Part shown: positions 1 through 64,000 of the stretch, piece by piece
How the letters are laid out: each line of letters begins with the position of its first letter
How positions within the stretch are numbered: position 1 is the stretch's first letter
Origin: an uncultured Gemmatimonadales bacterium
GTDB taxonomy: Bacteria > Gemmatimonadota > Gemmatimonadetes > Gemmatimonadales > GWC2-71-9
NCBI GenBank assembly: GCA_963844035.1
Contig: CAWJMT010000036.1
Coordinates: 160,001 to 224,000 of the forward strand
Reading direction: 5' to 3'
DNA length: 64,000 nucleotides
Notes under the pieces: generated by a model
The model's input: only the letters and a program-made list of their open reading frames with translations
The model's database searches: none
Told to the model about the DNA's origin: nothing
Program-made: the position numbers and the translations under genes

Positions 1-1879
1 TCAGCTCGTCCACGCTCATGTCGCGCTGCGAGCGGGGCTTGAGCTGCATGAACAGGCGCCCCTGGTTGATCTGGCCGCCGCCCAGGAACGACATGGTCGC
101 TTCGATGTTGGGATCCTGCTGCAGGATCGCCATGACCTGTTGCTGGTGTCGCACCAGGTCGTCGAACGACGTGCCCTGGACGGTTTCCGTGGTGCCGAAG
201 ATCTGGGACGTGTCCTCACTGGGAAGGAATCCCTTGGGGACGATGACGAACAGCGCGACCGTGGCGACCAGGATGGCGGCGGAAAAGCCGAGCGTCGCGG
301 GCCGCCGCGCCATCACCCAGGCGAGGCTGCGCTCGTACCAGCCCAGCACCCGTTCGTACACGCGCTCCGACGCCTGGTAGAACCGCCCGTGCTGCGCCTC
401 ACCCGGCGGCGCGAGGAAGCGGCTGCACAGCATCGGGGTCAGAGTGAGCGAGACCACGCCCGACACCAGGATGGCGGCGCCGATCGTCACCGCGAATTCG
501 TGGAACAGCCGGCCGACGATCCCGCCCATGAACAACACCGGAATGAACACGGCCGCGAGCGACAGCGTCATCGACAGAATGGTGAATCCCACCTCACGCG
601 ATCCGGCCAGGGCCGCCTTGAGGGGCGGCTCGCCCTTCTCCATGTGGCGCACGATGTTCTCGAGCATCACGATGGCGTCGTCCACGACGAACCCGACCGA
701 CAGGGTCAGCGCCATCATCGAGAGGTTGTCGAGGCTGTAGTCGAACGCGTACATCACGGCGAATGTGCCGACGAGCGAGAACGGCAGCGCCAGGCTCGGG
801 ATGACCGTCGCCGAGAGGTTGCGCAGGAACAGGAAGATGACGAGCACGACCAGCGCCAGCGTCAGGAACAGCGTGAACTGCACGTCGTGGAGCGAGTCGC
901 GAATCGACACCGAGCGGTCGGAGCGCAGCTGCAGGTCGACCGAGGCGGGGAGCAGCGGCTTGAGGCTCTCCATGACGGCGCGCACGCGGCTCGCGACGGC
1001 CACGGTGTTCGTGCCCGGCTGCCGCTGCACCGCGAGCACGATCGCCCGGTCGTCGTTGAACCAGGCGGCGCTCTTGTTGTCCTGCACGTCGTCCAGCACC
1101 TGTCCCAGGTCCTGGAGGCGCACGGGGGCGCCGTTGCGGTAGGCGACGACGAGCGGCCGGAAGGCGGCGGCGTTCTCGAGCTGGCCGTTCGTCTCGACGG
1201 TGTAGGCGCGATGCGGCCCCCACAGAATGCCCGTCGGCAGGTTCACGTTGCCCGCGGCGACCGCGTCCGAGACCTCGTCGATCCCGATGCCGCGGGTCGC
1301 GAGGGCTTTGGGATCGAGCTGAATGCGCACGGCGTACTTCGCGGCCCCGTAGACGTTCACCTGCGCGACGCCCTCCACCATCGACAGGCGCTGCGCGATG
1401 AACGTTTCGGCGTATTCGTCCAGCGCCGGCAGCGAGAGCGTGCTCGAGCTCAGCGCGTAGTAGATGATCGGCTGATCCGCCGGATTCACCTTCTGGTACG
1501 AGGGCGGCACGATGCCGGTGGGCAGCTGGCGCAGGGTCTTCGAGATCGCCGCCTGGACGTCCTGCGCGGCCGCATCGATGTTGCGGTCCAGACTGAACTG
1601 CAGGGTGATGGACATGCTGCCGAGGCCGGACGACGAGGTCATCTGGTCCACGCCCGCGATGGTCGAAAACTGTTTCTCGAGCGGCGTGGCCACCGCCGAC
1701 GCCATCGTCTCCGGGCTCGCGCCCGGCAGGCTCGCGTTCACGGTGATCGTGGGGAAATCGACGTTGGGGAGGTTGCTCACCGGCAGGAGGCGGTAGGCCA
1801 TCGTGCCGAAGACGAGAATGCCGAGCATGACGAGCGTCGTCATGATCGGCCGCCGGATGAAGAGCTCGGAAAGGTTCAC
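1..1879 (-). CDS. RND efflux permease, MdtB/MdtC (AcrB family), 3' end beyond window
   Basis: Manual translation from GTG at 1879: MNLSELFIRRPIMTTLVMLGILVFGTMAYRLLPVSNLPNVDFPTITV...ATPLEKQFSTIAG, a typical MdtB/C N-terminus. Absent from the ORF track because it has no stop in the window. Confidence 0.93.
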   Translation of the reverse strand, partial: MNLSELFIRRPIMTTLVMLGILVFGTMAYRLLPVSNLPNVDFPTITVNASLPGASPETMASAVATPLEKQFSTIAGVDQMTSSSGLGSMSITLQFSLDRNIDAAAQDVQAAISKTLRQLPTGIVPPSYQKVNPADQPIIYYALSSSTLSLPALDEYAETFIAQRLSMVEGVAQVNVYGAAKYAVRIQLDPKALATRGIGIDEVSDAVAAGNVNLPTGILWGPHRAYTVETNGQLENAAAFRPLVVAYRNGAPVRLQDLGQVLDDVQDNKSAAWFNDDRAIVLAVQRQPGTNTVAVASRVRAVMESLKPLLPASVDLQLRSDRSVSIRDSLHDVQFTLFLTLALVVLVIFLFLRNLSATVIPSLALPFSLVGTFAVMYAFDYSLDNLSMMALTLSVGFVVDDAIVMLENIVRHMEKGEPPLKAALAGSREVGFTILSMTLSLAAVFIPVLFMGGIVGRLFHEFAVTIGAAILVSGVVSLTLTPMLCSRFLAPPGEAQHGRFYQASERVYERVLGWYERSLAWVMARRPATLGFSAAILVATVALFVIVPKGFLPSEDTSQIFGTTETVQGTSFDDLVRHQQQVMAILQQDPNIEATMSFLGGGQINQGRLFMQLKPRSQRDMSVDEL

Positions 1880-2993
1880 GGGTCCGCCTCCGGCTCGAGG
1901 GGCGCCACCCACCGGGCTCTTCACCTCGACCTGTGCCCCGGAAACGAGACGCAGCTGCCCGTCGATCACGACCTGATCGCCCACCTGCACTCCCTGCGAC
2001 ACGACCGAGTACCCGCCGCTGGTACGCGCCACCGTGACCGGCCGGGCCTGAGCGGTGCCGCTCTGATCGACCACGAATACGTACGTCCCCTGCTGGCCCG
2101 TCATGACCGCCTGTGAAGGGACGACGACGGCCTTCTGATCCACGTACAGCTGCAGACGCACGGTGACGAACTCGCCCGGCCAGAGCGCATTGTCCTGGTT
2201 CGCGAATTCGGCCTTGAGGAGCACGGTACCGGTGGTGGTGTCGACGTTGTTGTCGACAAACGTGAGGACGCCGGTGGCGGAGGTGGTGTCCTGTCCCGAT
2301 GGACTCACGAGCACGGAGAGGCGGTTGCCGCGATAGCGCTGGACCTGGGGCAGACTCTGCCCCGGCACGGCGAACCGGACCAGGATCGGGTGAATCTGGT
2401 TGATCACGACGAGCGGATCGGCGCTGGCGCGTACGAGGTTGCCCGGGCGGACCAGCAGCCTGCCCGTACGGCCGGCGATCGACGCCCGGATGGTGGCCCA
2501 GCCGAGGTTGAGCTGGGCATTCGCGACGGTGGCTGAATCGGCGCGCACCGTCGCGGTGAGTCGCATCCGCGGTGGCGCGCTTCTCTTCGTATTCCTGCTT
2601 GGTGACGTAGTCCTGTTGGACGAGCTCAGCGTAGCGGTTCGCTTCGAGCTGGGCGTTGGTCGCCTGGGCCACGTCTCGCGCTAACCCGGCCTGGGCCTGC
2701 TGCAACGCCGCCTGGAACGGGCGCGGGTCGATCTGAAACAGCACCTGGCCGATCGCGACGTCGTCGCCCTCGCGGAAGGAGACGGCGGTGAGGATGCCAG
2801 TGACCTGCGACTGCACGGATACTGTCTGGCGGGGCTCGACCGTCCCCGTGGCGAGGATTTCGTAGGGGACGGCGCGTTGCTCCGCGTGCGCGATGGCGAC
2901 GGGCACGCGCTTTGGCGCCCCGCCGGCGCCTCCCCGCGAGCAGCCGGCGGCGAGTACGAGCAGAGCGAGGGGTGCGGCGGTGCTGCGGGTCAT
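1876..2993 (-). CDS. RND periplasmic adaptor (MdtA-like MFP), frameshift near 2560
   Basis: Lipobox LAAGC; GTVEPRQTVSVQSQVTG, FREGDDVAIGQVLFQIDPRPFQAAL; C-terminal half (DNNVDTTTGTVLLKAEF) in another frame. Start and stop overlap both neighbours. Confidence 0.9.
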
Positions 2994-4465
2994 TTCGGAG
3001 TATCCACTGTATCGGCTCGAATTTGCAACGGGCTCGAGCCGTCGAGCCCGAGGATCCCGCTGTCGCGGGCGAGCTGCGCGAGCGCCGTGTACCAGTTGAA
3101 CCGGGATTGAATCACCTGCGCCCGGGCGTTGGCCAGCGCCGCCTGCGCGGTCAGCACATCGAGCACGCTTCCGGCGCCCGCCCTGTAACGGCCCGACGCC
3201 ACCTGCTCGGACTCCCGGGCGCTGTTCAGCAGATCGGAGCTGGTGCGCACCTGCTGGGTGGCGGTGCGGAGCGCGTAATAGGAGCGGAACACCTCGTACA
3301 CGACCTGTTGTTCCAGCCCCCGCGCCTGATGCGCCGCGGCCTGCGCAGCTTCCTGCGCGGCCTTGATGTCGTAGCGGCGCGACCAGCCGGAGAAAATCGG
3401 GATCTGCAACGTGACGGTCGCCGCATAGCCGTTGCCGCTCGGCGTGTTGTCGAAGAAATAGATGGCCTGGTAATTCCCTCCCACCACGAGCGACGGCAGA
3501 GCGGCGCCCCGCGCCACGCTCACGCGGGATTGCGCGGCTCGTGCTTCTGCGCGTGCCGCCATCAAATCGGGGCGCCCCCGTATCGCGCGCTCGATCAGCG
3601 TTTCGATGCTGTCGGCGATGCCGAGGGGCGGCGGTCCGCCCGGGGGCGGCCCGATGTCGTAGGGCACGGTGGCCGGGAGCCCCATCGACAACGCCAGGGC
3701 TCCTCGGGTCGTGTGAATCGCGCCTTCGATCGACTCGAGCTGGAGCTGTACCTGGGAAAGCGCCGTCCTGGCCTGCAGCACATCGGCGATGGTGGCGAGC
3801 CCCACTCTGTGGCGCTGCTCGGCGGCGCCGAGGTTGGCGCGGGCCTCGTCCAGCGTGGTCCGCTGGGCCTGGAGCAGCGCTTTGATCGCCATGTACGCGA
3901 AGTAGGCGGTCTCGGTCGCCAGGACCACGTCCTGAATCGTCGCATTGTGGCTCCAATCGGCGGCGAGCAGCGCGTGACGCGCTTCCCCGATGGACCCGCT
4001 GCGACCGCCGAAGTCGAGCAGCAGCCAGGACAGGTTGACAGTGGGGCTGTAGAACTGCTGTTTCACCGCCACCCTGCCGCCGGACGGGGACGTCTGCACG
4101 GCGGTGGCCGCGCCCTCGAGGGTGATCGTGGGAAAGTACTGGCCGCGCGCCGACCCGTACGCGGCGGCCGCGGAGCGCGCCTGGGCCCACGCCACGCTTG
4201 TAGCGGTGTTGTTGCGCAACGCGACGTCCAGGACATCCGTCAGCTTCAGCTCGAGGGCGCGTTCCACGATGTCCGCGGGGATCTGAGGCGCCGGTGGGGG
4301 TTGCGGCGCGACCTGCTCGGACCGTGGTGGCGTCCAGAACGCGCCTGAGGACGGGGCCGCACCGGCGACGCCGCCGACGTTCGGAGGGTTGTGCGCGCAG
4401 CCGAGGAGGAGGCCCGCGAGCACCGCGGCGGTGCGTGGCGACGCTGATGGAGTCGTCATGCTCAT
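2990..4465 (-). CDS. TolC-family outer membrane efflux lipoprotein
   Basis: Lipobox LLGC, two OEP-like repeats (GLATIADVLQART; GAGSVLDVLTAQAAL), upstream of MFP and RND genes. Start 4465 or 4459. Confidence 0.9.
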   Translation of the reverse strand: MSMTTPSASPRTAAVLAGLLLGCAHNPPNVGGVAGAAPSSGAFWTPPRSEQVAPQPPPAPQIPADIVERALELKLTDVLDVALRNNTATSVAWAQARSAAAAYGSARGQYFPTITLEGAATAVQTSPSGGRVAVKQQFYSPTVNLSWLLLDFGGRSGSIGEARHALLAADWSHNATIQDVVLATETAYFAYMAIKALLQAQRTTLDEARANLGAAEQRHRVGLATIADVLQARTALSQVQLQLESIEGAIHTTRGALALSMGLPATVPYDIGPPPGGPPPLGIADSIETLIERAIRGRPDLMAARAEARAAQSRVSVARGAALPSLVVGGNYQAIYFFDNTPSGNGYAATVTLQIPIFSGWSRRYDIKAAQEAAQAAAHQARGLEQQVVYEVFRSYYALRTATQQVRTSSDLLNSARESEQVASGRYRAGAGSVLDVLTAQAALANARAQVIQSRFNWYTALAQLARDSGILGLDGSSPLQIRADTVDTPK

Positions 4466-4571
4466 ATCTTTGTTAAGGGTGCGTGGAATCGTTGCAAATA
4501 CTATAACATGAGGGGCATGGCGCACTTGAGTGATACGCTGGGCGAGGGACAAGGTTGCGGGATGATGGCTG

Positions 4572-4958
4572 ATGACTGAAGACTCGGTGCGCCTGGATAA
4601 ATGGCTCTGGGCCGCCCGCTTCTTCAAGACGCGGGCGCTGGCGGTCGAGGCGATCGGCGGCGGCAAAGTGCTGGTGAACGACGCGCGCGCGAAGCGGGCC
4701 AAACCGATCCGCGTCGGAGACAGGATCCGCCTGCGGCTGGGGCCCTACGAGTACCGGCTGACGGTCCGCGAGGCGTCCGAGCGGCGCGGGCCCGCCGCAG
4801 AAGCGGCTCGGTTGTACGAGGAGGATGCCGAGGGGAAGCGGGCGCGCGAAGCCCTCGCAGCGCAGCACAAGCTGCTTCCGACTCCCGCGTTCCGGGGGAA
4901 GGGCCGGCCTACCAAGAAGCAACGGCGGGATATCGATCGCTGGGAGGAGGGGGAGTAG
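4572..4958 (+). CDS. hslR: Ribosome-associated heat shock protein Hsp15 (S4 domain)
   Basis: VRLDKWLWAARFFKTRALA...GGKVLVN...GRPTKKQRRDI signature. Confidence 0.95.
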   Translation: MTEDSVRLDKWLWAARFFKTRALAVEAIGGGKVLVNDARAKRAKPIRVGDRIRLRLGPYEYRLTVREASERRGPAAEAARLYEEDAEGKRAREALAAQHKLLPTPAFRGKGRPTKKQRRDIDRWEEGE

Positions 4959-5027
4959 GGCGGCCTCCAAGACGAGGGCGCCGAGTCTCAGCCCCCGGCG
5001 CCCTTCCTCAATTACCTCAGTGTCAGG

Positions 5028-5408
5028 TCAGTTGTGGCCGGGCCGACGACGAAGCAACCACCCCAATCCGAGACCGATTCCCGAGCTGACCAGCGCCACC
5101 ATCGCCAATTTCTTGGTCTGCCCGAATGGGATGAACCTGGTGTCTTGGCCGCTGATTTCGACCACGCCGATCGGCGTCGCCCTCACGCCGCCGCCCGCTC
5201 CCTCGCCGGCTTCATCGGCGGCCCGTTCGGGGCCGCTGGCACCCTCACTCTTCCTGTGGCCCGCGCCTCCCCCGAAGCCCAATGCCACCTTGGCTACGGG
5301 AATGACGGTCTTGCCGTCCACGACGACGGGCTCGCCGTACACCTTCTTCACGCTGGCGGTGGTTTGCAGGTGCTCGACCGCCGATTCGATCAGCTGCTTG
5401 GTGCTCAT
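5028..5408 (-). CDS. YtfJ/GerW-family protein
   Basis: VKKVYGEPVVVDGKTVIPVAKVALGFGGGAG...GAGGGVRATPIGVVEI plus C-terminal TM helix. Confidence 0.8.
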   Translation of the reverse strand: MSTKQLIESAVEHLQTTASVKKVYGEPVVVDGKTVIPVAKVALGFGGGAGHRKSEGASGPERAADEAGEGAGGGVRATPIGVVEISGQDTRFIPFGQTKKLAMVALVSSGIGLGLGWLLRRRPGHN

Positions 5409-5493
5409 AGTGGCTCCCTGTAAGTGGTCGTGGAGGAAATGACGCACCGCTGGGCTGAGACGGTCGTGAAGGCGGAGTGACGGTAGGTTCACT

Positions 5494-5536
5494 GAAAAAG
5501 ACTTCCCCCCGCGGGGCTTTGGCGCCGCGGGGGGAA
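5494..5536 (-). terminator. Intrinsic terminator downstream of hsp20
   Basis: 12-bp stem TTCCCCCCGCGG/CCGCGGGGGGAA followed on the minus strand by GTCTTTTTC. Confidence 0.8.
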
Positions 5537-5554
5537 CTGTCGCCTCGCTGAAGG

Positions 5555-6037
5555 CTACTTCAAGGCTTTCTGCGGCGGGGCGACTTCCACCTTGATGAGG
5601 TGCGGTTTGGCTGCCTCGACTTTGGGCAGCACTACCGTCAGCACGCCGTTGTCGAAGGTCGCTTTGATCTTGTCGGGCGCGACCGTCGCCGGCAGTGTGA
5701 AGCGGCGCTCGAATGCGCCATATGTCCGCTCATACCGATGCACCTTCTCGGCCTTCTCCTCTGCTATCTGCTCCTTGTTCCCTTTGATCGTCAGCACGTT
5801 GTTCTCGACTGTGATATGCACATTCTCGAGTTTGACGCCCGGCAGCTCCGCAACGATGCGGATGAACTCTGCCTCCTCGAAGATGTCGACCAGCGGCATC
5901 CAGGCGGTTGTTGCTATCTCTGGGGCGTTCCACTCCATCAGTCCATAGGGCTCGAAGAAGCGGCCCATACGACGCTCCAGCCGGTACAGCAGATCCAGCA
6001 TCGGATCCGTCTGCGGCTTCGTGGTGATGTTGAACAT
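5555..6037 (-). CDS. Small heat shock protein Hsp20/alpha-crystallin
   Basis: WMPLVDIFE...AELPGV...ERTYGAFERRFTLP...ATFDNGVLTVVLPK; SD GGGAGG before ATG 6037. Confidence 0.95.
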   Translation of the reverse strand: MFNITTKPQTDPMLDLLYRLERRMGRFFEPYGLMEWNAPEIATTAWMPLVDIFEEAEFIRIVAELPGVKLENVHITVENNVLTIKGNKEQIAEEKAEKVHRYERTYGAFERRFTLPATVAPDKIKATFDNGVLTVVLPKVEAAKPHLIKVEVAPPQKALK

Positions 6038-6206
6038 GGTAATCCTCCCTTTGACGTTGCACCCCGAACGTAGTCGCCTCGGGGTGAAGCGTGGTGAGGT
6101 CACCCTGAGGCTTTCGAGCGGATACCTTCACGCTCAGCGGCCTTGCTCGAACTGTTCCGTCGCTGCGAGCTTCTTGTACACATCGGCTATCACTCTTGGG
6201 GGGGCT

Positions 6207-6548
6207 ATGAACGTGCGGTCAGGGAACTGGAAAGCAGGCATCGTAGCGGCGGTGTTCGGGGTCGTTCTGGGGGCCGCACCAGCGGTTGCTCAGGCGCCTG
6301 ACGGGGCGGCGCTGTACAAGCAGTACTGCAAGGCGTGTCACGGCGCGAAGGGAATTCCGTCGAAGCAGATGGTGACGATCTACCCGGGCCTGAAGGCGTT
6401 GGCCGATAGCGGCGCGCTTGCCAAGCTTCCGACGGACACGGTGATCGCCGCGATGCAAAAGGGGAGAGGCACCACCATGAAGGCGTTCGGCGACGTGCTG
6501 TCGCCCGAGCAGATGGCGGCGGTAGCGAAGTTCACCAAGACGTTGTAG
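6207..6548 (+). CDS. Monoheme class I cytochrome c
   Basis: Signal peptide ending AVA-Q; GAALYKQYCKACHG; distal Met in MKAFG; convergent on the cytochrome b gene. Confidence 0.9.
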   Translation: MNVRSGNWKAGIVAAVFGVVLGAAPAVAQAPDGAALYKQYCKACHGAKGIPSKQMVTIYPGLKALADSGALAKLPTDTVIAAMQKGRGTTMKAFGDVLSPEQMAAVAKFTKTL

Positions 6549-6557
6549 CAGCCGCCG

Positions 6558-8018
6558 TCACGGGCGCAGGGGCGGTGGAAACGTATCGTAGAAGTGTGGC
6601 TCGGCGTTGCTGGTCCCCCGTAGCGCGGCCATGTACTGGGCCAGCTCTTCAATTTCCTGGTGCGAGAGTACCGGCGGCCCGAACGCGGGCATGTGCGACT
6701 CCGCATAGAACCGGCTCGGCTGCTCGATGAAGCTGTGCAGCCACCCGGCTGAGTGCCGCAACCCCACCGTCGAGAGGTCCGGGCCCACCTCGCCGCCCTG
6801 ACCAGCGATGAGGTGGCAGCCCCCGCATTGCTGCGACTGGTACAACGCGCGACCCGCTCTCTCCGCCGAGCTGAGTGCGCGGCCCGTCTCGGGGGCCGTG
6901 ATCGGGCCGCGGCCCGCCGCCCCGATCAGGATGCCGGCGCCGCCGAGAATACCGACCAAGCAGATCAATGCGAATGGCCGATGCAACAGGTTTCGGGTGC
7001 TCCCCCGATCAAAGAACGGCAGTCCCAGCAGAACCAGGATCAGCGCCGCCGGAACGCCGACCGCGATGAGGCTTTCCAGCGAGCCGGGAACAAGCTTGAG
7101 GAGCTGATAGATCGGCAGGAAGTACCACTCCGGCCGCGGCACGTAGGCCGTGTCGGTGGGGTCGGCTGGAGGATCGAGCGGAGCGCCCAGCGCGAACGCG
7201 AGCAGCACGATGACAACGACGGTGCCCGCCGATACGATGGCGTCCTTCCCCAACACGTCCGGCCAGAATCGCACCCCCCCCCGCTTGGACGCAGCGTACG
7301 CCTGTCGATAGTAGGCCGGATATCCTGGATCCCCGGTCCCCTTCGGCGCCCCCACCTCCAGGTCCTTCGGGCGCGCGGCGATGCCCTGGCGTACCACGAC
7401 CACCAGATGGAGAGCGACGAAGACAGTAATCACCAGCGGCAACCACAGGGCGTGGAAGGCGTAGAAGCGCGCCAGCGTCGCCGCCCCGAGCTCCGCGCCC
7501 CCGCGGAGTAGCGCGACCAACGCGGAGCCCAGCACGGGCGTCGTCCCGGCCATGTTCGTGCCGACGGCGGTGGCCCAGTACGCCTTCTGGTCCCAGGGTA
7601 GGAGGTATCCGGTGAAACTGAATACCATCACGATCAGGAACAGCCCCATTCCCACGATCCAGTTGACCTCGCGGGGATACTTGTACGCTCCCACGGCGAA
7701 TACACGAATCATGTGTGCGACAATGAGGACCACCATCACGCTCGCTGCCCAATGGTGGATCCCGCGCAGCAGGGAACCGCTCGCGACCTGAGTTTCGATG
7801 AACCGAATGCTCTCGTAGGCGTGATCGGGCGAGGCGGAGTAGTAGGTCGCCAGGGTCACACCGGTGATGACCTGCACGAGAAAGACGGTGAGCGTCGCGC
7901 TCCCCAGCGTGTGCCACCAGGTGAGGCGGTCGGGGACTTCGCGGTCGAGCAGATCTCGCTTGGCCCGCACGAGATCCAGTCGTTCGTCGAGCCAGCGGAA
8001 TGGGTTCATCATCATCAT
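6558..8018 (-). CDS. qcrB: Cytochrome b (b6 + subunit IV fused) with C-terminal monoheme cytochrome c; Rieske/cytochrome b complex
   Basis: His pairs RGIHHW..AHMIR and FHALW..LHL, GYLLPWDQ, PEWY, then CGGCH...GPDLS...MPAF. Confidence 0.92.
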   Translation of the reverse strand: MMMMNPFRWLDERLDLVRAKRDLLDREVPDRLTWWHTLGSATLTVFLVQVITGVTLATYYSASPDHAYESIRFIETQVASGSLLRGIHHWAASVMVVLIVAHMIRVFAVGAYKYPREVNWIVGMGLFLIVMVFSFTGYLLPWDQKAYWATAVGTNMAGTTPVLGSALVALLRGGAELGAATLARFYAFHALWLPLVITVFVALHLVVVVRQGIAARPKDLEVGAPKGTGDPGYPAYYRQAYAASKRGGVRFWPDVLGKDAIVSAGTVVVIVLLAFALGAPLDPPADPTDTAYVPRPEWYFLPIYQLLKLVPGSLESLIAVGVPAALILVLLGLPFFDRGSTRNLLHRPFALICLVGILGGAGILIGAAGRGPITAPETGRALSSAERAGRALYQSQQCGGCHLIAGQGGEVGPDLSTVGLRHSAGWLHSFIEQPSRFYAESHMPAFGPPVLSHQEIEELAQYMAALRGTSNAEPHFYDTFPPPLRP

Positions 8019-8019
8019 C

Positions 8020-8550
8020 TCAGGTCGAGGCCTTGGCGGTGACGCCCAGGTGGAAGTCCTTGTAGTCGGCATAGAGCACGCCGTCTTCGACCTTCACCTG
8101 TAAGGTGTCGAGCGGCCGCGGCGGCGGGCCCCCCAGGACGGCGCCGGTCGCGATCTCGAAAAAGCCCGAGTGGCACGGGCAGCGAAACACCTTCTTTTCG
8201 GTGTCGAGCGAGTAGTTGCACCCCAAGTGGGTGCAGCGTCCGTTGTAGACCGTGAAGTGCTCACCGTCCGCCGTGTAGATCCACACGTTGCGGAGCCGGC
8301 GGGTCTCCACCCAGGCGTCGTTGGCGGTATCGACGAAGTCCAGCTTGGTCGGGACCTCGGTCTCGAACTGGCTGACGTCCCCTAAGCGAACCCATTTCTC
8401 AGGTCGCTTTTGCCCGAAGACCGGCGAGAGGAATGCACGCGCCGCCGGAACGCCGGCGAGCAACGTGCTGAGAAATCCGCCCACCGCCGTGGCCCACTTG
8501 AGGAACGTGCGCCGGCTGGCGCGGACAACGTCCGCTGGTTGCACTGCCAT
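8020..8550 (-). CDS. qcrA: Rieske [2Fe-2S] subunit
   Basis: Tat motif SRRTFLK, TM helix, CTHLGC and CPCHSGFF boxes, GPPPRPL. Confidence 0.95.
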   Translation of the reverse strand: MAVQPADVVRASRRTFLKWATAVGGFLSTLLAGVPAARAFLSPVFGQKRPEKWVRLGDVSQFETEVPTKLDFVDTANDAWVETRRLRNVWIYTADGEHFTVYNGRCTHLGCNYSLDTEKKVFRCPCHSGFFEIATGAVLGGPPPRPLDTLQVKVEDGVLYADYKDFHLGVTAKAST

Positions 8551-8577
8551 GGTGCAGACCTCCTGGGAGTTCCGTTC

Positions 8578-9994
8578 CTACGGCGTCGGGATCGCGGTGC
8601 CGTGACAGACCGTGCACATCTGGGGATTCTTCTGCTTCAACCGCTCGGCGTCAAATCCCGGCCCGTGGGGGTTGAACCGGCGGCCCCCGTTGGCGGAGTG
8701 ACACGGGAGGCAGTCGCGCTCGACGTGGCAGGAGACGCAGGTCTCGAGGCTCTGCCGCGCGGCCTGGCCGTGGCCCCCAATGAAGTTGCTGTTGGCGTCA
8801 TGAAAGCCGCCCCGCAGTGTCCGCGAGCTCACCAAACCGGCCGTCGCGTGACAGGTCGTGCAGAAGCCCGCGGGATTGTGGCACTCGCTGCACGACGTCT
8901 CGCGCGCGTAGGCCGCCGCGGGGTGGCGGGCCAGGAATGCGGTCGGATGATATCCGGGCCCTGTCCCCGCATCCAGCCGGTGGCACTCGAGACAGTTGGA
9001 CTGCACGTGGCACCCGGCGCACGTGGCCGGGGTCCGGGCGGCCATCGCCCCGTGACCGCGCGCGAAATCCGGTCCGTGAAACACCGGACGGTGGCGCGCG
9101 ATGATCGCTCCGATCCCGCGCCCCGCGCCGCGGGTCGGGAGCGCCGCGGCGACGCGCGGCGTGCCCACGTGGCAGGTGAGGCAGCTCTCCCGTGCGTGGC
9201 AGCTCGAGCACTGAACCGGTGCACTGCGCGCCGTCGCGCCGTGGCGGTTGAGGAACGCCGGCTCGCGCGTGCGATGGGGGCGCTCTGAGGTGCACCACGA
9301 TTGCGGTCGAGCGTGGGTCACTCGGCAGCGCCTGGATCGCAGCGCGCTCCGGCGCGTCCACGTGGCAGGTGAGGCAGAACTCCCGCGCGTGACAGGTGGC
9401 GCAACTCGCCGCTACGGCGGCGTTCCTGCCACCGCTCTGCGCGGCCCTGGCGTGCCCGCCGCCGCCGACCCAACCCGCCTCCTGGTGCGAGGGCGGGGTG
9501 GGGAACCCGGCGATGTCTTCGCGCGTGAGCGCTTGCGCTTCCGCGAGGGGCAGGTGACAGACGGTGCATGCGGTGTCCGGCGCCGCGAGATGCGCCGTAC
9601 GCACGCCATGACAGTTGAGGCAGCGTCCAAAATTCACGCGCTGCACCGCCATCCACGTGCCGTCGTCCGAACCGTGACAGACCGTGCACCCCGGGGGCCC
9701 GGGTTGGCCTGCGCGCACCATTATCGGCACGAGGGCGTGATCGAACCGCAGATTCGTCCGTCGCGGTCCAGCCGGCGGACGCCAGTTCACCCGCGGCTTT
9801 ACCGTACCGTCATGACAGGTCGCGCACGCCGCGGGATCGGGATACAACGACCCCTCGCCGGTCGCCGGCTGCGCGTGACAGGCTGTGCAGGTGGGGAACA
9901 ACCGGCGGTGTTTCTCATGATCGAACCGCTGTGCCTGCGTCTGTTGCGCGGCCACTCCCCGCCCGGGGTGCACGCCCAAGGCGAGGGCTACCAT
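8578..9994 (-). CDS. Periplasmic multiheme cytochrome c, about 16 CxxCH, frameshift near 9270
   Basis: Signal-like N-terminus; 7 CxxCH in the ORF 8798..11233 frame and 9 in the ORF 8578..9321 frame. True start may be a few codons upstream. Confidence 0.85.
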
Positions 9995-10014
9995 CAGGAC
10001 GTGCCGCAGTGCGG

Positions 10015-11529
10015 CTATGGGGAGGTCCCCGGCGAGCGCGGCATCTGCAGCACGGCGGGCGGGAGTCGGCTGAGATCCGCGCCGCTTGCCAACACAAACA
10101 CGACCCGAGCGCTCACGCGCACCTGGTCCCAGCTGAACGCCGCGGCGTCGGGGCGCTTCCGATCCTCGTCGTACCGGCTGGCATCCAGCTCGACCCGCAC
10201 TCGAGACGACGACCGATACTGGGCATACACGCCATACGTGCGGACCGACGATTCGTCGAAGCGCAGCTCCAGGGGGCGATCCAGCATGCCGCCGTGGGCG
10301 GCGACCGTGAAGAAGTCGGCCGGCGCGTACGCAACGCCCGCTTCGAAGCCGCGCGACGATGCTCCCGGGCCGAATTCGGAGTGGTAGCCGCCTTGCACCG
10401 TCCACTTCGGGGGCAGGGTGTAGACGGCGTTCCAGGAGAACCGCCACCCGTCGCTCTCGACGTTCACCGTCGGCGTCGCGGCTTCGGCGTTCGCGAACGA
10501 GTAGCGCTCGCCGCTGGCGCGGAGCGCGAGATGGCGGATCGGCGTGACAGCAAGCGAAGCGTCGAACGCCGTGTAGGGCACCGGCGCGAATGCTCCCCAG
10601 ATGGTCCACAAGTCGAAGTGCGGGCGATAGCGCCGCACCGCGGCGGAGGCGTTGACGCGGCCGTTCGGTGCCGCGTACGCGAGCGTCCCTTCCGCGCTGC
10701 CCCACCACCCTTGCGCCATGTCGTATTCGGCCCCGCCCGAGAGGGTCACGCCGCGATAGGGTCGTACGCCAGCGTCGACGCCGATTCGTTCCGCCACGAA
10801 GTAGTGGACGCTTGGGTCCACCTCGCGCTCGTAGGTGAGCCTGACGTCCCCGTGAGACGTGGTCCAGCCGGCACCGCCGCCGGCGACGACCATCCGCTCC
10901 GGCGGGCGGTACTCGTCGAGCGGGTTCAGCGCCGGGCTGGTGACGGGAAGCACCGAGCCGCGCCACAGCCCCCAACCTCCGTAGCCCGTGACATCGAGGC
11001 CGAGGCGGCGGTCGCGCAGGGTGAGCCGGCCGCCGTCGAATCCGGTGAGCCCGAACCGTGTCGCCACCGTCTGTCGGCCCAGCTGGACGGTCATGCGCTC
11101 CACCGCGTATTGCGCGTAGCTCTCGAGCAGCTGCGCCGATGGCTCTGTCCCGGGCCAGGGATCGGCGCCGCCGAACGAGCCGGCGAGCCGTGCGATCGCG
11201 TGAATCGAGAGGCCCGGTAACCCGAGACCCCACACCGTCAGGTCTGCATTACCGGTCACCGGACGTGCGTCCTGCTGCAGCCCCGGCCGGAAGAAGCTGC
11301 AATAGGGGCTCCCCGCAACGCAGTCCACGGCGAAGCCGTCCGGCGTGGTCGGCCCGCCCGACAGCCCGGTCACGGTGTCGCCGACCGGGATGCTGTCCAG
11401 CTGGACGCCGCGGTAGGCCACGGCCTGCGCGCGGGTGTCGACGCGCAACCGGTAGCCCTGCGCCAGCCCGGACCGGGGGAGGGCGATCGCGAGAATCAGC
11501 AGCGGCGCCGCGATTCGGCGGGGGATCAC
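10015..11529 (-). CDS. Putative outer-membrane beta-barrel of a porin-cytochrome complex
   Basis: Signal peptide; alternating aromatic/Gly-rich strands (LLESYAQY, VTVQLGRQ-like, FDGGRLTL, LSGGAEYD, WTVQGGYH); flanked by multiheme genes; GTGA overlap with upstream gene. Confidence 0.75.
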   Translation of the reverse strand: MIPRRIAAPLLILAIALPRSGLAQGYRLRVDTRAQAVAYRGVQLDSIPVGDTVTGLSGGPTTPDGFAVDCVAGSPYCSFFRPGLQQDARPVTGNADLTVWGLGLPGLSIHAIARLAGSFGGADPWPGTEPSAQLLESYAQYAVERMTVQLGRQTVATRFGLTGFDGGRLTLRDRRLGLDVTGYGGWGLWRGSVLPVTSPALNPLDEYRPPERMVVAGGGAGWTTSHGDVRLTYEREVDPSVHYFVAERIGVDAGVRPYRGVTLSGGAEYDMAQGWWGSAEGTLAYAAPNGRVNASAAVRRYRPHFDLWTIWGAFAPVPYTAFDASLAVTPIRHLALRASGERYSFANAEAATPTVNVESDGWRFSWNAVYTLPPKWTVQGGYHSEFGPGASSRGFEAGVAYAPADFFTVAAHGGMLDRPLELRFDESSVRTYGVYAQYRSSSRVRVELDASRYDEDRKRPDAAAFSWDQVRVSARVVFVLASGADLSRLPPAVLQMPRSPGTSP

Positions 11530-13458
11530 GAGCCGCCATCCTCCCGCAGGTGAGTCTGGAATGCTTCGGGGCTGCTCCCGAAATGGCACAGCGTGCATTC
11601 CTTGTCCCGGTAATGCTCCTGCCGCGCTGCGTGACATGTGAGGCACAAGCCCCGGTCGGGAACGAGCCGCGCGACGATCGCGGCATCGTGGCATGCGTCG
11701 CAGGCGGTGTGCGCTTCCGCAGGGGGTGCATGCGCCGCACGCACGGCTGTGGATCCGCCGTCGTTGTGACACACGGCGCACGGTTTCCCCGCCGCGTGGT
11801 GGTTGTCATGACACGCGGCGCACGTCGCGACCGCCGGCTGCGGCTCGAGGGTGGCGGGCGTGGTGTGACAGGTCACGCACTTCAGGGTGCGGTGCCGGTC
11901 GTGCTCGAAACGGGCAGGGTGGAGCCGCGGCTCGCTGCCGGCTACGGCGACGCGCACGGCAACCGAGTCAGGCCGCGTCACTTCGCTCGCGGCGTGGCAC
12001 TTCGCACAGTCGCTCGTTTGCGGCGCCTGGTGGTGGCAGATCTGGCACCCCCGGGGGGCTTCGAACGTGAGGCGGTTGCGCGCGCTCTGCGACGCGTGGC
12101 AGGTGATGCACGAGAATTTCTTGTGGAGGCCGTGCGGGAAGCTGTCGGCGGCCGCCTCACCGCCGCGCGGGTCGCCCCCCGCCGGCGGACCCCCAAAAAA
12201 AGGTCCGTGCCCAGAGTCCTCATCCGGGCTCCCCCGGGATGCAAGGCGCAGCGGGGGTGATGTGGTGAGGTGCGACACCCGCCGCAACGCCGCCGCGGTA
12301 TCGAACGGCAGCGGGGGATTCATCCCCTTCCCGCCGCGGCGTTGCTTGACTTCGGCGTGGCAGCTGGCGCAGTCGCTCGGATCGACTTTGGCGTGATGGG
12401 GCTCGTGACACAGCGTGCAGTTCTCGCCCACCCTGCGGTGGTTCGTGCCGACGTGAAAGGCGTCGGACCGCCAGTCGGCATGGCATTTGGCCGAGGTGCA
12501 GGTGCGCGCCGCTTCGGCCGGGCTCGCCTGCGTATGGGGATTGTGGCAATCACCGCAGGTGCCCCGGTGCGGGTCGCGCGCCGGGTCGAACTCGGCGAGC
12601 ACAGCCTGCATCTCGTGACACGAAAGGCACTGCTTCATGCTGGGGACGAGCGTACCGCGCGCAGAGTCGCGCGTCGCAAGCAGGGGGACTTCCGCCGTGA
12701 AGCGATGGCACACGACACAGTGCAGATCCGTCTGATCTCGCATCTTGGCCAGCGTTGATCTCCATGCGCGCATGGCATCCGGACTGGGCGCATGTCGCGT
12801 TCACCGGAACGAAGCGATGGACCTCCATGCCGTGACACGTGACGCACTGCACGTTCTTGAGCGCGCTGGAATCGGACTCGAGGTGGGTGCGGTGACCGGC
12901 CGTGGAGGCGATGCGCTGCCACTTCTCCTTCGCGTTGCCCTGGACGTGGCAGCTGCTGCACACGCTCGTCGCCACCTTGGCGTGCGTGCCGATCTCGGTC
13001 GGCCGGTCGGCGACCCATAGATAGAGCTGCCGCATGCTGGCGAACATCGATTGCTGATGGCAGTTGTGGCACTCGAGCGAGTCGTGTTTGGAGCCGGCGA
13101 ACCGCTGAAACGGCGCGTTCATCACGTGGCAGCCGGTGCAGAAGCCGTTGTTGTGATTCACGTAGTGCATGCTTACAGCGCCGCCGCCGGCAGCCGCGAG
13201 CACCACGACGCCCGCGCCTGCGGCGAGCCCGAGTTTGGTGCTGCGTGGCAGCGAGACGAGCCACAGGTAGATGGCGACGCGGGAGCGCCACAGCAGCGCC
13301 AGGACCGCCAGCGCGACCAGCACCCCGACGATGAATCCCGCGATTTGGAACCACTGAGGAAGATTGAAGAAGAACCGCAGCACGGCGGCGACGCCGCCGG
13401 GCAGCGGCGGCTGCCCGACGGCCACCTGCTGGGGTGTCACGCCTGACCCCTCTCCCAT
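11526..13458 (-). CDS. Membrane-anchored NapC/NirT-like multiheme cytochrome c, about 20 hemes, frameshift near 12750
   Basis: Two N-terminal hydrophobic helices, NGFCTGCHVM NapC-like first heme; 18 CxxCH plus 2 CxxxxCH across ORFs 12550..13458 and 11526..12773. Confidence 0.85.
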
Positions 13459-13485
13459 GGGAGGGGGCGCTCGAGCGACGGCAAA

Positions 13486-15081
13486 CTATCGGACGCTCAC
13501 CTTGAGCCCCGGCGGCGGCGTCGCACGGATTCGCAAGTCAAAGTTCGCCGGCGGCGTGAGGCCGTACGTCGTATGGATCGCCGCGATCGACGAGGTGAGC
13601 AGCGCCTCGAGCAGGAATGGATTGTGCACTCCGTTTCCCGACGCCGCGTGGGCGGTGAAGCCGTTGCCCAGCACCCGGCCGTTCAGGAAGTACGCGCGGT
13701 CGTCCGTCGCCGCGAGCGCGGCGTTGTACAGTGTGCCCTTGGCGACCGTCGTGGTCGTGCTGCGGAAGTTGATCGGGGCCGAATCCGCGGCCGTTGCTCC
13801 CGGCCGCATGGCCCGCGCGACGAGCTGCGGCACCAAGCCGCCGTCGGTTGAATCGATGATGGCGTTGGCGTTCAAGTCGGTCCAGATCTGATCGAGCTGG
13901 TTGTTCAGCGTGCCGATTTCGGACGTGTATGCCGACATCGCGGTCTGCGTGGACGAGTGGCATCCGGAACTGACGCAGCCGGAGAAATCGCGTTGCGCGG
14001 TTGCGCAGGTCCCGGGCACCGGTATGCCGTTCGCATCCTTGCAGGGGATCGCGTCGAACAGGTGACCGACGCTCTGGAACTGGAAGGCACCGGTGGCCGC
14101 GTCGGTGATCGTCGTCCGGACCACGTGGCAGGTCGCGCACAGCCGCTGGTTCTGGCCGGTGCCGTGGCTGCTCACGATGTTGTTCGTGTCGTAGGTGAAG
14201 CCCGGCGGAATCCAGCCCGCGTTCTGTCCGATCACCAGGAAGCCCTGCGCGCCGTGCGGTCCGCGCGCCGAGGAGGTCGCGCTCGCGGCGCTCCAGGGCG
14301 GGGTCGCGCTACGAGCATGGCACTTGATGCAGAGATTGTCGGTCGTCGGCGTGGAAACCGATGCCCGCAGCTGGTGCTCGTACGGCGACCCGTGCGGGTC
14401 GTGGCACACGGAGCACACGATGCGCTGATGGGTCGTGTCGCTCTTCTCGAGCGTAGTTGGCCTCGGTGTCCCCAAACCGTATCGCGATCGCGGCCTTCCC
14501 TTCGTGGCAGGGCGCGCAGGACGCGTTCGCGGCCGGCAGACGCGAATCCGGGGCCGGACCCGTGGGCGGACTGGACCCACTGATCCACGAACGGCTCGTG
14601 CGTTCCCGTGTGGCAGCCGCCGCATCCGTTCGCCAGCGCGGTATCGACGTGGATCGATGCCAGCGGCTGGTTCGTGGTGATGTCGGGGTTCTCCGCGTGA
14701 GTGAGCCCCGGCCCGTGGCAGCTCTCGCACTGCACATCGTGGTAGGCTGAATCGGGCACCACCGTGTAGCCGGCGGGCTTGCCGACGCGTGTTGCCCAGC
14801 TGCGAGACGGTGTGGCAGGCGTTGCAGGATGAATTCGCATGGCCGGAGGCCTGCAGGTCCATCCAGGCACTAGCGTGCTTCGTCGCGCCCCACGACGCCT
14901 GCACGCCGGAGTGGCAGTTGCCGCACGTCGTCTGCTTGGTGCTCACCGTGAAATAGCCGAGAAAGCCGGCCGCCGCGTCAGGCGGCGGATTGAACGGCGG
15001 CCTTTCGACGTAGGTGATCGTCTCCTCGGTACACGCGCCAAGCGCCAGCACCGCGAGGATCACTGCGGGACGCAGCCTCAT
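13486..15081 (-). CDS. Multiheme cytochrome c lipoprotein, about 9 hemes, compensating frameshifts at about 14450-14790
   Basis: Lipobox LALGAC; CGNCH, CNACH, CSVCH, CIKCH, CATCH, CVSSGCH in frame; CESCH, CGGCH, CAPCH in alternative frames. Confidence 0.85.
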   Translation of the reverse strand: MRLRPAVILAVLALGACTEETITYVERPPFNPPPDAAAGFLGYFTVSTKQTTCGNCHSGVQASWGATKHASAWMDLQASGHANSSCNACHTVSQLGNTRRQARRLHGGARFSLPRCAVRELPRAGAHSRGEPRHHHEPAAGIDPRRYRAGERMRRLPHGNARAVRGSVGPVRPRVRPRIRVCRPRTRPARPATKGRPRSRYGLGTPRPTTLEKSDTTHQRIVCSVCHDPHGSPYEHQLRASVSTPTTDNLCIKCHARSATPPWSAASATSSARGPHGAQGFLVIGQNAGWIPPGFTYDTNNIVSSHGTGQNQRLCATCHVVRTTITDAATGAFQFQSVGHLFDAIPCKDANGIPVPGTCATAQRDFSGCVSSGCHSSTQTAMSAYTSEIGTLNNQLDQIWTDLNANAIIDSTDGGLVPQLVARAMRPGATAADSAPINFRSTTTTVAKGTLYNAALAATDDRAYFLNGRVLGNGFTAHAASGNGVHNPFLLEALLTSSIAAIHTTYGLTPPANFDLRIRATPPPGLKVSVR

Positions 15082-15143
15082 GGATGTTGCTTCCTTTCTA
15101 CTCTATGGGCGTGCTGACGGCACTCGGGCGTTGGGAGCGGGCC

Positions 15144-15810
15144 CTAGTCCCCGCTCTTTCGAGCCGGTCGCGTTGCAGCACCAGTGCTCTTGAGGTACAT
15201 CAGAACGTCCTGCCCCTCTGTTGGCGTGAGCGGCTTGACCTTCATCCGCTCCATGTTCCGCTCCATGCGAGCGAAGACGGTCGGCCAATCTTCCTTCGAA
15301 TGCTGACGCATGTCGGGCAACGCGTGGCAGCGGCTGCAGACCTGTGCGTACGTCTCGCGCCCTTTCCCCGCCGGAAGTACTGAGCCGCTGATCTTGAGGG
15401 CGTTGCCGGTGAGGTACTTCAGGATTTCGTACCGCTCCGCCGCGCTCGTTACCTTCACCCCTAACGACTCGGGAAGTTCATCCATGCGGATCCACATGCG
15501 TCGCGTCACGCCTGGCCAATCGGTCGCGCTGTGGGCCGTCGGGGCCGGCAACGCGTGGCACTGCGCGCAATACGTCGCGAGGACCTGTGCTCCCCGGGAG
15601 TTCGGGCTCCGGGAGGTCGCCCGGCTGAACGCCGGCCGGCGGCAGTGCGATGCTGGCGGCTGCCAAGAGCAGTTGATCGCTGTGACTGAGGGGCGGCGCG
15701 ACGGTCTGCGTCGCCTGCTCAGTGGTCGGGGCCCGCGGGGCCTGCTGGCATGCCGCCACGATGACTACCGTGAGACCCATCAACAGTGCTCCGGCCGGAA
15801 TCCGTCGCAT
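15144..15810 (-). CDS. Diheme cytochrome c lipoprotein, frameshift near 15600
   Basis: Lipobox VAAC; two repeats YCAQCHALP..HSATDW..RRM and VCSRCHALP..HSKEDW..ARM; SD GGAGGAG. Confidence 0.85.
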
Positions 15811-15999
15811 GAACTCCTCCGCTTCTTGGTTGGGTACCGGCGTGGGGAACGATCCCGTCCGGCGCGTGAAGGCTTTGGAAGGTCGGGTGAGGGTTCGGCA
15901 CGTGTCAACTCGCACCACTCGGTGCCTCTTGTGACGCCCTAGAATGCGACGAATCGGCGACCTTCGCCAGGGTCTCGGACCACGCCACGCGCGTGCGCA

Positions 16000-16626
16000 T
16001 CAGCGGCGCCGTAACAGGTGTTTCAACCGCAGCCGCTCCTCCCGCTCCCGCTCGTCGAGGACGCGCCGTACCCCCACCATGTCCGACCGCAGCTGGGGCG
16101 CGACGCGGCGTTCGAGGGTGTTGACCTGGCGTGATGTCTGCGACAGGGCTTCGCCCAGGCGGCGAATCAGCATTTCCCGCGGCGCCGCATCGAGCAGCAG
16201 CTCGATCAGACGCTCGAACTCAGTCGCCGCGCGTACGGCAGCCGGCCCGGTGGAGCCGGGGGCCGTGCCGCGCGCGCCGAGGGTGCGGGCGAGGGCCGGC
16301 CGGCGCACGATGGTCGAGACCGCGATTCCCCACACCGACCCCGGCTCCATCTCGAGCGGGATGTCGCGGGCCGGCCAGCCGAGCGGCCGCAACCCCGCCA
16401 GCCCATGACTCGCCAGCGCGCCCAGCAGGGCGGGATACGCCCGCTGTGTGGCCTGCTCGATCCCCGCGCGGGCGTCGGCGGCGGGACGGGCGAGCCGGAA
16501 CAGCTCGCTGACCAGCGCTTCGCGCTTGCGGCGCAGGAGATCGACTCCCTTCCCGACCTGCGCGAGGCGGCGCGCCGCCCGGATGAGGTTCATCCGGGTC
16601 GGAGCCATCCGGCCGGCGACGCTCAT
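16000..16626 (-). CDS. ntpD: V/A-type ATP synthase subunit D
   Basis: PTRMNLIR...GVDLLRRKREAL...TSRQVNTLE...LDEREREE. Confidence 0.93.
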   Translation of the reverse strand: MSVAGRMAPTRMNLIRAARRLAQVGKGVDLLRRKREALVSELFRLARPAADARAGIEQATQRAYPALLGALASHGLAGLRPLGWPARDIPLEMEPGSVWGIAVSTIVRRPALARTLGARGTAPGSTGPAAVRAATEFERLIELLLDAAPREMLIRRLGEALSQTSRQVNTLERRVAPQLRSDMVGVRRVLDEREREERLRLKHLLRRR

Positions 16627-18002
16627 GTCGCATTCTCCCGGCGCGCAGCCCAGGTCGCGTCGGAGAGCGGATCAGGTCTTCGCGCGGCAGGGTCTCCAAC
16701 AGGCGCCAGCCGATGTCGATGGTTTCCTGGATGCGGCGGCGGGCAGTGCCCTGTCGCCACGAACTCGGTTTCGAACCGGTCCGCGAACGCGAGCGCGCGG
16801 CGGTCGCCGGGTGACAGGCCGGCCTCCCCCACGATCGCCGCCATCGTGCGTGCGTCGCGTCCCTGGGTGTAGGCCGCGTACAGCTGATCGGCCCACTCGC
16901 GATGCTCCGGAAGGGTCTTTCCTTTTCCAATGCCGGCGTTCATGAGCCGGGAGAGCGACGGCAGCACGTCGAGCGGCGGGAACACCCCGCGGCGGTGCAG
17001 CTCGCGCGACAGCACGAGCTGTCCTTCGGTGATGTAGCCCGTGAGGTCCGGAATGGGATGGGTGATGTCGTCGTCGGGCATCGTGATGATCGGGATCTGC
17101 GTGACCGACCCAGGCCGGCCGGCCACGATCCCGGCGCGCTCGTAGATGCTCGCGAGGTCGGTGTACATGTAGCCCGGGTAGCCGCGGCGGCCGGGGATTT
17201 CTTCGCGCGCCGTGGCGATTTCGCGCAGCGCCTCGCAGTAGTGGGTCATGTCGGCGATCACGACGAGCACGTGCATCCCCGCATCGAAGGCGAGGAACTC
17301 GGCCTGGGCGAGCGCGACGCGCGGCGCGAGCAGCCGCTCGATCGTGGGATCGCGGGTCTCGTTCAGGTACAGCACGCTGCGCTCGCGCGCGCCGCTGCGC
17401 TCGAACCGCTCGAGGAAGGCGTCGGTCTCGCGCGCCGTGATGCCGATCCCGACGAAGATCACCGCGAACGGCTCGTCGTGCGGCGCGCGCGCCCCCTCCA
17501 CGATCTGCGCCGCCAGGTCGAGTCCCGGAAGCCCGGGACCGGAGAATACCGGAAGCTTCTGACCCCGCACCAGCGTGTTCATCCCGTCAATCGCTGAGAG
17601 ACCGGTCTCGATGAAGTCGGACGGACGTGCCCGGCGCGCGGGGTTGAGCGGCGCGGCCCAGATGGGACGGAGCGCCTCGCCCACGGGCGCCGGCAACCCG
17701 TCGGCGGGCGCGCCCATCCCGTTGAACACCCGGCCGAGGAGCTCGCGACCGACGACGACCGAACCCACATCGCCCGTGAGTGTGACCTCGACCCCCGCCG
17801 GTGCGAGGCCAACCGTGTCCTCGAGCACCTGAATCACGGAGATGTCGCGGCCGGCGTCGATCACTTGGCCGCGCCGGGCGGGCTGGCCGGGTGCCTGGAT
17901 CGACACCCATTCGCCCAACGCAACGGTCGGCGTGCGCCGGACGTACAGCAGCGGTCCGGTCGCGCGTTCCGCGCCGTGGTAGCGCCGGGCGATGGAGATC
18001 AT
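16623..18002 (-). CDS. ntpB: V/A-type ATP synthase subunit B, frameshifts near 3' end
   Basis: IDGMNTLVRGQKLPVFSG, DMTHYCEALRE, PGRRGYPGYMYTDL, DDITHPIPDLTGYITEGQ. Confidence 0.95.
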   Translation of the reverse strand: MISIARRYHGAERATGPLLYVRRTPTVALGEWVSIQAPGQPARRGQVIDAGRDISVIQVLEDTVGLAPAGVEVTLTGDVGSVVVGRELLGRVFNGMGAPADGLPAPVGEALRPIWAAPLNPARRARPSDFIETGLSAIDGMNTLVRGQKLPVFSGPGLPGLDLAAQIVEGARAPHDEPFAVIFVGIGITARETDAFLERFERSGARERSVLYLNETRDPTIERLLAPRVALAQAEFLAFDAGMHVLVVIADMTHYCEALREIATAREEIPGRRGYPGYMYTDLASIYERAGIVAGRPGSVTQIPIITMPDDDITHPIPDLTGYITEGQLVLSRELHRRGVFPPLDVLPSLSRLMNAGIGKGKTLPEHREWADQLYAAYTQGRDARTMAAIVGEAGLSPGDRRALAFADRFETEFVATGHCPPPHPGNHRHRLAPVGDPAARRPDPLSDATWAARRENAT

Positions 18003-19729
18003 GCCAGTGCCGCCACGGCCGCCGTCGCGGCCGCAATGCACGCCGGCAGCTCGGCCGGCCCGGCGCGCCGGACGCCAGCGAGCGCGCGACGCGCGGGTCC
18101 AAGATCAATGCGCTCGATCGGTGTTCCCGCGTCGAGCGCCCGGAGCCCTGCTCTGATAGAGCCCGTGCGCCAGGGCTGCGAGCTGGTAGGTCTTGTCGAG
18201 CGGGGAATGAGCGTCGTTGGGGTCGTAGGCGCTCTGGCCCAGCACCGTCTCGCGGACGACGCGCGCGGCGTCGAGCAGCAGCCGGTCGCGATCCTGGAGC
18301 GCCTCCGGTCCCACCAGGCCGGCGATTTCGCGCAGCTCCCGTTCCCGTTGCATCAGCTCGAGCGTCCCCCGCCGGATCTCCGGCCAATCGGCGCCCGCCG
18401 CGCTGGCGAACCACGGGGCCAGCGCGTCGGCGTGCAGGCTGTAGCTCGTCTCCCAGTCCACGGCGGGAAACTGGCGTTGATGCGCGAGCGCGGGATCGAG
18501 CGCCCAGAGGGCGCCCGCGACGCGCAGCGACGCCTGCGTGACGGGCTCGGAGAAATCGCCCCCGGGCGGTGAGATCGCGCTGATGAGGGTTACGGCGCCG
18601 GTACGCGCCGGTTGTCCCAGCGCTTCCACCCGACCGGCGCGCTCATAGAACTTTCCCAGTCGGTTGCCGAGATACGTGGGATAGCCCTCCTCGCCCGGCA
18701 TCTCCTGGAGCCGGGCACCGATCTCGCGCAGCGCCTCCGCCCAGCGTGACAGGCTGTCCGCCAGCACCGCCACCCGGTAGCCCATGTCGCGGTAGTACTC
18801 GGCGATCGTGATCCCCAGGTACACCGACGCCTCGCGCGCCGCCACGGGCATGTTGGACGTGTTCGCGATCAGCACCGTACGGTCCATGATCGACCGGCCC
18901 GTGCGAGGATCGAGGAGCTTGGGAAACTCCTCGAGCACTTCGGCCATCTCGTTGCCGCGCTCGCCGCACCCGATGTAGACCACCACGTCCGCGGCCCCGT
19001 ACTTGGCGAGCGATTGCTCGATGACCGTCTTGCCGGTCCCGAACCCGCCCGGCACGGCAACGCTGCCGCCCTCGGCCACCGGGAACAGAAAGTCGAACAC
19101 GCGTTGACCGGTGATGAACGGCTCGCGCGAGGGCAGCCGCCGCGCGGACGGGCGCGGCTGGCGCACCGGCCAGTGGTGCCCGAGTGCGAGCGTCGTCCCG
19201 CTTTCGAGCCGGCCCACCTCGTCGGCGACGCTGAATTCGCCCGCGTGAAGCTCGGCGACGGTGCCCTCGACACCCGGGGGCACGAGGATGCGGTGCAGCA
19301 ACCCCGGTCGTTCCTCAACGGTGCCCAGCACGTCGCCGCCCGCGACGTGAGCGCCGGGCTGCACCAGGGGAGCGAATGTCCACCGTCGTGCCGCGTCGAG
19401 CGTGGCCGCTGCGACCCCCGGCTGAATGAAGTCGCCGCCGGTCTCCGCGACACGGCCGAGAGGCCGTCCCACGCCGTCCAGCACGCTGCCGAGCAATCCG
19501 GGACCGAGATGCACGGTCAGGGGCCGGCCACTCGCCGCGACCGGCTCGCCCACCTGGAGGCCGGTCGTGTCTTCGTAGACCTGCACGGTGGCGAGGTCGC
19601 CCGCCACGCGCACCACCTCGCCGAGCAGCCCGCGTGACCCGACGCGCACCAGCTCGTACAGGGCTGCGTTGCGGAGCGGCGCGACCTCGGCGAGCGAGCC
19701 GCTGATCCGGACGATGCGGGGTCGCTCAC
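17999..19729 (-). CDS. ntpA: V/A-type ATP synthase subunit A, frameshifts near both ends
   Basis: P-loop GGFGTGKT, GCGERGNEM, ANTSNMPVAAREAS, SRWAEALRE, SPPGGDFSEPVTQ. Confidence 0.95.
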
Positions 19730-20056
19730 CTGAGCCTCACGCGGTAGCCGATCACCTGGCGCAGCAGCTCGACGATGTAGGCTTCGGCGGCGGCGGGGCG
19801 CTCGACCCAGGCGGGACCGGGGAAGGGGATGAGCAGCGGCAGCGACCGGCGTCCCACCTGGCGGCGCAGGTCCTCCGGGAGCGCGTCGTAGAAGAGGTCT
19901 TCCACGAGCGCGACCCCGACGTCGGGTTGTGCCAGGAGCTCCTGCACCGCCGCGATGCCCGGCTGCGGGCGCCGCTGCTTCGATGGGCTGGAGGCCCGCG
20001 AGCGCGAAGCCCGCGGCGACTTCCGGCCGGCACACGACACGGAGCGCGTAGTCCAT
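19726..20056 (-). CDS. ntpF: V/A-type ATP synthase subunit F, frameshifted
   Basis: EVAAGFALAG, then DVGVALVED...PLLIPFP...LLRQVIGY; lies between C and A. Confidence 0.85.
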
Positions 20057-21070
20057 CAGACGGTCACCAGGTCCCGTCCGCAGGATCGCCCGCGGCGTGC
20101 GGAGCGCGACCCCCCAGATGATGCGCTGCACATCCAGCATTTCGGCGCGCAGCCGGAGCGCGTAGGTGAGCAGCGGGGCGGGCCCGAGCGGGTCGATCCG
20201 TCCGGTGCGAACGAGTGCGCGGATGCGGGCCCGCAGCAGGGCGGTCTCGAGCCCGGCGGAATCGCCGCTCGCCCGGGCGAACACCGGTCCGAAGGGCGTG
20301 TTCACGAGCGCCGCGGCAATGCGACGGCCCGCTCCCGTGGTCGAGCCTGCCGCACACGCTGCTTCGAACGCCGATTGCGACAAGGTGGCGTCCACCTTGA
20401 AGGAAGGCTTCCCCGGGGCTGATGTCTCTCCCCTCGCTCGCGAGCACCAGCGCCGTGTACCGCGTTCTCGAGATCGATCGCGTCGCGAACGTAGTCAGCC
20501 AGGAGGCCGGTGCCGCGTGCGGCGCGGCTCGCGCGGGCCGCGAACGTGCGGTTGACGAGCAACTCCAGGGTGAACAGGTCGGGCTGCGCGGCCGAGGCAG
20601 CGGCGAGCAGCACCGACCCGTACGGGTTGCGCCATGCGGTGAGCAGCGCCGCGACGGCCGCCGGTGTGGCCTGGTTCGCGAGCTCGCGCAGGGCACGCTC
20701 CGGCAGTGTGGGCGTCGGTACGAGGCCGGCCAACCGAGCCTCGGCGGGGGCGTGCTGCAGGCTGCCGCGCAGCAGCGCGCGCAGGCTGCGCCGGTCCTCA
20801 TCTTCGAACAGCACGGCCAGGATTGCGACGCGCGGGCCGCACCAGCGGGCGAGCAGTCGGAGCCGGTCCGCGGCCGCGCGGCGGAGCGCGAGCTCCAGCG
20901 CGGCGGGCGAGGCGGTGCCTTCTTCCAAGGGGTAGCCGTAGATGCCGCAGCGCCTCCCCGAGCGCCGCGGCGTCCGGGACCTGCGCCAGCATCGCCAGCT
21001 GCGGGCCACTCAGGAGGTGGGTGGCGAGACCACGCGCGCGGGCGTTCAGGTCTTCCCAGCGCACGGTCAT
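20056..21070 (-). CDS. ntpC: V/A-type ATP synthase subunit C (d), several frameshifts
   Basis: LNARARGLATHLLS, DAIDLEN, DPLGPAPLLTYALRLRAEMLDVQRIIWG; operon position. Confidence 0.82.
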
Positions 21071-21652
21071 GGTGTCGTGCCCAGTCGTCCGAGGACCTCG
21101 AGCGCGAGGTGCGGACGCAGCCGATCGAGCCGCGCCTCGAGCGTGTTGTCGGCCTCGACGGCGCCGTCGCTGGTGGCGACGATCACGCCGGCGCCGCCCC
21201 CGCCTCGCCCCGCACCGATACGTTCTGACGCGTCTGCGACCGCGGCCTGCACAGCGGGGACGAGGAGCACCGGGCAACGGATCAGGGCAGGCTCATCGCC
21301 GATGGCGCGCAGCCCCTGGTCCACGTGGTGGGGGAGCGCCGCGCGGTATGCATCGCTCGCGAGCGCCTCGGGGAGCCGGGCGCGCGCGGCGGCGAATACG
21401 CGCTCGAGCAGCCGCTCTCGGGCTTCGAGCACCGTCGCTGCGGCTCACCCGCCGTGCGTCGCCGAGCGCGGCCGCAGCGGCTCCCCGCAACTCCGTTTCG
21501 CGGGGTCCGAGTGCGTCACTCCGGCGCCGCGCCAGGCGCGCGTCGGTGTCGCGGGCGATTTCGGCGGCTTCGGCGCGCGCTGTGGCGAGCAGCGCCTCGG
21601 CCTGCGCCGTCGCTTCGCGCTCCAGTGCGGTGAGCAGATGCTCGAGGGGCAT
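21067..21652 (-). CDS. ntpE: V/A-type ATP synthase subunit E, frameshift near 21440
   Basis: MPLEHLLTALEREA coiled coil; C-terminal GVIVATSDGAVEADNTLEARL. Confidence 0.85.
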
Positions 21653-21662
21653 GGCTAGGGAG

Positions 21663-21752
21663 GCGCGAGTGAACTCGCGGCTCGGCACCTGCCCGTAAAC
21701 GGGCACGGCATGGCCGCTTCAGCGGCAGGGCCGAGCCGCGGCTTCAGCCGCG
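21663..21752. repeat. Multi-hairpin REP-like element, copy 1
   Basis: Palindromes CGCGAGT-GA-ACTCGCG, GCCCGT-AA-ACGGGC, CCGCT-TC-AGCGG, CGCGGCT-TC-AGCCGCG; first 40 nt match 53553-53592 at 38/40. Confidence 0.8.
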
Positions 21753-21770
21753 ACATTCGGGTCGACCAGT

Positions 21771-21992
21771 TCACGCCGTCTTCCCGAGCAGGATGAGCAC
21801 GGCGACCACGAACCCGAGAATGACCATCGTCTCAGGGATCGCAATCATCAGGATCGCCGTGGTGGAAAGCTCGGGCTTCTCGGCCATGCTCGCCGCGATG
21901 GCCGGTCCGATGCGGGACTGCGCCCACGCGGTTGCGAGCGCGGGGATCGCCACGGCGAGGGCCGCAGCCAGTACGGTAAACAGGACGTTCAT
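21771..21992 (-). CDS. ntpK: V/A-type ATP synthase proteolipid subunit K/c, single hairpin, 73 aa
   Basis: AWAQSRIG...AEKPE...IAIPETMVILGFVVA with carrier Glu; own SD (AGGAG) before ATG 21992. Confidence 0.92.
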   Translation of the reverse strand: MNVLFTVLAAALAVAIPALATAWAQSRIGPAIAASMAEKPELSTTAILMIAIPETMVILGFVVAVLILLGKTA

Positions 21993-22018
21993 ATAGACGC
22001 TCCTATCGAGGGCCGGTG

Positions 22019-23909
22019 CTACCGAACGTCGTGGGTCCAGCGCCCGAACGGCTCGTATCGAACGCCGCCCGGACTGTAGAACTTCCCGAAAAACTCCACG
22101 TAGTGCAGACGCAGCGCGTGAATCGTCGGGCTGAACAGCGCGATCGCGAAGTTGACGAAGTGAAACAGCAGGGCGAACACGATCGCCGACCGCGACGCTG
22201 CCGACCGACCCGACCATGCGATTCGCGACCACCGCGAGCATGACCGACGCGACGCCCAACGCCATGATACGGGCATAGCTCAGGATGTTGCCGATCGAGG
22301 TGAGCAGCTCGATCGGCGCGACCAGGCCCTCGAGCACGATCAGCACCGGGAAGGCCACGAGCAGGCCAATCGATGCCGGCGTGAAGAACGCCCGGGGGAG
22401 AACATCTACTGCGGCGAGCAGGGCCAGGATGATCAGCACGAGCATCAGCGCGGACAGCCCGCTGCCCAGCGCCGCGCGGGGGTGCCGCCGCAGGTTGCTC
22501 GCGACGCTCAGACCGAAGCCCAGCAGGATATGCACCGCCCCGATCGCGACGGCGAGCAGGAGGAAGGGGATCAGCGCTTCCTCGCGGTTGAATGCGATCG
22601 GCTGCATGCCGAACCAGCGATGTCCCAGGTCGCCGAAGAATTCCCCGAACAGAAAGCCCGCAATGATCGCAAAGAGCGCACAGGGTCCGATGATCTCGGA
22701 GACATTGCGCAGGAGCGACCCCGGCTTGGATCGGGCGTGCAGCAGGAGCCCGAGCACAGCGAGCACGAGCCCGTATCCCACGTCGCCCATCATCAGGCCG
22801 AAAAAGGCCGGAAAGAACACGGCGACGAAGGGAGTGGGGTCGATCGTGCCGTACCGCGGCAGCGGCATGATGCGGATCAGCGCCTCGAATGGGCGGAGCA
22901 GGCGCGGGTTTGCGAGCACCACGGGGGCGTCCTGCGATTCCCATTCTTCGCTCGACAACGCGCTCACGACGACATCGTCGCCGAACCCGGTGTGGATAGC
23001 CGTCTCCAGGTCCTTGCGGGCGCGCGCCGGTACGAACCCCTCGAGCACGAATGCGCGCGCCGTCACCCCGGAGAGCGGCAGGACGCCGAGCTCCTGTAGC
23101 CGGTCGTGCAGGCCGGCCCGCGCGCGCCGCAGCTCGCCGCCAAGCTCCCGGGCGAGGCCCTCGCGCTCGCGCCGCACCTTCTCCTGTTCCTGCGGGATCT
23201 CCCCCAGGCGGGCGAGCATCCGGGGAATCGCGTCCGTCAGAGACGCGCCGCCATAGGCCGCAGGAATGGGGATTTCTTCAACCCGCGCTTCGGCCATGAG
23301 GCGCTCCACACTGCCTGCCGCCCGCGCCGACACCACGACCAACAGCGCGGTCTCACCGGTCGGAAGCGGCTGCGTATAGAGCTGATACTCGTCCCCGATC
23401 ACCGCCGTCAGACTTGTCCGCAGTTTGCGCAGCGACTCCGTGTCGCCGTGTTTCAAGAGCACGTGGTACGCGGTGGCGTTCGGCCACCGCGCCTCGCTCT
23501 CGAGCGACGCTCTGAACGCGGAGAAGAAGTGCTGATACTTGAGGATGAGGGCGCGCTCCTCCTCGAGCGCGGTGGCTTGCGTCTTGAGCCGCTCGGCGGC
23601 GCGGCGCGCCCGCCACGCGAGCCGGGCCCAGCGCGCGAAGTCGGTCGTCGTCGGGGCGGACCCGCGGGGTGCGGCCCCCGACCCAGCCGGGAGGCCCAGC
23701 TCCGCCATCGCGTGCTCGACGTCCTCGATCGCCGCGATCAGATGGCGGCGCTCGCGTTGCTGCTCCGCCGAGAGTTGCAGGGCGGTGAGCGGCTGCCCGG
23801 CGGTGGGCGCCGCCAGGTGGAGAATGCCGAGGTCTTGCAGGGCGCGCAGTACGGCGGGCAGGCGCTCGCGGGGGCCGAGTATCCGCACCTTCGACATTTT
23901 GATGATCAC
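22019..23909 (-). CDS. ntpI: V/A-type ATP synthase subunit I (a), frameshift near 22190
   Basis: MSKVRILG, PRYGTIDPTPF, GDVGYG, GNILSYARIMALG, and in another frame IHALRLHYVEFFGKFY. Confidence 0.93.
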
Positions 23910-24274
23910 GCCCCAACTCCGATCGCGCGCTCCACGACGTAGCGTGCCAGGGCGTCGATCTGTTCGGGGCCGGTCTGGTCAAAACGCAACGCGTCGCGCC
24001 GCGCCGCCTCCATGACCTCCTGCTCCTGTCGTTGCCGCTCGGCCTCGATCGTTGCCTCGAGTTCGCGACAGATCGCGTCGATACTGGCTACCAGGGCGGC
24101 CTCGCGTGCCGCCGCAGCCTCCTGCGCGGTGGTGATCAGTCCCGCTGCTTGCGCCCGCGCGCGGCACAGCATCTCCTCGAGCCGGGCCTCGGCATCGAGC
24201 AGTCGCGACAAGTCCGCAGCCCCCTCAGAGGGAGCGGACGGGCTCGACTGCTTGCTCTGCGAACGACGGATCAC
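23906..24274 (-). CDS. V/A-type ATP synthase subunit G/H (peripheral stalk); start uncertain
   Basis: Ala/Glu/Arg-rich coiled coil (LLDAEARLEEML..ARAQA), first gene of the operon, overlaps ntpI start. Confidence 0.65.
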   Translation of the reverse strand: MIRRSQSKQSSPSAPSEGAADLSRLLDAEARLEEMLCRARAQAAGLITTAQEAAAAREAALVASIDAICRELEATIEAERQRQEQEVMEAARRDALRFDQTGPEQIDALARYVVERAIGVGA

Positions 24275-24368
24275 CAGAATGTGCTCCGGTGCGGTGTGTG
24301 ACTACAGTCTCGCTGGAAGCGAGTCGGGCAAGAGTGAAGAAGACAGAAAGATTCCTTCATGCGGGTAC

Positions 24369-25259
24369 ATGACCGTATCGCGGCGTGACGTCTGGGTACG
24401 GATGCTCCTGTACCCGCGCCATACGCTGCCGACGGCGGCGGCGCCGGTGCTCGTCGCCCTGGGGCTCGCGCGGCGTGACGGCATGACGGCGTGGTGTCCC
24501 GCGCTGGCGGCGTTCGTCGCGGGGTGGCTGGTGCAGCTCGGCGGCGTCATCGCCGACAACTACTTCAACCTCACCCGCCATCCCGAAGATCGCGAGCATG
24601 CGCTCTTCGTGCAGGCGCTCAATGCGGGTGTGGTGAGCCTGTTGGAGCTCCGGCGTGCAATCTGGGCCTGCTACGCCGGGGCGGCGGTGGTGGGCCTTTA
24701 CCTCATCTCCGTAGGTGGCCTGCCGGTGCTCGTTGTGGGGCTCGCGAGCATCGTCGCGAGCCTGGCCTACTCGGCCGGCCCCCGCCCGCTCGGCGACAAC
24801 GGCCTGGGGGATCCGCTGTTCTTCTTGTTCTTCGGCATCGTGTCCGTGACGGCCACCTACTACGTGCAGGCGGGCGCCGTAACGCACCTCGCGCTCGTCG
24901 CGAGCCTGCCGGTCGGGGCCCTGACCACGAACATCCTCGTCATCGACAACATCCGCGATCTGGAGCACGACCGCGCGAAGAACGAGCGCACCCTTGCCGT
25001 GCTCATCGGGCCGCGCTGGAGTCGGGCGGAGTATCTCGTGCTGCTTGCGATCGGGTACGCGATCCCGCTCTGGATGTGGCTCGATTGGGGGGTGGGGCGC
25101 CTCGTGTTGCTTCCGCTGTTGTCGATCCCGTATGCGGTGGTGGTCGCGCGGCGGGTGCTGCGCGCGCGGACCCACGACGAGATGATTCCCCTGACCCCGC
25201 AGGCGGGACAGGTCCTGCTCGCGTACTGCGTTCTATTCGGGGTCGGCCTCGCCGCCTGA
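24369..25259 (+). CDS. menA: MenA-like DHNA prenyltransferase (UbiA family), paralog 1
   Basis: PRHTLPTAAAPV, YSAGPRPLGDNGLGD, DNIRDLEHDRAKNERTLAVLIG; multiple TM helices. Confidence 0.82.
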   Translation: MTVSRRDVWVRMLLYPRHTLPTAAAPVLVALGLARRDGMTAWCPALAAFVAGWLVQLGGVIADNYFNLTRHPEDREHALFVQALNAGVVSLLELRRAIWACYAGAAVVGLYLISVGGLPVLVVGLASIVASLAYSAGPRPLGDNGLGDPLFFLFFGIVSVTATYYVQAGAVTHLALVASLPVGALTTNILVIDNIRDLEHDRAKNERTLAVLIGPRWSRAEYLVLLAIGYAIPLWMWLDWGVGRLVLLPLLSIPYAVVVARRVLRARTHDEMIPLTPQAGQVLLAYCVLFGVGLAA

Positions 25260-25266
25260 CCGGGCC

Positions 25267-26352
25267 TTACGCGCCGTCACGGCGGGGGTAGTCCGTGTAA
25301 CCCCGCGCGTCCCCACCATAGAACGTGCTCGGATCGGGCTGGGTAAGGGGGGCGCCCGCGGCGAATCGCTCGGGGAGATCGGGGTTGGCGATGAACGGCC
25401 GCCCGAACGCGACGAGGTCCGCGGCGCCGCTCGCGACCGCGCCGTCGGCTGACTCCTTCTTGTAGCCACCGTTCGCGATCAGCGGGCCCCGGAATCGAGC
25501 ACGGAGTAACGGCGTGATCGGGGGTGCGGGGACCGCTGGTTCGAGCGGCTCGAACACGTGGAGGTACCCAAGGCCGAAGCCGTTGAGCGCGGCGGCCGCG
25601 TGTCCGAAGGTGGCCGCGGGGTCGCTGTCTGCCATGTCGTGCAAGGGACTGGCGGGCGAGAGCTGAATCCCCACGCGTCCTTCCCCCCATGCCTCACACA
25701 CCGCCTGCGTCACCTCGAGCAAGAATCGCACGCGGTGCTCGACCGGTCCGCCGTATGCGTCCGTGCGGCGATTCGATCCGTCACGCAGGAACTGGTCGAT
25801 CACGTATCCCTGCGCTGCGTGCAGCTCGACGCCGTCGAAGGCGGCGTCGTGGGCGAGGCGCGCGGCGCGCGCGAACTCCCCCACGATGTCTCTGATCTCA
25901 CCGAGATCGAGCGCGTGCGGCACGACGAAGGGTTGACGACCCAGCGGGGTTGCGATTGTGCCGGCCGGCGCGATGGCGGACGGGCCGGCCGGCGAAACGC
26001 CATCGGGAAGCACCGCCGGGTGCGTCGCCCGGCCGGCGTGCCAGAGCTGCAGGAATATCCGACCGCCGCGGTCGTGCACTGCGTCGGTGACCTGCCGCCA
26101 CGCGCGGGCATGGGCGTCGCTGTAAATCCCCGGGGCTCCCTCGGATCCGATGCCACGAGGCGAGATCCACGTGGCCTCCGTAATGATCACCCCCGCCGAG
26201 GCGCGTTGCGCGTAGTACTTCGCCATGAGGGGCGTGGCGAGACCGCCCGCCGCGGCGCGGCGGCGGCTCATTGGTGCCATGACGACGCGGTTGGGCAACT
26301 CGAGGGGCCCGAGCTGGACGGGGGAGAGGACGCCAGGAGGGGACGGGGTCAT
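25267..26352 (-). CDS. Old yellow enzyme / alkene reductase (NemA-like)
   Basis: NRVVMAPMSR, FLQLWHAGR, FDGVELHAAQGY, SNRRTDAYGG, AFGRPFIANPDL, GYTDYP. Confidence 0.93.
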   Translation of the reverse strand: MTPSPPGVLSPVQLGPLELPNRVVMAPMSRRRAAAGGLATPLMAKYYAQRASAGVIITEATWISPRGIGSEGAPGIYSDAHARAWRQVTDAVHDRGGRIFLQLWHAGRATHPAVLPDGVSPAGPSAIAPAGTIATPLGRQPFVVPHALDLGEIRDIVGEFARAARLAHDAAFDGVELHAAQGYVIDQFLRDGSNRRTDAYGGPVEHRVRFLLEVTQAVCEAWGEGRVGIQLSPASPLHDMADSDPAATFGHAAAALNGFGLGYLHVFEPLEPAVPAPPITPLLRARFRGPLIANGGYKKESADGAVASGAADLVAFGRPFIANPDLPERFAAGAPLTQPDPSTFYGGDARGYTDYPRRDGA

Positions 26353-26475
26353 GGACGGCAAGATGCACGATATCGCGATTGTCCGTCACCCTGAGGCACC
26401 CCTCATACCACCTTTAGGCCACGTTCAGCACCGCCTTCCTACATATGGACACGTCATCCAACTGCCAGGTGTCCC

Positions 26476-27648
26476 ATGCTGATCGATCGGTATCTCCCGC
26501 GCTTCGACGTAACCCAGATCTGCGAGGTGAGGGTTGACGCCCCACCCGATGTGACCTACCGCGCCATTCGCGAGGCGGACCTGAGCGATCCACTCGTCAA
26601 CGCGCTGTTCGCGATCCGTGAGTTTCCCCTCCGCATGGCGCGCCGGTGGCGCGGCGTGGCGGCCCCGCCGGCACCCGCGAAGGTGATGTTCGGAACCATG
26701 ATCACCGCGGGGCCGGGGTGGGTGCTGTTGGCCGAGGAGCCCGGTGTTGAATTCGTGGTCGGATCGGTTGGCCGGTTCTGGCGGCGGGACTACGGTGGCC
26801 GGCCGTTCCAGACCGATGAGTTCGTCACGTTTCACGAGCCGGGGTACGCGAAGTTGGCGATCACCTTTTCGGTCCAGCGCGCCGCGACCGGTGGGACGAT
26901 GCTTCGCTACGAAGCGCGGACCGCTACCACAGATGCGGCGGCGCGGCGGACGTTCCAGCGGTACTGGCGCGTCATTCGTCCCGGCGTCGCGTTGGTGATG
27001 TGGCGCGCGCTGCGGAGCATCAAGCTCGAAGCGGAGCGGCGGGCGGGCAAACCGGCGCCGTCTCACGCCGGGTGGCTCGATACGGTAAACCCGGTGCGCG
27101 CGACGCCTGTCGAGCGAAACCGGTCGCTACCAGGCGATCAGCTGATTCCGGAGGCGATCGGCTCGTTCACCCACGCCATCACCGTGAAATGCGAGCGACG
27201 GGATCTGTGGCCCTGGCTGGCGCAAATGGGTGCGGGCCGCGCCGGCTGGTACAGTTACGACTTCATCGACAACGGCCACGAACCCAGCGCCATGGAGGTC
27301 CGGCCGGACCTGCAGCAGATCGGGGTCGGGACTCTCTTCCCCGGGCTGCCGGGCGTGCAGGATGGGTTCCGCGTCGTGGAGTGTGAGCGGGAGCGGGCGC
27401 TCGTCCTCGGCTGGCCGTCGCCCGACGGCTCTTACGGGTCCACATGGGCGTTCGTGCTCGAGGATGCCGGACCGGGTTGCACCCGGCTGATTGCGCGCGC
27501 TCGTGGCGCCCATGGCTATCAGTTCCACCATCTGCCGCTGTGGCTCATCAAGGCGGGGCACTACGTCATGCAACGCAAGCAGCTGCGTGGGCTCGCGTGG
27601 CGGGCCGAGCACCGCACGCCCCCCGTGCCTCTGGAGACATGCGCTTGA
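26476..27648 (+). CDS. Hypothetical two-domain protein (DUF2867/SRPBCC-like)
   Basis: N-domain LIDRYLPRFD...EARTATTDAAARRTFQRYW; C-domain THAIT..LWPWLAQMGAGRAGWYSYD...STWAFVL. Confidence 0.7.
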   Translation: MLIDRYLPRFDVTQICEVRVDAPPDVTYRAIREADLSDPLVNALFAIREFPLRMARRWRGVAAPPAPAKVMFGTMITAGPGWVLLAEEPGVEFVVGSVGRFWRRDYGGRPFQTDEFVTFHEPGYAKLAITFSVQRAATGGTMLRYEARTATTDAAARRTFQRYWRVIRPGVALVMWRALRSIKLEAERRAGKPAPSHAGWLDTVNPVRATPVERNRSLPGDQLIPEAIGSFTHAITVKCERRDLWPWLAQMGAGRAGWYSYDFIDNGHEPSAMEVRPDLQQIGVGTLFPGLPGVQDGFRVVECERERALVLGWPSPDGSYGSTWAFVLEDAGPGCTRLIARARGAHGYQFHHLPLWLIKAGHYVMQRKQLRGLAWRAEHRTPPVPLETCA

Positions 27649-28355
27649 CGTCGCGTCATCGGATTCGCTCAGCCGCCTCCTGGCTCGGCGTTGGGATCGC
27701 GCTCACCGCGGCGACATACGCGGCGTATGCCGCGGTCGCGTGGCTGCGGTACGGCACTCCGTCGCAGCCGGCCCGGCCGGAAGATGCGGACGCGCTGCTC
27801 GATCGGTTCATTCCTTCTTATGAGGTGGCCGAGCGCCACCACGTGCGGGTTGCCGCGCCGGGCACGATCGTCCTCGGTGCGGCGAAGGACATGGACCTGC
27901 TGCATGCGCCCCTCGCGCGGTGGATCTTCCGCGGGCGGGAGCTCGCGATGGGCAGCACACCCGACACTCAAGTGCGGCCGCGGGAGCTGCTGCCGCTGGT
28001 GCAGTCGCTCGGGTGGGGCATCCTCGCCGAAGTCCCCGGGCGGGAAGTGGTGGTAGGCGCGGTCACGCAGCCGTGGGAGGCGAACGTGGTATTTCGGTCT
28101 CTTCCCCCCAACGAGTTCGCGGCATTCAACGAGCCGGGGTGGGTGAAGATCGTGTGGACGCTACGCGCCGATCCGCTCGGGGCGGATGAGTCCGTCTTCC
28201 GTACGGAAACGCGCGTCGCCACCACCGATCGCGAGGCCCGTGCCAGGTTCCGCCGCTATTGGGCATTCGTCTCGGCCGGGATCGTTCTGATCCGGTGGAT
28301 GATGCTCGAGCCACTCAAGGCCGAGGCCGAGCGCCGGGCGGTGGCGCACCCGTGA
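27639..28355 (+). CDS. Membrane-anchored paralog of the preceding N-domain
   Basis: TM helix, then LLDRFIPSYE...ETRVATTDREARARFRRYW; overlaps upstream stop. Confidence 0.72.
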   Translation: MRLTSRHRIRSAASWLGVGIALTAATYAAYAAVAWLRYGTPSQPARPEDADALLDRFIPSYEVAERHHVRVAAPGTIVLGAAKDMDLLHAPLARWIFRGRELAMGSTPDTQVRPRELLPLVQSLGWGILAEVPGREVVVGAVTQPWEANVVFRSLPPNEFAAFNEPGWVKIVWTLRADPLGADESVFRTETRVATTDREARARFRRYWAFVSAGIVLIRWMMLEPLKAEAERRAVAHP

Positions 28356-29269
28356 AGCGCGCGAGCGAGTTGTGGCTGTCGGTGCTGATCGTCGTGCTCG
28401 GCGTGCCCGTTCATCTCACCGGCTTGCTTGTCCCGACGATTTACCGCGACCCGGCCGTGCTCTTGCCGCAGAACCTGGGCACGGACCTGGTCACTCTGCT
28501 GGTCGGTCTCCCGCTGCTCGCCGCTTCAACAGTCGGCATGCGCGCGGGGTCGCTGCGCGCCCGCATCCTCTGGCTGGGCGCCCTCGGACTGTTGGTCTAC
28601 GTCTACGGGATGTATGCGCTGGGGGTCTGGTGGAACGAGCTGTTCCTCGTCTACGTCGCGCTGTTCGGTCTCTCGCTGTTCGCGTTGATCATCGGGCTCG
28701 TGAGCACGGACGCGGTGCGGATTCGCGCCGGCTTCGTCATGCAGGCCCCGGTACGGTCGGTGGCCGCGTACCTGATCGCGATCGCAGGTATGGTGGCAGC
28801 GATGTGGCTTGCGGAAGAAGTGGGTGCGCTGCTGCGCAGCACGGTGCCGCCGACGGTGCTGCAATTCGAGGCCCCCACGAACATCGTTCACGTGTTCGAC
28901 CTGGGTCTAGTCCTGCCCGCCATGGTCCTCGCCGCCCTGATGCTCCTGCGGGACCAGCCGTGGGGTTACGTGCTGGCGGGGATGCTGCTCGTCAAGGCGG
29001 CATCCATCGGCCTCTGGGTGGTGGCCATGATCTGGTTCTCCGCTCGACAGGGGTTCGGCGCGCCCGCCGCGTACACAGGGTTCTTCGTGTTGTTGACCAT
29101 CGCCGGCGGCATACTGAGCTGGCGCTTCTTGCGCGCGCTCAAGCCGCTCCGAACGCCGTGTCGCCGCTCGCTTCTCTCACCCTCCATCGAGCGAGGACCC
29201 ACCAATGACCACTGCAACCGCCGCGATGCGCCCTCCAGGCGCTTGGGCGCAGGATCCGCCCCTGGATAG
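28352..29269 (+). CDS. Hypothetical polytopic membrane protein; 3' end uncertain
   Basis: About 7-8 hydrophobic segments (GTDLVTL, WNELFLVYVALF, VHVFDLG); GTGA overlap at start. Confidence 0.7.
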   Translation: MKRASELWLSVLIVVLGVPVHLTGLLVPTIYRDPAVLLPQNLGTDLVTLLVGLPLLAASTVGMRAGSLRARILWLGALGLLVYVYGMYALGVWWNELFLVYVALFGLSLFALIIGLVSTDAVRIRAGFVMQAPVRSVAAYLIAIAGMVAAMWLAEEVGALLRSTVPPTVLQFEAPTNIVHVFDLGLVLPAMVLAALMLLRDQPWGYVLAGMLLVKAASIGLWVVAMIWFSARQGFGAPAAYTGFFVLLTIAGGILSWRFLRALKPLRTPCRRSLLSPSIERGPTNDHCNRRDAPSRRLGAGSAPG

Positions 29270-30182
29270 ACCTTCAGGAGCTGCCGAAGCATCTCGCCAA
29301 CGTGCTCCCGTTCCTGCTCGGCACAACGCTCGCGTACTGGCAGGCCGGGCGAATCGACTGGCTGGTGTTCGGCGTGGCATTGGTCGCGCTGTTCCTGCTC
29401 ACCGACGGCACGTACATCGCCAACGAGTACTTCGACTACGAGAACGACAAGCTGAACGTCGGCCGCATCGGCGGCGCCGACGCGGTGGGCGTGACGACGA
29501 CCGGTGGGACGCGCGTGCTCGTCAAGGGACTGATCCCGCGGCGGCACGCGCTCATCGCCGCCGTGAGTCGCGTTCCTCCTGGCGATCCCCGTCGGGTTGT
29601 TTCTCCGGTTCGGACTCGGCACCGGTCCGCTGACGATTCCGCTTGGGCGTGCTGGCGGTCTTCATCGGCTGGTTCTATACCGCTCCACCGATCAAGGCAT
29701 GCTACCGCGGCTTCGGCGAAATCTTCATTGCGGTGGGGCAGGGGCTCGTGGTGTTCGGCGCGTACTACGTGCAGCTCGGGTTTAGCACTCTGCCGTTGAT
29801 CGTGTCGTTGTCCTGGTTCATTGCGCTTCCGGCCCTCAAGATCATCCGTGAGTTCCCGGACTACGACGCCGATCGCGCCACCGGCAAACGCGGTCTGACG
29901 CTCCGGTTCGGCCGCGAGCGAATGGCCGTCGTGTACGACATCCTCATCGTCCTGGCGGTGCTGGCGTTCATCCCGACGTATTTCGTGCTGCGGTCACCCG
30001 CGTATTGGGCGGTACTGCTGCCGGCGTACTTCCTGCTGCGCAGTGTGCGCCTGACCATGGCGGGGGGCTGGCGTGTGCCGGACCGACTGGAGGCGGGCGC
30101 GGCGGCAGGATTCATCGGCATGCTGCTCATGCCGCTGGCGCTGACGGCCGCGTTCCTGGGTGCTGCGGTGCTGGGGCGGTGA
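29205..30182 (+). CDS. MenA/UbiA-family prenyltransferase, paralog 2, several frameshifts
   Basis: VLPFLLG, ANEYFDYEND, GWFYTAPPIK.CYRGFGE, REFPDYDADRATGKRGL across ORFs 29302, 29597 and 29643. Confidence 0.8.
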
Positions 30183-30237
30183 GTACCCGATCGTTCCTCA
30201 TCAGCACATCCGCACAATCACCCGGCCAGCAGCAGCA

Positions 30238-30444
30238 TCACCGCGAGTGCGACAGGCATCGCGGTGATGCTATCCGGCGCGGGCGGCGACCGCCCCGAGC
30301 TTTCCAGGCGCGGACCTGCGCAGCGAGCTTGGGCGGCATCGAGCGGCACGCACAGTGTTTCGCGTGGGCGTCGTGCCACGAAAGCCGCTGCGAGAGCGTC
30401 GCGTTGGGCGGCATCGGGTGTTTGGCGTGCCAGGTCGCGTTCAT
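30238..30444 (-). CDS. Small His/Cys-rich hypothetical protein
   Basis: MNATWHAKHPMPPNATLSQRLSWHDAHAKHCACRSMP; directly follows the barrel gene. Confidence 0.6.
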   Translation of the reverse strand: MNATWHAKHPMPPNATLSQRLSWHDAHAKHCACRSMPPKLAAQVRAWKARGGRRPRRIASPRCLSHSR

Positions 30445-30451
30445 ATGCATC

Positions 30452-31018
30452 CTACCGGATGTGACGGACGACGCCCAGCACGAGACCGATGTCGTTCCGC
30501 GTTTCAGACTCCTGTCCGGCGAACGGCGGCTGATAACAGTAGATGTTGCCGCGCGCCTCGAGCCGCACCGCCGTCTTGCCGGCCTGCAGCTCGGCGCCTA
30601 CGGCGCCGTATCCTGCCGTGCACGTATTGTTCGACACGTTCGGGTCGGCGTATGCGTACGTCCGGCCACCAGCTCCGAGGGCGACGAACGGTTTGAGGAG
30701 ATGCTCTCCATAGACCAACCGAGTGAGACCCACCTCGATCCCCAGCGTGTACTGCAGAATGCTGACGTGGGGGTTGGTGAACGCGTACTCGACCTCGCTC
30801 GGCGCCCAGCCGAACGATGCGACCGCATGCACGGCCGGCCGCAACTCCATCGCTGCCTCCAGGCCCAGGATGGGGGCGTCGGTGAACAGGTCATGTTGTG
30901 CACCCGTCGCAATCAGGGCACCGGTGAACCCCCGAATCTCGGGAGTGGACCTCGCCTGGGCCGGCAGCGCGGTTGCCGCCGCCACGAGCAGTCCGAGTAA
31001 AACCGCAACCGATTTCAT
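30452..31018 (-). CDS. Small outer-membrane beta-barrel protein
   Basis: Signal peptide, amphipathic strands (KPFVALGAGG, AGYGAVGAEL, AVRLEARG); SD AAGGAGG. Confidence 0.7.
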   Translation of the reverse strand: MKSVAVLLGLLVAAATALPAQARSTPEIRGFTGALIATGAQHDLFTDAPILGLEAAMELRPAVHAVASFGWAPSEVEYAFTNPHVSILQYTLGIEVGLTRLVYGEHLLKPFVALGAGGRTYAYADPNVSNNTCTAGYGAVGAELQAGKTAVRLEARGNIYCYQPPFAGQESETRNDIGLVLGVVRHIR

Positions 31019-31151
31019 GGGTCCTCCTTATGCCGAGGTGAGGCAGAACCGAACCATCGTACTGGGTGAACGATGGCGGTGCGTTTGTTACGTCAGCGTG
31101 AACGGAATGTGATGGTGGCGTCAGAGAGGGCCGAAGGCTCGGTGCGCCGAG

Positions 31152-31180
31152 TTGACGAACACCGTACATCGGTGGATGAT
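31152..31180 (+). promoter_or_regulatory. Candidate sigma70 promoter of the hydrogenase operon
   Basis: TTGACG-N17-GATGAT, with inverted repeat CACCG-N5-CGGTG in the spacer. Confidence 0.3.
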
Positions 31181-31306
31181 TTGCTGGTGGGAGGACTGAC
31201 CGCTTGATGAAGACCTCTTCATACGGCCTTCGCGACAGTCAGGCGACCAGTCCCCTAGTGTAGCTCCGGCAGCGTCACGCTGTACCACCGCCTTCGGAGA
31301 CTCCGC

Positions 31307-32452
31307 ATGTACCTCCCCACGTCGCACCCGTGGGCGGAAGGCGAAACCCTCGGCGCATACCTCGAGAAGCGAGGTGTGAGCCGCCGGGATTTCCTCGCCT
31401 TTTCCGCCAAGATGTCCGCCGTTCTCGGTTTCAGTGAACTCATGACCCCTCGGATCGCGACGGCGCTCGCGGCTGTCAAGCGCCCGAGCGTCGTGTGGAT
31501 CTCCCTGCAGGAGTGCTCCGGCTGCACCGAGTCGGTGCTGCGCACCGCCGATCCGACGATCGGCGACCTCGTGCTCGACGTCGTGTCGCTCGATTTCCAG
31601 GAGAACCTGATGGCGGCCGCGGGATTCGCCGCGGAGACCGCGCTCCATGACGCCATGAAGAAAAACTTCGGCGAGTACGTGCTGATGGTGACGGGCTCGG
31701 TCCCGCTCAACGAGGGCGGCGTCTACACGACGGTCGCCGGACGTCCGGTGAAGGAGCTGCTCGAAGAAGCGGCGAAGGGTGCCAAGGCCGTCATCGCGGT
31801 GGGCGCCTGCGCGCATTGGGGCAACATCCAGGCGGCGCGGCCCAATCCCACCGGCGCCGTGGGCGTGAGCGACATCATCAAGGACAAGCCGGTCGTGAAC
31901 ATCGCGGGGTGCCCGCCGATCGGCGACGTGGTCACGGCGACCATCGTTCACTATCTGACGTTCGGCAAGATTCCCGCGCTCGACTACGAAGGGCGGCCGA
32001 TGTTCGCCTACGGCGCACGCATCCACGACCAGTGTCCGCGGCGCGCCAACTTCGACGCCGGCCAGTTCGTCGAGCAGTTCGACGACGAGGCGGCGCGCAA
32101 GGGTTGGTGCCTGTACCACGTCGGCTGCAAGGGGCCGGCAACGTTTTCGCCGTGTCCCATCTTCCTGTGGAATGGCGGCACGAGCTGGCCCATCGGGGCG
32201 GGGCATCCGTGCATCGGATGCACCGAGCGCAACTTCTGGGACACGATGACGCCGTTCTACGGACGGCTGCCGGACGTTGCCGGCTTCGGCGTCGAGCGCT
32301 ACGCGGATACGCTCGGTGCCGCGCTGGCTATCGGGGCGGCGGCGGGCGTTGCGACGCACGCGATTGCCACCGGCGTGCACCAGATGCGCGAGCGGCGCAA
32401 GCTGCCCGTCATCGATAACCGAGGCGAAGGAGGCGGCCATGGCCACGACTAG
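31307..32452 (+). CDS. hyaA: Group 1 [NiFe] hydrogenase small subunit
   Basis: Tat SRRDFL, ECSGCTES, GAC, GCPP, HDQCPR, CLYHVGCKGP, HPCIGC, C-terminal TM anchor. Confidence 0.96.
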   Translation: MYLPTSHPWAEGETLGAYLEKRGVSRRDFLAFSAKMSAVLGFSELMTPRIATALAAVKRPSVVWISLQECSGCTESVLRTADPTIGDLVLDVVSLDFQENLMAAAGFAAETALHDAMKKNFGEYVLMVTGSVPLNEGGVYTTVAGRPVKELLEEAAKGAKAVIAVGACAHWGNIQAARPNPTGAVGVSDIIKDKPVVNIAGCPPIGDVVTATIVHYLTFGKIPALDYEGRPMFAYGARIHDQCPRRANFDAGQFVEQFDDEAARKGWCLYHVGCKGPATFSPCPIFLWNGGTSWPIGAGHPCIGCTERNFWDTMTPFYGRLPDVAGFGVERYADTLGAALAIGAAAGVATHAIATGVHQMRERRKLPVIDNRGEGGGHGHD

Positions 32453-34155
32453 AGTCGTCGTCGACCCGATCACCCGTATCGAAGGCCACCTCCGCATCGA
32501 GGCGCAGGCCGACGCCGGCAAGATCACCAACGCGTGGGCCACCTCCACGCAGTTCCGCGGCATCGAAATCATCATGCAGGGGCGCGATCCGCGCGACGCG
32601 TGGGCCTTCACGCAACGCATCTGCGGCGTGTGCACCGTCGTCCACGCCGTCGCTTCCTGCCGTGCTGTGGAGGACGCGCTCGACATCAAGATTCCGCCCA
32701 ACGCCAACCTGATCCGCAACCTGATTCACGGGATGCAGTTCGTGCAGGATCACGTGATGCACTTCTATCACCTGCACGCGCTCGACTGGGTGGACGTCGT
32801 GAGCGCGCTCTCCGCCAAGCCATCGGAGACGGCGGCGATCGCGAAATCCGTTTCGCCCTGGCCCAACAACTCGGAGACGTACTTCGCCGAAGTGCAGAAC
32901 CGGCTGAAGACGTTCGTCGGGAGCGGGCAGTTGGGAATATTCGCCAACGGCTACTGGGGGCACCCGGCGTACAAGCTGCCCCCCGCCGTGAACCTGCTGG
33001 CCGTGGCGCATTACCTCGAGGCGCTCGACTGGCAGCGCGACGTGATCCGGGTGCACACGATCTTCGGCGGCAAGAACCCCCACCCGAATTTCCTGGTCGG
33101 GGGGATGGCATCGGCGATCAATCTCGACAGCCGGATGACGATCAACGCGGCACGCCTGGTCGAGATCCATGGCATGATCGCGCGCGCCCAGCGGTTCGTG
33201 GAGCAGGTGTACTACCCGGACCTGATGGCGATCGCCGGCTTCTACAAGGAGTGGGCCGGGATCGGAGGCGGCACCGGCAACTACCTCGCCTGCGGCGAAT
33301 TCCCCGACGGCGATGTGCGCGACATCGACTCGCTCTACTTTCCGCGCGGCATCATCCTGGGCAAGGACCTGACCAAGGTCTGGCCGTACGACCACAAGCA
33401 GGTGCAGGAGTACATCAACAGCTCCTGGTACGAGTACTCCAAGGGGGATGAGGCCGGCCTGCATCCGTGGGAGGGCGAAACGAAGGCGAAGTACACGGGT
33501 CCCAAGACCCCCTGGACCTATCTGCAGGGGGAGAAGAAGTACTCGTGGATGAAGACGCCCCGCTACGAGGGCCGCGCCATGGAGGTCGGGACCGCTCGCG
33601 CGCATGCTGGTGGCGTTCTCCGCGGGGCACGAAGACGTGCGGCACATGATCAAGGAATTGATGGACCGGCTGGATGTCGGTCCCGCCGCCCTGTTCTCCA
33701 CCTTGGGACGGACTGCGGCGCGCGGCGTGGAGACTGTGTTGCTCTCGCGGCGGTTGTCGCACTGGTACGATGCCCTGGTCGCCCGCATCAAGGGTGGCGA
33801 CACCCAGACGTTCAATGGCGACAAGTGGGACCCGGGGAAATGGCCGGCAAAGGCCCAGGGCTACGGCTACCTCGACGCGCCGCGCGGGGCGCTCGGGCAC
33901 TGGGTGCAGATCGAGGACCAGAAGATCTCCCGCTATCAGTGCGTCGTCCCGAGTACCTGGAACTGCTCGCCGCGCGATGCGAAGGGGGTTCCGGGGCCCT
34001 ACGAGGCTGCGTTGATGGATAACCATCCGCTGGTCAAACCGGACCAGCCGATCGAGATCCTGCGCACGATTCACTCGTTCGACCCGTGCATGGCGTGCGG
34101 CGTGCACGTGCTCGACGCCACCGGGAATCTCATCACCTCGGTGCAGGTCCAATGA
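32439..34155 (+). CDS. hyaB: Group 1 [NiFe] hydrogenase large subunit, frameshift near 33590
   Basis: DPITRIEGH, L1 QRICGVCTVVH, L2 SFDPCMACGVH plus cleavable C-terminal tail. Confidence 0.96.
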
Positions 34156-34895
34156 GCGCCGGGGGCGGGAAGGCCGGCAGCTCCTTCGCCCAGAAGCTCC
34201 AGCCGCCGTCGGGCAACTACCGCTGGGTGTACCTGTGGGAGTGGCCGATCCGGGCAATGCACTGGATCGCGGTCCTGTCGATCCTGGTGCTGGTGGTGAC
34301 CGGGTTCTATATCGGCGCTCCGTATTTCGTCCAGAGCGGAGAGGCGAGCAGCCACTACCTGATGGGCCGGATGCGGTTCCTCCACTTCGCGGCGGCGGGA
34401 CTGTTCGTTGCCACGGCGATCGTGCGGGTCTATTGGCTCCTGGCGGGGAATGAGTTCGAGCGCTGGACCGCGCTCTTCCCCGTGTCCAGGCAGGACTGGA
34501 TCAACATGTGGAAGCAGACCAAGTACTACCTGATGATCCAGCCGGAGAAAGCGCCCCATTACCTCGGGCACAACCCGATCCAGCAGCTGAGTTACACCAG
34601 CCTGTATCTCGTGGCCGCGACGCAGGTGATCACCGGGTTCGCGATGTACGGCCAGTCACGCCCCGGCGGCCTGTGGTACACGCTGTTCGGTTGGGTCATT
34701 CCGTTCGCCGGTGGTATTCAGGTGGTGCATTTCATTCATCACGTCTTGTCGTGGGTGTTCCTGATCTTCCTCCCGGTCCACCTCTACCTCGCGCTGCGTG
34801 CCGATATCCTGGAGCGCACCGGGACGATCTCGTCGATCATCAGCGGCGGCCGGTTTGTTCGCACCGATGTGGACTATGTCGACCAGCCCAAGTGA
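34152..34895 (+). CDS. hyaC: Hydrogenase b-type cytochrome subunit
   Basis: WEWPIRAMHW, RFLHF, GHNPIQQ, HFIHH, VHLYL. Confidence 0.94.
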   Translation: MSAGGGKAGSSFAQKLQPPSGNYRWVYLWEWPIRAMHWIAVLSILVLVVTGFYIGAPYFVQSGEASSHYLMGRMRFLHFAAAGLFVATAIVRVYWLLAGNEFERWTALFPVSRQDWINMWKQTKYYLMIQPEKAPHYLGHNPIQQLSYTSLYLVAATQVITGFAMYGQSRPGGLWYTLFGWVIPFAGGIQVVHFIHHVLSWVFLIFLPVHLYLALRADILERTGTISSIISGGRFVRTDVDYVDQPK

Positions 34896-35401
34896 GGCCT
34901 CCCCGCCCGTCACGGTGGTGATCGGGGTCGGCAATCCGCTCATGGGTGACGACGGCTTGGGGCTCGCGGTTCTGGAGCGATTGCGGGACGGGTGGCACCT
35001 TCCAGAAGACGTAGAGCTTGTCGATGGCGGGACCTGGGGCATGAATCTGCTGCCGGTGATCGAGGACGCAGGGCGGGTGCTGCTGATCGATGCCATCGAG
35101 ATCGGCGCGGCGCCCGGGACCGAGATCATTCTCCCGCGCGATCGGTTGCCGCGCTATCTGGCCACGAAGATCTCCCCGCATGAAGTCGACCTGCGCGACG
35201 TGCTGGCGCTGGCCGAGCTGCGGGGGACGCTGCCCGAATACACCACGGCCATCGGACTCCAGCCGGCGCGCATCGAGCTCTCGGAGGAGCTCAGCGAGGT
35301 GGTGCAGCGATGGGCTCGATCAGCTGGTGGCGACCGCGGTCCGGGTGCTCGCGGAGTGGGGACACGTCTGCACGCCACGGGTCGCGGCCGTCGATGCATG
35401 A
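34876..35401 (+). CDS. hyaD: Hydrogenase maturation protease, frameshift near 35310
   Basis: GVGNPLMGDDGLG, VDGGT, LLIDA, SPHE. Confidence 0.92.
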
Positions 35402-35654
35402 AATGAGCCTGGCGCTCGAGGTCTGCCGTATCGCAGAGGAGCAAGTCGGCCCCGCGGCGGCCGGGCGCGTGGTGGCCGTGGGACTCGAAGTGGGCGACGA
35501 CGCCGGCGTCGAGGTTTCGAGTCTCGAGTTCTGTCTCGAGAGTCTGCTCTCGACTCCGCCGTTCCGCGGTGCGCGACCCCGGATCACGCGCCTGCCCGGC
35601 GACGTCCTGCGGGTGAGCTACGTGGACGTGGATGATGGCAGTCCGGACGATTGA
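35394..35654 (+). CDS. hypA: Nickel metallochaperone HypA, short form without Zn finger
   Basis: MHEMSLA, V.LEVG..AGVE..SLEFC, C-terminal GDVLRVSYVDVD; no CxxC pairs. Confidence 0.82.
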   Translation: MHEMSLALEVCRIAEEQVGPAAAGRVVAVGLEVGDDAGVEVSSLEFCLESLLSTPPFRGARPRITRLPGDVLRVSYVDVDDGSPDD

Positions 35655-36304
35655 CGTGCGGGAGCGGGTCATGGCCAGGAGCGATGAGCTCGCGGCCGGT
35701 GTACGCCGCCGCCTTCAGGCCGCGGGCGTCCTCACGTTCAACCTCGTCTCCTCGCCGGGCTCTGGAAAGACGACGCTGCTCGAGCGGACCCTCGCTGATC
35801 TCGGCGCGGAAATCGCCATCTCCGTCGTGACGGGAGATGTCCAGACGCAGAACGACGCCGACCGGCTGGCGCGCCACACCGACCGGCTGGTGCAGGCGGT
35901 GGTGACGAACGGCGCCTGCCACCTCGATGCGCGCCAGGTGGCGACCGCGCTCGATGAGGTGGACCTCGACCCGCACCCGCCTCCTGTTCATCGAGAACGT
36001 GGGCAATCTGGTGTGCCCCGCCGGCGTGGGATCTGGGCGAGGACGCCAAGATCGTGGTGTTCTCGGTCACCGAAGGCGAAGACAAGCCGGTCAAGTACCC
36101 CAAGATCTTTCGCCAGGCCCGCTACGTGGTACTGAGCAAGATGGACCTGCTGCCCGCACGTGCCTTTCAGCGTCGAAAAAGCGGTGGACTTCGCGCGCCA
36201 GGTCAATCCCACCATCAAGTTTCTGTCTACGTCGGCGCTCGCGCCGGACGGGATGCGTCGAGTGGTACGGGTTCCTCCGCTCGCAGATCCGGCGGACCGA
36301 ATGA
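35635..36304 (+). CDS. hypB: Hydrogenase GTPase HypB, several frameshifts
   Basis: [44 protein letters not shown]. Confidence 0.92.
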
Positions 36305-38646
36305 CGGCGTCCATGCCCGCTGCTGCGCTCGAGGCCGTGCGGCTCCACGTGACGGGGGTGGTGCAGGGTGTAGGGTTCCGGCCGTTCGTGCACCGGCTGG
36401 CGACGCGATACGGTCTCGCCGGCTGGGTCCTGAATGCCGCGGGCGACGTGCAGATCGACGTCGAGGGATCGCCTGAGGATCTGTCCGCGTTCATGCGGGC
36501 GCTCTGGGTGGAGACGCCGCCGCTGGCTCGGATCGAGAGCGTCGAGCGCACGCCTGGCACCGCGAACGGACTTCACACCTTCACGATCCGGAAAAGCCGG
36601 GAGGGGCCTGACCGCCGGCAGCCCATCGCGTCCGACGTGGCGGTGTGCGCGGCCTGCGAAGCCGAGCTCGTGGACCCCGCGAATCGGCGCTTCCACTATC
36701 CGTTCATTACGTGTACCGATTGCGGCCCGCGGTTCACCATCATCGACGCCATGCCGTATGACCGCGAGCGGACCAGCATGCGGGCGTTCGCGCCGTGCCC
36801 CGATTGCCTGCGCGAATACCATCGGCCCGAGGACCGGCGCTATCACTCCGAGACGAACAGTTGCCCCGCTTGTGGGCCGAGAGTGTGGTTGGAGTTCGCC
36901 GGTAGCCCCGGGCGTCAGCCCGGGGATACCGGGGTCAGGGGTGACTCCGATGCGATCCAGCGCGCGGCGGATCTCCTGAAGGCGGGGAGCATCGTGGCGA
37001 TCCGCGGGCTCGGCGGGTTCCATCTGGCCGTGGATGCGTCCAACGAACAGGCGGTCCAGCGGCTGCGTGCGCGGAAGAGCCGCGAGGCGAAGCCTCTCGC
37101 CGTCATGGTTCGCACGCTCGACGAAGCCCGCGCATTGGCGCACATCGCTCCCGGTGAGGCCGAGATCCTGACTTCGCGGGAACGCCCCATCGTTCTGCTC
37201 AGGCGTTCTGACTCCGGGCTGACGCCGGGGGCTCTCGCCCCCTCGCTCGCGCCGGGCCTCGACACCATCGGCGTGATGCTTGCCTACACGCCGTTGCACC
37301 AGCTCCTGCTCGAGGCGGCGGGCTGTCCCCTGGTGATGACGAGCGGCAATCGCAGCGAGGAGCCGATCGCAACGGCGAACGACGACGCGCGGCAGCGCCT
37401 GGCGGGGATCGCCGACGCGTTCCTGCTGCACGATCGGGAGATCGTGGTGCGGTGCGACGATTCCGTGGTGCGTCTGGCGGGTGACGCACCACTGTTTCTG
37501 CGACGCGCCCGCGGGTTTGCTCCGCTGCCGCTCGAACTGCCCGTAGCGAGTCCGGTGCCCCTGGTCGCCGTTGGCCCGCATCTCAAGAACACGTTCACCC
37601 TGGTGCACGGCCGCCGCGCATTCGTGAGCCAGCATATCGGCGACCTCGAGAACCTCGAGACCCTCGAGCACTTTCAGGCGACCCTCGGCGCCTACGGCCG
37701 CCTGTTCCACGTCGAACCCGAGATGGCTGTGTGCGATCTGCATCCAGCCTACCTGTCCACGCAGATCGCCACGGAGCTCGGGCTCGAGCGGATCATTCGC
37801 GTGCAGCATCACCACGCGCACATCGCGGCGGTGCTCGCCGAGCATGGCGTCACCGAGCGCGCCGTCGGCATCGCCTACGACGGGACCGGCTACGGGGACG
37901 ACGGCAACGTGTGGGGCGCGGAGACGCTGGTGGCCGATCTTGCCGCCTATACGCGCGTGGGCCGGCTCCGCTACGCACCGCTTCCGGGAGGCGATCGCGC
38001 GGCCCGTACGCCGTGGCGCGCGGCGCTCGGCTACCTGTCGCTCGAGCCCGATGCCGCGGCGGCGTTCGCCACCGCGTTCCGCGACGTGCCGGAGCGGGAG
38101 CGATCGCTCGCGACCCAGCAGATCGCGCGCGACCTGAACTCCCCGCTCGCGTCCTCGATGGGGCGGTTGTTTGACGCGGCGGCCGCGGTGCTCGGCGTGC
38201 GCGCGGTGGCGCAGTACGAGGGCCAAGCGGCGATGGAGCTCGAGGCGCTGGCCGCGCGGCGTCCGGCCACACCGTTGCCGTTCCCACTCATCGAGGGCGG
38301 CGACACGGCCTGGGAGCTCGATCCGATCCCGTTGCTGGTCGCCCTCGGCGAGCGGCGTCGGGCCGGCGACGCGACTCCGGATCTGGCCGCCGCGTTTCAT
38401 GAGAGCGTCGCGGCTGCGACGGCGGACCTCGCGCTTCGCGCGGCGACGCTGGCAGCAACGCGGACCGTGGCGCTCGCCGGGGGGTGCTTTCAGAATGCCC
38501 GGCTGCTGGTTTCGCTGCGCTCGCGCCTCGAGGCCCGCGGCCTCCGGGTGCTCGTGCCGCGCCAGCTCGGACCGAACGATGGGGCGGTCAGTTACGGGCA
38601 GGCGGCGGTTGCCGCGGCCCTCTTGCAGCGTGAACGCGGGACCTAG
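36301..38646 (+). CDS. hypF: Carbamoyltransferase HypF
   Basis: [11 protein letters not shown], Zn fingers (CTDCGPR, CPACGP), [21 protein letters not shown]. Confidence 0.97.
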
Positions 38647-38663
38647 AGAAAGCTGAGGCTACC

Positions 38664-38975
38664 ATGTGTCTCGGAGTGCCAGGGCGAGTCGTGCAGGTCC
38701 ATGGCCTGACCGCGACCGTCGATTTCTGGGGTGTGCGGCGGGAGACGCGGCTCGACGTGGTCGATGAGCCCGTCGGGCCCGGCGACTACATCCTGAACCA
38801 TGTGGGGTTCGCGATCCGCAAGATCCCGGCGGGCGAGATCCAGGAGACGCTCGCGTTGTACGAGCTGCTGCTCAAAGAGGCCGAGGGCGACATGATGGCC
38901 GCGGACGTCCGGGGCGAGATCACCGCCGCGCCCGACCGTGCGCCGGTCGAGCCGCCGGGAGGCCCGCATGCTTGA
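38664..38975 (+). CDS. hypC: HypC chaperone
   Basis: MCLGVPG...GDYILNHVGFAI. Confidence 0.95.
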   Translation: MCLGVPGRVVQVHGLTATVDFWGVRRETRLDVVDEPVGPGDYILNHVGFAIRKIPAGEIQETLALYELLLKEAEGDMMAADVRGEITAAPDRAPVEPPGGPHA

Positions 38976-40101
38976 TACCGCGCTCACCGGGACCGCGAGC
39001 GAGCTCAAGTTCCGCGATCCCGCGAAGGCACAGGCGCTCTCCCGGGCGCTCGAGCGGATCTGCGGCGAAGTGGGGCGCGCGCCGGTGTCCGTGATGCACG
39101 TGTGCGGCAGCCACGAGCAGTCGATCGCCAAGTTCGGGCTGCGGGCGGTGCTGCCGCGGGCGCTGAACGTGATCATGGGGCCGGGCTGTCCCGTCTGCGT
39201 GACCGACCTCCCCGAGGTGGACGAGGCGGTGGTGCTGGCGCAGGACGGCGTCCGGATCGCCACCTACGGGGACATGCTCAAGGTGCCCGGGACGTCCCGG
39301 TCCCTGGCGGACGCGCAGACGGCGGGCGCGCGGCTCGACGTGGTGTACAGCGCCACGCAGGCGGTGGAGCTGGCGCGCGACACGACCGATGAAGTGGTCT
39401 TCTTCGCGAGCGGCTTCGAGACGACGGCGGTGGCGACGGCGGCCGTGGTGCTCGCCGATCCGCCCCCGAACTTCTCGGTGCTGTCCGCGCACAAGTACAT
39501 CCCGCCGGTCATGGAGATCGTGGCCGAGATGCCGGGGACCAAGGTCGAGGGGTTCCTCGCCGCGGGGCATGCCGCGACGATCACGGGCTCGGCGATCTTC
39601 GAGCGGTTCGTCGAGCGCCACAAGATTCCGGTGGTCGTGGCCGGGTTCGAGCCGCTCGACATCCTCGCCGCCTTGGTGAAGCTGGTCGAGCTGGTCCGGG
39701 ATGCCACGCCCCGCGTCGTCAACATGTTCCCCCGCTGCGTGACCCCGGAGGGAAATCGCAACGCGCAGGAGCAGCTGTGGCGCGTGTTCCGGACGGTGGG
39801 CGGCCAGTGGCGCGGCATCGCCCACGTGCCCAACGGCAACCTGCGGCTGCGGGACGAGTTCGCCCACGTGGACGCGCGGAAGAAGTTTCAGATCGACGTC
39901 CGGCGCCTGTGGAACCACGCGCCGTCCACGCTCACCCAGCTCTGCATCTGCGGCGACATCATGGCGGGCATCGCCTCGCCCAGTGGCTGCTCGCTGTTCG
40001 GGAAGGAGTGCGTGCCCGACACGCCGGTGGGCGCATGCATGGTGTCGAGCGAAGGCACCTGCCGGATCTGGCACCAGTACGGGGGACATCCCGATCTATG
40101 A
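38968..40101 (+). CDS. hypD: HypD
   Basis: MHVCGSH, GPGCPVC, GFETT, PVGACMVSSEGTC. Confidence 0.96.
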   Translation: MLDTALTGTASELKFRDPAKAQALSRALERICGEVGRAPVSVMHVCGSHEQSIAKFGLRAVLPRALNVIMGPGCPVCVTDLPEVDEAVVLAQDGVRIATYGDMLKVPGTSRSLADAQTAGARLDVVYSATQAVELARDTTDEVVFFASGFETTAVATAAVVLADPPPNFSVLSAHKYIPPVMEIVAEMPGTKVEGFLAAGHAATITGSAIFERFVERHKIPVVVAGFEPLDILAALVKLVELVRDATPRVVNMFPRCVTPEGNRNAQEQLWRVFRTVGGQWRGIAHVPNGNLRLRDEFAHVDARKKFQIDVRRLWNHAPSTLTQLCICGDIMAGIASPSGCSLFGKECVPDTPVGACMVSSEGTCRIWHQYGGHPDL

Positions 40102-41154
40102 GCGCGACGCTGAAGGCCGGAGCGATGGTGGGGTCCGGAGACCTCGTGACCATGAAGCACGGCGCGGGCGGGCGCGCGATGCGCCGCCTCATCGAGGAGA
40201 CGCTCAGCGCCGGCTTCGTGGACACTCCCGGTGGATGGATTCGGCCTCGCCGCCATGGACGACGGCGCGGCGCTGCGCGTCGGCGACCAGTGGCTCGTGG
40301 TCACGACCGACTCGCACGTCGTGCATCCGATCGTGTTCCCCGGCGGCGACATCGGACGGCTGGCGATCGCGGGGACGGTGAACGATCTCGCCATGATGGG
40401 GGCCACCGAACCGCTCGGCCTCACCAGCGCGATCATCGTGGAGGAGGGGTTCCGGCGCGCCGACCTGGAGCGGGTCCAGCGCTCGATGCAGGACACCTGC
40501 CGCGAGGCGGGCGTCACGATCGTCACCGGCGACACCAAGGTGATGGGCCGTGGCGAGCTGGACGGGCTCGTGATCAACACCACCGGGGTAGCGATGACCA
40601 GGAGCCTGGTGCGGGACGCCGGGTTGCAGCCGGGCGATCGCATCATCGTGACCGGCACGATCGGCGATCACGGGATCGCGCTCATGGCCAAGCGGCACGG
40701 CCTGGCGTTCGAAGTCGAGCTCACGTCGGACGTCGCCCCGATCAACGGGCTGATCCGCGGCGCGCTGGCGGCCGTTCCGGGCGCCATCACCGCCATGAAG
40801 GACCCGACCCGCGGCGGCGTGGCCAGCGCGCTGCACGAGATGGCCGAGAAGAGCGGCGTCTGCATCGTCATCGAAGAGCCGCAGGTGCCCGTGAACCCGG
40901 TCGTCCGCTCGGCGGCCGAGATGCTGGGGCTCGACCCGTTTCACATCGCGAACGAAGGGAAGGCGCTGCTCGGCGTCCGGCCGGAAGCGGCGGCGGCGGT
41001 GCTCGCCGCGCTCCGGGCCCATCCGCAAGGCGGCGCCGCGGCGATCGTGGGCACGTGTCTGGCCGACCACCCCGGCCGTCTGGTGCTCGACACCGGGATC
41101 GGCCGGCGGCTGATGACCGAGTCGGAGGGCGAGCCCCTGCCGAGGATCTGTTGA
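40098..41154 (+). CDS. hypE: HypE, frameshift near 40230
   Basis: HGAGG, TTDSHVV.P..FPGGDIG, GDTKV, DPTRGG, C-terminal PRIC. Confidence 0.95.
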
Positions 41155-41988
41155 TGGACCATATCCGGATGACGTGCGACGGCGCGGTGGGGATCATCAC
41201 GATCGATCGGCGCGAGCGGTTCAACTCGCTGGACGTCGCTACGGCGCAGGAGTTTCGCAAGGCCGGCCTGCAGTTCGCCCGCGACGAGAAGCGTGCGCTG
41301 CGTGGTGATCCGCGGCGCCGGCGGCGTGTTCTGCAGCGGGGCGGATCTCAAGTACATCCGCGAGCAGGGGGACGAGCGCGACTTCGGCTACCTGCAGCCC
41401 GACGGCGTCGGCCCTGCGGCGGGGTTCGGGGAGAGCTTCAAGCAGATCCTCGAGTACATCCACAGCACGATTTCGGAGATCAAGCGGGCGCCCAAGCCGT
41501 TCATCGCCGCGGTGGACGGGATCGCCGCCGCCGGCGGGTTCGGGATCGCGATGGCCTGTGATCTCGTGTACGCGTCGGCGCAGGCGAGCTTCGAGTGGGC
41601 GTATCACAAGACGAGCCTCACGGGTGCCGAGAGCTCGACCTTCTTCCTTCCCCGTCTCATCGGCCTGCGCAAGGCGATGGAGCTGGTGCTGCTCAATCCC
41701 CGCCTCACGGCGCAGGCCGCGACGGAGATGGGGTTGATCACCGGGGTGTTCCCCGCGGAGACGTTCGAGGCCGACGTGCTCGACGTCGCGCGACGCCTGG
41801 CCGCCGGACCCACGCGCGCCTACGCCGTCGCCAAGAGCCTGCTGAATCAGGCGGCCGGTGTGGACCAGCTCGACTACCATCTCGACGAAGAGCTGCAGCA
41901 CCTCGCCCGTATCGCCGACAGCCCCGATTTCGCGGAAGGGTTACGGGCGTTCTTTGCCAAGGAAGCGGCGGCATTCCAGGGGCGGTAA
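41154..41988 (+). CDS. Enoyl-CoA hydratase/isomerase (crotonase, PaaG-like), frameshift near 41290
   Basis: FCSGADL, KPFIAAVDGIAAAGGFGIAMACD, FLPRLIG; TGATG coupling to hypE. Confidence 0.88.
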
Positions 41989-41996
41989 CAGTGACC

Positions 41997-42217
41997 ATGA
42001 AACGCGCGCTCCAGATCATCCTGGCCATCAGCGTCTTCGGATCGCTGTTCTCGGGCGTCCTCACCTATCACGAGCTGTTCGGCGTGTTCCGCCACGGGCT
42101 GTCCAGTGCCGGGTGCACCCGGTACGGTGTTCGGGCTATCCGGCGTGTGTATACGGGTTCTTCATGTATCTCACCATCGCAGGTATCGCAGGGGTAGGTT
42201 TGCGCGCGCGGGGGTGA
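41997..42217 (+). CDS. Small two-TM protein with two Cys (VKOR-N-like), frameshifted
   Basis: Stitched: MKRALQIILAISVFGSLFSGVLTYHELF...GCPVPGAPGTVFGYPACVYGFFMY. Confidence 0.55.
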
Positions 42218-42321
42218 GGTCGCAGGAGTCGCCCGGTGAAGACCGCTTCATGTCACCTTCACCCATTGCCCCACGCTGCGCAGATACACTTCCTTCCAGC
42301 TACCTCAACGGAGACGCGAGA

Positions 42322-42735
42322 ATGAGACGTATGACCTTGGGCCTCGGCGTAATGCTGTTGACCGGCGGTGCGGGCATGGCGCAAAGCCAGACGCCCGGGG
42401 CGCCGCAGGCGGACCCCCGCGGGACCATCTTTGTGCAACGCGGGTGCAACGCATGCCACGGGGTGTGGGCGCTAGGGGTGAAGGCGAAGTCCGATGTCGC
42501 GCCCGATCTCACCTTTGCGTACGTGGACGTGGTGAATCGTTACGGCATGAGCCTGGAAGCGTTTCTCCACGACCCGAGCGGCGTGATGCGCCTGATGCTG
42601 GCCTCTCACCTTCACTTGTCCCTGGCCGACCGGGACTCGATTGCCCACGTGCTCGAAGCGATCTACAGGCAGCACCGCGCACAGCTGAATCGGGAGATTC
42701 CGCTGATCGCGCCGGACAGGGCTCCTTCCAACTAG
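42322..42735 (+). CDS. Monoheme cytochrome c
   Basis: Signal peptide, IFVQRGCNACHGV, APDLT, FLHDPSGVM. Confidence 0.8.
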   Translation: MRRMTLGLGVMLLTGGAGMAQSQTPGAPQADPRGTIFVQRGCNACHGVWALGVKAKSDVAPDLTFAYVDVVNRYGMSLEAFLHDPSGVMRLMLASHLHLSLADRDSIAHVLEAIYRQHRAQLNREIPLIAPDRAPSN

Positions 42736-42740
42736 GGCCC

Positions 42741-44013
42741 GTGCCCATCCACCTCAACTCCGAGGTCGCGGGCTGGCTGGCCGTCGCGGGGCTTGCCGGC
42801 CTCGCCGTGGGCATCGAACGCGAGTGGTCGGGACATGCGGCAGGGCCGGCGGCCCGCTTCGCCGGCGCTCGGACCATGCTGCTGCTGGGCCTTCTGGGAG
42901 GGGTGGCCGGATGGCTGATCGGTGGCGGCCTGGTGATCGCCGGCGCGCTCATCGTCGCCGGGGGCGCAGTGCTGACCGTGGCGGCATACGTGATGGCCGC
43001 GCGGGCCGGCGGGGACAGTATCGAGGGTACCACCGAGGTAGCGGCCCTCCTCGTGCTGGCGCTAGGCGTGGTGGCGGGGCTCGGGTTTCCGCTGCTCACC
43101 AGCGCGGTGGCCGCGGTGACGGTGCTTGCCCTGGTCGAGAAGACGCGCATTCACGCGAGCCGTCGAGCGACTCGGCGAGCGCGAGCTCGCGGCCGCGCTC
43201 CAGTTCGCGGTCCTGGCGCTCGTCATCCTGCCGCTCCTGCCGGCGGGTCCCTACGGTCCGTTCGACAGCATCCGTCCGCGCGCGCTGTGGACTGCCGTGT
43301 TGGTGTTCTCGGGGATCAACTTCGCTGGCTACCTCGCCGGCCGTGCCATTGGGGTGGCGCGCGGTTATAGTCTCACGGGCATTCTCGGCGGCGTCATCTC
43401 GAGCACGGCGGTGACTTTGCAGTTCGCGCGCCGCAGTCGCGACGAGCCGAAGGCGGCCGGAGCGCTTGGCCTGGGCGTGCTGGGGGCATGCACCGTGCTG
43501 GTCGTGCGCGTCGGCGTCGTCGCGACGGTGCTCAGCCCGGTGCTCGGGGCGCGCCTGGTGCCGCGCTTGTTGCCCATACTCGCATTGGGTGCGGCGGCGC
43601 TGGCCCTGGCCTTCGCCCGAGTGCGGGTCGATGGGCCGAAGAAGCCGCCGCGGGAGGACGCCAGCCCGCTGGGATTGTGGGCGGCCCTGAAGATGGTGGC
43701 CGCCTTCCAACTGGTCCTGCTCGCGATCCCGTATGTCCAGGCTGTGTGGGGCTCAGCGGGGGTGCGGTCTTCGGCGGTGCTGCTGGGCCTCACCGATATG
43801 GACGCGTTGACCTTCTCGATGACGAGGCTGGGAACCGACCCGGACGCGGTCGCGCTGGGTGTGGACGCCATTCTCATCGGCCTGCTCACGAACACGATCT
43901 TCAAGCTGGTGCTGGCGCTCATCCTGGGGTCGGGGGCGTTCCGCCGCGTGGTGGGATCGGGCCTCCTGGCGTTGGGGGCGGCGACCTGCCTGGTACTATT
44001 GATCGCGCACTGA
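42741..44013 (+). CDS. MgtC/SapB-family membrane protein (DUF4010-like), frameshift near 43155
   Basis: GLAVGIERE, FAGARTM, GTTEVAAL, GGVISSTAVT, GLTDMDA. Confidence 0.85.
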
Positions 44014-44796
44014 GGTGCGGGTGTCGGGCGGAGTCTGGGCTTCCGTCGCCACGTCGAGCCGCCGTACCGGGGCGCCACCGTAGATGGCCGTTCCCTCGAG
44101 CCGCCGGTGTTTCGGAACGACGCTGAGTGCGCCGACCTGCGTCCCCGCCCCGATCTCCACCCCGATGCCCACCACCGATCCCACGCCGATCGTCACGTTC
44201 GGCCCCAGCCGCACGGCGCCCGTCTTCACGATGCCGCGCTCGACCGTGTGGCCCGAGAGGTGGACCCCGTGGCCGATCACGACATGGTCGCCGAAGTCGA
44301 GCTGGTTGTCGTCCACCACGGCCAGGCTGTTTACGTATACGCCTCGTCCCATGTGTGCGCCGTTCAACCGGTGGTACACCGTCCATACCGGCGTTCCGCG
44401 AAACAGCGCTCCGGCGCACAGTCGAACGACGTGGGTGGAGGCCAAATAGCGGGCCCAGCGGAGCAGCGGCCAGTCGAGATCGGCTATCTTCATCTCGGCG
44501 TCAGCAGGCGTGCGCCAACCGAGGACGCGGGTCGCCGCGGCGGAGAGAGCCATCAGCGTCAACGCGAACGCGACGTAGGCAGGCGCGACCGTCATCGACC
44601 GCAGTACCAAGCACAGCCACGGTGGGCCCGGCACCCAGCTCGAGCCCCAATGCATCACGAGCACGCCGGCAATGACCGCCAGGCCGAACACGCTGGCCTC
44701 GACGAGCAGCAGGGAAACCGCAGCCCACGCGACACGCCCCGCCTTTGCGGCGCGCGGCCCGAAGATGCCGGTGCTGAGCCGAGCGGTTGGGGTCAT
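43996..44796 (-). CDS. Membrane-anchored hexapeptide-repeat acyltransferase
   Basis: Two TM helices, then RLNGAHMGRGVYV, IGHGVHLSGH, TIGVGSVVGIGVEIG, YGGAP. Confidence 0.78.
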   Translation of the reverse strand: MTPTARLSTGIFGPRAAKAGRVAWAAVSLLLVEASVFGLAVIAGVLVMHWGSSWVPGPPWLCLVLRSMTVAPAYVAFALTLMALSAAATRVLGWRTPADAEMKIADLDWPLLRWARYLASTHVVRLCAGALFRGTPVWTVYHRLNGAHMGRGVYVNSLAVVDDNQLDFGDHVVIGHGVHLSGHTVERGIVKTGAVRLGPNVTIGVGSVVGIGVEIGAGTQVGALSVVPKHRRLEGTAIYGGAPVRRLDVATEAQTPPDTRTSVRDQ

Positions 44797-44886
44797 ACGG
44801 ACAGAATACCGGCCGCTTCCCATGCGGTGCGATGAAGAGTGTCTGAAGATCCCCACGCATTGTCCCGGGCGTGGGTGGCGCGCGTT

Positions 44887-45675
44887 ATGATACCGGGGGT
44901 GGACCAGTCCTACGATCCAGGCATCGAGCTCTCCGGCGAAGGCCCGCCGCTCGTCCTCGTCCCGGGGATGGACGGCACCGGGCGGCTGTTCTACCGCCAG
45001 GTGCCCCTCCTCGCACGCCGTTATCGCGTGGCGACGTACCGCCTGCGGGACGACGCTTCAAGCATGGCCGTCCTGGTGGATGACCTCGCTGCAGTGATCC
45101 GGGCGGCCTCCCCGAGCGGAGCCCCGGCGGTCGTGATGGGTGAGTCCTTCGGGGGGACAGTGGCGATGAGTGTGGCGCTGTCCCGACCGGAGCTCGTTGC
45201 GGCCCTCGTCGTGCTGAACTCATTCCCGTACTTCGTGCCGCGCCGGCGCCTGCGGCTCGGGATCTTCGTGCTGCGAGCGATTCCGTTTCCGTGGCAGGTG
45301 ATGAGTCTGGTGCGGCGGGTGACCGCGTTCCGCCTGCACTCGAGGCACACGCATTCTGCGGAGATCCGGCGGTTCCTCGAGCTGACGGCGGACACCACCC
45401 GCCCGGGCTACCTCGGGCGGTTACGCATTCTTCTCGAGTACGATGTGCGCGACCGGCTGGCGGAAATTCGGGCGCCGACGCTGTTTCTCGCGGCCGAGCA
45501 CGACCACCTCGTGCCGTCCGTGCAACAGGCCCACGACATGACGGCGCTCGTGCCTGGCGCCACCCTCCGCGTGTTGGCCGGCCACGGCCACATTTGTCTC
45601 ATTGCGCCCGACATCGATCTCGCGACCATTCTGGCGCGGTGGGGCCCACCCGCTGGCAACCAGGGGAATCCATGA
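44887..45675 (+). CDS. Alpha/beta hydrolase
   Basis: PGMDGTG, nucleophile elbow GESFGG, D..VPS, GH. Confidence 0.88.
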   Translation: MIPGVDQSYDPGIELSGEGPPLVLVPGMDGTGRLFYRQVPLLARRYRVATYRLRDDASSMAVLVDDLAAVIRAASPSGAPAVVMGESFGGTVAMSVALSRPELVAALVVLNSFPYFVPRRRLRLGIFVLRAIPFPWQVMSLVRRVTAFRLHSRHTHSAEIRRFLELTADTTRPGYLGRLRILLEYDVRDRLAEIRAPTLFLAAEHDHLVPSVQQAHDMTALVPGATLRVLAGHGHICLIAPDIDLATILARWGPPAGNQGNP

Positions 45676-45920
45676 ATCAGCGTCTCCACAAGCATCTCAC
45701 GGACCTGCACAGCGAGCTGCTCGCTGCCCGATCCGTCACACCCAAGGATCGGGAACTGCTGCAGCAACTCGCGGCTGATATTCGCGCGATCGTCGAGGGG
45801 AAACCTGCTCCATTGCGGCAGCGCCTGGCCGAGGGCGTGAAGGCATTTGAGGCGTCGCACCCGCAGCTCAGCAAGACGCTGGCCAACGTGATCGACACCC
45901 TCGCGCTCTACAACCTTTAG
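45672..45920 (+). CDS. DUF4404-like small protein
   Basis: L.QLAADI...FEASHPQLSKTLANVIDTL; ATGA overlap with upstream gene. Confidence 0.72.
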   Translation: MNQRLHKHLTDLHSELLAARSVTPKDRELLQQLAADIRAIVEGKPAPLRQRLAEGVKAFEASHPQLSKTLANVIDTLALYNL

Positions 45921-45921
45921 G

Positions 45922-46453
45922 TCAGCGTTCGCGCACGACCATCCAGCGCCCGGTTTCTCCGGTTGGGTTGGGACCCGGATGCGTGACGAATGTGCCGGCG
46001 ATCGTGTCGCCCGACAACCGCCCCTCGAACGTCGTGAGCAGCCGGTCCCCCGTCTCCGGGTCCGCGTACGGCGTCATCATGCCGGTCACCTTGCTGCCCT
46101 CGACCGCGATGAACTTGACGGTGAGCCGTGCTGGAGTTGTGCTCGACCGCAGGTCGGGCGCGAGCGCGGGGTCGGGCGCGAGCGCGGGGTCGGGCCACGG
46201 CTCGAGCGGCTGTCCGAAGCCCGCCGGGATCATCATGATCACGCCCGACGCCGAGTCGCCCTCGCTCGTGATCCGTGAGGTCGATGGTGCCGGAGCGGCC
46301 CGTGAGGGGACTGGCGTACTCGCCCGACCAATGTCCGGCCAGCGCGGGCGCGCCGTGCGTCGGTCCGCTGACTGGAACGATGGGTTCGGGTGCTCTGCAG
46401 GCACCCAGTGCGGCCGCCAGGCCGAGAGCAACGAGAGGAGCGCGTCGAGTCAT
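45922..46453 (-). CDS. Hypothetical lipoprotein, frameshift near 46275
   Basis: Lipobox ALGAC, LAGHWSGEY; C-terminal part in ORF 45922..46431; SD GGAGGT. Confidence 0.65.
46152..46195. repeat. 18-bp tandem repeat (about 2.4 copies) encoding PDPALA
   Basis: GGTCGGGCGCGAGCGCGG twice plus a partial third copy. Confidence 0.8.
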
Positions 46454-46614
46454 ACCCCACCTCCGGGTTGAGTACAGTGTCGCTCGACCCGCTTGAAGGT
46501 GGGATGAAGATGGTTGGAACTCCCCCTCCGGATGGCTTCAGCGAGTCTTCATTGCCCAGGGGTGACTGTTGGGTGGCACGAAGATGTGGGCCCAACCGTC
46601 GAGAGGAGACCGCG

Positions 46615-47571
46615 ATGTCACCGAAGCCCATCGTCGTCGGCGTGGACGATTCCCTCGAATCGCGGCGCGCCCTGGCCTTTGCCTGGAAGATCGCTGATGC
46701 CGCGCACGCGGAGCTCATTGTCGTCCACGCCGTCCCCGATCTCTGGCTCGCGACGGGTCTCAATGAGACCCCGGTGGTCTTGCCCGAGGTTCAGGAAGCA
46801 TTGACGCGCGCCTCGCGCGCTCAGATCGAGCGTGTGGTGGGCGAGGTGTTGCCACACGCCGCCAAGCGCCGTCTCGAGGTACTTGCCGGCCCGGCGGCGT
46901 TTGCCGTCGCCGACGTGGCGCGCCAGCGGCGCGCGGAGCTCGTGGTCCTCGGAGGAAAGCATCACACGGCGCTGGCACGCGGGCTGGGGCGGAGCACCGC
47001 ACGCTACTTGGTGCGGACCCTGGATATCCCCGTGCTCGTCGTGGGCCCTGCAACGGGCCGTGCCACACGCGTGCTGGCGGCGGTCGATCTCTCCGACGCG
47101 GCGATCCCGACGATCAAGGCGGGCGAGCGGTACGCCAAGCTGCTGGGAGGGAAGCTGCGCATCGTGCACGTCGTCGAGCCGCTGCACCTGATGCTCATGC
47201 CGGTCGACGCGCTCGACCAGGAGGCATACGAACGCTACGCCCGCCAGGCATTCGAACGCCTGACCGCCGCGCTCCCCGCCACGGTGCTGGAGGATCAGGT
47301 TGTCCGCACCGGACCGGCGGTCGAGACGATCGTGGCGGAGGCGGCCGCATGGCACGCGGACGTACTGGTCGTCGGATCGCACGGCAAGGGGTGGGTCGAT
47401 CGCTTGCTGATCGGGAGCACTACGGAGCACCTGCTGAACGCCCTGCCCGCATCGGTGCTCGTCATCCCGACAGCGGGGGCCGCGAAACAGGGGAGGGGTG
47501 CACGGCCGCCAAGGCAGACAACTGCGCGCACGCGCAGGGCGAAGGCCACTCCGAAGCGCACCCGACGTTGA
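46615..47571 (+). CDS. Tandem-domain universal stress protein
   Basis: IVVGVDDS...GRSTARYLVR; VLAAVDLS...VVGSHG...LIGSTTEHLL; basic C-terminal tail. Confidence 0.92.
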   Translation: MSPKPIVVGVDDSLESRRALAFAWKIADAAHAELIVVHAVPDLWLATGLNETPVVLPEVQEALTRASRAQIERVVGEVLPHAAKRRLEVLAGPAAFAVADVARQRRAELVVLGGKHHTALARGLGRSTARYLVRTLDIPVLVVGPATGRATRVLAAVDLSDAAIPTIKAGERYAKLLGGKLRIVHVVEPLHLMLMPVDALDQEAYERYARQAFERLTAALPATVLEDQVVRTGPAVETIVAEAAAWHADVLVVGSHGKGWVDRLLIGSTTEHLLNALPASVLVIPTAGAAKQGRGARPPRQTTARTRRAKATPKRTRR

Positions 47572-47574
47572 CGC

Positions 47575-48327
47575 ATGACGTTCGGACGCGCCCTGGTATC
47601 CCCGCGACCTGCGAGCACCGAGCCGGAGGTGGTGTTCCAGGCCCGGCAGATCTCGAAGCTCTACCGGATGGGCGACGTCGAAGTGCACGCATTGCGCGCG
47701 GTCGATCTCGAGCTGTTCCGGGGCGAGTTCGTGGTCATCCTGGGACCTTCCGGAAGCGGCAAGTCCACGCTCTTGAACATCCTCGGGGGGTTGGACGTCC
47801 CGACGAGCGGAACGGTGCGGTTCTTCGACCACACCCTGACGGGCGCGAGCGATCGTGAGTTGACGCGCTTCCGGCGCGAGCACGTCGGCTTCGTCTTTCA
47901 ATTTTACAATCTCATTCCCAGCCTCACCGCGCGCGAGAACGTCGCGCTCGTGACTGAAATCGCCGAACGTCCCATGGATCCGGCCGCGGCCCTCGGATTG
48001 GTGGGACTCGAGCAACGCCTCGATCACTTTCCGGCGCAGTTGTCAGGGGGCGAACAGCAGCGTGTGGCGATCGCACGGGCGGTCGCGAAACAGCCCGATG
48101 CGCTCCTGTGCGATGAGCCCACTGGGGCACTCGACTTTGAGACGGGCAAGGTCGTGCTCGAAGTGCTGGAGCGGGTGAATCGGGAACTCGGCACCACCAC
48201 GGCGATCATCACCCACAATGCCGGCATCGCGGCGATGGCCGACCGCGTGATCCGGCTGCGGAGCGGCCAGATCGCGGACATCCACCGCAATGAGCGGCGC
48301 GCCAGCCCCGGAGAGCTGTCGTGGTAG
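47575..48327 (+). CDS. ABC transporter ATPase (MacB/LolD-like)
   Basis: [40 protein letters not shown]. Confidence 0.95.
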
Positions 48328-50697
48328 CCCGCCTTGCGGTGCTCGACCGCAAGCTGCTGCGGGACGTGTGGCACCTGCGCGGCCAGGTGGCGGCGATCGG
48401 CGTCGTCGTGGCGTGCGGAGTGGCGACGGTCGTGACCACGCGAACCTCCTACAACTCGCTCATCGTGTCGCGGGCTGCGTATTACGACGGGTATCGGTTC
48501 GCGGACGTGTTCGCGCATGTGAACCGGGCTCCCGAGACGCTGCGTCCGCGGCTGCTCGAGATTCCGGGCGTGGCGGCGGCCGAGACGCGTCTCGTGACGC
48601 AGGTGACGCTCGATGTCCCCGGGCTTCCGGAGCCCGCGACGGGTCAGCTCGTATCGATCCCCGAACGCCGCCGGCCGATTCTCAACGACCTGCATCTGCG
48701 GCGGGGACGCTGGCCCGAGCCGGGGCGCGGCAACGAAGTGCTCGTGAGCGAGGCGTTCGCTCAGGCGAACCGACTCGGAATTGGCGGCACCCTCGAGGCC
48801 GTCATCAACGGTCGGTGGCAGCGCCTCCGGGTCGTGGGCGTGGCGCTCTCCCCCGAGTATGTGTACGAGATCGCGGCGGGCGGGCTGCTCCCGGACAACA
48901 AGCGCTTCGGCATCCTGTGGATGAGCCGTGAAATGCTCGGTCCGGCGCTCGATATGGTGGGGGCGTTCAACGACGTGTCCTTGACGCTCACTCCGGGCGC
49001 GGTCGAGGCCGATGTGATCGCTCGGGTGGACCGGCTGCTCGAGCAGTACGGCGGGCTGGGTGCGTACGGTCGGAGCGACCAAGCGTCCGCACGGTTCCTG
49101 TCGGACGAAATCGCCCAGAACCGGGTTTCGGGTACGGTCATTCCGGCGATCTTCCTCGGGATTGCCGCCTTCCTCTTGAACGTGGTGCTCGGGCGCCTCG
49201 TCACCACCGAGCGCGAGCAGATCGGCGTACTCAAGGCCTTCGGGTACACCGACTGGGCCGTGGGGTGGCACTACCTGAAGCTCGGGCTTGTGGCGCTGCT
49301 GTTCGGCTGCGCGCTGGGAATCGCGCTGGGGCTCTGGTTTGCATCGCGAACGGTCGCGCTATACGCAGAGTACTATCGCTTTCCGGTTTTCCTGTTTCGC
49401 TTCGATTGGGTGGCCGTCGGGCTTGCGGTGCTTGTAACGCTCGTCGCGGCGCTGGCGGGTGCCGTAGGCGCGGTGCGCCGCGTGGTGGCGCTCTCTCCCG
49501 CCACGGCGATGCTGGCCGAGCCCCCGACTCATTTTCGTGCCGGCGTGCTCGAGCGCCTCGGGCTGCATCGTTGGCTCTCGCCTCCGGGGCGCATCGCCAT
49601 GCGCAACCTGGAGCGCCGCCCGCTCAAGGCGGCTTTTTCGGCTCTCGGGATCGCCCTTGCGGTGGCCATCCTCCTTGTGGGCCGCTTCTTCGTGGACGCG
49701 ATCGCCATGATCGCCGAGGTGCAGTTCCGTCACGTCCAGCGGGAGAACCTCATGGTGGTGTTCAATGCCCCGGCTTCGGCGGCGGCGCGCTACGACCTGA
49801 CACGGCTCCCTGGCGTGCTGCGCTCCGAGCCGTTCCGGATGGCACCCGTCCGGCTGCGGGCCGGACATTACAGCCGCCGAACGGCGCTGCTGGGCCTCGA
49901 GGAGACGGGGGAGCTGCGGCAGCTGGTTGGGCGTCGGCTGGTCCCAACAACGCTGCCTCCACAGGGTGTGCTGCTCACTACCAAGCTGGGCGAGGTCCTC
50001 CACGTGTCGCCGGGCGATACCGTCACTGTCGAGGTATTGGAGGGCGAGCGGCAGGAGCGGCGGGTTGCGGTCGCAGGGTTCGTGGACGAACTGCTGGGCT
50101 TGTCGGCCTACATGGAGCAACACGCGTTGAATCGGCTGCTGTCCGAAGGGAACACCCTGTCGGGAGCCTTCCTGCGCGTGGACCCGTTCGCCGCCCCGGC
50201 GCTGTACGGGCGGCTGAAGCGGCTCCCGGCGATCGCCGGGGTCTCGAGCCGCGACGCGGCGCTCCAGAGCTTCGAGGAGTCCCTCGCTGAGAGCATCGGC
50301 CTCATTACCGCGATTCTGGTCGGGTTCGCGGGCGCGCTGGCAGTTGCCATCGTTTACAATGCGGCCCGCATCGCGTTGTCCGAGCGTGCCCGCGAGCTTG
50401 CGAGCCTGCGGGTGCTCGGCTTCACGCGGGGCGAGATCGCCGGCATGTTGTTCGGGGAGCAGGGTGTACTCATCGCAACCGGCGTTGCGGCGGGGCTCCT
50501 GCTTGGATACCAGCTGTGCGGCGTCCTCTGCCGGCCTGTACCAGTGGGAGCTGTTCCGGATCCCACTGGTGCTGAGCCCGCAGACGTACGTCTTCGCCGT
50601 CGCCGTGGTCGTCGCGGCGGCGATCGGCACGGCCCTCGTCGTCCGCCGGCGGATCAATCGACTGGACCTCGTGGCGGTCCTCAAGACCCGGGAGTGA
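48321..50697 (+). CDS. FtsX/MacB-type ABC permease, frameshift near 50530
   Basis: [35 protein letters not shown]; true C-terminus [11 protein letters not shown] in ORF 50344..50697. Confidence 0.9.
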
Positions 50698-50705
50698 CTG
50701 GGACG

Positions 50706-51887
50706 ATGACTATGTCTCCCAAACGCATCGCACTCGCCGCGGCGGCCGTCATCGTAATCGTGGGTGCGATCCTGTTCCTGAGGCCGGCCCCGGTTGCGGT
50801 CGAGGTGGCCCGCCCGGTGCGTGGGCCGATGCAGCTGACCATCGACGAGGAGGGGCAGACCCGCGTGCGCGACCGCTACGTGGTGGCGGCGCCGGTCGGC
50901 GGCCGGGTTGCGCGCATCACCCTCCGGGAGGGCGATGCGGTGACGCCGGCGACCGTCGTGGCCCGGATGTTCGCGGCACCGCTCGATTCCCGCGCCCGGG
51001 AAGCGGGAGCCGCGCGCGTCCACCAGGCGGAGGATTCCCGGAGCGCGGCGGCCGCCGCGGTCGCGCAGGCGCGCGCCGCACTCGAGCAAGCGCGACGCAC
51101 CCACGAGCGCTCGGAGCAGCTCGCCGCCGAGAACCTGATCGCGCCCGAGGAGCGCGAACGGGCCGAGCTCGACGAGACCACGCGTGCCCGCGAGCTCGAG
51201 GCGGCCGACTTCCGGGCGCAAGCCGCGGCACACGATGTGGAAGTCGCCCGTGCCGCGCTCCTCGGGAACGGGAACGCGATCGTGCTGCGGTCGCCGCTTT
51301 CGGGCAAAGTGCTGCGCGTCCCGGATCCGAGTGAGCGCGTGGTCCCCCCGGGGACTGCCCTGGTGGAGATCGGCGATCCCTCGAAGCTCGAGGTTGTCGC
51401 CGACCTGCTGTCCAGCGATGCGGTGCAGGTCAAGCCCGGTGACCTCGTGATGTTCGAGGGCTGGGGCGGCGGGCCCCTGCGCGGACGGTTGCGGGTGATC
51501 GAGCCCTCGGGATTCACCAAAGTCTCGGCCCTGGGCGTCGAGGAACAACGGGTGAACGTCGTCGCCGACTTCGAGGATACGGTTCCCTCTCTGGGCGACC
51601 GCTATCGAGTCGAGGCGAGGATCGTTGTGTGGGAGGGGGCGAACGTCCTCAAGGTCCCCGGAAGCGCCCTGTTTCGGACCGGCGACGGCTGGAGCGTGTT
51701 CGTGGTTCAGGGGGGGCGGGCCCGGCGGCGGGACGTCACGGTCGGACACCGCGGTGCGTTCGAGACGGAGATCGAATCGGGCATCGCGGAGGGGCAGGTC
51801 GTGATTCGCGATCCGACCGACCGGATCGCTGACGGAGTGCGAGTTGCCGTGAAGCAATCAACCAAGGAGGACGGCCATGTTCCGTAG
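50706..51887 (+). CDS. HlyD/MFP periplasmic adaptor
   Basis: TM helix, EEGQTRVRDRYVVAAPVGG, TKVSALGVEEQRV. Confidence 0.9.
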   Translation: MTMSPKRIALAAAAVIVIVGAILFLRPAPVAVEVARPVRGPMQLTIDEEGQTRVRDRYVVAAPVGGRVARITLREGDAVTPATVVARMFAAPLDSRAREAGAARVHQAEDSRSAAAAAVAQARAALEQARRTHERSEQLAAENLIAPEERERAELDETTRARELEAADFRAQAAAHDVEVARAALLGNGNAIVLRSPLSGKVLRVPDPSERVVPPGTALVEIGDPSKLEVVADLLSSDAVQVKPGDLVMFEGWGGGPLRGRLRVIEPSGFTKVSALGVEEQRVNVVADFEDTVPSLGDRYRVEARIVVWEGANVLKVPGSALFRTGDGWSVFVVQGGRARRRDVTVGHRGAFETEIESGIAEGQVVIRDPTDRIADGVRVAVKQSTKEDGHVP

Positions 51888-51899
51888 CATCACAGGGAG

Positions 51900-51928
51900 G
51901 CCGGGAACCGTCGTCTGAGGTTCCCGGC
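51900..51928. terminator. Hairpin between convergent genes
   Basis: GCCGGGAACC-N9-GGTTCCCGGC; no U-tract. Confidence 0.5.
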
Positions 51929-51936
51929 CGGGCGCG

Positions 51937-52116
51937 TCACCCTTCCCGCATGTCCTCCACCTCGAATTTCAACTTCCCTACCTCGGCGCGCAGGTTGTCG
52001 AGCTCGGCGGTGTGCTGCGTCAGCGCCTTCATATGCTCCGCAAGCTCTGCCATGCGCCGTTCGATCGCCTCCAGGCGCCGCTCGAGCCGTGTGGCGGTGT
52101 CGGTCCGGGTGCCCAT
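51937..52116 (-). CDS. 59-aa coiled-coil protein, below ORF-track cutoff
   Basis: SD GGAGG; MGTRTDTATRLERRLEAIERRMAELAEHMKALTQHTAELDNLRAEVGKLKFEVEDMREG. Confidence 0.6.
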   Translation of the reverse strand: MGTRTDTATRLERRLEAIERRMAELAEHMKALTQHTAELDNLRAEVGKLKFEVEDMREG

Positions 52117-52320
52117 AGATCCTCCACGGTTGCCTTCGTTTCGATTCGCTGGTGCTCTACAGTTACCCGGACGGCCGTGATGGTGTGATGAGGCGCAGAT
52201 GAGGCCTTCATGAACCTGGGCCGGCCACCGACCGCCAACATGACGGGGTTCTCAGGTCCACTTCAGCGTGGCGTCACGCGCCAGGCACGACCTTGCGGTA
52301 ACGAACACCAGGGGGGCGAT

Positions 52321-53013
52321 ATGGGTTTCAACCGGACGCCGTACATGTACGACCACCTGTCGGAGCCGGTGGTCATTCCCGCAGGCGACGTGCGGCTCGC
52401 GGGAACGCTGACCCTTCCGCCGTCTCCTGAGGGCGTCGTGTTGTTCGCGCATGGGAGCGACAGCTCACGGTTCAGTCCCCGCAATCAATTCGTCGCGAAC
52501 GCGCTCGTGGGGATGAACGTCGGGTCGCTGCTGTTCGACCTTCTGACGGAACACGAGGCGCGGAGCCGGTCCAATGTCTTTGACATCCCGCTGCTGGCAG
52601 ACCGGTTGCGGCACGCCACCCGCTGGGTGGCGTCCTACCCCGCGAGCGCGGATCTGCAGATCGGGTATTTCGGCGCCAGCACCGGAGCCGCCGCGGCGCT
52701 CGCAGCCGCCGCACAGGAACCCGCGATCGGCGCTGTGGTGTCGCGCGGCGGACGGCCCGATCTCGCCGACAAGCTGCTGCCGCATGTGCACGCACCCACG
52801 CTGCTGATCGTGGGCGGCAACGACGCACCGGTGCTCGACCTGAACCGGGCGGCGTTGGCACGCCTGGGTGGCGTCAAGAAGCTCGTCGTCGTGCCAGGGG
52901 CGACGCACCTCTTCGAGGAGCCCGGCGCGCTCGAGGCGGTGGCCCGCCTCGCGGGTGACTGGTTCGCCCAGCATCTCGGCGCCGCCGCGACGGCGCGACA
53001 GGGTTCACGATGA
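52321..53013 (+). CDS. Dienelactone-hydrolase-like alpha/beta hydrolase
   Basis: VLFAHGSDSSRFSPRN, GYFGASTGAAAAL, VSRGGRPDLA, PGATHLFEEPG. Confidence 0.88.
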   Translation: MGFNRTPYMYDHLSEPVVIPAGDVRLAGTLTLPPSPEGVVLFAHGSDSSRFSPRNQFVANALVGMNVGSLLFDLLTEHEARSRSNVFDIPLLADRLRHATRWVASYPASADLQIGYFGASTGAAAALAAAAQEPAIGAVVSRGGRPDLADKLLPHVHAPTLLIVGGNDAPVLDLNRAALARLGGVKKLVVVPGATHLFEEPGALEAVARLAGDWFAQHLGAAATARQGSR

Positions 53014-53030
53014 CTCACAACGGAGGAGCT

Positions 53031-53534
53031 ATGACCCCCTTGGCTTACGAAACCGGCAATGACCTGCCCGCGACCGCTCGCGCGCAAGTCGCTGAGCTTC
53101 TGAACAACCGTCTCGCTGACGCCATCGACCTGGCGGCCCAGGCCAAACAGGCGCACTGGAACGTGAAGGGTCCGCAGTTCATCGCATTGCACAAGCTGTT
53201 CGACGAGATCCACGAGGCCGTCACGGGGTACGTCGACCTGATCGCGGAGCGGGTGGTACAGCTCGGAGGGATCGCCGAGGGCGGCGTGCGCGTGGTGGCG
53301 GAGCGCTCGGAGCTTACGGACTATCCGCGCGGTATCGCGGATGGCATGGAGCACGTCGACGTGCTCGCCGGCGGTCTTGCGGCGTTCGGCACGCGGATGC
53401 GGCGGGCGATCGACGAGACGGCCGATCTCGGCGACAGCAACAGCTCCGACATTTGCACCGAGATCTCCCGCGGCATCGACAAGTGGTTGTGGTTCGTCGA
53501 GGCGCACACGCAGGCGTCGGTCCTGGCACGATAA
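53031..53534 (+). CDS. dps: Dps DNA-protection ferritin-like protein
   Basis: KQAHWNVKGPQFIALHKLFDE, DLIAERVVQLGG, DKWLWFVEAH; SD GGAGGAG. Confidence 0.95.
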   Translation: MTPLAYETGNDLPATARAQVAELLNNRLADAIDLAAQAKQAHWNVKGPQFIALHKLFDEIHEAVTGYVDLIAERVVQLGGIAEGGVRVVAERSELTDYPRGIADGMEHVDVLAGGLAAFGTRMRRAIDETADLGDSNSSDICTEISRGIDKWLWFVEAHTQASVLAR

Positions 53535-53552
53535 CGTCACGCCGCCCGACGT

Positions 53553-53632
53553 GCGCGAGTAAACTCGCGGCTCGGCCCCTGCCCGTAAACGGCGTCGCCG
53601 CGCTGAGCGGCGCGCCAGCCGCTTCAGCCGCG
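53553..53632. repeat. Multi-hairpin REP-like element, copy 2
   Basis: GCGCGAGTAAACTCGCGGCTCGGCCCCTGCCCGTAAACGG...GCTTCAGCCGCG; homologous to 21663-21752. Confidence 0.8.
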
Positions 53633-53680
53633 GATCACTCGCGGCGCCCCAGTACGTGAACAACTGCTTGTCATCGACAT

Positions 53681-55279
53681 CTAGGGCCGTTGCGCCAGCG
53701 CAGCGGCGAGCCGCTCGTCCCATCCATAGATGTCGTCGCGGAATTGGATGGTGCCATCCTCATCCACCCAAGCGGTCCAGTAGGTCAGGTGGGCTGGGAT
53801 CGGCTGCGGCAACGGCACCACCTGCTCGGTCGGACCGGTCATCGCGGCGCGCACCGAGTCCGCCGCCCAACGCACCGAATCCTGCAACAGCCGAACGGCC
53901 AGATCTGCGGGTCGCTCGATCCGTGTGCAGCCGTGGCTGAAGTTGCGGACGCGCTCGTGGAACGCTACTCGCGCCGGGGTGTCGTGGATGCAGACGTTGA
54001 AGTGACTGCCAAAGATGAACTTGACGCCGCCGAGTGGGTTGTCTCCCCCGGGCGCCTGCCGCAGTTGAAGGTTGAATGTCTGCTCCGTCATGGCCGCCCA
54101 ATCCACCGTCCCGGGATCGACTTCGCGCGGGGCGGGCGATGAGTCCTCGAACACGCTGATCCGCTGCTGTCGGAGGTATTGCGGGTCGCGCTGGACGAGG
54201 GGCAGGACTTCCTCCACGGCGATGCTGCGCGGGATGTTCCACACCGGGCTGAAGATCAAGCTCGTGATCTGGCCGCTGACGATCGGCGTGGGCCAGTCAC
54301 CGCGGCCCACGACTGCCTGCGTCGTCATCACCGTCCTCCCGCTGTCGATGAGTGCCAGCTCGAACGCGGCGCTGTTGACCATCACATACCGTCGGCCCAG
54401 GGAGCGGGGCAGCCAGCGCCAGCGCTCCAGGTTGAGCTCGATCTGGCGGATCCGCACACGCACCGGGACGTTCAGCGCCCCACGCGTCGCCGCGCCCACC
54501 ACGCCATCCGGCTCGAGGCCATGCCGGGTTTGAAACCGCTGCACCGCGTGGACGACAGCCGTGTCGTACACGTCCCCGCCGTCGTTGCCTGACGGAAGAT
54601 CTCCTTCCCCCGTGAGCCGCGTTCGCAGGGCGACCACGCGTGCGTCCCGAGTCCCGGGAACGAGGTTGCGGCCGGCGGGGAAGGCGGGCCACCCACCGCG
54701 GTCGGCTATCCCGCGGTGGCGCTTCAGGGCCTCTCGCAGCTTCGCGTAGCCCGGGTGCGGGGGCGCCAAGCGCTCCAGCACTTGCGCCGGGCGGCCGGAA
54801 TCGAGAACGGCCTTGAGGGCAGCGGCAAGGTCCACCGCGCGTGGGGCGGCCGTCCACGGCGAATCGACGGCGGCGGGATCGATGCGGCCGCGTGACAGGT
54901 GGGAGCCGTAGGCGAGCAGGGTGCGGCTGAGCAACAGATCGAGGCGGGCCAGACTGTCCGGCTCGCCCCCCGACTGCAACAAACGGCGAATCGCCGCGTG
55001 CGGGTAATCGTCAGGATCCAGGCCGTCGGCCCGGGCCGCTTCAACCACCCCCAGCAGGTCGGCGGCCGCCGGCAAAGGCCCGTTCTCGCCGACCCAGCCA
55101 GCGCGATAGGCGCGCTGCTCGTACACGCGTACAAGCAGGGGCCGCAGCGCGTCGTGTGGCTCGGCGCTGAGGCGAGCGCGCAGGCGCTCGGGCAGGCCCT
55201 GTGCGGCAGCGACTCGATGCACCGCGAGCAGGGCGGCGATCAGGAGGAGCGAGGCTCGGGCCAGCAGAGTGCGATTCAC
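53681..55279 (-). CDS. L,D-transpeptidase (YcbB-like) with peptidoglycan-binding domain
   Basis: AVQRFQTRHGLEPDGVVG, NLERWRWLP, NPLGGVKF, HDTP...SHGCTR. Confidence 0.93.
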   Translation of the reverse strand: MNRTLLARASLLLIAALLAVHRVAAAQGLPERLRARLSAEPHDALRPLLVRVYEQRAYRAGWVGENGPLPAAADLLGVVEAARADGLDPDDYPHAAIRRLLQSGGEPDSLARLDLLLSRTLLAYGSHLSRGRIDPAAVDSPWTAAPRAVDLAAALKAVLDSGRPAQVLERLAPPHPGYAKLREALKRHRGIADRGGWPAFPAGRNLVPGTRDARVVALRTRLTGEGDLPSGNDGGDVYDTAVVHAVQRFQTRHGLEPDGVVGAATRGALNVPVRVRIRQIELNLERWRWLPRSLGRRYVMVNSAAFELALIDSGRTVMTTQAVVGRGDWPTPIVSGQITSLIFSPVWNIPRSIAVEEVLPLVQRDPQYLRQQRISVFEDSSPAPREVDPGTVDWAAMTEQTFNLQLRQAPGGDNPLGGVKFIFGSHFNVCIHDTPARVAFHERVRNFSHGCTRIERPADLAVRLLQDSVRWAADSVRAAMTGPTEQVVPLPQPIPAHLTYWTAWVDEDGTIQFRDDIYGWDERLAAALAQRP

Positions 55280-55395
55280 GCCTTCCAAGATAGGGCACGA
55301 ATGTCTCACGGTGGCTTCACCATCCTCTCAGGCCCCGGACCGCAGGTTTCCAGCTGGAGCCATGAGTCGACAGTTCTTGACCGGGGGATATTTCC

Positions 55396-55863
55396 ATGCT
55401 TGCGATCCACGAAATCATGACCCAATGGCCGATCACTGCGACGCCGAGCACCACAATCGGCGAAGTGATGGGCGAGTTCGATCGGCACGATTTCAACGCG
55501 ATTCCGGTCGTTGGCGCGGGCGGCGAGTTGGTGGGCATCGTCACGAAGCTCGATGTGCTGCGGGCGTTGCAACCGGCCCCCGCCGGGGAGCTCCCCATGC
55601 GCTTTCCGGTGACTTCGCAGCGGGTTGAGAGCATCATGCGCCGCGGCGTCGTGACCGTCGAGCCGGAGGATCCCGTCGTCATCGCGGCGGATCTGATGGT
55701 CGCTACCCGGTTCCTGAGTCTCCCCGTGGTGGAGCGGCTGCACGGGTCGGAGCGGAAGGTGGTCGGCATCGTCACTCAGGGCGACCTGATCCGCGGGTTT
55801 CGGTCGGAGCCGGTGAGCGCTCATGCTCCCCCGCAGATCGAGAGTCCATGGCTGGAGTCCTGA
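55396..55863 (+). CDS. CBS-domain protein
   Basis: Two CBS repeats (AIPVV..LVGIVTKLD; LPVV..VVGIVTQGD). Confidence 0.88.
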   Translation: MLAIHEIMTQWPITATPSTTIGEVMGEFDRHDFNAIPVVGAGGELVGIVTKLDVLRALQPAPAGELPMRFPVTSQRVESIMRRGVVTVEPEDPVVIAADLMVATRFLSLPVVERLHGSERKVVGIVTQGDLIRGFRSEPVSAHAPPQIESPWLES

Positions 55864-55896
55864 CCGCCGAGCGCGCAGTCGAGTCGTGGCCGGGGC

Positions 55897-56517
55897 TCAG
55901 ATCCGGTGCTGAGCGACGGCCTTCATGATGTCGGTCGCGGTCACGATCCCCACGAGTTGGTTGTCCTCAAGCACCACCGCGCGGTGAATGCGCTGCTTCA
56001 GCATGTAGGCGGCGGCGTCGGCGACACTCAGGCCAGGCGCCACCGAGCGGACGCCGCGGCTCATGACTTCCGCAACGGTGTGCTCCGCGAGCAAGTCCCA
56101 CTCGGGGCCTTTGAGCTCCGCAAAGCGCTCGGCGACATCCGCCCCGGCGTCGGACCACAGCTCGTTGAAGTAGGTGCCGGGCGCCTCGACGTCCTTCGCC
56201 CACTCATCCTCTTCGGGTAGGTCCAGTCCGTCCTCGTCGGCCTGTTCCGGCTGCTCGGTGGGCACCGTGGGCGTAACGGCTTCGAAGGTCAGGACATCGC
56301 TCGCCGACAGGACCCCCACGACCTTCCCCCCGGATACCACGGGTGCGCCGGTGATGTAGCGGCCGGCCAGCAGCTCGACGGCGTCCCGCAGCGTCGCCTC
56401 GGGGTCCAGGACTACCACTTTGGTGGACATGATGTCTCGCACGGCGAGGGTTGGGCGGCCGTTGCCGGAGGCATGCAGCTCTCGCGTGTGGACCTTGTCA
56501 GTCTGAGCGTGTTTCAT
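55897..56517 (-). CDS. CBS-domain protein with acidic insert
   Basis: VRDIMST, GAPVV..VVGVLSASD, VAEVMS, LVGIVTATD. Confidence 0.88.
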   Translation of the reverse strand: MKHAQTDKVHTRELHASGNGRPTLAVRDIMSTKVVVLDPEATLRDAVELLAGRYITGAPVVSGGKVVGVLSASDVLTFEAVTPTVPTEQPEQADEDGLDLPEEDEWAKDVEAPGTYFNELWSDAGADVAERFAELKGPEWDLLAEHTVAEVMSRGVRSVAPGLSVADAAAYMLKQRIHRAVVLEDNQLVGIVTATDIMKAVAQHRI

Positions 56518-56877
56518 TGGGCGCTCCTGGTGATGCGTGATCGGGACCATCTTGGAGTGAACAGTCGCCTGACGAGGCTAAGGCGGAGGTGAAGCACCCA
56601 TGAAAGGTTGCGGGCGAGGTGAAGAAGGCCTCATGTGAGGTTGCGGCGGACATCAGGAGCAGTGTGTTAGTGTGAGGATGGCGTAGGGCACCCGGCATGA
56701 GTAGGGTGGCCCCAGCGGCCACCTACGGGGCTCGCCCGTATGAAGTCCGTACGACGGCCTCTTGGGAGTGGATCTTGATCCACCCGCTTGGTCCCTACGC
56801 TGTGAGACCCGCTCGGCGCTCGTGCCGGGCGGGTTTCGTTTGCGGGAGTGGGAAGAAAGGCGAGCAGCGAGATACTT

Positions 56878-57660
56878 TCAGGCGAACCGGAGCAGGGCGG
56901 CGAGCCCGTCGATCCGGCGCGCCGCGTCGGGATCCTGGATCGTGACCACGGTCGCGTGCTGGCGGCGTGCGTCCGCGATCGCCTCACTGACGAGATCCGG
57001 CACGGGCGTTGGCACTCCCTCTCCGAGACATTCGCTGGCGGCGAGCACCAGGCGATGCGAGACGGCGCAGCGGAATCCGGTCGCCGAGGTGTCTCGTGCG
57101 ACGAGGAGGGTGCGCACTTGCCCCTTCGCGAGCGCGCGCAGCGTCTCCCGGACTCCGTTGGTGGCCGAGCCCGTGCCGAGTCCTTCCTCGAGCGCCGCGA
57201 GCATGTCGCGTTCGGCTGCCGGTCGGCGGTCTTTCTGAGCGCGGCGCGCGGCCTGTGCGACCACCGCAGGGGTCACCTCGGTCGGGTTCAACCGGGTCGT
57301 GGCGACCAGTCGGTCGGCGAGAGTCGGGGGCAGCGCCAGCGCGAGGCTCGCGACGGCTCCACCAATGCCCGCGACGAGAATTCCATCGGCCGGCCGTTCG
57401 CGGTCGAGCCGCAGCAAGCGCTGCACGACGCCTTCCACGTGACGGCGCGCCTCTTCGCGGATACGGCCGTGATACGCGTGCTCCCCCCACCCGGGGCTCC
57501 CCTGGCGGTCGCTGTGAAACTTGCCGCCCCGCATTGCCGGTGACTGGTAGCTCGGGAGCTCCGTTACGTCGGCGTCCGTCACCTCGAAGAACCGCGCGTG
57601 CGCTCGATCGAGCACGACCGCGAGCACGCATCCGATGTCCTGCTGTACGGCGGTTGTCAT
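56878..57660 (-). CDS. Bacterial eRF1-like / host-attachment (baeRF) protein
   Basis: [11 protein letters not shown]...[20 protein letters not shown]...DGLAALLRF, resembling eRF1 domains 2-3; SD GGAGGAG. Confidence 0.78.
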
Positions 57661-57662
57661 GG

Positions 57663-59290
57663 TCAGTACTCCTCCCCCGCCTGGGGAGTTGCAGTGGGTT
57701 TCGGCTCTGGAATCTCGGTCAGCGTCGCTTCGGTCAGGAGCAGTACGCCGGCGACGGAGACAGCGTTTTCGAGCGCGACCCGTACCACCTTGGTCGGGTC
57801 GATGATCCCGGCTTCGGCGAGATCGACGTACTCGGAGCGGGCGGCGTCGAATCCGAAGTTGCCCGTTCCCCGCGCGCATGCGTTCGACCACCACGCCGCC
57901 GTCCACGGCCGAGTTCTCGGCGATTTGCCGGGTGGGCGCCTCGAGTGCCCGTCGCAGGATCAGCATCCCCGTGCGCTCGTCCCCGTCCGCCTTGGCGGCG
58001 TCCTGCTCGACCGGCTCGATCGCGCGCAGCAGCGCCAGCCCGCCGCCGGGGACGATCCCCTCGGCCATCGCGGCCTTGGTGGCGCTGATGGCGTCGTCGA
58101 ACGCTTCCTTCCGGCTCTTGAGCTCGGTTTCCGAGGGCGCCCCGACCCGGATGACCGCGACGCCGCCCGCGAGCTTGGCGAGCCGCTCCTCCAGCTTTTC
58201 GCGATCGTAGTCCGACGTCGCGTCCTTGATTTGCTTGCGCAGCTCGTCGCAGCGCCCGGCGATCGCGGCCTTCGCGCCGGTCGCCGCCGATGATCGTCGT
58301 GTCATCCTTGTCGACGACGACGCGCTCGGCCTGGCCCAGGTCGTCCACGCGTGACGTGCTCGAGCTTGACCCCGATCTCCTCGGCGATCACGCGGCCGCC
58401 CGTGAGGATCGCCATGTCCTCGAGCATGGCCTTGCGGCGGTCGCCGAACCCCGGCGCCTTGACCGCGAGGCAGGCGAGCGTGCCGCGCAGCTTGTTCACC
58501 ACCAGCGTGGCGAGCGCCTCGCCTTCGATGTCCTCCGCGACGACGAGCAGCGCCCGGCCGAGCTTCGCGACCTGCTCGAGCAGCGGCAGCAGGTCCTTCA
58601 GGTTGGCGATACGCTTCTCGTGCAGGAGCACGAACGGTCGCTCCAGCACCGCCTCCATCTTGGCTGGATCGGAGATGAAGTAGGGCGACAGATAGCCGCG
58701 GTCGAACTGCATTCCCTTCACGACCTCGAGCGCGGTCTCGGTGCCCTTCGCCTCCTCGACGCTGATCGCGCCCTCGGGACCGACCTTCTCCACGGCGTCG
58801 GCGACGATCTCGCCGATCGTGGCATCGTTGTGTCGCGGAGATCGTGGCCACCTGCGTCTTCTCGCGCCGAGTCTTGACCGGGCGGGACAGCGTGCGCAGT
58901 GACTCGACGGCTACGCGCAGACGCGCGATCGAGGCCGCGCTTCAGGTCGATGGCGCTTGCGCCGGCAGCGACATTGCGCAAGCCGTCGGTGAAGATCGCG
59001 TGCGCCAGCAGGGTCGCGGTGGTGGTGCCGTCGCCGACCGCGTCACCGGTGCGCGCTGCCGCTTCGCGGAGCACCTGCGCACCGAGGTTCTCCTCCGCGT
59101 CTTTGAGATCGACTTCCTTCGCGATGGTCACGCCGTCGTTGCACACGAGCGGCTGACCCCATTTCTTCTCGATCAGGACGCACTTGGACTTGGGGCCGAG
59201 CGTCACGCGGACGGCATCGGCAAGCGCGGTGGCACCACGCAGCACTTTTTCTCGCGCGGCCGCCCGGAAGGTCAGTTGTTTGTGGGGCAT
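57663..59290 (-). CDS. groL: Chaperonin GroEL, several frameshifts
   Basis: [70 protein letters not shown]. Confidence 0.95.
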
Positions 59291-59297
59291 GGGCGTC

Positions 59298-59654
59298 TCA
59301 ACTCGGTTGTTTGGAAGAGATCGACGGAGCATGTGCCGTTGCGAGCGCGTTCTGGCGCTCGACGTAGGCCTGCAACCGCCGGCGGGCGGCGTCAAAGGCG
59401 TCCTGCACCGCGGTGCGGAGCTCGTCGCAAGGCTGGTGATTGATCACGATCTCCCCGCCGGGCAGCACGATCTCGACCCGGACGCGGTACTTGTGACCAT
59501 CACTCCTCCGGCGGCGCTGCGGAACGTCAATCGTGACGGCGCAACTCGTGATCCGCTCGTAGTACCGACTCAAGCCGTTGATCCGCTCACGGAGGTCCGC
59601 CTCCGTTGCGGCGGGCAACTCGATGTTCCGTACTGTGATCCGTGCTTGCACCAT
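59298..59654 (-). CDS. HPF/RaiA-family ribosome-associated protein
   Basis: ITVRNIE, ERITSCAVTID.P, YRVRVEIVLPGGEIV, AVQDAFDAARRRL. Confidence 0.85.
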   Translation of the reverse strand: MVQARITVRNIELPAATEADLRERINGLSRYYERITSCAVTIDVPQRRRRSDGHKYRVRVEIVLPGGEIVINHQPCDELRTAVQDAFDAARRRLQAYVERQNALATAHAPSISSKQPS

Positions 59655-59850
59655 GGGAGTGCTCCTTTCGAACCCAAGGTGGTCCGATTGGTGTGAAGAC
59701 GTCCTGAGGGCGGGCAGAAGCTTCCTTCGGACCGCGGGCTACTCGGGCAGGCGGTCCTTCCTCGCAATCTCACGGCGGATTCACACCACCGGAGCGATGA
59801 TTGGCCAGGACGCAGAACGACTATGACCTACTGACGCAGGAGCGGAGACC

Positions 59851-60120
59851 ATGACAACGGTGACGAAGAATCTTCTCCGGGCGTTGGCAATACGCGCCGC
59901 CGCGGCAGCCCGCACGACAGGGAAGCGCGCGGTCAACAAGATGGTGGCCGCAACGGATGCGGCACTCGTCGAGGCGGGTCGTGCGGCAGCTCGGCGCCAG
60001 CGGGTGCGGACCGTGAAGGCAGCCCTGAACGTGGCGGCGAAGGCCGCGCTGATCGCAGGAACGGCGGCTGCGACGGTTGTGGCCGTTCGCGCGATGCGCG
60101 CTCGGAAGCCCGCCACCTGA
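59851..60120 (+). CDS. Small Ala/Arg/Lys-rich hypothetical protein
   Basis: SD GGAG, 89 aa, hydrophobic C-terminal helix; followed closely by the next gene. Confidence 0.55.
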   Translation: MTTVTKNLLRALAIRAAAAARTTGKRAVNKMVAATDAALVEAGRAAARRQRVRTVKAALNVAAKAALIAGTAAATVVAVRAMRARKPAT

Positions 60121-60132
60121 CGAGGAGGATCG

Positions 60133-60369
60133 ATGCGCAAGAACGTCGGCAGCCTCGATTCCGCGATTCGCGCGATGGTCGCCTTGGCGCTGTTACTGGC
60201 TGCGGGGGCGACGAGCCAATGGCTCGTTCTCTCGGTCGCGTGCGTGATCGTGGCGCTGGTGCTGGTCCGGACAGCATTAAATCAGTCGTGCCCGCTGTAC
60301 ACCCTCCTCGGCATTGAGACCCAGGGTGGCCGCGGCGGGGGCCCTCCGGCCGCACGGCGCAAAGCATGA
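60133..60369 (+). CDS. DUF2892 (YgaP-like) membrane protein
   Basis: MRKNVGSLDSAIR...TALNQSCPLYTLLGIET; SD GAGGAGG. Confidence 0.85.
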   Translation: MRKNVGSLDSAIRAMVALALLLAAGATSQWLVLSVACVIVALVLVRTALNQSCPLYTLLGIETQGGRGGGPPAARRKA

Positions 60370-60486
60370 AGGCAAACAACGCGCTGTGATGCGGGCGGGA
60401 ATTTAGCGGGAATTTATCCAACACCGACGTGGACGCCACCGGGTCGCACTTGCACTGGGACCCGGTGGCGTTGCTTGCGGTGGAGT

Positions 60487-61149
60487 TTAGCTCGCGAACA
60501 CAAATTCGTCGTCAACCGCCGTTACGCCGGGCGCCGACCAAGCCGCGCGCCGCGCCTCGTCGCGCTCCGTCCAGGAGTGAATCTTGCCCCGGAGTGTCAC
60601 GCTGCCGTTCGCCGTGGTGACCGTGATGTTCCGTGCTTCGGCCTCGGCGCTGCGCTTGAGCGCCGCCTCAATACGCTGCTTCACGTCGGTTGGGCTCACG
60701 GGCGCCGCGACCTTGATGTGGCAGCTGATGCCGCGTACTCCCGGGAGGTACCGGATCGCCCGCTCGGTGGCGTCGCGCTGATAGCGCCACTGCACGGTGC
60801 CGTCCAAGGTTACCCAGCCGTTCTCCACGGCTGCCTTGATGTCCTTGTCGGGCACCTCCACATGCCACGCGAGTGCGTTTGTGACTGCGGTGGCCAACTC
60901 GGCATCCGAGTGAAGGTTCGCAGGCGCCACCTGGACGTTGAGATGCTGTACGACCCCCCGCACGCCGCTGACCGACTCGACATCGCGCTCCGCCGTCAAC
61001 TTCATGGCGAACGACGACACCGTGCCGCTCAGAGTGACAACACCATTCCGCGCCGACACCGCGATGCCCGTCTGATCCACGCTCGGATCCCATACCAGGG
61101 CATCCATGACGTCTTTCTCAAGGGCACGGTCGCTCTTGGATTCCCACAT
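60487..61149 (-). CDS. Triple BON-domain protein (OsmY-like)
   Basis: GVVTLSGTV, GWVTLDGTVQW, GSVTLRGKIHSW...AAWSAPGVTAVDD. Confidence 0.92.
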   Translation of the reverse strand: MWESKSDRALEKDVMDALVWDPSVDQTGIAVSARNGVVTLSGTVSSFAMKLTAERDVESVSGVRGVVQHLNVQVAPANLHSDAELATAVTNALAWHVEVPDKDIKAAVENGWVTLDGTVQWRYQRDATERAIRYLPGVRGISCHIKVAAPVSPTDVKQRIEAALKRSAEAEARNITVTTANGSVTLRGKIHSWTERDEARRAAWSAPGVTAVDDEFVFAS

Positions 61150-61352
61150 ACCCACTCTCTCTTTCGTTGAGGTTTCCACTCCCACAGGACGATGTCAGAC
61201 ATCGGCCTCGTGGTGAAATGGTACGGGGCGCAGCCTGAAATGGACGCCAAGATCCGGTGAAGGGTTGCTGTGGAAGATTTCAGTGGTGGCTCAACGTTTC
61301 TTCACGGCACCGGCGCCAAGTTCCCGGGGAAACAGGCGCAAGGAGGATGAGA

Positions 61353-62050
61353 ATGCGACACGTATCGATTCGCCGATCGCCGGGAGGCGGGTCGCCTGCT
61401 TGGGCGGGCGCTCAGCCGGTACGCACGCCATCCGGATCTCTTGGTGTTGGCGCTGCCCCGCGGCGGCGTGCCGGTCGCGTATGAGGTTGCCAAAACGCTC
61501 GGCGCCCCGCTCGATGTGCTGGTCGTTCGCAAGCTGGGCGTGCCGGGCCACGAGGAGATCGCTATGGGCGCGATCGCGAGCGGTGGGGGGCGGGTCTTGA
61601 ACCGCGATACGATCGAGCAGCTGGGAATTCCGATGGCCCTGGTCGACCAGGCAACGGCGTTCGAGCGGCGGGAGTTGGAGCGTCGTGAGCGCGCCTATCG
61701 AGGCGCGCGGCCGGCACCGGAGGTGCGCGGACGCACGGTCATCGTCGTGGACGACGGACTGGCGACTGGGGCGACCATGCTCGCGGCCGTCGGCGCACTG
61801 CGCGACGAGGGGCCAGAGAGCATCATCGTCGCAGCGCCTGTGGGCTCAGTCGAGGCTTGCGATGTCGTGCTGCGAGCGGCCGATGCGTGCGTGTGCGTGG
61901 TGACGTCCGACCCTACTGGGTGCTGTCGGCCGCTGGTACGTCGACTTCACACAGACGACCGACGAGGAAGTGCACGCGCTCCTTGCGCACGCGGAATCCG
62001 AGGGCCTCGACCCGAGAGGCGCGTGCGCCCCTCGAACCGCTCCCCCACTG
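61353..62050 (+). CDS. Phosphoribosyltransferase-family protein, frameshifted; end uncertain, may be fused to next gene
   Basis: FADRREAGRLL, LALPRGGVPVA, VRKLGVPGHEE, VVDDGLATGATM, and in another frame AVGRWYVDFTQTTDEEV. Confidence 0.82.
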
Positions 62051-62064
62051 AGAGGGACGCGATC

Positions 62065-63408
62065 ATGCTCGGGATCCTCGATCATACGCCCGCCCGCGCG
62101 CTCGGCGCCGCGGCTCATCCACTGGTCGGCACGCCGGAGGACTTCGACCCGTTGCTCGCGCTCGTGGGGACGGCGCGGTTTGTGCTCATCGGCGAGGCGT
62201 CGCACGGGACGCACGAGTTCTATCGCGTCCGGGCTGAAATCACCAAGCGACTCATCCGCGAGAAGGGCTTCACGTCGGTCGCCGTAGAAGCCGACTGGCC
62301 CGACGCCTACCGGGTGAACCGCTACGTGCGCGGGCGCGGCAGCGATCGTGATGCGACGGAGGCGCTCGGCGGCTTCAAGCGGTTTCCCCAGTGGATGTGG
62401 CGCAACGCCGACGTGCTGGACTTCGTCGGGTGGCTGCGGGCGCACAATGACGCGCTACCGGAAGCGGCCCGGGTCGGCTTCTACGGTCTCGACCTCTACA
62501 GCCTGCACGCCTCGATGGAAGCGGTCCTCAAGTACTTGCTCGTCGTTGATCCCGCGGCCGCCGCGCGTGCCCGCCATCGGTACGCCTGCTTCGAGCAGTT
62601 CGGCGCCGACCCGCAAGGCTACGGCTACGCGGCCCGCATGGGGCTCGCGCCGTCGTGTGAGACCGAGGTCGTCGAGCAGCTCGCCGAGCTGCGGCGCTCG
62701 GCGGCCGAATATGCGCAGCGGGACGGCCGCCTGGAGCCCGACGACCTTTTCTTTGCCGAGCAGAACGCCCGGCTCGTGCGGAACGCGGAGCGCTACTACC
62801 GCGCGATGTTTGGGGATCGTGCGACGTCGTGGAATCTGCGGGATCAGCACATGTTCGAGACACTCGACAACCTGATCGCGTTCCACGACGCCCGCGGACG
62901 GCGTGAGAAGGTCGTGGTCTGGGCCCACAACTCCCACCTGGGCGACGCCCGGGCCACGGAGATGGGGCGGAGCGGAGAGCTGAACCTGGGGCAGCTGGTC
63001 CGCACGCGGTACGGGCGTGACGCGTGTCTCGTCGGGTTCCTGACCCATTCCGGGACCGTGACAGCCGCATCCGATTGGGACGCGCCGGCGGAACGGAAGG
63101 TCGTGCGCCCCGCGTTGCCGCGGAGCTATGAGGCGCTATGTCACGAGGTGGGGGTCCAGAACTTCCTGCTGGACTTGACCGCTCCGGGGCCCGCGACGGC
63201 TGAGCTCGCGCGAGCCCGTTTGGAGCGGGCGATCGGGGTCATCTACCGTCCCGACACGGAGCGGGCGAGCCACTACTTCCATGCCCGCCTGCCCGAGCAG
63301 TTCGACGCCGTGCTCTTCTACGACACCACGCGCGCGGTGGAGCCGCTCGAGCGGACCGGGTTGTGGGTGCGTGGCGAGGCGCCGGAGACGTTCCCCACGG
63401 CGCTGTGA
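62065..63408 (+). CDS. Erythromycin-esterase-family protein
   Basis: IGEASHGTHEFY, AVEADWPDA, FYGLDLYSL, WNLRDQHM, VWAHNSHLGDARAT, ERAIGVIY. Confidence 0.92.
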   Translation: MLGILDHTPARALGAAAHPLVGTPEDFDPLLALVGTARFVLIGEASHGTHEFYRVRAEITKRLIREKGFTSVAVEADWPDAYRVNRYVRGRGSDRDATEALGGFKRFPQWMWRNADVLDFVGWLRAHNDALPEAARVGFYGLDLYSLHASMEAVLKYLLVVDPAAAARARHRYACFEQFGADPQGYGYAARMGLAPSCETEVVEQLAELRRSAAEYAQRDGRLEPDDLFFAEQNARLVRNAERYYRAMFGDRATSWNLRDQHMFETLDNLIAFHDARGRREKVVVWAHNSHLGDARATEMGRSGELNLGQLVRTRYGRDACLVGFLTHSGTVTAASDWDAPAERKVVRPALPRSYEALCHEVGVQNFLLDLTAPGPATAELARARLERAIGVIYRPDTERASHYFHARLPEQFDAVLFYDTTRAVEPLERTGLWVRGEAPETFPTAL

Positions 63409-64000
63409 CTACGCCGCCGTCATCTCCATCTGCTTCGAGTACTTCCCGGTGGCCGCCGCACTCACGCATTTCACGCGGTGCAGGTACGCCTTCTGAGCGG
63501 CCGCCACGTTCCCAGCCTTTCCAGCCCACGTCTTGAGCGCCTCGTCCTGGAGCGCGCGACCGTACGAGAAGGACAGCGGCCAGGGGTTACTGCCCAGCGT
63601 GTTCATCACGTTGAGATGCTCGGTGGCAAGCGCGGGGCTCTGGCCACCCGACAGGAACACGATCCCCGGAACGGCGGACGGCACCGTGCGCCGCAGGGTG
63701 CGCACCGTCGCTTCGGCGACCTGCTGGACGCCCGCCTGCACCTTGCAGTCCTTGCCCGCGATCACCATGCTCGGCTTGAGGAGCATGTGCTCGAATACGA
63801 CGCCGAGGCGGTACAACGCGCCGAACACCTGCTCCAGCGTGGCGGTGGTCACGGTCTCGGAGCGCTCGATCGTGTGATCGCCGTCCATCAGGACTTCCGG
63901 CTCCACGATCGGGACCAGGCCGGCTTCCTGGGCGAGCGCCGCGTAGCGGGCCAGCGCGTGGGCGTTGGCTTCGATGCACCCAGGCGTCGGGATGCCGGCG
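63409..64000 (-). CDS. Class I fructose-bisphosphate aldolase, 5' end beyond window
   Basis: NAHALARYAALAQEAGLVPIVEPEVLMDG, LLKPSMV, FLSGGQS, SFSYGRALQ. Confidence 0.95.
   Translation of the reverse strand, partial: AGIPTPGCIEANAHALARYAALAQEAGLVPIVEPEVLMDGDHTIERSETVTTATLEQVFGALYRLGVVFEHMLLKPSMVIAGKDCKVQAGVQQVAEATVRTLRRTVPSAVPGIVFLSGGQSPALATEHLNVMNTLGSNPWPLSFSYGRALQDEALKTWAGKAGNVAAAQKAYLHRVKCVSAAATGKYSKQMEMTAA

Follow-up and report, generated by a model that had tools for sequence, protein, structure and literature searches.

The window analysed here is a stretch of 64,000 nucleotides from the metagenome-assembled genome of an uncultured Gemmatimonadales bacterium (G000). The core of an island at positions 6207-41988 carries genes for H2 oxidation, menaquinone synthesis, multihaem electron transfer and a V/A-type ATP synthase. 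Do these genes serve one energy chain, and under which signal would it be switched on? An earlier note on this DNA had proposed a complete low-oxygen chain from H2 to an extracellular acceptor with ATP synthesis. Two surveys of the whole phylum portray Gemmatimonadota as mainly O2-respiring (PMC9426454) and as carrying an F-type ATPase (PMC10581226); in the passages drawn from them, V/A synthases, uptake hydrogenases and porin-cytochrome conduits go unmentioned. The main texts of the open-access literature yielded no paper on such an island or regulon in Gemmatimonadota; supplements may hold hydrogenase or ATPase tables.

Gene content of the island

Pfam and NCBIfam profile searches of the window found every module at its described place, with the hydrogenase, two MenA-like genes, the V/A-ATPase and the conduit lying within about 36 kb. 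Single-base frameshifts split many genes in the window. Because they occur genome-wide (split orthologues in 21/53 controls outside the island vs 9/34 inside), contigs of near relatives have one base fewer at several of these places, and intact orthologues of the split genes exist, the frameshifts are most likely assembly errors. A pseudogene island was rejected, as frameshifts were at least as common outside the island. The island runs well past position 41988 and past the end of the window. At 42237..64000, Pfam identified a USP, two CBS proteins, a BON protein, a ribosome hibernation factor, a ferritin/Dps-like protein, a PRTase-erythromycin esterase and an extra groEL. Beyond the window lie a DosT/DosS-like GAF kinase, an OmpR-family regulator, a HAMP kinase and a second aa3 oxidase. 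Genes for persistence predominate in the island (USP, CBS proteins, the hibernation factor, Hsp20 and a Dps-like protein). Plasmid searches returned no close relative of the hydrogenase or the V/A-ATPase (all below 60%). No RNA was listed among the sequencing runs, and the DNA runs share at most 0.18 of the words, too few to assign a habitat.

The V/A operon and the conduit operon are both on the minus strand; the former is upstream and co-directional, with a gap of 189 bp from atpD, as the note had described. The minus strand then encodes a dihaem cytochrome c lipoprotein (15144..15810, frameshift near 15600), which is optional in relatives (24/80 porin loci), an 8-CxxCH lipoprotein cytochrome with a lipobox-like LALGAC (13486..15081, frameshifted), an 18-CxxCH cytochrome whose N-terminus carries membrane helices and whose first domain is NapC/NrfH-like (11526..13458, frameshift near 12760), a predicted outer-membrane beta-barrel of about 22 strands without a plug domain (10018..11526; AlphaFold2 pLDDT 82.7), a 16-CxxCH cytochrome with a signal peptide (8578..10015, frameshift near 9270; intact 16-haem orthologues exist), a Tat-exported Rieske [2Fe-2S] protein (8020..8550; PF00355, PF10518; CTHLGC/CPCH) and a cytochrome b fused to a C-terminal cytochrome c, which is a bc-type quinol-oxidising subunit with a PEWY motif (6558..8021; PF00033, PF00032, PF13442). 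A monohaem cytochrome c with a signal peptide is encoded on the plus strand (6207..6548; PF13442/PF00034). Porin-cytochrome conduits are encoded as a large outer-membrane barrel between multihaem cytochromes, an arrangement seen here with the predicted barrel. Pfam and NCBIfam gave no MtrB match for this barrel, and fold searches returned generic barrels only, with MtrB (Z 16.4, rmsd 4.5, 361 aligned) ranking below them (BtuB barrel alone, Z 18.4). Quinol oxidation is the known role of NapC/NrfH domains and of Rieske/cytochrome b proteins. The PF03264 match of the 18-CxxCH protein is weak and under the cut-off, and an orthologue aligned with NrfH (2J7A, E 5.6e-5) over the helix and the first two haems only. 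The 16-haem gene adjoins the porin in 77/80 loci. The Rieske gene follows the porin in only 23/80 porin loci, some of them incomplete at their ends. The conduit comes with a quinol-side module of its own, of which there are two interchangeable forms (61/80 and 16/80 loci) that never occur together.

The hyaA, hyaB and hyaC genes of a group 1 [NiFe] uptake hydrogenase occupy 31307..34895 on the plus strand. HyaA (31307-32452; TIGR00391, 450 bits, cut-off 179.5) has a Tat signal and a C-terminal anchor; hyaB (32439-34155) and the cytochrome b gene hyaC (34152-34895; TIGR02125, 192, cut-off 121.5) follow. Next on the same strand are hyaD, hypA, hypB, hypF, hypC, hypD, hypE and an enoyl-CoA hydratase gene (34876..41988). 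The Tat small subunit, the L1/L2 CxxC motifs and the adjoining cytochrome b are features of group 1 respiratory enzymes, and in HyaABC-type enzymes electrons from H2 in the periplasm go to quinone. The mark of the O2-tolerant group 1d is a further cysteine by the proximal cluster (CxCC), which is lacking here: the window has ECSGC and its relatives ECTGC. The closest PDB chain of the large subunit was 3MYR (780 bits), followed by Hyd-1 types (697-631). In many genomes, hyaA stands opposite the conduit with one promoter between them. The order of small subunit, large subunit and cytochrome fits HyoSLE, as given in passages of PMC6896113, and is 1f-like. In HydDB, group 1f is called 'oxygen-protecting', and its role is given as unresolved.

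The V/A-type ATP synthase operon, in the order G-I-K-E-C-F-A-B-D, lies at 16000..24274 on the minus strand (Pfam; NF003235, 604 bits, cut-off 349). An F-type synthase was found elsewhere in the genome, which makes V/A the second synthase. Its K subunit is a single hairpin of 73 aa, and the 73-aa PDB chains that it matches are presumably those of Thermus thermophilus. The ring positions matching Gln65 and Tyr68 of E. hirae K, which we take to be Na+ ligands, are Met and Leu; since this departs from the full Na+ ligand set, the enzyme is likely H+-coupled. A related V-type operon on a plasmid of Rubrobacter radiotolerans has genes for a USP and a P-type ATPase as neighbours, and no uptake hydrogenase is annotated in the surrounding 41 kb. 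The GAF protein next to that operon is not DosS-like and has a GAF-GAF-LuxR layout.

The note had also counted MenA among the modules, and this was not supported. The first gene, menA1 (24390-25259, plus strand), encodes a DHNA prenyltransferase (TIGR00751, 127.4, cut-off 102.15). The second is split (about 29272-30182, plus strand; PF01040), with both pieces under the TIGR00751 cut-off. Among the loci read, the only islands with MenA-like genes were those of G001 and of five genomes from genus g17. The pair, absent from the islands of most relatives, is a local insertion, and MenA was dropped as a conserved fourth module. Futalosine-pathway genes are present in the genome, and MenD (best 69 bits, cut-off 244) and MenB (136, cut-off 343) stayed under their cut-offs at 84% genome completeness. 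The enoyl-CoA hydratase was also rejected as MenB (72 bits vs the same cut-off). This gene content points to menaquinone made by the futalosine route.

Co-occurrence of the modules in the family

Across 221 genomes of the family, the porin-cytochrome conduit was found in 158, the hydrogenase in 90 and the V/A-ATPase in 72, and these sets are nested. The hydrogenase was present in 69/72 V/A genomes, and V/A occurred in just 3/131 genomes without hydrogenase; the pairing is near-obligate. The porin was present in 88/90 hydrogenase genomes. The conduit is not dependent on H2, as 67/158 of the genomes that carry it lack both hydrogenase and V/A. Within genera (201/221 genomes with a printed genus), V/A and hydrogenase varied in the same direction in 14/14 informative genera; they co-varied in genus g19 though they lie on different contigs. 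All three modules lay at most 40 kb apart in 21/64 genomes, and in only 6/19 of the well-assembled ones. Linkage is therefore loose, and two genomes (G166, G169) had no modules linked. The expectation that the modules co-occur and are linked across genomes was borne out for the hydrogenase, V/A-ATPase and conduit, which are nested and often linked across genera. Their grouping is above chance, the MenA genes excepted.

A common operator motif

A repeated motif, TGAA/TAAA...TTCA with an 11-bp period (TGA-N8-TCA), was found before the modules. Its EM log-likelihood was 512, against 89-100 in shuffles. An FNR/CRP box was rejected as the operator, as the spacing is wrong. The genome was scanned with a local background and masking (AT-rich part of contig C4). 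The top site of the genome lies between atpG and menA1 (24334..24359, plus strand; 24.9 / 24.7 bits). Another precedes hyaA (31196..31221, plus strand) and scored 14.2 bits under a matrix whose training left out its own genus. A degenerate operator of 25 nt precedes the conduit operon (15867..15891); it is one base shorter than the orthologous sites and its best gap score was -2.6. Further sites lie in the island at 42237, 44833, 46494, 52240, 56620 and 61279, and one precedes the operon of the second aa3 oxidase. Sites of at least 9 bits were present in 48/51 hyaA upstream regions, which formed the training set (shuffles 1.2%). Outside the training set, sites were found before atpG not facing hyaA (8/11), before the conduit after atpD (13/19, duplicates removed) and before the conduit elsewhere (27/47 rows). 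Internal controls had none (0/104, 0/40, 0/40 and 0/32), and the background was 0.9% of 2138. In G000, 11/26 sites of at least 10 bits fell in the island, where 0.7 were expected; in G004 the island regions had 12 sites and the control regions none. The common operator across modules argues for co-expression of hydrogenase, V/A-ATPase and conduit. Because the gap between atpD and the conduit carries its own operator in most relatives, the conduit is probably transcribed separately from the V/A operon, and one long atp-conduit transcript is disfavoured.

Candidate sensor and regulator

The GAF kinase gene lies on the same contig (G000:C36:231358-232583), 7 kb past the window, and the OmpR-family regulator gene (C36:232661-233347; PF00072 + PF00486) is downstream of it. 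The operator motif precedes the regulator gene in 24/25 orthologues (shuffles 0.6%); the genome's own site there scored 7.4 bits. The regulator is 71-92% identical in 44/48 other family genomes and lies within 75 kb of a module in 23/27 same-contig cases. The kinase comprises one GAF, HisKA and HATPase, and its best PDB matches were DosT and DosS (2VZW, E 2.2e-41; 2W3D, E 4.6e-35). Its aligned His (HPPM) and Tyr (GNLY) match the proximal His149 and distal Tyr171 of DosT/DosS (residue numbers counted by us with an assumed offset), and they are kept in 20/25 loci. The GAF motif is directly upstream of the regulator in 20/25 loci. According to passages of PMC4082495, GAF-A of DosS/DosT binds haem and gaseous ligands, with roles for this His and Tyr. 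The kinase is near-universal, occurring in 178/221 family genomes and in 28/63 porin-free genomes, and its link to the porin within genera is weak (9 positive, 3 negative). Seven conduit-bearing genomes without a kinase match had at most 3.7 bits before the conduit; six of the seven are from other families, so the comparison is confounded by descent. One genome (G056) had the motif before hyaA at 15.6 bits and no kinase match, and two (G126, G169) had the regulator and no site before the conduit. Behind the regulator lies a CusS-like HAMP kinase, which may be its true partner.

Discussion

We are inclined to believe that the window holds the energy core of a larger DosR/lxa-like low-oxygen regulon, in which electrons would pass from H2 to menaquinone and on to the conduit and/or a spare aa3 oxidase, with a second proton ATP synthase alongside. 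The hydrogenase, V/A and conduit operons would stand under one operator, whose likely binder is the neighbouring OmpR-family regulator. The DosT-like kinase, a predicted haem-based O2 sensor, would activate this regulator at low oxygen. The hydrogenase would reduce menaquinone with H2, and electrons would leave by the predicted outer-membrane conduit, whose barrel and cytochromes may assemble into one wire, or by the spare oxidase. The second synthase would likely run towards ATP synthesis on the weaker proton gradient. Of the chain proposed in the earlier note, the co-occurrence of three modules stood, and their common operator, which the note does not mention, adds to it; MenA did not stand, and because a second aa3 oxidase lies in the island, the final acceptor need not be extracellular. 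Several observations speak against our reading: the low scores of this genome's own conduit and regulator sites, the loose linkage, the many conduit genomes lacking the other two modules, the wide spread of the kinase and its weak tie to the porin, the HAMP kinase as a possible partner, and the genomes in which motif and kinase or regulator part company. Only tentatively do we go further and suggest that, at low O2, the sensor and regulator shift gear so that H2 is respired onto minerals or humics through an 8/18/16-haem, 22-strand conduit, while a V/A synthase with a larger ring makes ATP at low pmf.

The same low-oxygen regulon might instead send H2 electrons mainly to traces of O2, through hydrogenase, menaquinone, Rieske/cytochrome b-c and cytochrome c to the second aa3 oxidase, leaving the conduit as an overflow under the same control, or as a way in for electrons from reduced iron or humics. 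The A-type haem-copper oxidase operon with its motif site, the Rieske and cytochrome b-c genes that follow the conduit with a soluble cytochrome c adjoining, a cbb3 oxidase in the island of G039 and the O2-linked roles reported for group 1f enzymes in passages of PMC6896113 all favour this route. We find it doubtful, as the Rieske gene follows the porin in a minority of loci (23/80, some of them incomplete) whereas hyaA often faces the conduit across one promoter, and the conduit has a quinol-side module of its own. It is unlikely that the modules are a dormancy kit, induced together and working apart, with V/A running backwards to pump protons at the cost of ATP, and the hydrogenase guarding against oxidative stress or recycling H2. 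Such a kit would suit the dominance of persistence genes, the setting of the Rubrobacter operon and the HydDB label, but it leaves unexplained why V/A is so rare without hydrogenase (3/131; 14/14 genera) when the rest of the regulon spreads far wider.

Quite improbable, in our view, is that another regulator or another signal (metal, envelope or pH stress via the HAMP kinase) acts on the motif and that co-occurrence reflects block deletion of neighbours. The regulator and HAMP kinase do score best with heavy-metal CusR/CusS-type models, under the cut-off, and a metal signal might suit the nickel enzyme and the P-type ATPases. In nearly every locus, however, it is the GAF kinase that stands before the regulator; the HAMP kinase behind it is apparently replaced by other genes in several, and the motif stands before the regulator itself. 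Block deletion does not account for V/A and hydrogenase co-occurring where they are unlinked.

With a defined operator, a candidate sensor and regulator, and the near-obligate pairing of V/A with hydrogenase, the proposed family-wide low-oxygen regulon makes testable the role of 1f-like hydrogenases, the reason why some bacteria hold both F- and V/A-type synthases, and extracellular respiration by common soil aerobes. If our preferred reading is true, these aerobes would bring a reserve energy chain into play as oxygen falls; if the more tentative one is, an abundant lineage regarded as 'aerobic heterotroph' would be an unrecognised H2 sink and extracellular respirer.

Parts of the island resemble known systems. 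DosS and DosT are tandem GAF-A/GAF-B sensors and DosR is NarL-type, whereas here a single-GAF HisKA kinase is paired with an OmpR/PhoB-type regulator and an operator of 11-bp period. The pair may work like Dos but, with its single GAF and OmpR-type regulator, is not a member of DosS/DosT-DosR. The V/A synthase resembles the Thermus thermophilus type in its nine subunits and single-hairpin 73-aa ring subunit; unlike it, the enzyme is here a second, apparently inducible one beside a proton F-type synthase. Like Shewanella MtrCAB/CymA, the conduit has multihaem cytochromes around a predicted large barrel and a putative NapC-like quinol-side protein. It differs in having 8, 18 and 16 haems in place of decahaems, about 22 strands against the 26 of the MtrB barrel, and a long chain of haems on the same polypeptide as the NapC-like domain. 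With Rieske/cytochrome b alongside, it also resembles PCC4-type clusters with petB/petC, as described in a passage of PMC13264449 citing He et al. 2017. The hydrogenase is like group 1f HyoSLE and the 1f cluster of Deferribacter autotrophicus, with small, large and cytochrome subunits, a protease and adjoining multihaem genes (passages of PMC6896113); as a difference, it here shares a divergent promoter with the V/A-ATPase or the conduit. The GAF-A-like domain and the cargo of USP, Hsp20, CBS and cation ATPase are shared with mycobacterial DosS/DosT-DosR (passages of PMC4082495), and the cargo here adds the hydrogenase, V/A synthase and porin-cytochrome conduit. The lxa locus of Burkholderia cenocepacia groups low-oxygen genes of an aerobe in one place, among them USPs, alpha-crystallin, a cation ATPase and two-component pairs under a common motif, and the island here would do likewise. 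The passages on lxa (PMC3721108) list no hydrogenase or conduit, and they give an FNR/Anr-like TGA-N6-TCA motif, in contrast to the TGA-N8-TCA in 11-bp repeats found here.

Conservation of the island

The energy island is real and conserved, and it is probably co-regulated; no paper describing it was found in the literature searched. The modules named in the earlier note (hydrogenase, MenA-like genes, V/A-ATP synthase and conduit) were all found in the window, and its gap of about 190 bp between the synthase and the multihaem operon was measured at 189 bp, from atpD to the dihaem gene. The modules lie where that note placed them, but the island continues beyond the end it gave, with USP, CBS, BON, hibernation-factor, Dps-like and PRTase-esterase genes. 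A tRNA-Cys (window 46357-46432) lies within the island.

The family set comprised 220 genomes drawn at completeness of at least 90% plus the source genome (n = 221). atpD of the V/A type was matched in 72 genomes, the porin in 158, and hyaA in 96, of which 90 were counted after six matches at 44-49% identity were excluded. Presence was nested: the hydrogenase occurred in 69 of the 72 V/A genomes, the V/A enzyme in 3 of 131 hydrogenase-free genomes, and the porin in 88 of 90 hydrogenase genomes. The porin occurred without hydrogenase or V/A in 67 genomes, and 61 had none of the three modules. Linkage was loose, with all three modules within 40 kb on one contig in 21/64 genomes, spread over 14 of 27 genera. 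The pairs were linked at this distance in 32/69 (V/A-hydrogenase), 28/67 (V/A-porin) and 36/82 (hydrogenase-porin) genomes; these counts omit porin positions for 11 genomes, and most misses arose because the modules were on different contigs of fragmented assemblies. Among the 19 well-assembled genomes scored, all three modules were linked in 6 and at least one pair in 17, and G166 and G169 had no pair linked. In the commonest layouts, hyaA is divergently transcribed from either atpG or the 8-haem gene. In G039, a genome of a different family, the three modules occupy 25 kb in another order. In several genera, as in G039, the last gene of the hyp operon is of the enoyl-CoA hydratase family (window 41154-41988).

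The V/A enzyme and hydrogenase varied together in all 14 informative genera (201 of the 221 genomes had a genus). In 31 genomes, the hyaA and atpB trees grouped mostly by genus and correlated with each other (Mantel r 0.62), which fits long co-inheritance and is no proof of co-evolution. Two genomes flagged as unpublished, G220 and G020, each count as one row in the family tallies, and none of the conclusions depends on either by itself.

The source assembly has 3.47 Mb in 39 contigs, and the window is C36:160001-224000. Single-base frameshifts break many genes of the window, and at several such places one base is missing in contigs of near relatives. They were treated as assembly errors because control orthologues also change frame against the proteins of the relative G004 (21/53, vs 9/34 island orthologues). 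A strongly AT-rich stretch on contig C4 (about 413,000-455,000) of this 67% GC genome is possibly contamination, a chimera or a foreign island.

Hydrogenase, ATP synthases and conduit

The hydrogenase has the standard CxxC proximal motif, its closest PDB chain is 3MYR (queried with the orthologue of G005), and a cytochrome b gene lies directly behind the large subunit gene. The gene layout appears to fit that given for group 1f in PMC6896113; Table 1 of the HydDB paper (PMC5037454) lists the role of this group as unresolved. The V/A K subunit is a single hairpin and lacks two of the Na+ ligand residues present in E. hirae K. A separate F-type synthase was found on contigs C27 and C4, apart from the V/A genes.

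The predicted barrel (pLDDT 82.7, about 22 strands) aligned with the barrel of BtuB once the plug was removed (Z 18.4, rmsd 4.4, 363 aligned) and with MtrB (Z 16.4, rmsd 4.5, 361 aligned); its Foldseek matches were generic barrels. Nearly all of the 80 closest porin loci carry the record titles Gemmatimonadales or Gemmatimonadota. Two conduit loci, L123 and L142, are titled Vicinamibacterales and Bacillota, possibly through transfer or mislabelled bins. The 16-haem gene follows the porin in 77/80 loci and the 18-haem NapC-like gene precedes it in 61/80. In 16/80, an alternative block of Rieske, cytochrome b, 9-/21-/11-haem and cytochrome b561-like genes replaces the NapC-like gene (L033:13108-20000; also L041, L044 and L061-L062), and the two are mutually exclusive. 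Because these two quinol-side modules are interchangeable, we infer that the conduit may connect the quinone pool with the outer membrane.

Other multihaem loci were seen. A second, larger cluster (L185, C36:15,700-23,300), about 145 kb from the island, has 59 CxxCH motifs in two blocks separated by a 411-aa gene. In G018, a molybdopterin oxidoreductase locus with 4Fe-4S, NrfD and small multihaem subunits (L048:8868-16074) converges on the conduit; G021 has a block of like size (L052:1723-8959) and additional 23- and 16-haem genes.

Menaquinone route

MenA did not hold up as a conserved part of the island. MenA1 matched only 12/61 genomes, including 4/36 others in the family, and MenA was not found between hyaA and atpG in four relatives (G002, G004, G015 and G026), so MenA in the window was probably inserted locally, perhaps to salvage external DHNA. 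Regarding a housekeeping route, futalosine-route genes were present in the source genome (three MqnA/MqnD-family matches over cut-off and one MqnP-like prenyltransferase), but the best MenD and MenB matches in this 84% complete genome were far under cut-off. The futalosine route is preferred in Gemmatimonadales, according to PMC9426454. Two near-equal MqnA/MqnD-family matches on separate contigs (L081 on C11, L082 on C25) possibly reflect duplication or strain mixing.

Operator motif and its candidate reader

EM applied to the hyaA upstream regions of 51 loci recovered TGAA/TAAA...TTCA repeats with an 11-bp period (log-likelihood 512 vs 89-100 in shuffles). A matrix was built from 38 sites, with the own genus left out, and the source genome was scanned with AT-rich DNA masked, counting sites of at least 10 bits. 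The top site of the source genome lies at window 24334, between atpG and menA1. Of its 26 sites, 11 fell inside C36:165,000-245,533 (0.7 expected), a boundary set after the genes were seen. G004 is therefore the cleaner test, with 12 sites in 25.8 kb of island non-coding DNA and 0 in 12.3 kb of control. Outside the training set, sites preceded atpG not facing hyaA (8/11), the conduit after atpD (18/25 rows; 13/19 without duplicates), the conduit elsewhere (27/47 rows, including four duplicate pairs and three internal genes) and hsp20 (6/31). Internal controls gave 0/104, 0/40, 0/40 and 0/32, and the background was 0.9% of 2138. The window's own conduit site counts against this pattern, being one base shorter than its orthologues (gap score -2.6). 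High-scoring sites beyond the island (C37:56964, C35:23121, C29:3135 and C37:207422) are possible further regulon members.

About 7 kb past the window lie a frameshifted GAF-HisKA kinase gene (C36:231358-232583), an OmpR-type regulator gene (C36:232661-233347) and a HAMP kinase gene. Among 58 genomes chosen for good assembly or island presence, the regulator was matched in 44/48 other family members vs 0/9 from other families. Where it shared a contig with a module, the two were no more than 75 kb apart in 23/27 cases; in 17 further cases they were on different contigs. A motif site stands before the regulator gene in 24/25 loci, the miss being the source genome (7.4 bits); mainly for this reason, the regulator is the likely reader of the motif and likely self-regulating.

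The GAF kinase was matched in 178/221 genomes: 150/158 with porin, 87/90 with hydrogenase, 69/72 with V/A, and also 28/63 without porin. The conduit site was absent from seven conduit genomes without the kinase, and G056, G126 and G169 are exceptions to this pairing, in both directions. G004 carries a second DosT-like GAF kinase in its island (L251:4333-5568, C7:74 kb), and a few other genomes have two or three kinase matches each.

Proposed function and comparison with known regulons

We lean towards a low-oxygen regulon. The kinase would be switched on by low O2, and the regulator would then induce every motif-bearing operon. Periplasmic H2 oxidation would reduce menaquinone from the futalosine route, and quinol would pass electrons through the NapC-like protein to the conduit or, alternatively, through Rieske/cytochrome b and cytochrome c to a spare oxidase, while the V/A enzyme would make ATP at a higher H+/ATP ratio. 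Farther along the island, a second aa3-type oxidase operon (L238:2037-6902, C36:240-245 kb) has a motif site upstream, between it and a divergent gene presumably of the Rrf2-like family. That O2 is the main electron sink is the likeliest of the alternatives, though still improbable; the quinol-side modules of the conduit loci speak against it.

It is more doubtful that the island is an uncoupled dormancy kit; its stress cargo speaks for this reading and the joint variation of hydrogenase and V/A enzyme against it. The closest plasmid V-type operon, from Rubrobacter radiotolerans (NZ_CP007515.1, L263:9827-24368, 59% for B), sits between USP, GAF-GAF-LuxR and P-type ATPase genes, which hints at a repeated association of V/A enzymes with stress islands. 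A signal other than low O2 is the least probable reading.

A survey of Gemmatimonadota describes an F-type ATPase (PMC10581226), and PMC13264449, citing He et al. 2017, describes PCC4-type conduit clusters with petB/petC. The G004 kinase has its top PDB matches in DosT and DosS, to their haem-binding GAF-A domains, and conserves the His and Tyr of these domains (PMC4082495). The cargo of the lxa and DosR regulons (PMC3721108) resembles the stress genes of the island. The regulon would belong, as a variant, to the Dos/lxa kind of low-oxygen regulon.
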